DNA of 64,000 nucleotides from Scenedesmus sp. PABB004 (taxonomy: Eukaryota), in the NCBI GenBank assembly GCA_014905635.1, contig JABVCE010000013.1:1-64000 (forward strand). Reading direction: 5' to 3'. Below the pieces are notes generated by a model. That model had not been told where the DNA came from. It ran no database searches and saw only the letters and a list, made by a program, of their open reading frames with translations. The translations under genes and the position numbers were made by a program. Positions 1-64,000 of this stretch are shown here, one piece after another (the stretch's first letter is position 1; each line of letters starts with the position of its first letter).

Positions 1-3000
1 CCCGGCCACTTCATCGGTGAGTGCGCGCGAGCGGGCCGCGGTCGAGGCGCGCAAGGGCACGCCGACAACGAGCGGCGCGAGGTGGCGTGGACCGCCACCA
101 CGCTCGCTCCGACTACGACAACCGGACTACGCGTGCACGTGGTTCATCGACTCGGGGGCCCGAGCGCCACATCACCAACGACGCCGGCGACCTCAACAAC
201 CCAAGCCGTGCTCGACCAGGTCATCGTGGGCACCGGGAGGTGGTCGCCGCCGGAGCTCGAGGGCGACGCCATCTTGCACGAGTCCAACGTCATCTCGCGG
301 CGCATCGTGCTCCGCCGCGTGCTCTACATCCCCGGCTTTGCGGCCAAGCTCGTCTCCATCAAGATGGCCAAGCTCGCCGGCGCCACGTTCATCATGGAGG
401 GCAACAAGTGCGCCGTGCGCATGGGCGGCGAGACGATCGTCACCGCCATCGACGCGCCCAACGGCATCCCGTGCATCGTGAGCAACACGCTCCGCGGCTC
501 CCCGAGCCCGGCGCTCATTGCCAAAGAGGCGCCCGAGGTGTGGCACGCGCGCTTTGGCCACCTCGGCTACGCCAACCTCGAGCGCGCCGCCAAGCACGGC
601 ATGGTGACCGGCATGGACCTCACGACCACCGACTTCAAGGCGCTCCCCATGTGCGAGCCGTGCGTGATGGGCAAGACGACGCGCCTCCACTTCGGTGAGT
701 CCGCGACGGTGTACGACACGCCGCTCGCGCTCGTGAGCATGGACGTGTGCGGCCCCATGACCGAGCTCTCTTACGGCGGCGCCAAGTACGCCGCGACCTT
801 CATCGACCACGCGACGGGCTACTCCATCGTGCGCACGCTCAAGAGCAAGGCCGACGTCACGCCGGCCGTCAAGGAGGTGCTCACCTACATGGAGAAGCAA
901 ACCGACGCCCACGTCAAGGCCGTCCGCACCGACAACGGCTCCGAGTACGTCAACGCCGACCTCTCCGGCTTCTTCAAGGACAAGGGCATCGCGCACCAAA
1001 AGACCATGCCCTACACGCCCGAGCAAAACGGCACCGCCGAGCGGCTCAACCGCACGCTCCTCAACAAGGTGCTCCCCATGATCTACGCCGCCGAGCTCCC
1101 GCCCGCGGCGTGGGGTGAGGCGATCATGACGGCCAACCACCTCCGCAACCTCTCTCCCGTGAGCGGCAAGCCCAAGACGCCGTTCGAGGCCTTCTTCGGC
1201 CGCAAGCCCGACGTGTCAACGCTCCGCGTCTTTGGCGCCACGGCCTACGCCCACGTGCCCAAGGAGAAGAGGACCAAACTCGAGCCGCACGCCGAGAAGG
1301 GCATCATGGTGGGCTACCCGGCCTTTGGCAAGGGCTACCGCATCCTCATGCCTGACGGCAACATCAAGTCGAGCCGCAACGTCGTCTTCGACGAGAGCAA
1401 GGTGCTCTCCAAGAGCTTCGCCAACTACAAGTCCCCGACGCTCATCGACCCCGACATCACCCGCTACGCCGCCGAGAAGTTCCCGGCGGACGACGCCTTT
1501 GAGGACGAGCCCGACTCCGGCGCGCACGACGGCGCGCCGCCGAGCGGCTCCCCTCCGGGCACCCCGGGCGGCTCCCCGCCCGCGAGCCCCGGCGGCTCCC
1601 CGCCCTCGAGCCCGGGCGGCTCGCCGCCGCCCGCGCCGAGCCCGGCGCCCGAGAGCAACGACAACATGCCGGCGCCGATCGCCGGCGGCACCGACTCCAC
1701 CACCGGCGGCACCATCACGCGCTCGGGGCGCGTGTCGCGCAAGCCCGGTGAGTGGTGGAACGCCGCCGCCGCCGCGCACTACGCGGGGCAGATCTTGCCC
1801 GACCCGGCCACGCGCACCGAGGCGCTCGGCCGGCTCGACGCGTCCAAGTGGGACGACGCCATGAACGAGGAGATCGCCGCCCACGTGGCCAACAACACGT
1901 GGGAGCTCGACGTGCCGCCCGCCGGCGTCAAGATCATCCCGACCAAGTGGGTCCTAACGACCAAGACCGACCTCGCCGGCAACATCGAGCGCTACAAGGG
2001 CCGCATCGTCGCCAAGGGCTTCCACCAGATCGAGGGCATCGACTACGACGAGGTCTTCGCCCCCGTCGGCAAGTACGCCACGCTGCGCGCGGTGCTCGCG
2101 CTCGCCGCTGCGCACGACTACGAGATCATCCAAATCGACATTAAGAACGCCTTCCTCCAAGGCAACCCCGAGGAGGAGGTGTGGATCAGCCAGCCCGAGG
2201 GCTACGACGACGGCTCCGGCCGCGCGTGCCGCCTGATCAAGGCGCTCTACGGCCTCAAGCAGGCCCCGCGCGCGTGGCACTCGCGCCTGCACGAGGAGCT
2301 CACCAAGATGGGCTTCGCGCCGTCCAAGGCCGACGCATCGCTCTACGTCGGCACCTCCGGCGCGTACATCCTCATCTACGTCGACGACATCCTCATCATT
2401 GCGCGCAACTGCGCGCTCGCCGAGTCGGTCAAGGCGGAGCTCTTTGCCGCCTTCAAGACCCGCGACCTCGGCGAGGTGAGCCAGTACCTCGGCATGCACA
2501 TCACGCGCGACCGCATCAACAAGACCATCAAGATCACCAACGAGAAGATGGTGACCGAGCTCGTCTCCAAGTACGGGCTCGCCGACTGCGCGCCCCGCGA
2601 CATCCCCGTGAGCCTCGGCACCAAGCTCACCAAGGACAACGGCGACCCGCTCGACACCGCGGCCTACCCCTACACGTCGCTCGTGGGAGCGCTCCTCTAC
2701 CTCTCCATCACGGTGCGCCCCGACATCGCCTTTGCGGTGAGCGCGTTGACACGCTTCATGTCCTGCCCCACGACCGTGCACTGGGGCGTGGCCAAGGGCG
2801 TGCTCCGCTACCTGGCCGGCACCACCAACATTGGCATCATCTACGGCGGCATCAAGGGCAGCCTGGACCTCAACGGCATGTGTGACTCGGACTACGCGGC
2901 CGACCTCGACACGCGCCGCTCGACCACCGGCTACGTCTTCACCCTCAACGGCGGCGCAATCACCTGGTCCAGCAAGAAGCAGCAGACCGTCGCGGCCTCC

Positions 3001-3327
3001 ACCACCGAGGCCGAGTACATGGCCGCCTCCGCTGCGGTCAAGGAGGCGCTCTGGCTGCGCAAGCTCATGAGCGACCTCAAGGTCAACATCGGCGCCATCG
3101 ACATCCTCTCCGACAACCAGGGTGCGATCAAGCTGCTGCGCAACCCCGTGTCCTCGCAGCGCTCGAAGCACATTGACGTCGCGCACCACTTTGCGCGCGA
3201 GCGCGTGGCCCGCGGTGAGGTCACGTTCCACTACGTGCCCACGGCCGACAACATCGCTGACGCGCTCACCAAGCCGCTGGCGCTGTCCAAGTTTGTGGCG
3301 TGCCGCACCGGCATGGGCATGGTGTGA
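1..3327 (+). mobile_element. Ty1/copia LTR retrotransposon pol (protease-integrase-RT-RNase H); 5' part lies outside the window
   Basis: Protease WFIDSGA at 140-160 is in a different frame from the long ORF. The 82..3327 ORF has the HHCC zinc finger (WHARFGHL...CEPC), integrase D,D,E (MDVCGP, TDNGSEY, EQNGTAERLN), GKGYRI, RT (DIKNAFL, LYGLKQAPRAW, YVDD) and RNase H (CDSDYA, STTEAEY, KHIDV, ADALTK). Integrase before RT is the copia order. Confidence 0.97.
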
Positions 3328-3347
3328 GTGTTGCGTCCGCGTGGGAG

Positions 3348-3679
3348 TGATGAGAGTGCGTGTTTTCGGCCGCACACTCACCCCATTGCGTGCATGGAGC
3401 CTAAAGGAAGCTACTCGGAACATTGGGCCTTAGTTGGGCTCTTGTGGAAGGTGCTAACCGCGGTGGAAGCTGCTTACGGCGCAGCTACCGGCAGCCGCCG
3501 AGAAGCTGCGATTACCGATACCGTTTCGGCTATATAGCTCCGTGCGCCCGCCCCGTTTGCCTAAGGAGTCTCTTCACCACGCACATGTAACCTTTGCTCC
3601 TTCACTTGTGTCTCCGTGCTCTCTCGTTGGCCAATCGCCGCTCTCCGCCGTTGTCGACTCGCTCCTCTAGCCGGCAACA
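3348..3679 (+). mobile_element. Putative 3' LTR of the copia element, preceded by a polypurine tract
   Basis: GCGTGGGAG at 3339-3347, then TG at 3348; TATATA 3531-3536; TGTAA 3586-3590; ends ...GGCAACA at 3679; lower GC than flanks. An alternative start is TGTTGC at 3329, a perfect inverse of the GCAACA end. The 5' LTR is not in the window for comparison. Confidence 0.6.
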
Positions 3680-3700
3680 ACCGCGCCTACTCCGACCAAG

Positions 3701-3828
3701 ACAATGGGTGACCAGACAAGGACCGAGGCCTAGGGGCAGCCCCTGGGCGTCGGTCCTTGTTTGGTCACCCATTGTAACAGGACTTTGTTTCTATTTTGTT
3801 ACAATGGGTGACCATTGTAACAAGACTG
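3701..3828. repeat. Cluster of inverted and direct repeats, possibly a DNA-transposon end
   Basis: 36-bp inverted repeat, 3701-3736 vs 3740-3775, with 3 mismatches and loop CAG. Perfect 12-bp inverted repeat TTGTTACAATGG (3796-3807) / CCATTGTAACAA (3812-3823). Direct repeat CCATTGTAACARGACT at 3769-3784 and 3812-3827. Confidence 0.85.
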
Positions 3829-4890
3829 GGGCTCGCGCCGCGCCGCGCCGTCCTCGCCTGCCTTCCCGGCCGCCCATGTCGCGCACTGCGATCGCGCCAC
3901 CACCTGCGCCGCCGCCGCGCCGCGATCGCCGCCGCAGGGACAGCACGCCGCGCCCGCCCGCGCTCGGCTACGGTGGTGGCCAGCGCAGGCGCCACCTGCC
4001 CCCCTCCCCCCCTGGGACAGCGGGCGGCGGCCCACTGCCTGCAGCGCACGCGGCTCCACCACGCCGCCGGAGCAGCGGCGCCGGTAGGACAGCGCGGCGC
4101 GTGCGGGCCGCCGCACGCGGCTCGACCGTGCCGCCGCCAGGGAGCAGCGGCGCCGCCGCCGGCAGCCGGCAGCACAGCGCAGCGCGCCGGGCGGCGGCCG
4201 CCGCTGGCCCCCCGCTGCGATGGGCGGCGGCGCGCGGCGGGTCGTGATCGTGACGAGCGGCAGCCGCGGCGACGTGCAGCCGTACGTCGCGCTGGGCCTG
4301 AGCTGGCGGCGCGCGCGGGCACGCGGTCACGGTCGCGACCGAGGCGCGCGGGCGGGCGCTGGTGGAGGAGCTGGGCCGCGGGCGCGTGGGCTTTGCGCTC
4401 GTCGCGGGCGACCCCGTGGGCATCCTGTTTGAGCGGCAGCACCAGGCCCTCCTGGCGCGCGGGCGCATCGTGCCCGTGATGATGGCGGTAGACCGCCACA
4501 ACCGGCCCTTCCAGCAGCAGGCGCTCGCCGACGTGGCGGCGGCGTGCACGGGCGCCGACGTGGTCGTGTCGAGCCCGCTCGTGCTCACGGCCACGCTCTG
4601 CGCCGCGCAGGCGGCCCGCGCGGCGTGGGTCCCCGTCGCGCTCTGCGGCGTGCAGCCCACAGGCGCGTACCCGAGCTGGGCGCTCGCGTCGCGGCCGTTC
4701 CGCTGGCGCGCGCTGAACCGCGCGACGTACAGCCTCCTCTTTGCCGCGCTCTGGGCGGGCGAGGCGCGCCGCATCAACGCCTGGCGCGCCGCCGCGCTCG
4801 GGCTGCCACCGCTCGCGCGCGCGCGGCGGGCGTGCTCGCGGCCGCGGGCGGCGCGATCCCCGTCGTGCAGATGGCGACGGCGGGCAGGCG
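3828..4890 (+). pseudogene. Truncated, frameshifted duplicate of the upstream region and 5' part of the GT1 glycosyltransferase gene (source ~11552-12643)
   Basis: Near-identical to 11552-12643. ATG 4220 corresponds to 11960. Indels near 4300-4320 and ~4820 break the frame, and similarity ends at 4890. Confidence 0.85.
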
Positions 4891-5487
4891 TATCTCTCTC
4901 AGTGTTGCAACGATCGCCGCGCAAAAGTCCTCCGCCGCGGTAGTACTAGCAGCGCCATCCCTGCCGCATGCGCGGAGGGTGCGCACGCGGCGCGCCCGCC
5001 CGCCCGCTCGTGACGCACGGTCTTTGTCGGGGTCAACGGTGTTCTCGGCCAGTCATTCGCGCGCACGCGTGCACCACAACGACCTGTGCAGCAATGCGCG
5101 CCGGTACGCCGAGAGTGCCCGCTCCCTCCCCGCCCCAGACCGCACCCGCTCTTCCGGAATCCAACGCCCCGACTTGCGGGCAGGCACGCATCACACCGTA
5201 CCCTGCAAACGAGCACGCAGCACACCCCCGCCCCTCCGTGACCGCACGCAGCGCGTGCTTGCAAAAAACAGGCTGGCCTCACACGCAACGGACCTCCCGC
5301 GCCACGCCACACTGCGCCTCGACCCCCGGCACACTGCACACATGCCGGTAAGGGTGAGGGGGATGATAGTACAGACACGGACGTGAGGGGCGATGCAGCA
5401 CGCACGCGCGTGCACGGCCCGGCATCGCGCGCGGCGGTGGGCGCCGCCGGCTGCCGAGGCAGGGCCGGCGGCATGCACGCCGCGCGC

Positions 5488-8400
5488 TCAGCTGTCCCAC
5501 CAGCCCTGCGCGGCGAACTGGAGAGCATCGCCCAGGCGGTGCCTCCATGCGCCCTCGTGGTGGCCGGCGCCCTCCTCGATCATGAACCTGAAGCGCGCGG
5601 GGCCGCGGAGGCCCTTCTCCTGCAGCAGCCGCGCGGCCTCGTGGTATTGCTGCGCCGGCAGCGGCGGGCGCGGACGCGGTGCGGCGGCGCGGACGCGTCG
5701 GCGGCGCGGCCGGCACGGTCGGGCGCGCGGCGCGCGCGGCAAGCGCGGCGCGCGCAGCCAGCAGGACGGGGCGGCAAGCTCCCGCCCAGGCCCCCCCTGG
5801 CTGGCCGCCCGGGCGCTCACGGCGAGCAGCATCTGGTCGATGTCGTGCCGCTCGTGGTCGCGCGTGCCCGAGTACTCGCGCGTGCCGCAGCCAAACGTCA
5901 GCCGCTCTGGCAGGCGCCCCGTGTGGGCGGCCAGGCTCTGCGCGTGCGCGCCCGTGTGCGTGCGCGCGCGCGTCGGCGGCCCGCCGCGCCGGGCGCGCGC
6001 GGCCGGGTCGCACGCGCGCGCTGGCGGGCTCGGCCGCGCCGCGCCGCGCGTGCGCGCCGCGAGCGTGCAGCGCCGGCGCACCTCGAGGTATTTGCCCTCG
6101 CCCGCCCAGAGGCTTGGGCTCTCCACCAGGACGGAGCCAAACACGTGCGGGTAGTCAGTCGCTGCCATCAGCGCCGTCACGCCGCCAAAGCTGCCGCCAC
6201 CAAAGCCGAGCCGCGACGAGCACTGCGGTGCGGCGCGGCGCGTGGCGCGTGCGTGGGTGGCGTGCCGTCGGCGGCGCGGCGAGGCCAGCGACGCAGCATC
6301 GCGCGGCGCGTGGCGCGCGGCGCGGGGCTCACGTCTGCGATGCTGTAGCGGTCCTGCAGCATGGGCAGGAGCTCGTGCACGACGCGCTGCAGATACTCCT
6401 CGGCGCCGCCGCCGGGCCACTTGGCGGCGTCCTCGCGGAACCCGCCCTCGCCTGCGGGCAGGAGCGGACCAGGGGGGAGGGAGGGGGGTGGCAGGCGCGT
6501 GAGCGGCACGGCGACGAGCGAGCGCCGCCCCAACAGCGCGGCGCGGGTCGCCCTCTCCCCCCGGGCCTCACCCGTGCCGGGCGGGAAGGGCAGGTAGTTG
6601 TAGGAGCGGTACGGCCCAGCGCTGTCAACGCCAACGCACACGCAACTGCAGCACGCGCGCGCGCGTGGCCGGGCGGGCGGGCAGGCGGGCGGGCGGGCAG
6701 GCGGCGGGCGGCGTCGGCCGGCGCCCCGGGGGCGGCGCGGCGCGGCGCGGCGCGGCGCGGGCGCTCGGCGGCGGCCGCGGGCCGGCCGGCGCGGCGGCGC
6801 GCGCTCACGGCGGGATGGCGCGGATGGAGATGAGCCCCGCCGCCGCCTCGCCCAGGTTCCACGACACGCCCTGCGCCGCGGCGTCGGCGGGCGGACAGCG
6901 TCGGCGCGCAGTGCAGGCGCGGCACAGCGTGGCCCGACGCGGCGCAGCGCCCCCCTTCGCGGCGCGGGGCGCACGTTGTGTGCGAGCTCGTCCTGGAACA
7001 TGTTGGCGCCGTCACACATCACCACGCACGGCCACCCGCCCGGCGGCGCGTCGTCGGCGCTGAAGCCGGGCGGCAGCCACACGCGCACCTTCTTCTCGTC
7101 CCTGCGCCGGCGACGCGGCGGGGCGGCGGCGGGGCGGCGGCGGGGCACCGCGCGGGCTCAGCGCGCGCGCCTGCGCGCGCGCGCGCGCGCGCCCAGGGGC
7201 GGGCGCTGCCCGGCGACGCGGGCGCCGCCGCCGCCGCCGCGCTCGCCCCTCACCACCAGTGCTGCTTGCTGTTGCCGCCGCCCGTGCTGCCTGGCGCGCG
7301 CTTGGCGAGGTCCAGCACCTCCAGCGAGCCGCCCGCGTGCGGCAGGGTCTCGACCGACTCGACCGCGCGCACGCTAAAGGGCGCAGGCGGCGGCGCGCGC
7401 GGCGCCGCGGGCCGGCGCGGGGCCTTCTTGGGCGGCGCGCTGGCGGCGGCGGCGCGCACGGGCCCGGCGCCCGCCGCGATCGCCGCGCGCGCGCCCTTGG
7501 CGGCCGCGTCGACCGCCGCGGCGGCCAGGGAGCGGGCGGGCAGCACATAGTCGTTGCCTGTGTGTGTGTGTGGGGGGGGGGAGGCAGAGGGCAGCGGGTA
7601 GGGGTGAGGGGCGGCGGGGAGGGCGGAGGGATCGCGTCCTCGTGCTGTCAGGGCAGCGGGCCGGCGGCGGGGCTGCGCGGGGGGTGGCGGGGCGCACCGC
7701 CGTTGTTGTCCCACGACTTGTTGCCGTCCCAGTCGGCGGAGAAGACAAACTTGGCGTTGCGCGCCTCCGGCGGCACCTGCACGCGCGCCGCCCACCACTC
7801 CACGCCGTCGCGGCCGGGCAGCTCCGTCGGGCGCAGCTCGACCTGCGCGCGGCGCGGCCGCCGCGGCGCGCGGCGCTCGGCGCAGGCGGGGCCGGGCGCT
7901 GCCGCGCGCGGCGCGCACGTGCGGCGCGGCGCGTGCGCGGCGCGTGCGCGGCGCACCGTCTGCGTGCCGTCCTGCCAGTCGTTGAAGCCGATGTGCATGC
8001 TGATGTGGTGCGCGCCGCTCAGCCCGCCGCCGAGGCGCGCGCGGTTGGCGTACACCGTGAGCGGCGCGCCCGCGACGGGCGAGTGCGGGGACGTGAAGTA
8101 AAGGTCCCCCCGCGACGCCGCGGCGCCGGCCGCCGCGTCGGCGGGGCCCGCGGCGGCCGAGACCGCCGCCGTCGCGGCGACGAGCAGCGAGACGCGGTCG
8201 GTGAAGCCGCACGCGTCGCCCGCGGCCTCCGCGCCGGCCGCCGCGGCGGCGGCCTTGAGCGCCGCCGCGGCCTCGGTGGCCGCCACCCGCGCGGCGCGCG
8301 CGGCGTGCGCGGCGGCCGCCTTGGCGGCCTGCGCGGCCGCGGCCGACGCGGAGGCCGACTGCGCGGCGGCCGCCTCGAGCGCGGTCGCGGCGGCGGCGAC

Positions 8401-11065
8401 CTCCAGCGGCGACGCGTCAGCGGCCGGCAGCATCGGCAGCGGGATGGCCGCCGCCGACGCCGCGGCGGTGGCCGCCTCGGCGACCAGCGCGGTCGCGTCG
8501 TCCACCAGCGACGGCGCGGTCAGCGCCGCGAGGTCGACGCGCGGCGGCGCGGCCGCCGCGGCGGCCGCCGCAACGGTGCCCCCCGCGCCCCGGCCGCGCG
8601 CGCCGGCGCCGCCGTCGGCGGCGGCGCCGCCCGCCGCATCGAACGCGGCCCAGGCCTCGGGCGTGCGCACGGGCAGGAAGAAGTCTGCGCCGCCGTTGTT
8701 GTCAAACGTGCTCTCCGCCTCGTCGGCAAAGACAAAGTTGATCTCATACGCGTCGCCCGGCAGCTCGGGCAGCGCGACCACCCACCACTCGCCGCCCATG
8801 CCCGCGATGCTCACGGGCGCGGTCGGCTGCTCCAGCGTGGACAGGAGCGCGGGGTCGATCGGGTGCGGCGGCGGCGGCGGCGCCGGCGGCGAGAAGGTCG
8901 CCGTCGCCGCCGCCGCGCGCGCGGCGGCCGCGGCGGCCGCGGCGGTCGCCGCCGCCGCGGCGGCGCCCTTGCCGCCCGCGGCGGCGCGCGAGCGCGCCTC
9001 GCTCTCCTCGTGCGCGAGGCGCGCCTGCGTGTCGCGCTGCTGCGCCTCCCAGGCCTCGCGCTGCTCGCGCAGCCACGCCTCCTCGTGCGCCGCGACGTGC
9101 TCCGCGCGCCACGCGTCCCAGACCTCGCCCTGCAGGGCCTTGGGCGGGCTGACCGCGGGCGCGGCGCGGGCCCAGGTCGGGGTCATGCTGAGCTTGGTCG
9201 CGTGGCGCCAGCCGTTGCGCCCGACCACGAGCTTCACGCCTGCGTCGGCGCTGAACCCCGCGAGCGGGTGGCTGTTGCGGCGGTTGAAGAAGAGCAGCTG
9301 CCGCCCCGCCAGCCCCGCCTTGAGGCGGCGCGGGAGCGTGAAGAACAGCTCGCCCGCGTAGCGCTCCTGCCAGCGCCGCCACCAGCCGCCCGCGACAAAC
9401 TGCAGCGCCGCGGGCAGCCGCGCCGCCCACGCGGCCTCGGTGTGCCCCGCGTCGGGCTCCACCGTCCACGCGAGGCGCGCGGGGCCGAGCCCCACGCGCG
9501 TGAGGTGCGCATAGAGCGCCTTGGCGTAGCGCGTGAAGTGGGCGTCGTGCTCCCGCCCCACGCCGCCGCGCGTGCCGCTGAACTCGCGGCCCCCATGCCC
9601 AGGTACACGCGCTCAGGCCAGGGGCCAGGGTGCGCCAGCACGTCCTGCGCGGCGGCGCGCGGCGGGCGGGGCGTGCGGTGGGCGGCCGCGCGCGCGGGCG
9701 GTCGAGCGAGCGCGCGCGGGCTGCCTGCCCCGCCCCGCCCCGGTGCGGCGCGGCGCGGCGCGCAGGGAGGCGCTCTCTCATCGGGCGATGATGCCCGCAC
9801 CCGCAGGAAGCTCTCGTCGCCGATCCAGAGGCTGGGGCTCTCCACCAGGATCGCGCCAAAGCCGCAGGCCTCGCCCTCCAGCGCCGCCGCGAGCGCGGCG
9901 ATGCCGCCAAAGCTCGAGCCGCCGAGCGCGAGGTCGGCGGGCTGGTCGGACGCGGCGTACGCGGCCGCAACCCAGGGCACGACCTCGCCGCGCAGGCGGG
10001 CCAGGTAGTCGCGCACGCCGCCGCCCGGCCAGCTCGCGGCGTCGGCGCGGAAGCCACCTGGCCCACTGCCGGGCGTGACGGGCGTGTACTCGGCCGAGCG
10101 CAGCACGCCCGCGTGGTCGACGCCGACAATGAGGAAGGGGGGCAGCCGCCCGCTCGCGATCGCCTCGCCCGCCGCCGCGGCGGCGTCCCAGCTCGCGCCA
10201 GAGAGGGTGCGCGTGTCACCAAAGAGGTTCTGGCCGTCGTTGAGGTACAGCACCGGGTAGGGCAGCCGCGCCGCGTCGAGGCGGCTGTAGCCTGCGACGC
10301 GACGCGCACGGCGCGGCGCGGGGCCGGCGGCGGGGTGGGGTCAGCGCGGCGCGGAGCTGGGGCGGCGCGGCGCCGCGCGCGAGGCGCTCCGCCGCACCCG
10401 GCGGCAGCCAGACGCGCAGGAAGCGGCCCTCGTCCCACGCGACCACCTCCAGCACGCCGCCGCCCATGGGCGTGCGGCTCACGACCTCCCAGCGCTTGTG
10501 CGGCGCCGCTGCCGCCGGCGCGCGCGCCGCCTGCTGTGCCGGCGCCGGCGTGCGGCGCCACTTGGGCGTCTCTTGCGGCGCCCGCGCCGAAGACGACGGC
10601 GGCTGCGCGCGTGCCTGCGCCTGCGCCGTGGGCTGCTCGCGCGCCTGCTGGGGCTGCTGCGGACCCCCCGGCGGGCGCTCCTGCGGCTCCTGCTGCGGCG
10701 GCGGCGGCGGCGCCGTGGCGGTGGCGGCCTGCGGGCGCGGGCGCGGCGCGTGCGTCGGCGCGGGCCTGCGCGGCGCGACGCTCGCCGCGCCGGCAGCTCG
10801 CCTTGGCGCTGCCGGTCGCGGCGCCGTTTGAGTTGCCGTCGCCGTGCCCGTTGCCGTTGCCGTTGCCCGCGGCGGCCAGCTCGTTGGCCATGCTGTCCAT
10901 GGTCCAACGCGACGGCATCGCGCGCGACGACGGCGACGCACACGGGGGGCGGGCCAGCGGGCGCGCGCGCGCGGCGCCGGCGCCGCCGGCCGGCTGCGCG
11001 CGGCTGGCGCCGGGCGCCGCGCCAGGCCGACCGGTCCGCACGCCGGCCGCGCCGAGCGGCCGCAT
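5488..11065 (-). CDS. Multi-exon protein: transit peptide, esterase (alpha/beta hydrolase, Fes/IroE/CE1-like), CBM53-like, CBM53-like, esterase
   Basis: Esterase 1: FLRVWLPPG, YPVLYLNDGQNLF, GGSSFGG, LVESPSLW, HTEAAWAARLPAALQF. Esterase 2: KVRVWLPPGF, WPCVVMCDGANMF, GGGSFGG, HHEGAWRHRLGDALQF. Two modules end in EWW...YEINFVF...FDNNGGADF and EWW...AKFVF...WDNNGGNDY. Apparent 1-nt frameshift at 9590-9594. Start could be 11065, 10918 or 10900. Confidence 0.8.
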
Positions 11066-11959
11066 GCTGGCTGCGCGGCTCGGGCCTGCGGCGTGGCGGC
11101 AGCGGGGGCGGCAGCGGCGGGCGTCAGCGCCGTGCGGGCGCGGACCGGCCCCTCCAGGGGCTGGGCCGATGCTGGCGGCCGTTCACGAGCAAGGTCCGGT
11201 CCAATTCAGGCCCCCGCGCCCTGCCGCGACGCTCGTGTTGCGCGGGCGCGGCGACGCCGGGCATGCGACGCCCGAGCGCGACGGATAGCGCGCGCTGCCG
11301 CGGCGCCCGGTCGCGCCGCGTCGCGTGGCGATCAGACGCGGGGCGCCCTCATTCGTGGACTCACGTGGCAGGCCCAACGCCGCCCTCAGGCGCCGCGCCA
11401 CAGGTCTAGGACACCGAACTCTCGGGGGCGCGCGCGGCCGCGTGCAGCGATTCGGCGCCGGCGTGAGGTGTGCGGCACGCTGCGTGCGCGACCGCTGAGG
11501 CCGCGCTCAGGTTTCGCGCAAGGAGGACCACGAGCTCGCTCCTTTTAGGACGGGGCTCGCGCCGCGCAACGCCGTCCACGCCCCCCTTCCCGGCCGCCCC
11601 AGTCGCGCAGTGCGATCGCCCGCCACCACCTGCGCCGCCGCCGCGCCGCGCCGCGATCTCCGCCGCAGGGACAGCACGCCGCGCCCGCCCGCGCTCGGCT
11701 ACGGTGGTGGCCAGCGCAGGCGCCACCTGCCCCCCTCCCCCCCTGGGACAGCGGGCTCGGCCGCCCACGGCTGCCTGCAGCGCACGCGGCTCCACCACGC
11801 CGCCGGAGCAGCGGCGGCGCCCCGGCAGGACAGCGCGGCGCGTGCGGGCCGCCGCACGCGGCTCGACCGTGCCGCCGCCAGGGAGCAGCGGCGCCACCGC
11901 GGGCAGCCGGCAGCACAGCGCAGCGCGCCGGGCGGCGCCCGCCGCTGGCCCCCGCTGCG

Positions 11960-13541
11960 ATGGGCGGCGGCGCGCGGCGGGTCGTGATCGTGACGAGCGG
12001 CAGCCGCGGCGACGTGCAGCCGTACGTCGCGCTGGGCCTGGAGCTGGCGGCGCGCGGGCACGCGGTCACGGTCGCGACCGAGGCGCGCGGGCGGGCGCTG
12101 GTGGAGGAGCTGGGCCGCGGGCGCGTGGGCTTTGCGCTCGTCGCGGGCGACCCCGTGGGCATCCTGTTTGAGCGGCAGCACCAGGCCCTCCTGGCGCGCG
12201 GGCGCATCGTGCCCGTGATGATGGCGGTAGACCGCCACAACCGGCCCTTCCAGCAGCAGGCGCTCGCCGACGTGGCGGCGGCGTGCACGGGCGCCGACGT
12301 GGTCGTGTCGAGCCCGCTCGTGCTCACGGCCACGCTCTGCGCCGCGCAGGCGGCCCGCGCGGCGTGGGTCCCCGTCGCGCTCTGCGGCGTGCAGCCCACA
12401 GGCGCGTACCCGAGCTGGGCGCTCGCGTCGCGGCCGTTCCGCTGGCGCGCGCTGAACCGCGCGACGTACAGCCTCCTCTTTGCCGCGCTCTGGGCGGGCG
12501 AGGCGCGCCGCATCAACGCCTGGCGCGCCGCCGCGCTCGGGCTGCCACCGCTCGCGCGCGGCGCGGCGGGCGTGCTCGCGGCCGCGGGCGGCGCGATCCC
12601 CGTCGTGCAGATGGCGACGGCGCACATGCTGCCGGGGCAGGCGCCGCCGCCCGACTGGCCGCCGGGGAGCCACCTCACCGGCTTCGCCTACATGCCCGCA
12701 ACGCCCGAGGCGGAGGTTGACCCCCGCCTCGCCGCGTTTGTGGCTGCGCCCGGCGGCCCGCCCCTCTACCTCGGCCTCGGCAGCATGCCAGCGCCCGACC
12801 CGCGCGCGATGCTGCAGCTCGCGGTCGGCGTGACGGCGCTCACGGGGCGCCGCGCCGTGCTCGCCGCGGGCTGGTCGGACCTGGCGGCCGCGGCGGGCGA
12901 CGGGCCCGGCCAGGTCGCGCTGCCGGCTGAGCGGCTGCTGCTCGTGCCGTCGGCGCCGCACGACTGGCTGCTGCCGAGGTGCGCCGCGCACCTGCGGCAG
13001 GCGCGCCGCGGGGGCAGGCGGGCGGCTGCGCACGTGGCGCGCCGCCGCCCGCCCACGCCCCCGCCCCCGCGCCGTGGCCGCCGCGCCAGGTGCTGCGCGG
13101 CGGTGCACCACGCTGGTGTGGGAACGTGCGGCGCCGTGCTGCGCGCGGGCATCCCGTCTGTTCCGTGCCCCGTCATGCTGGACCAGCACTTCAACTCGGA
13201 ACGCCTGGCCGAGGCGGGCGTGGCGTGCCAGGCGCTGCCCTTCCGCGAGGTCACCGCGCAGGTCCGGGGGTGCACAGGGCGGCGGGGCGGGCAGGCCGGC
13301 GTGCCGAGCCCTGCCGCTGACGCGCGCGCTCGGCGCTGCCCGCTGCCGGCAGGCGCTGGCCGCACGCCTGGATTCGGTGCTGGGCGACGCCGCCATGGCG
13401 GCGCGCGCGGCCGAGGTGGCTCGCGAGGTGGCCGCGTGCGGTGGCGTGGCGGCGGCAGCTGACATCATCCTGGCCGCCGAGAGCCCCTGGGAGGCGCTGG
13501 AGCAGAGCGGCAAGCTGGCGCCTGTGCCGTCCAAGGCTTGA
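11960..13541 (+). CDS. GT1 family UDP-glycosyltransferase (sterol 3-beta-glucosyltransferase-like), 3 exons
   Basis: GSRGDVQPYVALG, PPDWP, LYLGLGSM, APHDWLLPR, VHHAGVGT, PVMLDQHFN. Introns ~12979-13089 and 13262-13352. Confidence 0.9.
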
Positions 13542-13729
13542 GCGGGCGAGAGAACGCACGCATTGAGGCCACATTCACGGCCACACTCACAGCAGGCCGT
13601 GCCCACGGCACGGCCTCCCGGCCACGCGCTGCACTTGCAGCGCTGCAACACTGCGCCGCGCCCTGCACCACGGAGCGCACGGTGCAACAGACTCTCTCTC
13701 CACACGCTGCGGCCCCTACGCCCCCTCGC

Positions 13730-16700
13730 TCACGCTGCCTGCCTAGGCGCGCCCCCCTCGCCCACGACGCCCCCGGGCGGCGCGCTCTCGCACCCAGCTC
13801 GCTGCTGCAGCAGCTCCAGCTGCTCCAGCTGCAGCGCCGCCCACTGCGCCTGCTGCGTGTCCGCCATGCTGGCGGACGCCAGGCGCTGCTCCCACGCCGC
13901 CAGCAGCGCGCGCAGCGCCGCGGCGTCGGGGGCCTGCTGCAGCCGCGCCAGCGACCAGAGCAGGAGCGCGAGGTGCCGTGCGCCGAGCTGCGGCAGCAGC
14001 GCCTGCGCCCGCGCCGTCGCGCGCGCCAGGAAGCTGCTGCCCGGGTGGTAGCGCAGCCGCCCCAGGCCCCACAGCAGCGCCACCAGGCCGTCGGGCGGGA
14101 GCGCGTCGAGCTGGCCGCTGGCGCACGCGCACCAGGCATGCAGCCACGCCGGCTGCAGCCCCGCGCGCTTCACCCAGCGGTGCTGCCGCAGCCCGGGCGC
14201 CTGCCGCTGCCGCTGCTGCTGCCGCTGCTGCTGCTGCCGCTGCTGCTGCTGCCGCTGCTGCCGCTGCTGCTGGCGCTCCGCAGCTCCCTGGCGCGCCGGG
14301 AAGCGGCAGGCCGTCGACGTGCACATGCGCGTGAAGCCCACGAGCAGCATCGGCAGCGCCTGCGGGCCCAGGCCGCCACACTGCCCGCGTGCGAGCACCC
14401 GCAGGCTGGCGCGCTGCAGCGCCGCCATCAGGTGGGGCTCCACCGGCACGCCCGCCCGGCCCAGCGCCCAAACGCACGTCGCAAGCGACTGGGCGAGCCC
14501 CGCATGCGGCGCGCCGCCCGCCGCCGCCCGCCTGTCGGCCTGCTCCACGGCGCCCTCCAGTTGCGCGAGGCACGCCCGCCACCAGGCGGCCGGCAGCCGC
14601 AGCTGCAGCGAGCTCACCGCCCAGAGAAGCTGGGCCAGGTCCTGCAGCGACGCGCCGGGCAGCGCCTGGCGCACCTGCTGCTCGCCGCCCGCCTCCGACA
14701 GCTGCGCCGCCGGCTCAGGCTGCACGCCAGCGGCCGCCAGCAGCAGCGCGCTCGCTGCGTCGGTCAGCAGGGCCTGCCCGCCCGGCTGCACACGCTGCAC
14801 AACCGCGGGCGGGGGCTCCACGCCTGCGACCGCCTGTGCTGCTCCGTCGCCGCCGCAGCCGCCACCATCGCTGGCAGGCTCGGCGTGCATGCTCTGCAGC
14901 AAGACCCTCAGGCGCTCCTGCTGCCGCTGCCACTGGCGCTGCCGCTGCTGCTCGCGCGTGCCGGGCGCGCTGGCGGCGCAGTGCGCTGCGGCCTGCAGCA
15001 GGGCGGCCACCGCCCTGGCCGACACCGGCGGCGGCGCACCGTCGCTGCCGGCGCCCGGTGGCTGCTGCAGCAGCTGCTGCCGCTCGCCAGGCTGCAGCCG
15101 CTGGGCGGCCGTCTGCAGCATCGCCCTGACCAGCCGCGGGCAGCTGCCGGCGAGCCGCAGCCTGCACAGCGCCCACGCCGCGGACGCCAGCGAGTGGCTG
15201 TCCGCACCAGCGCAGCCGGCCAGCAGCGCCGCCAGCCAGGGCTGCAGCAGCCGCGGCGGCAGCTGCTGGCGCGGCTCGGCGCACGTGCGTGCCAGCGAGG
15301 CCAGCACCAGTGCTGCGCTGTGCGCGGCGGCACGGCCAGCCAGGTCAGGCTCGGCCGGGCCGTCGGTGCCGTCCTGCCACTGCTCGCGTCCCTGCTCAGG
15401 CATCTGCGCGCCAGCGCCCCCGAGCAGCTGCTGCAGGAGCGGGCCCGGCAGCGGCAGTCCCATCTCCGTCGTGGCCCACAGCACCTGGGCGACGTCCTGT
15501 GCGCTGAACGCCGGCGCGTGCGCGCCCAGCGCCCCCAGCAGCGCCGCCTGGTGCTGCCGTTGCTGCGCTGGGGCCTTGAGGCCCAGCCGCGCGCAGCCCC
15601 ACGTGAGCACGGCCACGCTGCGCGCCGGCCACAGCGTCAGGTGCGGCGCCGCCGCGGCAAACACCTGCTCGAGCCAGGCGTCGCCGGGCCGCTGCTGCAG
15701 CGCGGTGAGCGCCCACAGCAGGTTGGCCGTCGCCTGGGCGCCGCCACCGCCGCCGCCGTGTCGTGCCGTGCACGCCAGCCACGCGTCCTGCAGCTGCGAC
15801 AGCCAGGCCTCCCCTACCGGCACGCGCAGCCGCGCGACAGCGTACGCGATGTTGGCGAGGTGCTGCGGCTCCGCCGAGTCAAACAGCCCCGCCGCGCGCT
15901 CGCACAGCGCTGCCGTCGCCGCCATGCCGGCGGCGGAGGCGCGCCAGTCGTAGCGCAGCGCCGCCAGCGCCCACAGCATGTTGGCCACCTGGCGCGACTG
16001 CGCCTCGCGCAGCCGGGGCAGCGCATGCGCCAGCAGCCGCTCCAGCAGCAGCTGCTGCTGCTGCTGCGGCGGCGGCGCTCGCGCGCTGTGCGTCTGCGCC
16101 GCGTGCGGCTGCAGCGCCGGCGGCAGGCTCAGCGCGAGGCGCTGGTGCTGCCGCGCCATCTGCTCCCGCACGGCCGCGAGGCCCGCCGGCGCCTGCTGCG
16201 GCGCGTCGTGCTGCCACGGCTGCGGCGGCGCCTGCTGCCGCCGGCCGCTGCCCAGCTGCGCGAGGTGCGTGATGGCGGCGCTCGCGTGGACGATGTTGAA
16301 GGCCGGGCCGTGCTCCCGCGCGAGCGCGTCAACCTGGCGCCGGCGGGCCGCGCGGCGTGAGGCGGCTCCGCGGCGGCGCGGCAGCTACTGCAGCAGCAGC
16401 AGCAACAGCACGGCGGCAGCAGCAGCAGCCCCGCGCGACGCACCTCCTCCCAGCGGCCGCACTGCTTGATGCAGCGCGTGATGTGCAGCACCAGCGACGC
16501 GCCGCCGGGCGCCGCGACCGCGGCGGCGGCGCCGTCGCTGCCGGCGGGCCCGCGCGGCGCGCGGCCCCCGGCGGCGGGCTCGGTCGGCGGCCGCTGCCGC
16601 TGCAGCGCGCGCCGCTGGGCGCCCGCATGCGGCAGCACGTGCAGCAGCACCGGCGCGGCGGCGCCCTGCGCCGCCGCGCTCACGCCGCCCGCGCCGCCGG

Positions 16701-16956
16701 CGCCCGCGGCGCCTGCGCGCCCGCCGCGGGCGGCCGCTCGGCCGGGCGCTGTGCCGGCCTGCGGTGCGCGCGGAGCGCAGCGGTGAGCGCCCGCCGGCGC
16801 GGCGCGGCAGCAGCGGCGGCACGGCGCGCCGGCCCAGGCGGCGCGCACCGGCGCCGGCGCACGGCCGCCTGCGGCGTGCGCCTCCCTCCAGCCGGGACGG
16901 CGCCCGTCCGCGGCCCTGGGCGTGCGAGGGGCCGGGGCGAGCCCGGCGGGCGGCAT
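13730..16956 (-). CDS. Octotricopeptide-repeat (OPR)-type organellar RNA-binding protein
   Basis: Degenerate helical repeats [77 protein letters not shown]-terminal ITRCIKQC...[16 protein letters not shown] after splicing. Poly-Q/Ala linkers. 5' exons are tentative. Confidence 0.75.
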
Positions 16957-17485
16957 GCTACCCCGCACGCCGCAGCCTCGCTCCGCGCCGCATCACAGCG
17001 CCGGTGAGCAGGATCGCACGGCCGCGGCAGGGCCGGCTGCGTTGGGCGAGGAGTGCTGGTGCTGCTGCAGCCGGGTCGCGGCCAATCCTCGCGCAGGCAC
17101 GCGGACGCAGCGATCTGCGACGCCTGGGGACGCTCGGGGCGGCCGGAGGGCAACGAGAGGCGCGATTTGCGCGGGGAGCTGGACCGGCCGCGTGTTACAT
17201 TTGCCTGGGGCGCCGTGTGAGGGCGCCGGTGGCTCCCGGGCGTCGCCCCGACGCTCACCAAGACACCCCTGGCCGCTCAGCAGACGCCGCCAGCCGGCCG
17301 CTCGCTGTTGCGCCGCCGCAGACCGCAGCGCAGCGTACGCCAGCCGCCGCTCCGCACGGGGCCCGCCCGCGAGCGCTGACAGGGTCCAGACGCCTGCGCC
17401 ACGCTCGCGGCGTGGGCGGCCACCTTGGCACCCCGCCGCCGGGGTCGCCGTGCGCTGTTGACCCGGCGCCGCTCGCGCGGCAAAC

Positions 17486-19657
17486 ATGCGGCTGCGCAAG
17501 CTGCTGCTGCGCTACTTCCCGCCGGGCGTCATCCTGCAGTACCACAAAGACGGCGCGGCGCGCTGCAAGCCCATCGACCTGCTGGAGCTCACGCCGGACG
17601 TCGACCTCGACGTGCGCCGCCGCGCTGCGCCCGCCGGCAGACGAGGGCCAGCGGCAGCCGGGCGCCGGCCGGCCGCCTGGCGCAGTGGCGGCGGCTGCGC
17701 CGCAGCGCGGCCCACGCGCGCCGCGCCGGCGCAGGTGCTCTGCACGCAGATCATCAGCCGCGAGCCGCTCATCTCCGAGAGCAGGCGCCCCGCGCTGCGG
17801 CAGCTGCTGGAGCGCCTGGTGGCCAAGCTGCTGGAGCCGCAGCACTCGCAGTTTGACCTCTTCAACGTGCGGCCGGCGCGCTCGCGGCGGCAGCGCGCGC
17901 AGCCGCGCGCAGCCGCGCGCGGCCGTGGCGGAAGCGCGCGGCGGCGACGCGGCCGGCCCCGCCGCGGCGCAGGTGCTGCGCGCGCACGTGCTGCCGCTGA
18001 CCAACTGCGCGTTCAACAAGTCGGGCAGCCGATTCATCACCGGCAGCTACGACCGCACCTGCAAGGTGCCCGCCGCGCCGGCGCCGCCGCAGCAGCCCGC
18101 CGGCGGCCGCGGCCGCGGCCGCGCGCGCGGCCAGCGGCGACCCCGGGGCGGGGCCCGCCCCAGGCCTGCCCGCCCCGCCGCAGGTGTGGGACACGCAGAG
18201 CGGCGAGGAGGTGCACACGCTCGAGGGCCACAAGAACGTGGTGCGCGGGCTGGCGGTGCCCGCGCAGCGCTGGCAGGCCGCGCTGCCAGCCGACGGGCCG
18301 CTCAGCCCCCTTGCGCCGCTGCGCGCCGCCGGCAGGTCTATGCGATCGCCTTCAACAACCCCTTTGGCGACAAGGTGGTGACGGGCAGCTTTGACAAGAC
18401 CGCGCGGCTGTGGGACGCACACACGGGGCGCTGCCTGCACACGCTGCGCGGTGCGATGCGGCGCGGCCGTCCTCCCGGACGTGCCACACCCCGGGCGCCC
18501 CGGCAGCCGCGACTCACCCCGCGGCACGGCCACGACGCCGCGCGCAGGGCACGACATGGAGATTGTGTGCACCGCGTTCAACCCGCACAGCACGCTGGTC
18601 GCGACCGGCTCGATGGACCACACCGCCAAGGCAAGCGCGGGCGCGCGCCGCGCTGCGCGTCAGCGTGGCGCTGCCGCGGGGCGCTCGCTCCCGCTCGGCG
18701 CGCCGCCACGCCCGCCGTGTCGCGCGTAGCTGTGGGATGTGGAGACGGGCAAGGAGCACGCCACGCTGGCCGGGCACACCGCGGAGATAGTGTCGGTGTG
18801 CTTCAGCACGTCGGGCGACCTGCTCGTCACGGGCAGCTTTGACCACGACAGCCGGCTGTGGGACGTGCGCAGCGGGCAGTGCGTGCACGTGCTGTCGGGG
18901 CACCGCGGCGAGGTCAGCAGCACCGTGTTCAACCACTCGGGTGCGCGGCAGCGGCCGGGCTGCCCAGCCCGGCGGGGGCAGCAGGGGCCTGACGCCGCCC
19001 TGCCGCCGCCGCCGCCCTGCAGACAGCCTGGTGCTGAGCGGCTCCATCGACGCCACCGCGCGCCTGTGGGACGTGCGCAGCGGGCGCTGCCTCTCGGTCA
19101 AGACGGGCCACACCGACGAGGTGCTGGACGTGGCGTTTGACGCCAGCGGCGCCAGCTTTGTCAGCGCCAGCGCCGACGGCACCGCCAGGCGCGACGCGCG
19201 CGGGACGGGCGCCGCGGCGCCGCGCGGCAGTCGCCGCGCGTGGCTCCTGACGCGTGCGGGCGCGCGCGCGCGCGCGGCGACGCAGGCTGTACAACACCAC
19301 GACCGGCGCCTGCCTCGCCACGCTGAGCGGGCACACGGGCGAGATCAGCAAGGTGGCGTTCAACCCCCAGGCCACGCGCCTGCTCACCGCCAGCAGCGAC
19401 CGCACCTGCCGGCTGTGGGACGCGGAGAGCGGGGAGTGCCTGCAGGTGAGGCGCGACCGCACGCACCCCGGCCGCGCGGCACCGGCGCGCCACGGCGCCG
19501 CCGCGCACGGCGCGCTCAGGTGCTGTCGGGCCACACGGACGAGATCTTCAGCTGCGCCTTCAACTACGAGGGCGACGCCATCATCACCGGCTCCAAGGAC
19601 AACACCTGCCGAGTCTGGCGCGTCGCCGACGGTCACGAGAGCGACGAGCCGTGCTGA
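17486..19657 (+). CDS. DAW1: Dynein assembly factor with WD repeats 1 (ODA16/WDR69), 10 exons
   Basis: N-terminus [19 protein letters not shown]...[42 protein letters not shown]-terminal [30 protein letters not shown]. Confidence 0.95.
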
Positions 19658-20226
19658 GCGCGCGGGCGCCCGGCCGCCCGCCGCCGACCGGGCGGGCAGC
19701 GGACGCCGCCACGGAACTCGCGGCAGTCCGCCCGGCACGCCGCGGGAGGCCTGCGCGCGGGAGCCGCGGCCGCACCGGCGGCGGCGTCCTCGAGGAACGT
19801 CACTGCCGCCGCCGGGTGCCGCGCAGCCGCGTCGGCTGCCGCTCCGTCCAGCCGCTCCCTGGTGACACCCGCTCACTGATTCAGGCCTCGCCTCGGCGTT
19901 CCCGCTCAACCAGGCCGCCTGCGAGGGCCCAGCTTCTGCCGAGGCTTGGCGGCCGCTGCGGTCCCTGCCCTGCCCGGCACACCGCCCAGCAGCGTCTTCT
20001 GAGCGCGTGGGGTAGCTCGCGCCACGCGTCTGGCCGCCGACGCGAGGGAGCAGCTCGTCTCCGCCCGCCCCCGCCCGCCAGGCGGCCCCCGCCCGCGGCC
20101 CCGGCCGACGCAGCTCAACGAGCTGCTCGTGGTCCCCGCCCGCGGGCGAGCGAGCGGCGGCGACGGCACCGGCAGCGGCGCCGGGCAGCGCTGCCGCCGC
20201 CCCCAAGCGCCGCTCGCGCAGACGCC

Positions 20227-22714
20227 ATGCGGCGCCGGCGGGCCGGCGTCGCGCTGGCGGCGGCGCTGGTCCTGCTGACCGCGCTCGCGGCGAGCGCCGG
20301 CGCGCTGGACGAGGATGGCCACGCGCACGCCGCGCAGGCCAGAAAGGCCGCGCAGAGCGACCCGCTCGCGTGCCAGAGCGACGTGCAGGTCGCGTACTGC
20401 GGGCAGCTGCCCGTGCGCACGGCCGCGGAGCGCCGTGACTACCGAGACTGCTGCATCGCGCACTACGCGTCGCCCGCCCAGGCCAGCGCGGCGGCGGCGC
20501 GGGCGGCGGCGGCGCGCGCGGCGCAGGCGGCGGCGCTCCCGACGAGCGCCCGGCCCGACCTCGACCCGCTGAGCTGGCGGTTCGGTGACCGCCTCAACTT
20601 CCGGCTGGGCACCTGCACCGCCAGCCTCCGGGTCTTCCTGCCGGCGTTTGACGGCCGCACCGTGACGTACCGCGGCATGTCGGTGCGCGCGCCGCGCCGC
20701 GCCGCGCCGCGCCGCGCGCGAGCGAGCCCGCTGCGGCCGGGCGTGGGCGCGGCTGGCGCCCGCCGACGCCGCCGCCCCCTGCCCCCCTGGCCCCCTCCCC
20801 CGTCGCCGCCGCAGCTGCCGGCCAGCCTGAGCCGGACGCAGGTCCGGCGCATCAAGGACTTGGCGCTGGCGCGGCTGCGCCCGACCAGCATCCGCGCCGA
20901 CTATGCCGCCATGGCTAGCGTCGGCGCGAGCGGGCTCCGGCACCCGGGCGGCCTCACCTCGGCGGCGGAGCTCGCGCTCCTGCGCTGGCGGCTCGCCAAC
21001 GCCACGCAGCCGCAGACCGCCGCGCTGAGCTCGCTGCTGACCGGCACGGGCGTGGTGCCCAAGCTGTACCAGCAGGCAAGCGGCAGCTGGTCGCCGCCGG
21101 TCGACTGCCCCGCCGAGGGCTACGCGCCGCCCGCGCCCTACGCGATCGCCAACTTCAGCGCCGGCTTTGGCGGCGTGAACAGGGGCGGCTGCGCGCCCAA
21201 CTTCCCGGCCGCCGCGCCGCTCGCGCTCTGCCCGCACGTGAGCTTTGTGGAGCTGGACGGCCAGATGGCCTTCAAGCAGGCGTTCGCGTGGGTGGCCACG
21301 GGCGACGCGCGCTACGCGGCTCAGGCGTTCAGAATCACGGACGGCTGGGCCGCCACCAACAAGGCCTGGGGCGACCAGAAGGGCAACGGCCCGCTGGAGG
21401 CCGCGTGGTGCGCCTGCGCGCGCGCGCACGCCCCGCCCTCCGCGGCGCGCCGGCCCCGCCGGCAGCGGCGCCGCCCGCGGCAGGCGACTGCGCTCGTGCT
21501 CACCGCCGCCGCCGCCGCCGCCGCCGCCGCTGCCGCAGGGGCGTCGCCGCCATGGCGCGCGCGCTCGAGCTGCTGCGCCCGCTGCCGCAGTGGGCGGCGT
21601 CGAGGTCCGCGTTTGTGAGCTGGTTGGGCGCCACGGCGCTGCCCCAGATGGACACGTACGTCTACAGCATGACCGCCGGCGCGCTGGCCAAGGGCGTGCC
21701 CAACGTCTACGGCAACTGGTGCGCCGCGGGGGGGGGGGGGGGGGGGGGGGGCGGCGCGCCGCGCCGCGCCGCGTGGGCGGGCGGGCGGGTGGGCGGAGCC
21801 TCACCGCCGCCGGCGCCGGCGCCCCGCGCGCAGGCACTCGGCGGTCGCCGAGGCGTGGATGTCGGTCGCGATCCTCACCGACGACGCGCAGCGCTACCGC
21901 GCGGCGGTCGACCTGTTCCGCAACACCACCACCGTGCGTGCGCCGCCGCCGCCGCGCGCGCGGCCCGCCTGGGCGCGCGGCGCCGCGCGGCCCGCCCGCA
22001 CGCGCGCCGGGCCGACGGCCCCGCCGCCTGCCCGCGCGCCCGGCCGCCGCCGCGCCGCAGGACTACCTGCGCTGGGGCCGCGGCGACTGGCTGTACAGCG
22101 GCAACGGCACGACGCCGCGCCTCATCGGCGATGTCACGGAGACGCTGCGCGACCTGTACCACTCACAGTTTGGCCTGGGAGGGCTCCTGCAGGTCGCGGA
22201 GATGGCGTGGCAGCAGGACGACGACCTGTACAGCCACGCCGGCTACGCGCTCGCGGCGGGCATGGAGCTGCACGCGCGCATCATCAACGCCTGGGTCGCC
22301 TCGGACATAGGGCAGCTCCCGGCCGGGTACGCCTGGTTTAACGACGGCGCCGCGCTGCCGGCGCCGCCGTGCGCGCCGTGCGAGTGGCGGTTCAACCTCA
22401 CCAGCCAGCTCTGGGTCGCCACGAACAAGACGACCGGCCTGCCCGTGCCGGGCGGGGAGCTGCGGGACGGCGTGAAGCTGCTCGTGGGCGTCAAGCCCCT
22501 GCCGTTTGCGGGGTGGGAGGTCGGCTATAATCACTACGCCGGGCGCATGGGCATGGCCATGCCCGAGACGCGCCGCCTGCTCGCGAGCAACCCGATCGAC
22601 TGGTTCGAGTTCTCCTGGGGCCTCGGCACGCTGGGCCAGGCCGACACCGCGTACCAGCTCTGGCGCCCGGGCGTGCGCGCGTGGGCGGCGCTGCCGCTCA
22701 GCGGGTGCCGGTGA
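20227..22714 (+). CDS. Secreted protein with an alginate-lyase-like (alpha/alpha toroid) domain, 5 exons
   Basis: Signal peptide MRRRRAGVALAAALVLLTALAASAGA; RHPGG; ATGDARYA; NGPLEAAW; GNWH; ETLRDLYHSQFGLGGLLQVAEMAWQQDDDLY; WEVGYNHY. Confidence 0.7.
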
Positions 22715-23138
22715 GTGCGCCGCGCGCGGTCGTTGTTGCAACCGTCGCCCGCGCCTGTGCGCGCCCGCGGGTGATTTCTTGTCGTGACTCTCTTGAGTCT
22801 CTTGAGTATTCTAGTCGAGAAAACGCAGCGGTGATCGCTGGAACCCAACCTTGATGAGGAACTCGCCTGCGCGGCGCTGGGGCCCTGGAAGACGCGCGCC
22901 CCGGACCCGGCGCGCCGCGCGCGGGGGCAGGCGGCAGGCGGCGCGCCGCGGCGGCGGCAGCTGGTCTCACGCGCACGCACACCTCGCGCAGCAGCTCGCA
23001 GGCGGCTGCGCGCGCCCGGGCGCCGCCGCTGTGCGCGGCGGTGCGGCCGTGGGCCAGGGTTTGATCGGCCGGCCCTTCGCCGCCGTCGCGCCGGTCCCGC
23101 GCACTTTTTGCGGTCGCCCAAAACTTATACGCAGCAGC

Positions 23139-25659
23139 ATGGCGCTCGCAGGTGCGCGAGCGCGGCTAGGGTTGCCTCGAAATGGCGGCCAGCGCCCCAG
23201 CGCGCCGCGCCAGACGCTCAGTGTGACGCCCGTGCGATCAGACTGCGCGTCAAGGGCGGCGGGGGCCCGCCCGGCCCCGCCTGCGGCGCCGCCTGTCGCG
23301 GCAGCCGATCTTGCTGCACGTGCCGCTGCCAGGCGGCGCCCACGGCCGGCGACGCGGGCGGGGGCAGCTCGCAGCGCGACGCGCGCACGACCGCACTCGG
23401 CAGGCGCAGCAGCGCGCGCCGCCGCCGGCCGCCGCTGCTGCCGCCGACGGGGCGCCGCTGCCGCGCCGCCGCGCCCGCGCCGCCGCCGCGCAGGCCGCCA
23501 GTCCACCTTTGCCGGCTCCCGGCTGGCCGGCCGGCCGGCGGGCCGCGCGCCGGCGCGCGTGGTGCGCCTGCCGGCCGTGCGCGCGGCGGCGAGCGGCGCG
23601 CAGGGCAAGGTGAAGAAGGTCGTGCTCGCGTACAGCGGCGGCCTCGACACGAGCGTCATCCTCAAGTGGCTGCAGGACACCTACGGCTGCGAGGTCGTCA
23701 CCTTCACCGCCGACCTCGGCCAGGCGCGCGCGCCGCCGCGCAGGGGGCCGGCCCGGGGCCCGAACCTCGGGCGCGCGCCGGCTGGCGGCCGGCCCTGGCC
23801 CCGGTCGCGAGCGCCGCCGCGCCGCCGCCGCCGCGCCGCCGCCGCCGCAGGGCGAGGAGCTCGAGCCGGCGCGCGCCAAGGCGGAGCAGATGGGCGTGAA
23901 GCAGATCTTCATCGACGACGTGCGCGAGGAGTTTGTGCGCGACTACGTGTTCCCCATGTTCCGCGCCAACGCGCTCTACGAGGGCGTCTACCTCCTCGGC
24001 ACCTCCATCGCGCGGTGCGCGCCGCGCGCACGCGGCGGCGGCGCCGGCGGCGAGAGGCAGCCGCGCGGCGGCGTCGGCGGCGCCGGGGCATGCGGCGGCG
24101 TCGGCGGCGCCGGCTTGGCGCTGAGCGCCCCGCCGCCGCGCCGCCGCCGCCGCGCCGCGCGGCGCAGGCCGCTGATCGCGAAGCGCCAGATCGAGATCGC
24201 CAAGGAGGTCGGCGCCGACGCGGTGTGCCACGGCGCGACGGGCAAGGGCAACGACCAGGTGCGCTTTGAGGTCGGGTACTACAGCCTCAAGCCTGACATC
24301 AAGGTCATTGCCCCCTGGCGCGAGTGGGACCTCAACTCGCGCACCAAGCTCATCGCATACGCGGGTGCGCGGCCGCGGCGGCGGGGGCGCATGTGCGGCG
24401 GGGGTCGCGCGCGGTCGCGGCGGCGGTGCGGGCGCGCGCTGCCGTGCCGCGCGCGGCGGGCGGCGCCCACGCGGCGCGCGCCCGCGCGCCGCGCAGAGGC
24501 GGCGGGCATCCCCGTGCCGAGCACGAAGCGCGGCGAGCCGCCGTTCAGCATGGACGCCAACCTGCTGCACATCAGCTACGAGGGCAACGCGCTGGAGGAC
24601 CCCTGGGACGAGCCGGACGAGTCGATGTTCACGCGCAGCGTCAGCCCAGAGGACGTGAGACCGCACCGCCGCGCCGCGCCGCGCCGCGCCGCGCCGCGCC
24701 GCCGTGCCGTCGCCGCGCGAGCCGGCAGCCGCTGAGCGGCGCGCCGCGCTCGCCGCCGCTCCGCCGCGGCCGTGCAGGCGCCGGACAAGGCGACGTACAT
24801 TGAGATTGAGTTTGAGAAGGGCGACCCCGTCAAGCTGGACGGCGTGGCGCTGAGCCCCGCTGCGATGCTGACCGCGCTGAACAAGGTCGCCGGCGACAAC
24901 GGCATCGGGCGCGTGGACATCGTGGAGAGCAGATTCGTGGGTGCGTGACGCGCGCGCCGGGGCGCGGCGGGGGCGGCGGGGCCGCGCGCCACGCGCCGCG
25001 CGGCGCAGGGGCGCGGGAGCGAGGGCCGCTGCCGAGCCCCGCCCGCGCGCGCGCGCGCGCGCGCGCGCGCGCAGGCATGAAGTCGCGCGGCGTGTACGAG
25101 ACGCCCGGCGGCACGGTGCTCATGACGGCGCGCCGCGCGATGGAGAGCATCACGCTCGACCGCGGCGAGGCGCACCTCAAGGCGCGCCGCACGCCCGCGC
25201 GCGCGCGCCTGCGCCGCGGCGCTGTGCGCGCGTGCCCGCGCCGCGGCCCCCGTGCCACGGCCCTCCCACGCCCCTGCTCGTGCGTGCGCGCTGTGCCCTC
25301 ACCCGCCCGCCCGCCCGCCCGCCCGCCCGCCCGCCCTGCCCTCACTCGCGCAGGATGACATCATGCCCAAGTACGCCGAGCTCGTCTACAACGGCTTCTG
25401 GTTCAGCCCCGAGCGCGAGGCGCTGCAGGCGCTGGTCGACGCGACGCAGACGTACGTCGCGGGCACGGTCCGCCTCAAGCTGTACAAGGGCAACGTGATC
25501 GTCGTGGGGCGCAAGAGCCCCTACAGCCTGTACGACCCGGTCATCGCCTCGTTTGAGGACGACAAGGGCCTCTACAACCAGGCCGACGCGGGCGGCTTCA
25601 TCAAGCTCCAGGCCCTGCGCCTCCGCACGCTCGGCGTCAACCGCCACAAGATGGTCTGA
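23139..25659 (+). CDS. ASS1: Argininosuccinate synthase, plastid-targeted, 8 exons
   Basis: [80 protein letters not shown]. Ala/Arg/Ser-rich transit peptide. Confidence 0.98.
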
Positions 25660-26220
25660 GCGCGCGCCCGCCGCGGCGCCCGCGGCGGCGCCCGCGGCGG
25701 CGGAGCGCTGGCCGGGGCGTAGAGGGGTCGGGCGGGGGCTGCGGCGGCGGACTGCTCTGTAGGGCGCGCAGCGCGCGTGATCGGACGCAGCTTGCACTTG
25801 TGCGCGCGCGCGGTCGGCGCGGCACGATGAAGACAGAGGGGCGCGCGCGGCGCTGGAGCGCAGTCGGGGGGCGGTCGTGAAACGCAGTGACGCACGGCGC
25901 GGCCACTGAGCGCTCCCACACGCCAGCCTGAGCTCGCAGCTCCAGCGCGGACGCAGCTCCAGCACGGACGGACGGGCGCGCGCGTGGCGGCCGCAGGCGG
26001 CGCGGCAGCAGCGGCGGACACCGTGCGGCGCGGCTCGCTCGGCGCGCGCTCGCTCAGCGGAGAGGTGTGCCCTGCGCGCGCCACGTCACGGCGCGGCAAT
26101 GAGCGACCCTGGCTCGCGCGTGCAGCGCCGACGGCAGCGGCCGCGCCGCCGGCACGCCCGCTGCGCGCCGCTGACGCCGCCGGCGCTGCTGGCCGCTCGC
26201 AGGACAGCGCGGCGCCTGCG

Positions 26221-26394
26221 ATGCTGCTGCGGCGCGGCCTGGCGGCGCCCGGCGCGGCGGCGCGGCGGCCGGGCGGCGCGGCGGCGCTGCTGCGGCGGCC
26301 CGCGTCGCTGCCGGCGGCGCCCGGCGCGCGCCCTGCGCCGCGCGGAGCAGAATCCCGGCCCCTGCACGTGGCGCATGCCAAAAAGAAGGGCAAG

Positions 26395-26439
<45 letters not shown>

Positions 26440-29400
26440 GGCAAGGCCGCGGGCGGCGCGCCCGGCGGCACGCGCACGAGCACCAAGGAGGTGCGCGCCG
26501 CGCGCGCCCGCAGCCGCCTACCAGGGGGGAGAGCCTGGGCCCGCGGCGTGCGCCGCGCGCCGCGCCCCGAGCACCCCCCCCCCCCCCCCCCCCCCCCCGT
26601 CCCTGCCGCAGGTGCGTGACGGGTCGTCGTACAGCCAGGAGACGCGCAAGATCATCCGTGAGTCGCGCGCCCCCGGGTCGGCGCGGGGCTGGCCCAGCCC
26701 CTGCACGGCAGGCCTCGGCTGGTTCAGTTGCTGGCGCGGCAGCGCCGACGCGCACAACGGCGCGCGGGCCGACCGCCGCGCGCCGCGCGCCGCGCAGTGA
26801 GCCTGGAGCGCATCCGCAAGGTCGCGCCCAACGGCAAGGAGGTGCTGTCCAACGTGTCGCTGGGCATGTACCTGGGCGCAAAGATTGGCGTCCTCGGCGC
26901 GAACGGCGCGGGCAAGTCTTCGCTGATGCGAATTCTGTCCGGCGACGACACCAGCTTCGAGGGCAACGTCGTGCGCGCGCCGGGCATCAGGCGCGACGGC
27001 GCCGCGCGCGCCGCAGCGGCGGCCGCAGGCCCGACTCCGCGCGCCGCCGCAGCAGGGGCGCGCCCCGGCCCAGCGCCCGCCGCCGCGCCGCGCCCCGCAG
27101 GGTCGGCTACCTCGAGCAGGAGCCGCGCCTCGACGCGGGCGAGACGGTGGCGGAGAACATCGCGCCCGCGGTGCAGCACATCAAGTGCGCCGGGGCCCCG
27201 CCGCCGCGCGCGCGCCGCCGAGCGCACGCGCATCGAGCACCGGTCCGCGCCGCGCCGCGCCAGGGACATGGTGGCCGACTTTGAGGCGGTGTCGATGAAG
27301 ATGAGCGAGCCAGACGCTGACCTGGACGCGCTGACCAACAAAATGACGCGCCTGCAGGTGGGTGCCGCCGGCGCCGGCACGGCCGCGTGAGCGCGCGCCG
27401 TGCCGCGCGCCGCGCATGGCACTGAGCGCCGCGTTGGCGCGCCTTGCAGGACGCGCTGGACGCGTGCAACGGCTGGGAGGTGGACCGGCAGGTGGAGCAG
27501 GCCATGGACGCGCTGCGGTGCGGTGCGCGCAGAAGGCAGCGCAGCGCGCTGCGCGCTGGGCGCTGCGTCCCCGCCGCCGCCGCCCGACCGCCGCTCGCCG
27601 CGCCGTGCGCAGCTGCCCGCCCGGCGACGCCCTGGTGGCCAACCTGTCGGGCGGCGAGCGGCGCCGCGTGGCGCTGGCGCGGCTGCTGCTGGCCGCCCCG
27701 GAGATTCTGCTGCTGGACGAGGTGCGGCGGCGCATGCGGCACCTCCGCCCGCGCCCAGCGCCGCCCGCGGAGAACCCCGCCGATCCCAGGCCGCGTCCGG
27801 CCACACCGCTGCCCTGCGGGGCGAGCTCACACCGCCGCCACCGCTGTCGCTGCCATGCTGTGCCGCGCAGCCGACCAACCACCTGGACGCTGAGAGCGTG
27901 GCGTGGCTGGAGCGGTTCCTGGGAGAGTTCAAGGGCACCGTCGTGGCGGTCACGCACGACCGGTGCGGCCGCACGGCGCGGCGCGGCGCCACGGCGCCCG
28001 CGCAAGCCCCTCCGCGCCTGCCTCGCGCACCCACATGCGCGCCCGCCCCCGCGCCGTCCTGCCATGCACCTCGTGGACCACAGCTACTTCCTGGACAATG
28101 TCGCAGGCGCGCGGCCACAGCACACAGCACGCAGCACGCACCACGCACCACGCACCACGCAGCACGCAGCACGCAGCACGCAGCACGCAGCACGCGTCGG
28201 CGACAGCGCGCGCGCGTGGGGCTCGCCAGCGGCGCAGCCGCCCATGCCGCCCCGCCCCTGCCGTGTCCTGACGCCGTCCTGCAGGGTGGATCCTGGAACT
28301 CGACCGCGGCAGCGGCATCCCCTTTGAGGGCAACTACAGCGGTGTGCGGCGGCGCGCAGCACGCGCAGCGCGGCGCAGCTGCGGGCGGGCGCAGCGCAGC
28401 ACAGCGCCGAGCCCCGCGCGGCCACTCCCCGCCCGCAGAGTGGCTCGCCGCCAAGGATCGGCGCCTGCAGACCGAGGCCAAGACGCAGGCGCACCTGCAG
28501 AAGGCGCGGCGCGCGCCGCGCCTGTCGTGCAGCGCCTCGCTCTCGCTCTCGCTCTCTCACGCGCGTGCCCTGCTGCTCGCGCGGTGTGGCCGCAGGTCAT
28601 TGAGCACGAGCTGGAGTTCATCTCCAAGCAGGCCAAGGGCCAGCAGGCCAAGGGCCAGGCGCGGCAGCGCCGCTACGACGAGCTCGTCGCTGCGGCCAGC
28701 GCCTACGTGCGCAACACGCAGGTGCGGCGCGCACACCCCCGCGGCGCCGCGCGCCGCGCCCGCCCGCCGCGCCCGCCGGCCGCCCTGGGGCCCCGCTTCG
28801 AGCGCCGCCGCCGCCGCCGCCGCCGATGACGACCTCCGCTCCCGCTCCCCCTCTCCCTCCTGCCCCGGGCGCCGCCCAGGTCGACAGCATCACCATCCCC
28901 GTCGGCCCGCGCCTCGGCAACACCGTGGTCGAGGTGGAGGGCGTGAGCAAGGCCTACGGCGACCGCCTGCTGGTGGAGGGCATGAGCTTCAGCGTGCCGC
29001 CCGGTGCGCGGCGCGGGGCGGGGCCAGGGCGCGCGCGGCGGGGGCCGCGCCGCCGCCGCCGCCGCCGCGCCGCGCCGCGCCGCGCCGCGCCGCGCCGCGC
29101 CGCGCCGCGCGGGGCGCTGCTCCCGCCGCGCCGGCGCCGTGCGTGAGCGCCGCGCGGCGCGCCCCCGGCGGCGGCCAGGCGGCGTCGTAGGCATCATCGG
29201 AGGAAACGGGGCGGGCAAGAGCACGCTCTTCCGCATGATCATGGGTGCGTGGCGCGGCGCGTGGAGCGGCGCGTGAGGCGCGGGGCGCTGCGCGCGCGGG
29301 AGAGAGAGCTCCGCGGCGGGCGCAGCAGGCGTGGGCGGGCATGCGGGCGGGCGCGCGAGAGGGAGGGAGGACGGGCGCAGGTCGGCGGCGCTTCTCTGCC

Positions 29401-30309
29401 CCCCGTGCGCGCCGCCGACGCCGCCGCGGCCACCGCGGCGCCGCCGCGCAGGCCAGGAGGCGCCCGACGCCGGCAGCATCAAGCTGGGCGAGACGGTGGT
29501 GCCCATGTACGTCGACCAGTCGCGCGACGCGCTCGACCCAGACAAGACGGTGCGGGGCGCGGCGCGGCGGCGCGTGGCAATGCGCGCCCCTCCCCCGCGC
29601 GCGTCGCGCCGCGCCGCACCGACGCGTCCGCGCCGCCGCCTGCCTGCCCAGGTGTACGAGGCGATCAGCGGCGGGTCGGACGAGGTCGACCTCAACGGCC
29701 GCACCGTCAACGCGCGGGCCTACGCCTCGTGGTACAATTTCAAGGGCTCGGAACAGTCCAAGAAGGTCGGCGTGCTCTCCGGGGGCGAGCGCAACCGACT
29801 GCAGCTCGCCTCCGTGCTGCGCCAGAGCGGCAACCTTCTTCTGCTTGACGAGCCGACCAATGACCTCGACGTCAACACTCTCAGGCGCGTGTGGCGCCAC
29901 GGCGCGGCCTGGCTGACGCGCCCGCGCGCCCGCCCACGCACGCGCGCCGCCGCCGCCGCCGCCGCCAGGTGCCTGGAGGAGGCGGTGCTGAACTTTGCCG
30001 GCTCCGTGCTCGTCATCAGCCACGACCGGTTCTTCCTCGACCGCGTGGCCACGCACATCCTGGCGTTCGAGGGCGACAGCAAGGCACGCGGCGCGCGAGC
30101 TGGGCGGCCGCGCGGCGCGCGCGCGTACGCGCGCCGCGCTCGGCGCGCAGCGCTCAGCGCTTTTGGCCCCGCCGCCGGGCGCGGCCACGCAGGTGACGTG
30201 GTTCGAGGGCGGCTACAGCGAGTACGAGGCGGCGCGCCGCGCGGCGCTCGGCGGCAGCGCGCTCTCCCCGCACAGGCTCAAGTTCAGGAAGCTGGCGGCC
30301 ATGGCATGA
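26221..30309 (+). CDS. ettA: ABC-F ATPase, EttA/YjjK (ChvD) type, with transit peptide, about 18 exons
   Basis: [127 protein letters not shown]. No TM domains. Confidence 0.93.
28118..28195 (+). repeat. Intronic 7-mer microsatellite (GCAGCAC/GCACCAC)n
   Basis: About 10 tandem heptamers inside the ettA intron 28107-28284. Confidence 0.85.
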
Positions 30310-30532
30310 TCGGCGGCCTCGCCGCGCGCGGTCGCGGCGAGCGCCGGGCTCCCAGGCCCGGCCGCGCGCGCGCTGTGAACGGGCAGGCGCCCGGGCAACT
30401 GTCGAGGCTGCAGACGTCGTCCCGCGCGCGCCGTGGCCCAGCTTACCGCTGCAGCAACGGCTCGCCGCCGCGCAGTCAAACGCAACAGCGCCGGCCGCGC
30501 AGACCCCGCACGCACCGCCACGCGCTCAGCGC

Positions 30533-31678
30533 TCAGCCCGCCTGCGGCGTCCCGTCCCGCTCCATCGGCTGCTGCTCCTGCTGCTCCTGCTGCTGCCCCG
30601 CCGGCGCGCCAGCCCGCCGCCGCCCGCGCCGCCCGCGCCGCACCGGCTCGCTGTCGCCGCCCTCGCCGCCGCTGGCGTCGCCGCTGCCGCCGTCGGCCTG
30701 CTGCGCGCCGCCGGCAGAGTCGGCCTCGTCCGCCACGTCCGCGTCGGCGGCGCCGCCGACGTCGTCGTCCTGCGAGGCCAGCAGCCGCCGCGCCTGCGCG
30801 GCGGGGACGGGGGACGGCGGGGCGGCGGCGCGCAGAACTCAGCAGCGGCGGAGGCCGCAGCGGCGGCGCAGGCGGCGGCACGGCGCAGCGCGCCCGCGGC
30901 GCACCTGCTGCAGCGCCTGCTTCATGTTGTAGTGCTGCCGGCGCATGGCCTCAAAGCGCCGCTTCTTGTCGCCGTCGCCGCAGCCCTCGCTGCCGCTGCT
31001 CGTCAAGGACGTGCTGGGCGCCTGCAGCCGCGGCGGCGCGTGCTGCTGCGCCGCCGCCGCCGCCGGCGCCGGCTGCTGCTGCTGCGGCTGCGGGCGGGGC
31101 AGAGCACGGCAGCGCGTCGGCGGCGACCGCGCCGCGCCGCGCCGCGCCGCGCCGCGCCGCGCCACGCGCGCCGCCCGGCCGCCGGCCCGGCGCGGCGCCG
31201 GGGGACCCGCACCTCTGGCGCGGCCGCGCCGGCGCCGTCGCTGCTGCCCGCCCCGCGCGGCCGGCTGGGCCCCGGGGGCGTGAACTCGGCGCCGCCGTTG
31301 CGCATGACGTAATCAAACGCCGTCATGCCGGGCGCCTTGGCACCCGCCGTCTCGGCCGCTGCACGGGGCGGGGCGAAGCGGGCGCTGCGTGTGCATCGAG
31401 GCGCCCGCCGCCTGCCGCGGCGCCCGCCGCGGCGCCCGCCGCGCGCGCGCGCGCGCACCCTGGTCGCCCGGCGCGCCGCCGCCCTCGTCGTCGTCGTCGA
31501 GCTCGAGGGGGCGCATGTCCTCGTCGTCGCCGTCGATCGGCGGCAGCGGCGCGTGGTACGGCGTCTTGGGCTCCGCGATCTTCACGCCGCTGTACTCCTT
31601 CTGGATCTCCGTGTTGGCGGCCAGGTTGTCCTCGTCCCACACCACGCGCGCCGCCTTCTTGCTGCCCGGGCGCGACAT
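30533..31678 (-). CDS. IPP2: Protein phosphatase 1 inhibitor-2 family protein
   Basis: RVVW (RVxF/W PP1-docking motif), [21 protein letters not shown], acidic tail. Confidence 0.9.
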
Positions 31679-32639
31679 GGCGGCGCCGGCGCCCCGCGCC
31701 GCGCCGCTGCTGCTGCTGCGTTCGCCGCCGCTGGCCCGCCGTGCGGCGCTGCCGCCCTCGCCCTGACTCAGCGCTGGGTGCGAGGCCCCGCTGGTGCGCC
31801 GCTGGCGGGGCGGGGCGGGCGGGGGAGCCCGGCGAGAGCGCGGGCGGCCGCCCGCCCGCGGGCGAGCAGCAGCCCTTGTCGCAGGCGCGCGGAGCGGAGC
31901 GGGGCTGTGATCGCGGCGAGCGCTGCGGCTGGTGAGCAGGAGGCGTGGAGCGGCGCGCGGGGACTGACGAAGAACGGCGCTGCAGCGGGAGCTGGCCGGG
32001 CAAGCAGCAGAGCCCGCGCTGGACCCCGCAACGCGTGCTGACCGTCGCCGCCGCGCGAGAGCCTGCCCGGGACTGCCACATCGCAGACCCTGCAGTCCCA
32101 GCGCAGCCCCGCGCACCCGCGCGCTGTGCTTCGCTGCCGCCGCTGCCGCGCCGCGCGCCGCGCGCCCCGGCGAGCCGGGCCCTGCTCGCGCCGCGCCTGA
32201 TGCGGCGACCAGGCATGGACCTCACCTGGCCAGGCCAGGGCGGGGCGCAGCGGCGACCGCCAGCGCGCACGCCGGGAGCGGTCGCGGGCGGTGCCGCCGC
32301 AGCGCGCGCCGTCGCGGCGGCGAGCCCGAGCGCGCCACGCCCCCAGCCGGTCGCCTACACTTGAAGACGGGCCGAGCGCGCGGCGGCCGCGCTGCAAGCG
32401 GACGACGACCGGCGGCGGCGGCAGTCCGCCGGGCGCTTGCTGCCGCTGCACTCCAAAAGCCCGCGCCCATCACCGGTCCCATCACACGCTACGAGGAGTA
32501 GTAGCGCGAGGTGCCGCGGCACGCGCCCCCGCCACCGCGGCCGCCGGAGCAGCGACGCGCGGCCGCAGCAGTCAACGGCCGTGATGCGCCGCGCCTGAGC
32601 CCCCAGGTGCTCCCGCTGCCGCGTGAGGACGGTCAGCGC

Positions 32640-35600
32640 ATGGCGGCGCCCCAGGGCCTGGTGCCACGGTGCGGCGGCGCGCGGGCGGGCGGCGGCGCCG
32701 GCCGGCGCTCGCGGCGCGCTCGAGCTGCGCGCGCACCCCCCCCCCTTCCCCTGCGCAGGCTGGCGTTTGGCTTTCGCAGCAGCGTGCGCGACGCACTGCA
32801 CTATGGCGACGACGGCGGCTTCGTGTTCCCCGCCGGCGCGGCGGTCGTGCTCGTCTCGCCCGACGGCCACTCGCACCGCTTCCTGCCGGGCAGCCCCGAC
32901 TGCGAGGGCATCACCGCGCTGGCGCTGTCGCCCAACAAGAAGCTGCTGGCGGTGGCGGAGCGCTCGGAGCGCGCCGTCGTGTGCGTATACGACCTCACCA
33001 CGCTCAAGCGGCGCAAGCAGCTGCTCGCCGCCGACGTCGGCGCACGGGTGCGCGTGCGCCGCCGCCGCAGCGCGGGGCGCGCGCGCGCGCGCGCGTACAC
33101 GCGCCGCGGCGCGGGCCGCCCACGAGCCGCGCCGGCCGCCGCCGCGGCGGCGCGCAGGAGTACGTGAGCCTGAGCTTCAGCCCGGACGGCAAGCTGCTGC
33201 TGGCGCAGGGCGGCGGCCCCGACTGGAACCTGCTGCTGTGGGCGTGGGAGAAGAGCAAGGTGGCCAGCAGCGTGCGCAGCACCAACCTCCAGGGCAGCCC
33301 CGTGGTGCAGGTGCAGCCCCGCTCCGCGCCGCAGCGCGCCGCGCCGCGCCCGCGCGAGCCGTGCGCACCGCCCCCACCGCGCGGCGCCGCGCCGCCGCGC
33401 GCCGCACAGGCGAGCATGAGCCCCGGCGAGGGCGCGCTCGTGACGGTGGTGGGCACGGGCGTGCTCAAGATGTTCAAGGTCGCCGACCAGGCGCTCAAGC
33501 CGCTGCCGCTCGCGGCCAACCGCCGTGACAGCCTCAGCTTCACCTGCCAGGCCTGGGTGCCGGCCGCGGCGGGCGCCGACGCCGCCGACGCCAAGGCTGG
33601 CGCCGGCGACCGCGAGCGGCAGCTGCTCGGCACGGCGGACGGCGAGGTGCTGCTCTTTGACGGCGCCGAGCCGCGCGCCACGTTTGCGGTGGACGAGGGC
33701 CGCGCCGTGGAGAGCCTGGCAGCGCACAGCAAGGGCTTCGTTGCCGGCCTGGACCGCGGCCTGGTCGCGCTGTTTGACCGCGACGAGCGCGACGCGTACC
33801 GCCGCACGCGGACCTTCACGATCATGGAGCACCCGCTGCCCGTCAGGCGCGCGCCGCGGCGGCCCCGCACGCGGCCGCCCAGCGCCGCCGCGCACGCGGA
33901 CGCCCGCCCAGCGCCGCCGCCGACGCCCGCGAGCTGCCGCGCGCGCGCGCGCGCAGGAGCCTGGCGATCAGCTCGACCGAGGAGCAGCTCGCGCTGAGCC
34001 TGTTTGGCGGCCCCGCGTTCACGCTGGCGCTGAACAACCAGGAGCTCATGAAGGCGGAGGACATGAACTTTGAGCTGCTCGGCCCCGGCGTGCACACCGC
34101 GGGTGCGCCCGCTGCGCGCGCGCAGCGGCGGCCGCCGGCGCCGCAGCCGCACGCCGCGCCCGCACCGAGCCGCCCCCGCGCCTGCCGCCCCGCCTGCCGC
34201 CGCGCGCGCAGCCGTGACGGGGCTCGACCTGTGCGTGCGGCGGCCGCTCGTCGCGACGTGCGGCGCCGACCACACGGTGCGGCTGTGGAACTATGCCGAC
34301 CGCACGTGCGACCTCAACAAGTGCTTTGCCGAGGAGGCCCACAGCATGGCGATCCACCCCTCGGGCCTGCAGGTGCGGGTGCCGCACCGCGCCGCGCCGC
34401 GCCGGGGCGAGCGCCGCCCGCTGGCCGCCGGCGGCAGCGCGCCGCGCGCCGCGCCTGGCTGACCACGGGCGCCGCGCAGCTGCTGGTGGGCTTTGCCGAC
34501 AAGCTGCGCCTGCTGAGCGTGCTCATGGATGACCTCAAGACGGTCAAGGAGGTGCGCCGCGCGGGCCGGGGACGGCCGCCCCGCTGCGCTGCGCCGCCAG
34601 CGGGGCCCGTGCGGGTGGGGGCGCCCGACCCGCCCGCCCCGCCGGCCCGCCTGGCCAGGTCGCGATCAAGGGCTGCCGAGACGTCGCGTTCAGCAACGGC
34701 GGCCAGTACTTTGCTGCCGTGAACGGCGTGACGCTGTCGCTGTACAACACCCACACCTGCGAGTGCCTCGGCAACCTGCGCGGCCACAACGGCAAGGTGC
34801 GCCGGCACCGGCGACGCGCTCCCGCGCGCGCGGCGCGCAGGCAGGCAGGCGGGTAGGCAGGCCAGCCCAGCGGGGGGGGGGGGGTGCCGTGCGCGCCTGC
34901 CAGGCACCCGAGCTGCCGCCGCCGCGCCCGCTCGCGCGTGCGTGCGCAGGTGCGCGCCATCTGCTGGGCCTCCAACGACGCGAGCATCGTGTCGGCGGGC
35001 GCCGACGGCGCTGTGTATGAGTGGCGCCTGTCCGACTTCAAGCGCGACAAGGAGAATGTCCTCAAGGGCTGCCAGTACAGGTGGGAGCTTCGCCCCAGCC
35101 GCCTGCATGCAACACGTGGGCTGAGCTGGCGCGCGCACGCGCTGTGGGGAGCTGCGCCGGCCGACCCCGCCCGCCGCCGCGCCCCGCGCCCCGCGCCCTG
35201 CGCCGCAGCGCCGTGGCGGCCACGCCCGACATGAAGGTCCTGCTCGCCGCCGGCAGCGACCGCAAGCTCAAGGAGCTCGAGGACGTGCCGGTGAGCCCCA
35301 GCACGCCCGCAAACACGGGGGGCCAGGCGACGCCCGGCCGACGGCCAGCGCCTGGGCTGAGAGCGGAAGGGCAGCACCCGCACGCGCAGGCGCCCCTGCC
35401 CTCTCACCGACCTGCCGCCGCCGCCGCCGCCGCAGGGCGCGGGCACGCAGGTCACCCGCGAGGTCGACACGCAGGTCGCCATCACCGCGCTGGCGCTGCC
35501 GTTTGGTGGCAAGGTCCTGTTTGCCGCCACCGAGGCGGGCGCTGTGCGGGGGTACAAGTTCCCGCTCACAGGTGCGCGCGGCTGCGTGCTGGGGCGGGCC

Positions 35601-38600
35601 AGCCGAGGTCGGGCCGCGCGGGCGGCCGCAGTGCAGTCTGGCGCGCGGCGCGGTGGCGGCCGCCGAGGGCTGCCGTGGCGCCGCCGGGTGTGCCGCGCAG
35701 GCGAGTTTTACGAGATCAAGTGCCACGAGGGCCCCGTGTCGCGCCTGCGCGTGAGCTACGACGACTGCCTGCTCGTGTCGGCGGGCGAGGACGGCTCGGT
35801 GGTGCTCATGGACATTCGCGACAAGGAGCTGGCCAAGGCCAGCGTGCGCCAGCAGCAGGCGCGGCGCCGCTCGACCAGGCCCCCCGCAGCCTGCCTGCGC
35901 CGGCCGGGCGGCCCCACGGCGCATCGACGCGGGAGCTGAGCCTCCGCTGCCGCCGCGCAGGAGCGGCTGCCGTGGAGCGAGGAGGTGCTGGTCAGCAAGA
36001 GCGAGCTGGAGGAGCGCCGGGGCCACGTGGCTGAGCTGGAGCAGCAGGTAGCGGAGCTCACGATGCAGACGGAGTACCAGCTGCGCCTCAAGGACCTGCA
36101 CGTGCAGGCAAGCGCGCGCGCGCGCGCAGCTGCTGCCCCCGAGTCTGCGCCTGCAGCCCGCGCAGCGGCTCGGCCTGGCGCCGGCCCACACCTCACTCGT
36201 GCCGCGCCGCGCCGCCCCGCCGCAGGAGCGCATCAAGGAGCTGACCGACCGCTTTGGCGCCGACCTGGAGGGCGGGCGGCACAAGCTGGACGCGCTGCTG
36301 GCGGAGAAGAACGAGCTGGAGCTGGAGTACGAGGAGAAGCTCAAGCAGGTGCGCTGTGCGCATGCGGGGGCGCGGCAGCGCACAGCGCACAGCGCACGGC
36401 AGGCGCAGCGCGGCCGGCGCGCGGCGAGCGGCCGCGCCGTTCTGCGGTGCGCGGCGGCTGACGCGGCCGCCGCTGTGGCGCCGCGCGCGCCAGGCGGACG
36501 CGCGGCACGCGTCGCAGCTGGCGGCGCTGGACGCGCAGTACCAGGGGCGCATGATGGCCGAGGTGGAGCGCTTCCAGACGCTGCTGCAGGAGAAGGAGGC
36601 GCTGAACGAGCGGTGAGCGGTGGCGTGCCTGCACCGCGCCGCGCGGGACGAGGCGGCTCGCGGGCCAGGGGGCGGCGGGCCTGCAGAGTGCAGCTGCGCC
36701 GCCGCGCGGCCTCGAGCCCGCCCGCCGCCGCGGTGCCACCGCCGCGCCCGCACCGCGCCAGATGGGACGAGCAGAACGCGCTGCTGGTGGAGAGCCACGA
36801 GCGCGTGATCGCGGAGCTGGCGGAGGAGGCGGAGGCCAAGCTCGCGGAGGAGGTGCTCGCGGCGGAGGGGCTGCGCCAGGAGAAGGAGGCGCTGGAGCGC
36901 GAGGCGGCCGAGGCGCGTGCGGGCGCCTGGCCGGCTGCCGCGCCGCCGCTCGGCGCCGCTAGTGCCTCTGCAGCTCGCGCGGCGCGGCGCGCGCTCAGTG
37001 CGCTGCGCGGCCGCCGCGTCGCGGCGCAGGTGAAGCGGCAGCTGGAGGAGGACGCGGACCGCGAGATCGAGGAGCTCAAGGACAAGTACGAGCAGCGCCT
37101 CGCCGGCGAGCGCGAGGCGTGCCTGCGGCTCAAGGGCGAGAACGGCATCATGCGCAAGAAGTTCCAGGCGCTGCAGAAGGACATTGAGGAGCAGCGCGAG
37201 CAGCTCAGCCTGCAGCACGAGCAGCAGAAGGAGCTCTACACCACCATCAAGGGTGGGCCACGCCGCCGCCACGCCGCGCCGCCGCGCAGCCCCCGTCCCG
37301 CTGTGCGCGCTGGCCGCTGACGCGGCGCGCCGCCGGCGGCGCCGCCGCCGCGTGCAGGGCTGGAGAAGGACATTGGCGGCCTGAAGCGCGAGATCCGGGA
37401 GCGCGACGAGACGATCGGCGACAAGGAGCGCCGCATCTACGAGCTCAAGAAGAGGAACCAGGAGCTGGAGAAATTCAAGTTTGTGCTCGACTACAAGATC
37501 AAGGAGCTCAAAAAGCAGGCGCGCGCGCGCCACCAGCGGCGAATGGGCGCCGGCGGCGCGTGGGCCGGCGCGGCTGACGCACCGTGCGCGCGCGCGTGCG
37601 CCGCCGCCAGATCGAGCCGCGCGAGGTGGAGGTCGGCGAGATGCGGGAGACCATCCGCGCCATGGACAGCGAGCTGGAGCGCTACCACAAGAGCAACGCG
37701 AGGCTGGACCTCACCATCCAGGCGCGCCGCTGCGCCCGCGCGGCGGCGCGCGGCGCGCCAGCGTCAGCGCTGACGCTCGCCCGCCCGCGGCCGCGCGCTG
37801 CTGCCCCGTCGGCGGCGGGGCGCAGAACCTGCGGCTCAAGGAGCACGGCCTGCAGGGCGAGGTGGTGGTGCAGCGGGGGGCGCGCGCCGACACGGAGCAG
37901 GCGGTGCGCCGGCTGCAGTCAGACATCGCTGAGCTGGCGGGCGCGATGCAGGACCCCAAGACGCTCAAGGACAAGGCGCGGCGCGCACCGCACGGCGAGG
38001 CCCCGCGCGGCGCGGCGCCGCCGGCGGCGGGCCCCGACCCTGTCCCCCCGCCCTCTGTGTGCGTGATTCCAGGTCAAGGCCCTGTACCAGCGCCACTGCG
38101 TGGACCCCGCGGGCGCGCCCGGCAGCCCGAGCGCCGCCAGCGGCCGCGGCGCCGCGATCGCCTCCCGCCCCGCCGCCGGCGCGCCAGGTGGGGCTGCAAT
38201 CCGAGCTTCGCGCGCGCGCGCGCCGCCCTGCTGGCCTGCTCCCGCCGCCCAGCGCGCCGCTGCCCGCCCGCGCCCGGCCTGCGTCGCGCACCGCGCGCCA
38301 GGCGGCGACGTGAGCGGCGAGTACGCGCGGCAGCGGAGCTACCTGGAGAAGATGATCGAGGGCCTGAAGCGCAAGCTCGCGGCCGACGCCGAGGCGCACC
38401 GCGCGGACGAGCTGCGCGTAATGGGCCAGAACGTGACGCTCATCAAGGAGATCAACGAGCTGCGCCGCGAGATCAAGGCGCGCGCGCTCGGCGGCGGCTG
38501 TCCGCCGCGCTCTCGCGGTCCGTGCGTCGCCGCTGGGCTCTGACCGCGCCCCCGCCGCGCGCCCGCAGACGCTCAAGACGGCGTCCGCGGCCGGCCGGGG

Positions 38601-39273
38601 CGGCGCGGCGGGCGCGCTGCGCGCGACCGCCGCCGGCCCCCGCGGCGTGGCGGGCCTCGGCAGCCAGGCGAGCGCCGGCAGCCTCAAGGGCGGGCTCAGC
38701 AGCGCGGCGCTGCAGCAGCAGGCGGCCGCGGCGGCGGCCGCGGCGGCGGCCGCGGCGGCGGCGCACCAGGAGGAGGCGCAGGCGCTGGCGCGGGAGCTGG
38801 ACATGCAGCGCGAGCTGATCGCCAGGCTGCGCGCCGAGCTGGAGGGCCGGGACGAGCACATCCGGGGCCTGCAGGCGGCCGCGGCGCCGCGGCCGACGTC
38901 GCTGGACGGCGCGGCAGCGGGGCCGGCGGTCGCGGGCGGCGCTGGGCGCACCAGCAGCAGCGGCGGCGGCGGCCGGCCCGGCAGCGCGGTGCCGGGCAGC
39001 CGTGGCAGCAGCCGGCGAGTGACGGGCGACCTGCAGCAGCTGGCGCGGCCCGGCAGCGGCAGGGCGGCCAGCCGGGCGGCGCCGGGGCCGTCGGCGGTGG
39101 CCGCCGACGACGCGGCGGGCGAGACGGGCCTGCGCAGCCGCGGCGGCAGCGATGCAGCGGCCGGCGGGGGTGACGGGCGGCTGGAGCCCGCGCCGTGGGA
39201 GACCGAGGATGAGGTCGACGCGGCAGCGGGCGGCGGCGAGGCGGCAGCGCTGATTGACGGCGCGGCCACGTGA
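32640..39273 (+). CDS. CFAP57: Cilia- and flagella-associated protein 57 (FAP57/WDR65) family, about 23 exons
   Basis: N-terminal WD40 region (AFGF...[72 protein letters not shown]) followed by a coiled coil ([52 protein letters not shown]). Which paralog it is cannot be resolved here. Confidence 0.93.
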
Positions 39274-39374
39274 TCGCTGGGGTGCCGAGGGCGCAGGCGG
39301 GTTACGCCGGCCGCCGCTTGGCCAGCGGCGTGCAACGCGTGGCACCCGCTGTGACGTTGGGCACCAGTGCAGTG

Positions 39375-40748
39375 TCACCGCCCCGCTCCCATGCGTGGCC
39401 AGAGCTCGCCGCTCACGATCTTGGCCAGCAGCTGGTCCGACTCGCTCTTGGCGGCGCCGCCCGGCGGCTCCGCTGGCTGCTGCTGCTGCTGCGCCGGCGC
39501 GCCCGGCCGCGCGCGCTTCTGCCCCACCACCACGACCGAGGTCACGCCTGCCTGGTGCGCGCCGGCGAGGCTGCCGCCCGCCTGCTCGCGCGCCGCCGCA
39601 GCCGCCGTCGCTGCGAGCGTGATCTCGCGACTCATCGCGTCCACGTCGCGCCGCAGCTTGCCCTGCGCGGCAAAGCGCCAGTCAGTCAGTGACGGCGCCG
39701 GCGGCGGCGGCAATGTGGTGGTGCGCCGCCGCGCGCCGCCGACGCCGTGGCGCCGCACCGCACCTTGGGGTCCAGCACGCCCGCGGGCAGGTCGCGCGGC
39801 GTGGGGTTGGCGAGGTCCTGCGACTTGAGCACGTGGTGCAGGCTGGTCAGCCAGCCCACCAGGTCCTGCAGCTCAACCACCTGCGGCGGCGGGGGGCGAA
39901 GGGCTCGCGGCCGCCGCGGCAGCAGCGCCGGCGCGGCGCCCCAGGTGCCGCTGCCGCCACTGCCTGCTGCGTACCTGGCCCTCGGCATACTCCAGGGCGA
40001 CGTTGGGCTGCGCCGCCAGCTGCGCCAGCCCGCCCGGCATCGCAGCGCGCCACGCCGCCTCCTGCTCGACCTGCTCCGGCAGCAGCCGGCTCGCCAGCAG
40101 CTCCGGTATGCCTGCGCGGGGCGGGCGGCCGTGCGCGAGCGCCGCCGCCGCCGCAGCGACCGCGCCGCGCCGGCGGGGGGCGGCGCGGCGTCGCGCGCGA
40201 CGCGCTGCGGCGCGGGCACTCACTGTTTTCGATGCCCGGGTTGTCCACAAACTTGGGGTAGATGATGTACTGCCGCAGCAGCGGCCGCACCTCGGCCATG
40301 ATCTGGCCGCGCCGGCGGGCGCGGCGGGCAGGCGGCGCCGCGTGTGAGCCGGCGCAGCGCGGCCGGCGGCGGCGCCGCCGCGGGCGGGGGGCGCGCCGCG
40401 CCTGCATGTGCGTCATGTTGATGACCGCGAGCTTGTCCAGGAACGCCGTCCAGTGCGCGCCCTGGCTCTGCATCTCTACCAGCAGCGTGTCCACGACGCG
40501 GATGAGGTCGGCGACGCGCTGCTGCACCTGCGCCGCGCCGCGCGCAGCAGCGGCGCCGCCGGCGTCGCGGCGAGGCCGCGACTCCGCGCGCCGGCCGCGG
40601 CGCGCCCTCCCGGCCGCGCTGTTGCCGGGCTCAACGCCCAGCGCACCGCCTTGAGGTTGAGCTGCTCCGGGCCGGAGCCCAGGCAGAGCTGGGCCAGCGA
40701 GCCCTGCTGCTGCTGCTGCGCAGATGCCGCCGCTGCCGCCGCGGCCAT
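39375..40748 (-). CDS. MED8: Mediator subunit 8-like protein
   Basis: Spliced product QLNLKAVQQRVADLIRVV...HWTAFLDKLAVINM...YIIYPKFV...IPELLASRLLPEQ resembles plant MED8 as I recall it (QLNL..V, W..IL, P..LSSKLLPE). Confidence 0.7.
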
Positions 40749-41655
40749 GGCGGGCGGCCTGGCGCGACCGCGCGCCACTCGGTGGCCCCGTGGGAGGCGC
40801 TGCCACGCCTGGGCACGCGCGAAAGTAGCACCGGCGCGGCGAGCGAGCGGCGGCGGCGGCCGCGGACGCAAAAAACCGGCGCAGCGCGGCGTGCGGGAGC
40901 GGCGCTGGAGTCAGGGGCGGGCGGGCCAACGAGCTGTGGGCATTGGGGCGCTGGGGCGCGCTTGTCGCAGGAGAACAGGGAGCGGTTGGCGGTTCAGCGG
41001 CCCGGAGCCACGGAGCGCCGCACTCGAGGCGGGAGGACCGTGGAGGCCGGTGGCGGCGTGATGGCGGCGGCGTGCGGGCGGTGACCGCGGCTGAGGGCTG
41101 CCCCCCAGGCGCCCCCAGCTGGGGCTGGCGGCGAGTTCGGCCGGCGGGCGAGGTCCCGGGCGCGCGGCGAGCCGACCGCGTCGCAGCAGTCGCCGCCTGG
41201 ACCTCCCAGCGCGGGCCCCAAACACCGGCTGAGAGGGGCTTCCTGGGGCCGGCCGGAGGAGCAGCCGCGGCAGCGCCACCGCCGCGTCACCCGCGCGGGG
41301 CCGCTGCTCGCGTGGCGGCGCCGGCCTCCTGCGGCCACGGCGGGCCCGCGTCTTTCACAGCTCTGTTTGTTTGTTTCGGGCCGTGCGCGCTCGCGCGCGG
41401 TGGCGGCGGGACCTGGTCTCCGCGCAGTTCGGTGTGAAGGACGTGAGAGATGGCCCGCGCGCCCGGCCGCCCGCGCCGGCGCCTGCTCGCGCCGCCCGCT
41501 CCCACGGCAGCACATCGATCAGTCACGCACGCAGACCGGCCGGGATCAGCGAAGCAGGCAGCGCAGGGAGCACACGCGGCCGCGACAGCGCAGGAGACAC
41601 CCGCACCGCGCGACGGCAGCGGCTGCCCTGCGGGCATGCGCTCGGGCAGATAGGC

Positions 41656-44553
41656 ATGGCGCGTCGGGCTGGAGGGATGGTGGCCGCGGCGCTGCTGCTC
41701 GCGCTGGCGCTCGGCCCGGCCGTCGCGCTGGGCGGCGAGCAGCAGAGCGCCGCGCCCGGGCGACGCCTGCAGCAGCGGCCGCTGGCGTGCACGGCGGTGC
41801 ACAGGGCCTGTCGCTCCTGCCGGGCGCAGCGCATACCGGGCACGCGGCGCACCGAGGTGCTCTGCAGCGTCTGCGAGGCAGGCTGGCGCCTGCGGCGAGA
41901 CGGCATCGGCAAGACGTGCGGTGAGCGCCCCGGCGTGGAGCTGCTGCACCAGACGCAGCGGCGCGGCGCCGGCGGCGCCCGGCGCGCCGCGCGCGCTGCG
42001 CGCGCCGCCGCGGCCGCCGCCCGCGCGCGCACCCCGACGCCCGCGGCGCCCGCCCGCAGACTGCGCGCCGGGCATGGCCCTGAACGGCTCGGCGTCCGAC
42101 GCGGGAGCGTGGTGCGCCGCCTGCCCGGCCGGCCAGTTCTGCCCCGGCGGCGACCGCAACAACCCCTCGAGCGCGCCGCGCGACTGCGCGGCCGGCCTCG
42201 CGACGATGAGCGCCGGCGCCAAGAGCGAGGCGCAGTGCTTCACGACGCCCGGCTTTGGCCGCGTCGCGCAGCGCCAGGCCAACGGCGCCGTCGCGCTCGT
42301 GGCGCAGCGCTGCGCCGTCGGCAGCTACAACGTCGGCCGCAACACCGCGGGCTGCCAGCGGTGCAACCCCGGGCTCACGACCGTGACCGAGGGCGCGGCC
42401 GCGATGAGCGACTGCGGTGCGCGCGCGCCCCGGGGCGCCGCTGCGCGCGGGCGCCGCTGCGCGCGGCGGCGGGGCGGCCTGCACGCCGCGGCGCGACGCC
42501 TCGTGCCGCCGCCGCCGCCGCCGCCGCAGTCGCGCCGCCCGGGTCGTACTACGATCGTGGCATGGGCCGGCTGTGCCCGCGGGGGACGTTCAGCACCAAC
42601 TTCACCGCCGGCGACGCGAGCTGCACGCCCTGCGCGCCGGGCGTGACCACGGCGGCCGAGGGCAGCAACAGCAGCGACGCGTGCGGCCTCGCGGCGCGCG
42701 GCTTCCACATGTCTGGGCCGGGCGTGGCCGCGGCCTGCCCCGTCGATACGTACAGCGACGTCGAGAGCGCCAACACGGAGTGCACGCCCTGCCCCAGCGG
42801 TGCGCGCGCGCAGCGCGGCGCGGCCGGGCGCCGGCTGCCCCGCCGCGGGCGCGGAGCGGCGGCTCACGCGCGCCCGCGGTGCGACAGGCCTGCGCACACT
42901 GGACGAGGCCTCGACCGGCGTGGCGCTGTGCCTGATGCCGCCGGGGATGGAGCTGGCGGCCAACGCGACCGTCATTACTGAGTGCGCGATCGGGTTTTAC
43001 AAGGAGGGCTGGAACCGCAACCCCTGCGTGCCGGTGAGAGCTCGCTGCGGCAGCACGCGCTGCGCGCCGCGCGCTGCGTCTCGCACGCGCCACGCGCCGC
43101 CCGCCGGCCGCCCCCGCCGACGCGCCGCCGCCGCGTCTGGCGCGGCCCCGCAGTGCGGCGCGGGGGTGGTCACGGCCGAGACGGGCAGCGTGGGGCGCGA
43201 CGCGTGCCTCGTGCCCGCGGGGTGGGGCCTGGCCTCGTACTTCCCGCTCACCGCCAAGCCCTGCACCAACAACACCTACGGCGACGACGTCCCGCGCGCC
43301 GCCGTCTCCAACGCGCGCTGCCTGCCCTGCACGCCCGGCATGTACACGCGCGACGTGCTCGACAACGCGCTCGCGCCCGCGGGCTACAGCAGCGAGCAGG
43401 AGTGCCTGGTGCCGCCGGGGTGGGGCACGACCACCACCGACCAGGTGCAGCGCTGCGACCCGGGCACGTTCAACCCGGGGCGCAACCGCGAGCCCTGCCA
43501 GCCCTGCGCGACGGGGTTCACGACCCTCGCCCCCGGCGCGACGAGCAGCGACGCGTGCGTGGTGCAGCCCGGCTGGTGAGCGACCGCGCCGCGCGCGCGC
43601 CGGCGCACCCGCCGGCCAGGCGGCGCGCTCACCGCTGCCGCCGCCGCCGCCGCCGCGCAGGGCTGTGGATCCGGGCGCCGGCGTGCCGCTGCCGTGCAAC
43701 GTCGGCACCTACTCGGTCGGCGGCACCGCTGACAGCCCCGGCGGCGCGTGCGTCGCCTGCCCCGCCGGCTTCACCACGCAGTCACAGGAGGCAACGGCGC
43801 TGTCGGACTGCGATCGTGAGCGCCGCTGCCGCGGAGCAGCCCGGCGCGGCGCCGCACGCAGGCCGCCGCCGCCGCCGCGCGCGCGGGCCCGGCCTCGCCG
43901 CCCACCCCCTGCCCCCGCCCCGCTGCTGCTGCGCAGTGTGCAAGCCCGGCTACGGCGGCGACGCGTGCGGGGTGTGCGGGTACAACACCTACAGCCCCGG
44001 CACGGCGGCGGGCGAGCCCTGCCAGCCGTGCGCGGCGGGCAGCGTGAGCGCGCGGCTGAGCGCAGCGCAGGAGCAGTGCGTGGCCGACATGCAGCAGCTC
44101 GACGGCGACGTGCTCTCCCTCAGCGACGCCGGCGCGTGGGCCAACAGCAGCGCGGGCAGCGCGAGCGCGTGCAGCACCGCGTGCGGCGGCGCCGCCGACT
44201 GCGTCATGTACCGCTGGAGCGGCGACAGCGGCGGCGCGTGCCAGCTCCTGCTCGCGAACCCGGGCGCGAGCCCGGCCCAGCAGTGGGGCTTCAAGCTGCC
44301 CCTGGGGTACGACTTCAGCCTGTACACCCTGCCCGCGGGGCTGACGGCGGGGCGGCTGGTGTCGACACTGCCCGACGTGAGCCTCGAGGCGTGCATGCAG
44401 ACCTGCGCGCTCTCGGGCAGCTGCGAGCTCGTGAGCTTCCCCTCCGGCGTCAGCAGCGGGCTGTGCCGGCTCTGGGACAGCGAGCTCGACCCCGTCTGGG
44501 TGAGCATGTGGCACGTCACCGGCGCGAGCCTCTACAGCGACCGCGGCATGTGA
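41656..44553 (+). CDS. Secreted Cys-rich repeat protein (ephrin-receptor-like/GCC-type CxxCPxG repeats) with two C-terminal PAN/apple-like modules
   Basis: Signal peptide VAAALLLALALGPAVALG; repeats CAACPAGQFC, CPRGTFS, CTPCAPG, CDPGTFN, CQPCATG, CVACPAG; then ACSTACGGAADC and ACMQTCALSGSC. Confidence 0.75.
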
Positions 44554-45513
44554 CCGCCCGCGCCGTGCGCGCTGCCGCCGCCGCGAACGCGGCGGCGCGC
44601 GCGGGCCGTGGCGGACGCGCGGGCATCCGCTCCTCGGCATTGGACTGCTTCGGTGCATCACACCACCGCCACAGCACACCACGCCTCCCCCTTTCTTGCT
44701 CTGTCTATCATCGCCTCGGCGCCGCAGCAGCTGCGGCAATGCGCGCGCGCGCGCCGCGCGCGGCCTGCGCGCCCTTGGAGGCCAGCACTGTTCATGCCCT
44801 TCTCCGTCACATTGCCCCGCTGGGCCAACCAACGTCGCTGGCCGGCCTGGGCCCGCGCATGGCGCGCGCGAGTTGATCCCTGGCTGCCGCCCCCGCTGGC
44901 TGCCTGGACGGCGCCGCGGTGTGTGTTCAGAGTCGGTCGGCGCTCGCGAAACGAGCGCGCGGCGGTGCCGCCGCAGGAACCCAACCGGTGAGCGGCGCGT
45001 GATGATCGGCCGTACAGGCAGGCCGCACACAGGCAGGCCCAAGCCCACTCTTAGTGCATTGTAGATAGGCTTGCGGCGGCGCGCGCATTCTTTGCTGGCG
45101 CCATTTCATGCGCCCAGGCGGCGCGGCTTTGCGGCACGGTAACGCTGCGCTGCCGGCCTGCCGCGCCCCGCGCGCGCTCACGGCAGCCTGCGTGACGTGC
45201 GCGCAGCGCCGGTGGCTTGCCGCCGCGGCTGCCGCTGGCGCGGGCGCGCGGGCATGGCGGCCTGTGGTGTTGCACGCGCGCCGAGCCGCCGCGACCCGCC
45301 GCGGCGCAGGCGCCTGCGTGCGCGCCGCAACGACAGAATACCCTCTTGTTGTTCAAGTCAAGGCAGGGGCGCTCTTACTGTACAACACCCAGAACTATAC
45401 AGCCCAGAACTATACAGTGGCACTGTACAGCCCACCCGCGCCGCGCCAAGTCACGGCAGCACCCGGCCCTGCAGCACTGATCACTGCGGCCCCCGCCGCC
45501 TCGGGCGCCGGCT

Positions 45514-45934
45514 TCACTTGCGCTGGTAGCCCTGGTTGGTGTGGGCGCGCGGGTTCTCCAGCACCTGGCGGCTGTGCAGCAGCGGCGGCGGCGGCGGCGG
45601 CGCTCACGCGCTCAAAGTTAGCGTTGTCCAGGCCGCGCCTGAACATCTGGGTGTGCCCCTGCGAGGGGTGGTCCATGCTCGTCTTGACAGTGCCTGGGGG
45701 CGTGTCGGTTCGGGGGTTGGCTCGCGAGCCGATCGGCGATGAGGGCTCTGCTCCTTCCGCCCCCAGCCCAGCGCGCCTGCCCCCAATGCGCCCAGCGCGC
45801 GACGCACCCGTGGTAGGGTAGTAGTCCATCTTCACGCCGTCGCGCGCGTAGTATTCGACCCGGGAGGCCTCGTTCGGTGGGGCGCGGGTCTCCCAGCCGT
45901 AGTCAGCGGGATGCGGTCCGTTCTGGTGCGCCAT
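45514..45934 (-). CDS. Small hypothetical protein (~87 aa), 3 exons
   Basis: Spliced: MAHQNGPHPADYGWETRAPPNEASRVEYYARDGVKMDYYPTTGTVKTSMDHPSQGHTQMFRRGLDNANFERVLENPRAHTNQGYQRK*. GT-AG introns and strong codon bias. Confidence 0.8.
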
Positions 45935-46226
45935 GGCTGATGGTGGCGTGGGTGGGGCGGCGCGGTGGGGCGCGCGGGCGGCGGAGTGAGGCGCAGCGGC
46001 GGCGCGCGCGCAGCCTGGCGGGCGCGCGGCCGCGTTTCAGCTCGGACCTTCGCCCGCTGGGCTCGCTGCGCCCCTCGCGGACACCTGCCGGTCGATCGGG
46101 GGTACACACGCACCGCGACAGAATGCTGCAATCGCCCAGCTGCGATTTCGGCAGTTGGGCGTCGCTCGCTGCTCTGCTGTCCCCTCTGCTGTCCCCTCTG
46201 CTGCTGTCACCGCGCCTCACCTCTCG

Positions 46227-47119
46227 ATGCTGCAGGGGGCGCGCAGCGGCATGAACCTGCTGATGCGGGCGCGCGCCGCGTCGGCGTGGCCCGGCAGCGG
46301 CAGCGCTGCCGTCTCGGCGAGCTCGCCGTGCAGGCCGCGGCGGCGCTGCTGCTCCGCCGCGCTGCCCCCGAGCGTGGTGGACAAGGCGCACGAGGGCAAG
46401 TCGCTGCGCGACATCATCAAGCTCCCCCCGGGCGCGCTGCAGGGGCTGAAGGAGGGCAAGGCCGACGACATGCTCGCGGGTGCGCCGCGGCGGCGGCGCG
46501 CCCCGCGGCGCGAGCGTGCTGGCGGGCGGCGGGGCGCTCCAGCCAGCCGCCCCCGCTGCGCGCCGCAGCGTTCAACATCAAGACCATCGAGGACCTCGGC
46601 GCCTGGAAGTTTTTCCGCGCCGCGCGGGCCATCGCCACGCTCGCCGCACGCGAGGTGCGCGCGGCCGCGCGCGGCGCGGCGGCGGCGCGGCGGATGCGCT
46701 GCAGCGCGCAGCCGCGCGACCGCGCCACCCGGCCCTGCAGGACGCCGCCAAGCGCCCGCCCGCGGGCGCGGCCAGCAACTTCAACGGGATCGTCGACAAG
46801 GCCTGGGAGTCGGCCTCCCTCACCGAGCTGCTCGCGGCGCCGCCCTCCGCGCTGCAGGGCCTCGCGCCCTGGTGCGGCACCGGGGCGCGCAGCACGCACC
46901 GCCGCCGCGGGCGCACGCCACCGCGGGCGCACGCCGCCGGCTGCCGCGCGCGCGCGACGGACGCTCGCGCGCCCCGCGCCGCCCCGCAGGACCGACGGCG
47001 CGCTCAAGGAGCTTGGCATCAAGACCGTCGGCGACCTCGCGGCGTGGCGCTTCGCGGCGTGGGCCGACGCGATGACCACGCTCGCGGCGTGGGAGCGCGA
47101 CGACTTTGGGTCGCGCTGA
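46227..47119 (+). CDS. Small protein made of two ~70-aa tandem repeats (VDKAxE..SL..P..ALQGL..IKTxxDL)
   Basis: Repeat 1: VDKAHEGKSLRDIIKLPPGALQGL...FNIKTIEDLGAWKFFRAARAIATLAARE. Repeat 2: VDKAWESASLTELLAAPPSALQGL...LGIKTVGDLAAWRFAAWADAMTTLAAWE. Start is 46227 or 46251. Confidence 0.8.
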
Positions 47120-47263
47120 GCGGGCGCGCGCGGGAACGCACTGGGTGACACGGCGGCGGACTCGGCGCCGTTACCAGGCAGCACCGCACGCACGTCACCG
47201 CCGCCCCCGCGCGCGGGCCCGGCCAGCTTGGCCGGCGCGCAAGTGGCGCGAGGCGCTCAGGGC

Positions 47264-49167
47264 TCAGGGCTTCTTCAGCAAGAAGTCTGGCAGCTCCGTG
47301 ACCGCCTCGACCGCGCTCTGGTTCCACCACGCGCCCTCCAGGCCGTCGTAGCTCAGGCCCTCGTCCACCACGCTCAGCCCGCCGCCGCCGCCGCCGAGGC
47401 GCAGCGCGTCGCTGCCACAGCCGCCGTACGGCGGCGGCGGCCCGCTGGGCGCGGGCGCGCTGGCAGCGCCGGCAGCGGCGCCCCCGCTCCCGGGCTCCGC
47501 GTCCGCGCCTGGCTCGGGCGCCGCGCCCGCCGCGGCGGCGCCCGCGCCCGCCACGGCCGCGGCCATGGCGGCATACTCGGCGTCGCTAGGGCAGGCGCAG
47601 CCGAGCGCGCCGCCGCTGGCGTCGCGCTTGAGCGCGTGCAGCTGCTCCCGCGCCGACTCGAGCAGGCCCTGCATCTCGCGCCCGCGCAGCCGCAGCGCCG
47701 CCAGCGCCTCGCCGCAGCAAAAGCGCGCCTCGAGGCCCTCCACCAGGCCGAGCAGGCACGCGAGCTCGTCGCCCGCGTCGGTGGCGTCCGCCGCGTCGGC
47801 GAGCGCCGCGCCGCCGGCGCCGGCCAGCACGCCGCCGAGCTCGCCCGCGGCGCCGGCCGCCGCCGCCTTGCGCACGAGGGCCAGCAGCAGCACGAGGCGC
47901 TGCTTGGTGTCGCACAGCTCCGCCTGCAGCGCCTCGCGCTCGCTAGTCGCCTTGAGCAGCTCCAGGCCGGCGCTCGGCTCCTCGCCCTCCTCCGCGGCCG
48001 CAAGCTTGTCTGGCTGCTTTGCCTGCGCCGCCGCCGGCAGCTCGCCCTGTGCAGCCGGAGCAGGCACGGGCTGCAGCGCGGCCAGCTGCTGCTGCAGCGC
48101 CGCCGCCTCGCGGCGAGCCTCTGCCAGCTGCTCCTCCGCGGTGGTCGCCCGGGCAGCCGCAGCGGCTTCGCCGCTGGCCGCCGCGTCGGCCGGCCGCTCT
48201 GCCGCCGCACGCGCCGCCTCCAGCGCGGCCGCTGCCTCCGCCCGGGCCGCCAGCGACCGCTGCAGCTCGCCGTCGAGGCTCTGCAGCTCGCCTCTGAGCA
48301 GGGCCAGCTGCGCAGCCAGCGCGTCGCGCTCCGTGGCGGCCGCCCGCTCCGCCGCGCGCGCCTCGTCCGCCGACGCCTGCAGCGCCGCCAGCTGCTCCTG
48401 CAGCTGCTCGTCCGCCGGCTGCACGGGCGGCGCCGCTCGCTCCTCTGAGTGCTGCTGCGCGCCGGGCTGCTGCTGCTGCGCCGCCAGGGCCTGGCGCAGC
48501 TCCCTGACCTCCGCCTCGCGCGCCAGCAGCTCCTCCTGCGCCTCCGTCAGCGCCGACTGGCTCTCGTGCAGCCAGCCGCGCAGCTGCTCGGCGGCCGCCT
48601 GGTCGGGCGTGAGCAGCGACACGCCGGCCTTGCCCCCGGCCGCTTGCCGCGGCGCTTCGGCGTGACAAAGCCCGGGCCGTCCGCATCGCTGGCGGCGGCC
48701 GCCGCCACCGCCGCGGCGGCGCCGCCGCCTGCTGCTGCAGGCACGGCGCCGCCGCTCGCCGCGTCGGCGTCAGCGGCGCCGGCGCCCGCGCCGCCGCCGG
48801 CGCCGCCGCCGCCGCCGTCGGCGGTGTGCGAGGGGCTGCTGAACGCGGAGCCGCCGGGGCTGAGCGCCGCGCGCCAGCCGCCGGGCAGGCCCGCGGAGAG
48901 CTGGTTGAGCGCGCCCTCCGCCTCCAGCAGGCGGTCCTGCAGGCCCGCGATCTCCGCGCGGTGCCCCCGCTCCGCGCCGCGCAGCTCCGCGAGCTCGGCG
49001 TCGCGCAGCTGCAGCGCCTCCGCCTGGCGCGCGAGCTCCGCGCGGCTCTCCGCGAGCTGCTGCTGCAGCTGCGCCTGGGCCGGCGGCGGTGCCGCCGGCT
49101 GCACTGCGCCGGCGAGCAGCTGCCGCGTCTTCACCTGCTTGGCCGAAATCGTCGCCAGCAGCAGCCT

Positions 49168-49198
<31 letters not shown>

Positions 49199-49630
49199 TC
49201 GGGGTGGTCGGCACGCTGCGCCGGCGGGCGCCGCGCGCTGCGTCGGGTGCTGCGCGCGCGCTGCGCGCCTGATGCTGGCGTTGGCCTCGCCCTGCGCCGC
49301 GCCGTGCTGCTGCAGGAGCGCGCCGAGCGCCGCCACGCGCGCCGCGACCGGTCGCAGGCGCTCGTCGCGGTCGGCCGGCGCGCGGACATCGTCGACGGCC
49401 GCGCTCTGATGCTGCGGCTGCGTCTGAGGCTGCTCGCCGAACACGTCCCCCAGCGGATCCGCGGGCGCCGGCGCCTGCGGCGCGCCGTCCGCTGCGCCGC
49501 CGCTGCTGTCGCCGAAGCTCGCAAACGGGTCGTCCGCCGCCTGCTGCGCCTGGTGCTGCTGATCCTCCCGAGGGGAGCCGCAGGACGCGGCCCAGTCGTC
49601 CAGGTCGAAGAGCTGCTGCTCCCCAGCCAT
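47264..49630 (-). CDS. Hypothetical coiled-coil protein
   Basis: MAGEQQLFDLDDW; GC-AG intron ~49268-49166; long E/Q/A/L heptad stretches; apparent 1-nt frameshift in the C5 run at 48633-48637. Confidence 0.6.
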
Positions 49631-49957
49631 CCCGGCAGGCGTTTGAGGCCCGCCGCGGCCGGGCCGGCGCCGGGCGGGCGCCGGAGGGCAGCACGGGTCG
49701 CGGGCGGTCGAGGGGGTCAGGCCTAGCGCGCGCTCCGGCCTGCTGCTGCTGGCGAGAGTCGGTTGCCGAGCCCGACTCAAGACGTGGTGCAGCAGCCCAG
49801 CGCACGCTCGGGGTGGTAGCAGTGGCTCGAGCACGCTCACTCAACGACACCAGCGGCGGCGGCGGCGGCGGCGTTGCGCCGCCGGGGCGCAGGGCGCGGC
49901 AACCGCAGGCGGCCGGTGCGACGCCCGCGTCCTGACGGGACGCCCGGACGCGACTCT

Positions 49958-50023
49958 CGGCCGGGACGTCCGGGACGCCCGGCCGGGATGTCCGGGACGC
50001 CCGGCCGGGATGTCCGGGACGCT
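49958..50023. repeat. Three tandem 22-bp units CGGCCGGGAYGTCCGGGACGCY
   Basis: Units at 49958-49979, 49980-50001 and 50002-50023, with a degenerate copy just upstream. Intergenic. Confidence 0.9.
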
Positions 50024-50278
50024 CGGGCCCGTGCGGGCGGCGCTGGCGCCGCCGCCAGCGCGGTCAGGCGTCTAACTGGATCACGGTCGCGTGCGACCAG
50101 GTCGCGATGGGTGGGGCCTGACACATTGACGGCGTATGTTGCAACGCGCTGCTGGCGCGAGAAACACAGGCGCCCCCGCCGGCCACTCAACTCGGTCAAA
50201 ACGCGCGCCCCGCGCCCGCGCCGGCGTCAGCAGTCTTGATCGCCCGCAGCAATCGACAGCCTCCTCCGCGCACAGCGC

Positions 50279-53225
50279 TCACAGCGGCGCGGCGTGCAGC
50301 GCGTGGACCTGGCACGCGGGGAGGGCCGCCGCCACGCGCTCGACGAGCGCCGCCAGCGCGTCGCCGGCGGCGGGGCCCTCCAGCCCGAGCGCGACCCACT
50401 CCAGCCCGCGCATGCCCGCCACCCATGCGCCGAGCTCGCGCGCCGCCGCGGCGGGCGCGTCGGCGGCGACCGCGAGCGTGAGCTTGCGCAGGCACGGCAG
50501 GCCGCCGATGGCGGCGCGCGCCGCGGCGCCGAGCGCGCGGTCGCCCACCACCAGGCTCAGCTCCTCCAGCCCGCGCGCGCCGCCGAGCACCGCGAGGCCG
50601 GCGCCCTCGGCGAGGCCGGCGCCCATGCTGCTCAGGCCGGGCCCGCCCGCGTGGCTGCCGCGGCCGCCGGGCCCGCCGCCGCCGAGCAGCGCGTCGCCGA
50701 GCAGGCCCGCGAGCGACGCGCTGCCCATGCCCTGCAGGCTGAAGCTGCCCACGCTGCCCATGCTCTGCAGCGTGTGACCCACGCTGCTCGCGGACGCGCG
50801 CCAGCCGTCCAGCACGCTGCCCGCGCGCGCCGCGGCGCCGCCGGCGCTGCCGGAGCCCGCCGAGCCCGAGGGGCAGCCGCCGCGCGGCAGCGACAGGCTG
50901 TTGGCGCGCGACAGCGCGCCCGCCGTGGCCACGCCGGCGGTGGCGGCCACGGTCGCGACGGTCACGCCGCTCACGGGCACGCCTGCCGCCGCCGCGACGG
51001 GCCCGGCCGCGGCCGCGGCGGCCGCCGCCGCCGCCGCGCCGGCCGTCCAAAAGCTGCTCAGCAGGGCGCTCTTGGCGCGGCCGCTGGCGCTCGGCGCCGC
51101 GCTGCCGGCGCCGCCGCCGCTGCCGGCGCCGCCGCCGCTGCCGGCGGCGCCGCCGCCGCCGCCGCGGAGGATGCTCGCCAGCCTGCCGCCGCCGCTCGCG
51201 CTCGGCCGGGCGCCCGCGCAGCCGGCCGCCGCGGCGCACGGCACCACGGTCAGCGGCCGGCTGAGCTGGCTGAGGTTGTCCGCGACGTTGGCGCTCAGCC
51301 GCGTGAGGCTGCCGCCACACGCCGCGACCGCGCCCGCCAGCTGCTGCGCCGTCACCAGCGGGTGCGCGACCTCCAGCGCCGCGAGGCCGCGCAGCAGCGC
51401 CGCGCCCGGCAGCGGCGGCGGGCGCTGCAGCTGCGTGGACGTGTCGGGGCTGTAGCGCAGCGTTAGCTCGCGCAGCGCGCACGCCCCGCCGCCGTCGCCG
51501 CCGGGGTCGCTGCCGCGCGCGCCGCGGGCGTCCGCGCCGTGCGCCGGCGGCGGCCGGAAGAGCAGCTCGCGTCCCTCGAGCTGCCGCAGCGACCGCGGGA
51601 GGTCGGCCGCCCACACCTCCACGCCCTTGCGCCCGTCGAGCAGCGGCCCGTCCTCCTCGCTCAGGCCGGCGTCGCCCGCGCGGCGCGCGGCGCCGGCGCA
51701 CCAGGGCTTGAGGCTCAGCGCGGTGAGGCCGCGGAAGCAGGCCAGCCCCGCGGAGCCGTCGAGCAGCGTGACGCGCAGGCACAGCCGCGACAGCCCCGGC
51801 CACGCCGCCGCGCACGCCGCGACGTCCTCCTTGCACATCAGCACCGGCCCCGACAGGCTCAGCGAGCGCAGCCTCGTGAGCGCGGACAGCGACTGCACGC
51901 TCGCGCCGCCGGGGAGGTCCTGGCCGCCCGCGGCCGGCGGGTTCCACACGGCGACGGAGAGCGCGGACAGGCGCGTCAGCGCCGCCAGCTGCGGCAGCAG
52001 CTCCAGCGGCATGTTGTCCAGCCGCAGCTCCTCCAGCTGCGTCGCCAGCGCGAGCGACCTGCGGCCGCGGCCGCGACGGCGGGGGCGGCGGCAGGTGCAC
52101 GTGCGTCGGCGCGAGGCGCCGGGCGTCGGCGCCAGCCGCGCGCGGGCGGCGCCCTGCGCCCGCTGCCGCGCCCCCGCCGCCGCGCCGCCGCCCGGGCCGC
52201 TGCCGCACCTGGCCTGGTTCTCGGCCAGCGGCGCCAGCTGCAGCAGCGTCAGGCGGCGCAGGCTGGCGAGGCGGAAGAGCCCGCGCAGGCTGGGCGTCGG
52301 CACGCGCGCGAGCGTGAGGCTCGCGAGGCGGGCGCAGCCGGGCAGCAGCTCCTCGGACGCGAAGCACACGCCGGTGGAGAGCTCGGCCATGCCCGTGTAC
52401 CGGACCTCGAGCTGCGTCAGCGCCGACAGGGCGCCCAGGCAGTCGAGCGCGAGCGGCTCCGCGAGGCAGCCGTCGACGGCGCGGAAGGACAGCGCGAGGC
52501 TGCGCAGCTGCGGCATGCGCGCGAGTGCCGCCACGTGCGCCTGCTGCAGCTTGGCGCTCGCGCCGCTGGTGACGGCCAGCTCGCGCACGTGCGCCAGGCC
52601 CGCCAGGCCCGCCAGGCCGTCCGCGGCGGGCGGCAGCCGCGCGTCGCGCAGCTCCAGCGCCGCGACGGCCGCGGGCAGGCGCGCGAGGCCGGCCAGCAGC
52701 GGGCCCCAGCCGCCGCCGCCCAGCCGCGACACCGTGACGCGGCGCAGCGCGGCGACGCCGCCCAGCACGTCCACGGCCGCCGCGACGCCCCCGGCGTCGG
52801 GGTCGCGGCCCGGGTCGGCCTCCAGCAGCGCGTGCCGGAACGACTCGTACGCCGCGACCAGGCGCGCCAGCTCCGCCGCCTGGCGCGGCCCCGGGGCGCC
52901 GCCCCACAGCTCCAGCGGCAGCTGCACGCTGTTCACGCCCGCCGCCAGCTCCGCCGCCCACTCCCGGCAGACGAGGCGCGCGAGGCGCACGTCGGACAGC
53001 GGCAGCCGCGGCTTGATGCCCTGCGCGGCGCGCGCGCGGCGGCGGCGGGCGTGAGCGCGCGCGGACGCTCGCGGCGCGGCGGACCAGGGCCACGCGACCC
53101 CGGGCGGGGCGCGCCGCGCCTCCACTCGCGCGCCCGGCGCCCGCGAGCGCGCGCTGAGCCGCCCGTGCCTGCAGCACGATCAGGGGGACCGGCACCGCCT
53201 GCTTGGCGTCCGGGGCGCCCTCCAT
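50279..53225 (-). CDS. F-box-like / leucine-rich repeat (RNI-like) protein, 3 exons
   Basis: VPLIVLQGIKPRLPLSDVRLARLVCREW (F-box-like, joined across a GC-AG intron); LxxLxL repeats MPQLRSLAL, LTQLEV, LRRLTL, LEELRL, LTRLRSLSL, LRKLTL. Confidence 0.65.
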
Positions 53226-53690
53226 GGCCGACGCCAGCGCGGCGCCTCGCTGGCGCGGCCGGCGCGCGCGCAGGCGGCTGGCAATCGCTCGCGGGCCGTG
53301 CCGCGCCGGCGTGCGAGCTCGTGGGCGCTGCGGTCAGCCGCGTCGGGATGCAGCGTCGATCACTGCGCTCGGTGCGGCAGGTCGCGCGATCCAGTTGCCC
53401 GCGGGCGCGGCTGGCTGGTCCGGGAAGCCGAGCTCGAACCCTCGCGCGAAGCCACGCTGCGTGCAGCCGCGCCCCGACGCAGCGCATGGGGTGCCAGAGA
53501 GCTGCCCGAGCTCACGAGCTCGCGCGCCAGGCCTGCCGCCCGCCACGGCGGCGCCGCGCGGGGCGCCGCGCAGCGCACGTGTCGCGTCGCTCAGTCATGC
53601 ACGCTGTTGGTGCACACAGGGAGCAGTCAGTGCCACAGCAGTGCTCCAGGCGGGGTCACCAACCCACCACGCACGCATCCTGCGCAGCGC

Positions 53691-54970
53691 TCACTGCTTG
53701 CCGACCGCGGGGTAGCCGTCAGGGGTCATCACCTCGGGCGGCGCGTACGGCGCGCTCGGCGGCGCCAGCGGCGGCGCCGACGGCGGCGCAAAGGCGCCGG
53801 GCGGCGCCGCGAAGCCGGCCTCCGCCGGCGGCGCGCCGAAGCCGGCGTAGGGGGGCGGGGCGTAGGGGGACGGCGCAGGCGGCGGGGCGAAATAGGGCTG
53901 ACCCCCGGTCGGCGGCGGCGGCTGCGGGGCAGCGCGGGCGGCGGCGGCGGGCAGCGCGGGCGCGCTCAGCGGCCGCGCGCGCTCCGCGGCAGCGACGGGC
54001 GCCTGGGCGCCGCGCCGCGCTCACCATGAGCCCCCCGCCGCCGGCGGGCAGGGGCGCGCCCGCCGCGTGCGGCCAGGCGGCGCCGGGGTGCGGCTGCGCC
54101 GGGGGCGGCGCCTGCGCCTGGCCCCAGCGGTTGATGATCACGGCCGTGGTGGCCGCCGCCGCCACCGCGGGCAGCAGCGGGTCGGTGTGGTGGCGGCGGC
54201 GCCGGCGGCGCCGCCCGCCGCAGCAGTCGCCGCAGCAGCCGCCGCAGCAGTCCTCCTCGTCGGCGAGGAGCGGGACGCAGAACAGGAGGTTGCACGCGTT
54301 GTTGCCGACGGCGAGGCAGGCGGTGCAGGAGGCGATGAGCTCGATCACCGCGGCCGACCACGCGACCGCGACGAGCGCGTGGCGGGCCTGCGCGCGCGGC
54401 AGGCCCCCGACGTCCGCCGCCGCGGCCGCGGCGCTCAGCACGCCCGCACACAGCAGCCACCACAGCGCGTTGAGGGGGGTGAGGAGCGTGTTGCTGAGCG
54501 GGCCAAGGCTCAGGCAGTTGCAGGTGACGCACTGCCGGGCGGGGGGGGGGGGGGGGGAGCCGCTGCTCGGCGCGCTGCTCGAGCAGCGGTGGGGTGCCGG
54601 ACGCGGCGCAGGCGGCCCGCGCGGCGCGCCGCCGCGCACCCGCAGGCAGACCGCCAGCGCCGCGGACGCCAGGCTGACCGCGCCGGCGACGATGGCAAAG
54701 GAGCAGGGCGACGCGCCGCCGCGCGTCGCGCCGAGGTAGCACACAGGCTGCCCGCCCGCCGGGTGCCGCAGCAGCGCGCCCGCGGTGATGCCGATGAGCG
54801 CCGCCGAGCACAGGCACTGCCGGGCGGGCGGGGCAGGGCGGGTGCCGTGTGCCGCGGCCGCTGCTGGCAGCAGCGGCGGCGCGCGCCACGCGGGCGCGGC
54901 ACGCCTGCGGGCTGGCGCTCCGCACCTGCAGCACGGTCGCCAGGACCAGGGTCGGGCTGGCGCGCGCCAT
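53691..54970 (-). CDS. Four-TM (MARVEL-like) membrane protein with Cys string and Pro-rich tail, 4 exons
   Basis: Four hydrophobic segments; [25 protein letters not shown]; last exon PPPPTGGQPYFAPPPAPSPYAPPPYAG...GKQ*. Confidence 0.65.
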
Positions 54971-55321
54971 GAAGCGTGACTGGGGCTGCCGCCGCTGCCG
55001 CCGCGCGGCGGGTTGCTGCCGTCGTCGGTGCGCGGCCTCTCCCTCTGCGTGCTGCTCGAGCGTGCGAGGGCGGCGACTGTGCCTGGCAGGCGGAGCAGCC
55101 GGGTGGGCTGGGCCCGTCAACCCTTGTGCCGCCAGGCGGGCGCCCCACACAGCGCGGCGCCCCCTCACACTGCCCGCCGACGCACCCGTCAGGCTTCCGC
55201 GACCTTGCACGCCTCCGCGGCCCCCGGCGCCGACAGCAGCGGCGCCGACGACAGCAGCAGCGGCGCCGCGCGAGCGCCGACGCCGCGCGAGCGCTGGCGC
55301 CGCGCCAGCTGCGCCGCCACC

Positions 55322-56007
55322 ATGCCCGTGGTGGGTGGCCACAGACACGCTAGCCGCTGCGGCACACGCGCCGCCGCAGCGCTGCGCCACGCCAGCCGCT
55401 GCGGCACGCGCGCTCCGCCGCTGCCGCGCACACGCGTCACGAGCCCGCCCGGCCGCGCTTGCGCGCAGCTGTGCATCGGCCCCGTGTGCATCCCGCTCAA
55501 CCTGCTGCTGCCCTTCCTGCTGGGCATAGCGCACAGGGCGGGCTGGCTGACATGGATCAAGCGCGAGTGGCTCACGCTCGCGTGGTGGCGGTCGCGCCTC
55601 GGGCGCGGGTGCGGGGCGGGCGGCCGCGCTGGCCGCCCTGGAGCGCTGCGGGCCGCTCTGCTCAGCCCGCCGCGCGCCGCGCCGCAGGCGCGATACGGCA
55701 GCCGCCGCCGGCGCCGCAGCTGCGGCGGGCGACGGCGTCTGCAGCACTGCCGACGACGGGCGCAAGGGGCGCGTCGTGTGCGAGGGGGTGAGCAGCGCGG
55801 GGCGGGCGGCGGCCGGGACGGGCGCAGCTGGCGGCCGCGATGCCCACGCGCCCGCGTCGCCCGCGCCGCACCGCGCAGGACGTGTGCCGCTTCGTGCCGA
55901 CGGATGACGCCCGGGGCGGCGGCACGGCGGCGGCCGGCGGCGGCGGAGGCGGGGAAGCGCGGCGGCGAGCGGGCGGCATCGTCGGCGCGCGGGCGACGGA
56001 CTTGTGA
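55322..56007 (+). CDS. Small hypothetical membrane-anchored protein, 4 exons
   Basis: Spliced MPV|LCIGPVCIPLNLLLPFLLGIAHRAGWLTWIKREWLTLAWW...VCEG|DVCRFVP...DL*, using GT-AG introns. Confidence 0.6.
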
Positions 56008-56204
56008 CGGCTGCGGTTCTTCGGCGCGCCGGCGGCGCCGCCGGCTGTCTAGGTCACGGTCCCACGGGACGCCGGCGCCCTGGCCACCCTTGCGAGCCGT
56101 GCGGAGCCGCCACCGTCGGAGGACTTGCCGCAGCAGCAGCACAGCCGCACCGACCACGCCAGCCGGGGCCGCACACAATTGAGGCGTCCTGAGCGTGCGC
56201 TGAG

Positions 56205-57990
56205 ATGCTCCAGCGCCTCCACGGCCGCGCTGCGCGGCCAGCCGGCGCGCAGCGGGCCATCAATGGCGTCGCCGGCCCTCCCCGGCCCGCTGCCGGCGCG
56301 CTGGGTGTCGCCGGCGGTCGCTCCAGCGGCGCTATGCGCCTGGCACCCTCGTGGAGCGACCGCAGCAGCCGGCGCGTCGCAACACGGCCGTACGCGGCCG
56401 CGCCAGAGGTGCGCAGCGCCCGCGTGCCGCGCCGGGGGGCGGCACCAGGCTGCATCGATGCGCCGGGGCGCTTCCAGAAGCTCCGGCACGCCGTGGGGCA
56501 CGCAGCAGCGACCGGCACGCACGCGCGGGTGCCGCCGCCGGTGTGCCGGCGCTGCCCGGCGCTGCTGCTGCCGCGCGCCCACCTGCGTTGCCGCCCCCGC
56601 CCGTCCCGCCCCGCCCGCTCTGACAGGAGCCGTCCAGCAGCAGCGCGTCGCCGGCAGCCGACGCCAGGGCGGCGGCGGCGGAGCAGGAGCAGCCCGCGGC
56701 GGCGGCCGCGCCCGCCGCAGCACTCGGCGGCATCGAGGTGCTGACCGCGACCGAGCCCATCGACCGGCTGCGCTACCAGGCGCTGCTCATCTTTGACGAG
56801 TGGGACGGCGCCCGCGCGGGCCGGCTGAGCGGGCCGCGCCTGGCCGAGTTCTTCGTGTGGTGCTCGCGCAAGGTCTCGTGGTCGCCGGGGCTGGCCGAGG
56901 TGCTGCAGCAGGTCGAGGCCGCGTGGGCGCCGCTCAAGGCCGCGGGGTGCTCGCGGGAGGAGTTTGTGCGCATCGTGCGCGCGCAGGTGCACGCGGTGTC
57001 GCACAGCGCGGCGTACAGCGGGAGCATGATGCGCCCCGACGAGGCGGCGCGCCTGCAGGCGCAGATGTCGCTCAGCCGCACAGAGCTCGCGGCGGCCAAG
57101 TGGATGTTCGGCCTCCTCGACTCGGACAACGACGGTGCGCGCCGCGCCGCGCCGCGCCGCCGGCCGCCGCCGGCCGCCGGCCGCGCCCGCCGGCCGCGCC
57201 CGCCGGTGCCGGCCCGCGCGCACGCACGCCGCCGCCGCCGCCACGCCGCGCCGCGCCGCGTGCAGGCAAGGTGCCGCTGGCGATGTACTCGCGGGCGGCG
57301 GGCATTGAGGCCTACGTGTATGAGGACAAGATCGAGGACGCCGACGCGGGTGGGTGCACACGCGCGCTGGAGGCGCGCCGCCCCGCCCCGCGCGGCCGCC
57401 GGGCCCGGCCCCGGCGGGCGCGGCGCGAGCGCACCCGCGAGCGCCCGCCGCCGCCGGCGCACGCGCGCGCGCAGACGGGGACGGGCAGATCGTGTTTGAG
57501 GAGTTCCTGGTCAGCTACGCAAAGCCCAAGCCGATCGGCAAGAACCTGCTGATCATGGCGGTCAACACCGCGGCGGTCTACCTCATCCTGCAGGCGCCCA
57601 TGCTGGACGTCATGATGAAGGTGCGAGCGAGGGGCGGGCTGTCCGTGTGTGCGTGCGTGTGTGTGCGCGGCTGGCTGTCCCTGTGCGCGCACGCGTGGTG
57701 GGTGGGCGGGTGGGGCCCGCAGCCGGGCGCGGAGCGGCCGGGCAGCCGCTGCAGCCGCTGCAGCCGCTGCAGCCGCCGCGCGCGGCGCGGGCCCTCGCCG
57801 CGAGCCGCGCGCCGCTCACCGCCGGCGGCGCGGCGCGCAGGTGGTGCTCGTGGGCGCGCTGGTGCTGCGGCCGCAGCTGATCAGCCGCCCCGCGGCGCTG
57901 CTGTACGACGCGGTCAAGGCCATCATCGACAACGGCCGCGCGCAGGCGGAGATCGCTAAGGGCAACCGCGGCGTGTGGCGCCCCGCGTGA
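56205..57990 (+). CDS. EF-hand protein with transit-peptide-like N-terminus and C-terminal hydrophobic helices, 5 exons
   Basis: FDEWDGARAGRLS, FGLLDSDNDGKV, DADGDGQIVFEEFL; then LLIMAVNTAAVYLIL and VVLVGALVL. Confidence 0.7.
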
Positions 57991-58967
57991 GGCCGCCGCG
58001 GTGTCGCGCGGCATGTGGCGCCCCGCGTGAGGCCGCCGCGGTGTGTGCAACGCGACGCGCGCCGCGCACTCCGCGAGCAGGCACGCGACGCGCGGTCAAG
58101 CAGCAGACGCAGCAGCGGCAGCAGCAGACGCGGCAGCAGCAGGCACGCAACGCGCACACTCCGCTCGCTGCACCACGGGACGCCGCGCCGCGCGGCCGTG
58201 TGGGCTCATATCAAGTGTAGCTGCGGCCTCACCGCCGGCGCGAGGCGCCGGCTCGGCGCGCATGCGTCGGTTGTAATCACAGCCCGGCGGCGCCCGCGCC
58301 CGCGGCCCGGAGGGCCCCGGCACGGGCGGCGCGGCGGCGCGGCGCGCCCCGCCGCCGGCCCGCGGTGCGCGGCAGCGCGCATCGGAGCGTGTCCTTTCTA
58401 GCGTTGCGGAGTCGTCACCGCCCGCGCGCGGGCGCCGGGAGGGCGGCGGCGGCGCCGCCGGGCCTCCCCACGCCCGCGCGCGGGCTCAGATTTGGCTAGC
58501 CGTCGTCACGCGCGGTGCTGCCGCGCCCGGCGGGCAGCGGCCGGCACACCGCGCGGCCGCGCCGTCGCGGCGCACGCCCGCCCGGCCACCCCAGCCCTCC
58601 CGCGGCTTGCGCCTGCTGCAGCTCTGCTTGAAAACCGGTGCTCATCAGCGCCCGGCGCGGCGGCCGCTGCTGCCGGCGCGTGCCGGCCGCGCGCGGCGCG
58701 CCGCGCGGGCTCAGCCAGCGCTCGGTGTGTCGTCATGCAGGGCCTTGCGCGCGGGAGAGCGGGGGCGCCGCGGGGAGTGGCGTGGGCGGCGGCGCCGTGC
58801 CGGGTGTATTTGCGGCGGCGGCGTCCCGGCGCGCGGCGGCGCAGGGTTCGCGGGGCGCCGGCTGGGGCGGTCCCACGGCTCTGGCACGCTCCCAGGCCTC
58901 ACTCTCGGCCCGCCCGTTCGCCGCCCCCGTGTCCTGTTCGCCCGCGCGGGCGCGCATCAGCGGCACC

Positions 58968-61734
58968 ATGGCCGACAACCTGCAGGTGGGGGCCCCGCCG
59001 CGCCGCAGCGGCCTTCGCCGTCGGGGCAGATCAGCCCACTGGGCGTTGTGGCGGCGGTCCAGGCCGTCACGCGCGGCGACGGCGCGGCGCGCTCGAACGC
59101 ATGCGCGGAGCGCCGCCCGCGGGCCACGCCGCCCCGGCGGCGCGTGATCCCGCGGCCATGGACGAGGGGACGCGCGTCGAAGCTCTTGGGGCAGCCGCCG
59201 CGGCCGCCAGCGCCGCCGAGGGGCAGCAGCGCGGCGGCAACCGCCGCGCCCGCTGCCGCCGCGCCGCGCCGCGCGCCGCGCGCAGGAGCAGATGGCCATG
59301 ATGACCATGGACCCCGAGGACTTCGTCTCGCACCTCACGCCCGCGCTGCGCGCGCGCGTCGAGGAGCTCCAGGCGCGGCGCTGCGCCGGCCGCAAGCGCC
59401 GCGCCGCCGGCGGCCCCGCCCGGCGGCGCAGCCGCGGCCATGCGGCGGCCCGGAGCAGCACCCGGCCGGGGCAGGGCGCCGGCTGGCGGCCCCTGCCTGG
59501 GCACGCAGCCGCCTGTCGCAGCCGCCGGCCGCAGCCGCAGCCGCTGCGGCCGCCGCCGGCCGCAGCCGCCGGTCGCCGCGCCCAACCCCCTCCGACCCCG
59601 CCGCCCCTGTTTGTTTGTTTGTGCGCGGCGCGCAGGACCTGCAAGAGAAGCATGACGAGCTGGAGAAGGCGTTCCGCAAGGAGCGCGCCGAGCTGGAGGA
59701 GAAGTACGCCAAGCTCTACGGTGCGCAGCGGCGGCGCCGCTGCGGCGCCGCGGCGGACGCAGCCGGGCGGCAAGCAGCGGCACGCGGCGGCTGCAGCGAC
59801 GGGGGCGCCGCCGAGCGCCGCGCGACCGCCCGCCCGCCCGCCCGCCCGCCCGCGTGCCGACGCCGCGCAGCGCCGCTGTACGCGGAGCGCACCGCCATCG
59901 TGACGGGCGAGAAGGACGTGCCGCTGCCGGAGGGCGCCGACGCGCCGACCGGCGACGCGGGTGCGCCCGCGCGGCCGGCGGCTCCGCGTGCGCTGCTGGC
60001 GCCCGCGGCGAAGCGCCCGCGCCGCGCGCACCGCCCCGGCTGCCGCCGCCCCGGCTGCCCACACGCCACGCCCCGCCGCCGCGCCGCGCCGCAGAGAAGG
60101 GCATTCCCGGCTTCTGGGCGACGGTGCTGGCGCGCGCGGAGATGGTGCAGAGCGAGAAGGACGCCGACGCGCTCACCTACCTCACCAGTGCGCGCGCCGC
60201 GCCGCGCCGCGCCGCCAGCAGCGCGCGGCGCGCCGGCCGGCGGCGGCAGCGCCCGCGGCGGCGGCGGCGGCGGTCGCGGTCCAACACGCCGCGCCGCGCC
60301 GTGGCCGCGCCGTGGCCGCGCGTGCGCAGACATCACGTGCGAGACGGTGACGGGCACGAGCACGCAGCCCGCTGACGAGGAGGGCGAGGAGGAGGAGGAG
60401 GTCGAGACGACCGGCTTCAAGCTCACGTTCACGTTCAAGGAGAACCCCTACTTCACAAACACGGTGCCCGCCGCCACCCGCCGCGCGGCCGCTCGCTGCA
60501 CGCCTCCGCCCCGCCCGCTCCTCCCTTCCAGCCGTCGCGCGCGTCACACCCACAAGCGTGCGCTCGGCCGTCAAACCAACGCGCTCGCGCCCGCCCGCCC
60601 CCCTCGTGGGCCCCCGTCGCCCCCCCCAGGTGCTGACCAAGGCCTACTACATGCTCGACGACGACGAGCCCGTCCTCGAGCGCAGCGAGGGCACCGAGAT
60701 CGACTGGAAGGCGGGCAAGAACATCACCGTGAAGGCGCGCGCGGCGGCGGCAGCACGGCGGCGCGGCCGCGCTCAGGGCCCGCGCGCCTGGGCGGGAGCG
60801 TGGCACCCCGCGGCGCCCTTGCTCTCTGTTCTCTCCCTCCGTCTCCCTCTCTCCCTCCGTCTCCCTCTCTCTCTCCCCCCCCCCCCCCCCTCTCACCCGC
60901 CCTGCCCACACCTCCCGCCGTCCCTGCCGCCCAGGTGATGAAGAAGAAGCCCAAGAAGGGCGCGCGCCCCGACGCCAAGCCACAGACCAAGCTGGAGCCG
61001 GTGGAGAGCTTCTTCAACTTCTTCTCGCCCCCCCAGGCGCGGCGCCGCGACGCCGCGACGCCGCGCACCGCGCACCGCGCGCACCGCGCACCGCGCGCAC
61101 CGTGCGGTGCACCGCGCACGCCGCTGCTGCGCACGCGCAGCGCCGCTGCGACCGCCGCGCCGCGCGCCGCGGCCGCCTGACGCGGCGCCGGCCGCCCGAC
61201 GCGGCGCAGGTGCCGGACGACGACGCCGACCTGGACGGCGAGGAGATGGAGGCGCTGCACGAGGAGATTGAGGCCGACTACGACATGGGCGACACGATCA
61301 AGGCCAAGCTCATACCCCACGCCGTCGACTGGTGCGCCGCCCGCGCGGGCGCCGCCTCGCGCTGGCCGCGCACGCCTACTCGTGGCCCCCGCGCCGCGCC
61401 GCGCCGCGCCGCGCCGCGCCGCGCCGCGCTGTGCGCGCCTGACCCGGCGCGTCGCGCAGGTTCACGGGCGAGGCGCTGGACGAGGAGGGCATGGGCATGT
61501 TTGGCGGCGACGAGGACGAGGACGACGACGACGACAGCGACGACGAGGGGCAGCCACGCAAGCCGCGCGGTGCGGGCGGCGGAGCGGGGGCAGCGGGGGC
61601 AGCGGGGAGCGCGCCGCGCGCCGCGCGCTGCGCGCGCTCACGGCCGCCGCCGCGCCCCGCGCCGCGCAGGCCGCGCCGGCGGCGCCAAGGGCGGCGCGGG
61701 CGGCGAGCAGCCCCAGGAGTGCAAGCAGCAGTAG
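58968..61734 (+). CDS. NAP1: Nucleosome assembly protein 1, about 11 exons
   Basis: [68 protein letters not shown], acidic tail, C-terminal CKQQ. Confidence 0.96.
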
Positions 61735-62125
61735 GCGCGGGCTGCCCAGCGGCGGCGGGGTGCAGGGCGCGGGCTGCGTGCATGCGTGTGCACGCGCGGC
61801 CGCTGCGCGCGCAGCGCGCGCGGGCGGCGGAGGGGCGCGAGCGCGGCAGGGGGCGGGGCTGCATGTGACCGCCACGCGTCGCCCGTGACCGCTGCCCGCG
61901 CCCCCACGCATGCGCGCTCGCCGCGCCGCGCCGCCTGGACCCCGCGTGACGAGCAGCAGCGGGCGGCGCGCCGCCGCCCCACGCGCGCGCGCGGCGCCGC
62001 GCGCCCCGCACAGCCCGCTCTCGCCCGTACGCCGCCGCCCCGCTGCCCTCCACAGCACCGGCGCCCGCCTCGCTCGCCCCACGTCGCAGCCCCGGCCCCC
62101 CCTTGGCCAGCTCCCGCCTTCTTTC

Positions 62126-62887
62126 ATGACCGACGTCGTTGAGCCGAGCGTCGTTCCTGGCGGCTTCGGTGCGGGCAGGGGCGCGCGGGGGCTGCGGGGG
62201 GCGCGGGGCGCGGCGCGCTGCTGATTGCCGGCCGCCCCGCGCCGCAGACGCGTTTGCGGACGCGGCCGAGCAGGAGGAGAACACCGCGGGTGTGGACTAT
62301 GTCCACATCCGCGTGCAACAGCGCAACGGCAAGAAGAGCCTGACCACCGTGCAGGTGCGCGCATGCGCCACCCGCCGCGGCGCCCCCGCGCCGCGCCGGG
62401 GCCCCCGCCTGACCCGCCGTGGCGCGCAGGGCCTCAAGAAGTCGTATGACTACAAGAAGGTGCTGAAGGCGCTCAAGAAGGGTGCGCCGCGGGCCGGGGA
62501 GGCCGCGTTTGCCGCCGCGCGCGCCCGCGGCGCCCGCGCGACGCCCCCGCGCCGCCGTCCGCAGAGTTCTGCTGCAACGGCACCGTGGTGGATGACCCCG
62601 AGCTCGGCCAGGTGGGCCCCCGCGGTCTGAGCGCGCCGGGGCGGGCGCCTCCGCGCTGGCGCGCCCGCCTGCCGCGCCGCCCGGGCGCTCCGGGCGCCGG
62701 GGGCGCGCCCCCGGCGGCGCCGCGCCCGCGGCGACGCCCTCACGCGCCGCATGGCCACCGCCGCCGCCCGCACGTGCCGCGCCGGCAGGTCATTCAGCTC
62801 CAGGGCGACCAGCGCAAGAACGTGCTCCAGTTCCTCACCCAGGAGGGCCTGGTCAAGAAGGACCTGATCAAGATCCACGGCTTCTGA
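62126..62887 (+). CDS. EIF1: Eukaryotic translation initiation factor 1 (SUI1), 5 exons
   Basis: YVHIRVQQRNGKKSLTTVQGL, KKEFCCNGTVVDDPELGQVIQLQGDQR, IKIHGF*. Confidence 0.98.
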
Positions 62888-63762
62888 GCCCGCGCCGGCG
62901 CGCGGGCCAGGGCGCGCGCCGCGCGCGCGAGCGGCGGCGGCGACGACGCGGCAGCAGCAGTTGCGGCGCCGCGCAGCGCGGCGCGCGGGCGTCGCACGCG
63001 GGAGGCCGGCCGGCACCATTCGCGTGCGCCGGTCGCGGGCGGGCGCCGCGGCGGTGCGCGCGTGACGGGGCGGGAGACGGGGGCAGCAGCGGCTGGCGCG
63101 ATGTGAGGCCGCGGCCGCGGCGGGCCGCGCCGGCCGCGGCGGGGCGGCCGCTGCCGCACAGGCAGCGCCGCAGCCGCGGCCGGCGCGCGCCCGCCGCGCT
63201 GCGCGCTGCGCGCGGCGCCGCGCGCCGCCGCGCCGGCGGCGCGCCCGGCACTGCGAGGTGCTGGGTGGGCCGCGCGGCGCGGCGCGGCGCGGCCCGCGCG
63301 AGCAGCGGACGGGCAGGCAGCAGAGCGCACGGGCTGTACCAATAGGCTCGGGTAGGGGCGCCTCCCTGCGTGTCGTCGGTCCCGCGCGCGCAGCAGCAGT
63401 TGCTTCGCTCTCCTTTTTCGGCCTCGGGCCGCGCACCGATCGATTGGTGCAACCTCGCGTGTTGCCGCCGCCGCGACCGCGCGCCGCCGACTCCGCGCGC
63501 CCGCGAGCGGACAGGAGGGCGCCGACGTAAGCGTTTACAGCCGCGCACAGGCACGTGCTCGCACACACACGCAGCGCGGGGCCCGAGCAACTGCCAGCCG
63601 GGCGAGGGGCGCCCCGCCGCCCCCGGCCGGCCCCACCGGCCGGCCCCGCAGCCGCAGCTGCTGCTCCGCCCCCAGCACAGCGCACAGCGCCAGCGCGCCG
63701 CCCTCGCCCTCGCCCCGCCGCGCCCCGCTCGCGAGCCCGCCCCGCCTCGCGGCCGCCGTCCC

Positions 63763-63932
63763 TCACTGTCCCTCCATCTTCTTGAAGATGACGCAGCTGT
63801 TGTGGCCGCCAAAGCCAAAGCTGTTGCTCAGCGCCACGCGCACGTCGCGCTGCTGCTTGCCGCCGGCGCACACGACCGCGGGGTCGACGCCCGCCTCAGG
63901 GTTGGACACGTTGATGGTGGGGTGCACCCAGC
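63763..63932 (-). CDS. Last exon of a beta-ketoacyl-ACP synthase (KAS II-like); gene continues beyond the window
   Basis: GWVHPTINVSNPE...VALSNSFGFGGHNSCVIFKKMEGQ*. Not present in the ORF track. Confidence 0.9.
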
Positions 63933-64000
63933 CTGGCGGCGCGCGGCGCGGGGTGGGCGGCGGCGCGGCGCGGCGGCTGCTCGGCGCGGGCAGCGTGCCG

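Follow-up and report, generated by a model that had tools for sequence, protein, structure and literature searches.

GC dinucleotides account for 0.3-2% of the intron donors in plants and animals (bioRxiv 10.1101/2024.10.30.620910), and the ordinary GC 5' splice sites of these organisms, at about 1%, carry a compensatory consensus (PMC3167603). The closest described system in which they form a major class is the haptophyte E. huxleyi (65% GC), where GC makes up 56-65% of the donors, as validated with RT-PCR, Sanger sequencing and RNA-seq, a share that the authors ascribe to the genomic GC content (Feldmesser et al. 2014, BMC Genomics 15:148, PMC4028052). Among the pelagophytes, GC-AG introns are reported at ~14-17% in Aureococcus and ~14% in Pelagomonas, and at 0.32% in their less GC-rich relative Aureoumbra (bioRxiv 10.1101/2024.10.30.620910). 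Across kingdoms, the correlation between genome GC and splice-site GC is described as weak (PMC7072748). Our literature search found no report of frequent GC-AG introns for green algae.

The window analysed here, a stretch of 64,000 nucleotides from the green alga Scenedesmus sp. PABB004, which its best protein matches place among the chlorophycean algae, has a G+C content of 78%. In six of its genes (Table 1; a slash marks the exon-intron boundary), GC is the donor of 20 of the 69 introns and GT that of the remaining 49, a GC share of 29% (95% CI 19-41%) that may not generalise, the six genes having been picked by the author of the first-pass annotation. Our recount gave the numbers claimed there, in total as well as gene by gene. 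AG/GC was read in the sequence at all 20 donor coordinates, followed mostly, as had been noted, by the same bases: AG/GCGCG in 17 introns, AG/GCAAG in two and AG/GCACG in one. The acceptor is AG in 69/69 introns, and GA was found in 0/69 donors, so that the dinoflagellate type of G(C/A)-AG intron, with GA beside GC donors, is not represented in the six genes. Within the same six genes, the features of a GC-donor-rich genome, namely high GC, more than 10% GC donors and AG acceptors, are all present. Eight introns were read directly and all start with GT (NAP1 61570, the four of eIF1, ettA 26491 and 26658, and ASS 23152), and one CFAP57 intron has alternative candidate donors, either GT at 38188 or GC without a preceding AG at 38125 or 38131.

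Table 1. Genes and selected introns of the window. Rank, place of the modelled donor among all candidates of the junction test; best GT, score of the best GT alternative relative to the GC donor.
Feature	Coordinates	Strand	Donor	Rank	Best GT	Evidence or remark
DAW1/ODA16-like WD-repeat gene, 9 introns, 2 GC	17486..19656	+				Chlamydomonas DAW1 and Tetrabaena ODA16 matches; Pfam WD40
DAW1 GC-AG intron, phase 0	18631..18729	+	aag/GCAAGC	1/124	-230	no gaps vs P0043, P0054, P0062, P0069
DAW1 GC-AG intron, phase 2	19189..19285	+	cag/GCGCGA	1/62	no frame-compatible GT <=45 nt	
Argininosuccinate synthase (ASS) gene, 7 introns, 2 GC	23139..25746	+				Pfam Arginosuc_syn_C 1.5e-29, one exon; bacterial argG homologs
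ASS first intron	23152..23493	+	cag/GT			direct reading
ASS GC-AG intron	23724..23850	+	cag/GCGCGC	1/248	-220	22/24 identical, no gap
ASS GC-AG intron	25182..25353	+	aag/GCGCGC	1/93	-87	19/24 identical, no gap
EttA-like ABC-F gene (ettA), 17 introns, 5 GC	26380..30309	+				bacterial EttA ORFs from L081-L085; Pfam ABC_tran, one exon
ettA GC-AG intron	26991..27100	+	cag/GCGCGA	1/208	-253	5/5 homologs
ettA GC-AG intron	28107..28284	+	cag/GCGCGC	1/65	-524	5/5 homologs
ettA GC-AG intron	28504..28595	+	aag/GCGCGG	1/217	no GT candidate	5/5 homologs
ettA GC-AG intron	29885..29968	+	cag/GCGCGT	1/91	-59 (29891)	
ettA GC-AG intron	30084..30192	+	aag/GCACGC	1/208	-249	
CFAP57 (WDR65)-like gene, 22 introns, 8 GC	32640..39100 (3' end approximate)	+				Tetradesmus, Pleodorina and Haematococcus CFAP57/WDR65 exon matches; last exon starts at 38569
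CFAP57 GC-AG intron	33847..33956	+	cag/GCGCGC	2/270	-95	1 point below one-codon CG shift
CFAP57 GC-AG intron	35859..35960	+	cag/GCGCGG	1/306	-130	
CFAP57 GC-AG intron	36108..36225	+	cag/GCAAGC	1/155		
CFAP57 GC-AG intron	36913..37029	+	gag/GCGCGT	1/278	no GT candidate	
CFAP57 GC-AG intron	37519..37610	+	cag/GCGCGC	1/186	-405	
CFAP57 GC-AG intron	37722..37825	+	cag/GCGCGC	1/155	no GT candidate	
CFAP57 GC-AG intron	37976..38072	+	aag/GCGCGG	1/93	no GT candidate	
CFAP57 GC-AG intron	38478..38568	+	aag/GCGCGC	4/62	-316	12 points below top; lowest certainty of all 20
NAP1-like nucleosome assembly protein gene, 10 introns, 3 GC	58968..61734	+				Pfam NAP, one exon; Tetradesmus NAP and relatives
NAP1 GC-AG intron	59373..59635	+	cag/GCGCGG	1/245	-168	
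NAP1 GC-AG intron	60735..60934	+	aag/GCGCGC	1/217	-105	22/24 identical, no gap
NAP1 GC-AG intron	61037..61209	+	cag/GCGCGG	1/124	-421	23/24 identical, no gap
NAP1 last intron	61570..61669	+	GT			direct reading
eIF1/SUI1 gene, 4 introns, all GT	62126..62887	+				direct reading; Pfam SUI1 on last exon
Extra GC-AG intron, tandem-esterase gene outside the six genes	10729..10801	-	aag/GCGAGC			P0138 match

These genes thus resemble E. huxleyi, as far as the accessible text of that study goes, in that a GC-rich algal nuclear genome has GC donors as a major class together with AG acceptors. They differ from it in that the GC donors are fewer at a higher GC content (29% in the six genes at 78% GC), that the ~4% GA donors reported there have no counterpart here, that the GC donors are known here from DNA and protein homology, and that all 20 follow an exonic AG, a strict rule that the accessible text on E. 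huxleyi does not state. In the pelagophytes, likewise, a raised GC-AG share in a GC-rich alga is ascribed to GC content; these are, however, stramenopiles with 0.1-0.9 introns per gene, and the fraction in the six genes is about twice their share, as given by predicted gene models in the accessible part of the preprint.

The placement of the introns was examined with a purpose-written protein-to-genome spliced aligner and 4-5 homologs per gene. The best identities among the proteins retrieved were 83-94%, and none of these represents a same-species transcript. In ettA, the spliced frame of which is open through to the stop codon, all five GC donors were recovered with each of the five bacterial EttA homologs. 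The three GC donors of NAP1 were recovered with 3/3 homologs, and both donors of ASS with two of the four argG ORFs, the other two (L001 and L002) being truncated or wrong ORFs. For CFAP57, eight of the eight GC donors were found with P0007 and P0010, seven with P0020 and four with P0016, the most distant homolog. The spliced alignment of DAW1 was noisy, and its donors were settled by enumeration of the junctions. In that test, any donor dinucleotide within 45 nt on either side was combined with an AG acceptor, if compatible with the reading frame, and scored against five homologs, which gave between 31 and 306 candidates at each of 61 junctions. The modelled donor ranked first at 36 of the 40 GT junctions and at 18 of the 20 GC sites, the two others ranking second (33847) and fourth (38478).

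These results bear on the possibility that the GC donors are an artefact, introduced when the gene models were made by hand, and that the true introns use a GT a few bases away together with other acceptors or small indels. GC is six times commoner than GT in the window (0.207 versus 0.036), so that a GC near the end of an exon can nearly always be found; free use of GC by the aligner indeed led to false GC calls at 18945, 28724, 33316 and 38131, and an in-frame GT lies 6 nt away from three of the GC donors (29885, 36108 and 60735). However, alignments restricted to GT scored lower in every case, with a loss of 67-362 points per gene and homolog (3092 versus 3441 for CFAP57 with P0007), and at the single junctions the best GT was 59-524 points worse than the GC donor at 15 sites and absent at five. 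The three nearby GTs would add or remove two residues in blocks that are 20-22/24 identical to the homologs: the GT at 29891 would insert two residues into a conserved ABC stretch of ettA, and the one at 36102 would remove two conserved residues of CFAP57, at a cost of 90 points. The exact AG/GC at the boundary set by homology in at least 18 of 20 cases has a chance probability of ~5e-38, given a frequency of 0.0064 for the 4-mer AGGC in the window. Such an artefact is therefore highly improbable. The decoy dinucleotides CG, GG, CC, CA, AG and TG always remained below GC in alignment score, the nearest being CG at +3 (8-43 points lower per gene), and homology alone cannot always tell a GC donor from a one-codon shift. 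The alignment with the first homolog is free of gaps within 12 residues of 17 of the 20 GC junctions, and two more have 1-2 gap columns; the junction at 38478 lies in a weakly conserved region, with 18/24 identical residues and a 2-residue gap. The 20 introns, each with its GC donor, thus hold as predicted gene structures, and splicing at these sites is what the colinearity with the homologous proteins points to.

The donors were also recovered by a leave-one-gene-out ab initio parser that uses codon log-odds and a donor/acceptor matrix ignoring positions +1 and +2, and no homologs. When GT and GC were allowed, 62 of 68 introns were exact, among them 19 of the 20 with GC and all four of eIF1 (GT donors at 62169, 62355, 62482 and 62612), and five of the 24 GC calls were false. 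With GT only, 44 introns were recovered, and with decoy dinucleotides 39-45, at lower total scores. In 11 other gene regions the parser called 18 GC donors among 59 introns, but the decoys CG and CC gave 17 and 16, respectively, so that the GC count carries no information there. One more case comes from outside the six genes, in a minus-strand tandem-esterase gene: the spliced translation of the window agrees with the public protein model P0138 at 1308/1308 residues, but only if the GC donor of the intron 10729..10801 is allowed. This model has 12 GT donors and one GC donor in its 13 annotated introns, which likewise cautions against extending the 29% of the six genes to the genome.

An error of assembly or base calling, the true base at +2 being T, is exceedingly improbable as a source of the GC donors. 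Extreme GC can trouble sequencing, and nothing more direct speaks for such an error, whereas either base can be found in one and the same context, as with cag/GTGCGCGC and cag/GCGCGCGC, each seen three times, which makes a context-driven miscall unlikely. A random error would moreover have had to hit position +2 in 20 of 38 donors preceded by AG and in none of the 31 others; the exons around the junctions are open and 80-95% identical to the homologs, and P0138, being identical to the window, requires a GC donor as well.

An exonic AG precedes the donor in 20/20 GC introns and in 18/49 GT introns (Fisher p=3.4e-7), which bears out the earlier observation that the GC donors always follow AG. 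Conversely, GC is used by 20 of the 38 donors that follow AG, or about half, as had been estimated, and by none of the 31 donors that do not. The first-pass annotation had also held that the consensus at +3 to +6 is absent from the GC donors, and this does not agree with our data. The consensus of the GT donors in these genes is G/GTGCG (+3G in 48/48, +4C in 37/48 and +5G in 45/48), and the GC donors fit it as well or better (+3G in 17/20, the other three having A, +4C in 18/20 and +5G in 20/20). Scored with a matrix over positions -3 to -1 and +3 to +6, GC donors reach 6.1 bits and GT donors 3.7 bits (p=1.8e-5), the two classes being equal over +3 to +6 alone (2.74 versus 2.70). Against the textbook donor CAG/GTRAGT, a general motif that may not mirror the U1 of this organism, the mean number of matches is 5.8/9 for GC donors and 5.9 for GT donors, the latter comprising 6.7 for those preceded by AG and 5.45 for those that are not, which means that a donor following AG would stay above the weakest working class even after losing the match at +2.

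The 20 introns have the properties of U2-type GC-AG introns, that is, a GC start, an AG end and stronger bases at other donor positions, with -2A, -1G and +5G in 20/20. An assignment to the U12 type was rejected, as TATCC at +2 to +6 was found in 0/69 donors, +3 is G or A in all, and +5 is G in 65/68. The context of the GC donors corresponds to a compensation known from GC 5' splice sites elsewhere, which Thanaraj and Clark reportedly described in 2001. The GC donors of these genes share with those of animals and plants the U2 type, the C at +2 and the stronger match elsewhere, but they are ~30 times commoner and read GCGCG rather than GCAAGT, with +3A in only 3/20.

The first-pass annotation had tied the GC donors to extreme GC richness, which is plausible in view of the base composition of the window. 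The ratio C/(C+T) amounts to 0.88 in the interior of introns and to 0.95 at the third position of codons, as compared with 0.53 at +2 of donors preceded by AG and 0 at +2 of the other donors, corresponding to scaled selection of ~1.9 and >4, respectively. Very probably, the GC-AG introns are ordinary U2-type introns that were made frequent by extreme GC-biased substitution and are tolerated only after an exonic AG. Such substitution, caused by a mutational bias, by GC-biased gene conversion or by both, would drive the frequency of GC-AG introns and may account for a class of ~29% in the six genes. Position +2 is the most tolerant core position of the donor, and a T-to-C change there would be nearly neutral only if the remaining positions are strong, which here would mean exonic A(-2) and G(-1) together with the local +3G, +4C and +5G. 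The exonic AG would compensate for the pairing lost at +2, so that T and C would be near mutation-selection balance in the donors with AG (18 T, 20 C) and C would be excluded from the donors without it (0/31). No change of U1, U5 or U6 would be needed. The T-to-C direction and this threshold of U1 pairing are, like splicing at these sites, inferred.

Alternatively, as the first-pass annotation had proposed, the splicing machinery itself may be altered, for instance by a variant of the U1 5' end or of U6/Prp8 that accepts C at +2, so that GC is read as well as GT. The GC fraction is 15-100 times the 0.3-2% reported for plants and animals (bioRxiv 10.1101/2024.10.30.620910), and the local GTGCG consensus differs from GTAAGT at +4 and +6, both of which would fit such a change. 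If C were equivalent to T, however, no context rule would be expected, contrary to the strict dependence on AG, and the proportion of C at +2 of donors following AG lies well under the neutral 0.88-0.95, which indicates that T is still preferred. We consider an altered machinery quite unlikely. A search of the 64,000-nt window for snRNA genes gave no match to an Rfam family.

Orthologous introns were compared for the GT-to-GC switches that GC-biased substitution would produce, as the first-pass annotation had suggested. Two DAW1 introns bear this out, since their orthologs in less GC-rich relatives start with GT: the phase 2 intron at residue 327 (19189) is aag/GTAGGC in L096 (61.5% GC), and the phase 0 intron at residue 202 (18631) is aag/GTGTGA in L103 (51.6% GC). 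The T-to-C direction, drawn from these two introns, is countered by another DAW1 intron, which is aag/GC in L096 and gcg/GT in the window, so that switches may run both ways. The GT state in the less GC-rich relatives parallels the low GC-AG share given for Aureoumbra in the pelagophyte preprint.

The same comparison bears on the idea that the GC donors are weak sites selected for regulated splicing or intron retention, which would be compatible with GC-biased substitution. In E. huxleyi, reads throughout the intron are reported for 89% of 535 inspected introns (PMC4028052), and plant GC-AG sites are described as often kept at homologous positions (PMC7072748). In both orthologous introns checked here, by contrast, the GC state is not conserved; outside +2 the GC donors score stronger than the GT donors, not weaker, and they are found in housekeeping genes as well as in flagellar ones. 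Selection for regulated splicing is thus unlikely.

The principle of GC-driven GC donors is already established in E. huxleyi and the pelagophytes, and what is new here is the lineage and the sharper context rule, not the mechanism. The split by exonic AG (20/38 versus 0/31, against a neutral expectation of 88-95% C) would represent a compact natural experiment on the pairing that a 5' splice site needs and on the reach of mutation pressure on a core splicing signal. More speculatively, and with little likelihood in our view, this chlorophycean lineage may represent the first green-plant genome with a major GC-AG class, and its spliceosome (the U1 5' end, U6 or 5' splice-site proofreading proteins) may have evolved in step with a near-maximal nuclear GC content; the strict AG rule would then mark the limit of an altered machinery instead of the standard one. 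In practice, gene prediction that allows GT only would get about every fourth or fifth intron wrong in this genome and in other very GC-rich algae, and the resulting read-through 'exons' would stay hidden, because GC-rich introns rarely hold stop codons. According to the accessible text on E. huxleyi, annotation assuming GT mispredicts junctions there, and the public model P0138 similarly appears to read through likely introns.

The window has a G+C content of 78% and carries intron-rich eukaryotic genes with a strong three-base periodicity. Single exons had their best protein matches in chlorophycean green algae, with 73% identity between the CFAP57 exon and Tetradesmus obliquus, 80% between the DAW1 exon and the DAW1/ODA16 proteins of Chlamydomonas and Tetrabaena, and 91% between the NAP1 exon and the Tetradesmus NAP. 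Pfam analysis of single exons confirmed the argininosuccinate synthase, ABC_tran, WD40, NAP and SUI1 domains, and an Rfam search over the whole 64-kb window returned no match. The CFAP57 and NAP proteins of T. obliquus (library proteins P0002, OEZ85_009771, and P0133, OEZ85_009754) have locus tags 17 apart and share a 5.46-Mb contig, which suggests conservation of the gene neighbourhood that joins CFAP57 and NAP1 in the window.

All 20 GC donors proposed in the first-pass annotation correspond to AG|GC in the window sequence. Because the dinucleotide GC is six times more common than GT in the window (frequencies of 0.207 and 0.036, respectively), a GC near an exon end is by itself weak evidence. 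Placement was examined by spliced alignment, junction enumeration and ab initio parsing. A protein-to-genome spliced aligner was used with homologs for five genes, namely algal CFAP57, DAW1 and NAP1 proteins and bacterial argG and EttA ORFs. When both GT and GC were allowed, the eight GC donors of CFAP57 were all recovered with two homologs, seven of them with a third and four with the most distant one. The five GC donors of ettA were recovered with each of five homologs, both GC donors of ASS with the two usable ORFs (four tried) and all three of NAP1. GT-only alignments had a lower score in every case, and six other dinucleotides, allowed as decoys in place of GC, all scored below it, although CG three bases downstream was only 8-43 points behind.

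For junction enumeration, all frame-compatible pairs of a donor, whatever its dinucleotide, and an AG acceptor within 45 nt were listed at 61 junctions (31-306 candidates per junction) and scored, blind to the dinucleotide, by global alignment to five homologs. GT ranked first at 36 of the 40 GT junctions, which validates the procedure. The proposed GC donor ranked first at 18 of the 20 sites, the exceptions being 33847 (second by one point) and 38478 (fourth, where conservation is poor). At 15 sites the highest-scoring GT was 59-524 points worse, and no frame-compatible GT was present within 45 nt at the five others (19189, 28504, 36913, 37722 and 37976). As AGGC has a frequency of 0.0064 in the window, an exact coincidence with 18 of the 20 boundaries defined by homology has a chance probability of ~5e-38. 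Local alignments over the junctions with the first homolog were gap-free at 17 of the 20 sites and contained 1-2 gap columns at two; the 18631 junction gave a clean alignment with four other homologs.

The ab initio parser relied on codon log-odds and on a donor/acceptor matrix blind to +1/+2, without homologs, and was trained leaving one gene out at a time. Of 68 introns, 62 were predicted exactly when GT and GC were allowed, among them 19 of the 20 GC introns, at the cost of five false GC calls; 44 introns were found with GT only and 39-45 with the decoys. The eight introns beyond the homolog-covered parts all have GT by direct reading. The recount gave the same total as before, 49 GT and 20 GC donors among 69 introns, i.e. 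29% GC (exact 95% CI 19-41%). For gene models, in which the spliced sites are predicted, the observation of GC donors is thus confirmed.

Free spliced alignment with GC allowed also yields spurious GC donors, and several candidates were rejected. The GC at 33316 was outscored by GT at 33311 in junction enumeration, those at 18945 and 28724 follow TG and GT instead of AG and are within 8-14 points of GT donors, and those at 38623, 38694 and 38914 lie inside the single open final exon of CFAP57. One stretch of CFAP57 has two donor readings. The GC reading, at either of two positions, lacks a preceding AG and would break the AG rule, whereas the cag|GT reading adds a 19-residue low-complexity insert, rich in Ala, Gly, Pro and Ser, which is absent from homologs and has a codon log-odds of -10.2. 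The donor matrix gives 3.3 for cag|GT and -3.2 for the GC positions, and the cag|GT with its insert is probably the donor.

Exonic AG precedes all 20 GC donors and 18 of the 49 GT donors (Fisher p=3.4e-7). Conversely, GC is found at 20 of the 38 AG| donors and at none of the 31 other donors, so that both the strict AG rule and the GC share of about half of the AG| donors were correctly described in the first-pass annotation. Its statement that GC donors lack a consensus at +3 to +6 is wrong, because the two classes score equally over these positions with the GT-donor matrix (2.74 bits for GC and 2.70 for GT donors). Over -3..-1 and +3..+6 together, GC donors reach 6.1 bits versus 3.7 for GT donors (p=1.8e-5). 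The consensus of the 48 tabulated GT donors is G|GTGCG (-1G 41/48, -2A 21/48, +3G 48/48, +4C 37/48, +5G 45/48), and the 20 GC donors have -2A and -1G in 20/20, +3G in 17/20 (A in the other three), +4C in 18/20 and +5G in 20/20. A donor consensus is therefore present in this alga, but it differs from GTAAGT. GC and GT introns showed no visible difference in median length (110 and 121 nt), G+C content (86% and 87%) or acceptor profiles. Phase 0 is found in 15 of the 20 GC introns versus 23 of the 49 GT introns, an excess that would be expected if the AG closes a CAG, AAG or GAG codon.

Neutral sites in the window are close to G+C saturation, with a C/(C+T) ratio of 0.88 in introns and of 0.95 at codon position 3. 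At +2 this ratio is 0.53 for AG| donors and 0 for the other donors (upper 95% bound 0.11). Under a mutation-selection balance, C at +2 would be mildly disfavoured after AG (scaled coefficient ~1.9) and strongly disfavoured without AG (>4). The textbook donor is CAG|GTRAGT. Pairing strength was taken as the number of matches to its nine positions, although these may not reflect the U1 of this alga; against this textbook consensus, and not the alga's own, the averages were 6.7 for AG| GT donors, 5.8 for GC donors and 5.45 for non-AG GT donors. With a pairing threshold, an AG| donor deprived of its +2 match would still be at least as strong as donors in use, whereas a non-AG donor losing this match would drop below them. 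Such a threshold fits the donor data, and an altered snRNA, as envisaged in the first-pass annotation, is not needed to explain the GC donors. The other part of that interpretation, GC pressure as the cause, is probably right, but its premise of a missing consensus does not hold.

A metagenome scan with a DAW1 exon provided orthologous loci of less GC-rich relatives, to which the window DAW1 protein was aligned. When the metagenome loci were searched for synteny with ASS, ettA, CFAP57, NAP1 and eIF1, nothing but WD-repeat cross-hits came up, and orthologous introns were therefore compared for DAW1 alone. The GC introns of the window at residues 327 (phase 2) and 202 (phase 0) correspond to aag|GTAGGC in locus L096 (61.5% GC) and to aag|GTGTGA in locus L103 (51.6% GC), respectively. 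Both GT introns are at AG| sites, as the threshold model expects. At residue 174 (phase 1), where the window has gcg|GT, the alignment of locus L096 is better with a GC donor, aag|GCAAGC (+41 points), and a DAW1 intron of locus L106 is better aligned with a GC donor, also after AG (aag|GCAGGT, +20 points). With these two GC donors, placed by alignment score, the switches would not all be one way. In this small sample, the anticipated GT-to-GC switches thus agree with two DAW1 sites, but not with the reverse situation in L096. DAW1 has 9 introns in the window, 10-11 in L096 and L103, and none in two other metagenome loci, L091 and L092 (~64% GC), which align with residues 2-415 of the window protein.

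Coordinates of the features in the window and in the metagenome loci
Feature	Position	Strand	Remark
Copia element	220-3303	+	1028-residue open frame
Duplication, first copy	3824-4882	+	
Duplication, second copy	11549-12622	+	
Tandem-esterase gene	5282-10898	-	
GC intron of tandem-esterase gene	10801-10729	-	aag|GCGAGC
Read-through of model P0138	9520-7698	-	~1.8 kb
Segment skipped by homologs	7956-7843	-	likely GT-AG intron
(GGC)n run, ettA	26395-26443	+	poly-glycine
C run, first ettA intron	about 26572-26598	+	~26 C
IPP-2 gene	30554-31666	-	between ettA and CFAP57
CFAP57 stretch with two readings	38125-38301	+	cag|GT at 38188 or GC at 38125 / 38131
L096, GC-AG intron of DAW1	9279-9410		
L106, GC intron of DAW1	1451-1533		
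L091, intronless DAW1	9398-10639		
L092, intronless DAW1	4234-5475		

The six genes were selected in the first-pass annotation itself. A library protein, P0138, was found with an exon of the tandem-esterase gene, one exon of which carries a Pfam Esterase domain. As splicing and translating the window reproduces 1308 of its 1308 residues, it was taken as a gene model of this DNA, and it is evidently the public one. Of the introns in this model, 12 begin with GT and one with GC (1/13), so that GC-AG introns are also predicted outside the six genes. P0138 is probably wrong over part of its length, as it reads through a stretch with at least one likely GT-AG intron that four other homologs skip. 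Ab initio parsing of 11 further gene regions gave 41 GT and 18 GC donors among 59 introns, but this figure is unusable as a share because the decoys yielded nearly as many (CG 17, CC 16, GG 10). Over the whole genome, GC donors may make up as little as about 10% or as much as 30%.

In Emiliania huxleyi, GC donors were reported at 56% of 241 curated junctions and at 61-65% in RNA-seq sets, nine were confirmed by Sanger sequencing, and the authors ascribed these donors to the 65% GC genome (PMC4028052). Whereas plants and metazoans have 0.3-2% GC donors, Aureococcus and Pelagomonas have ~14-17% (bioRxiv 10.1101/2024.10.30.620910), and genome GC shows a weak positive correlation with splice-site GC in animals, fungi and plants (PMC7072748). 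The literature searched, which covered Sphaeropleales and Chlamydomonas, did not describe GC-AG introns as frequent in any green alga, although supplements or further papers may contain such data; term searches of Sphaeropleales genome papers brought up nothing about splice sites. Within Sphaeropleales, genome G+C is given as about 56% for Tetradesmus and as more than 70% for Monoraphidium, Raphidocelis and Mychonastes. A major class of GC donors is thus already documented elsewhere, and the window alga differs from those genomes in what is new here, its lineage, its more extreme GC content and its unusually clean AG| rule.

Other features of the window were noted. The IPP-2 (protein phosphatase inhibitor-2) gene, with a Pfam match of 6.6e-11 on one exon, has four introns in its ab initio model, all with GT. 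A (GGC)n run encodes poly-glycine at the N-terminus of ettA, and the first intron of this gene contains a run of C; the stretch inspected had no ATG in the ettA frame, and the true start may be located upstream. The sole lower-GC stretch of the window (67% versus 78%) holds a copia element, whose Ty1/copia-type polyprotein frame matches the Pfam families gag_pre-integrs, rve, SH3_retrovirus and RVT_2 (3.9e-61). A direct duplication of 1.06 kb with 96.6% identity carries exon 1 of a glycosyltransferase-like gene, with matching peptide blocks in both copies; since it covers one exon only, it is uninformative on donors. The first copy adjoins the copia element.
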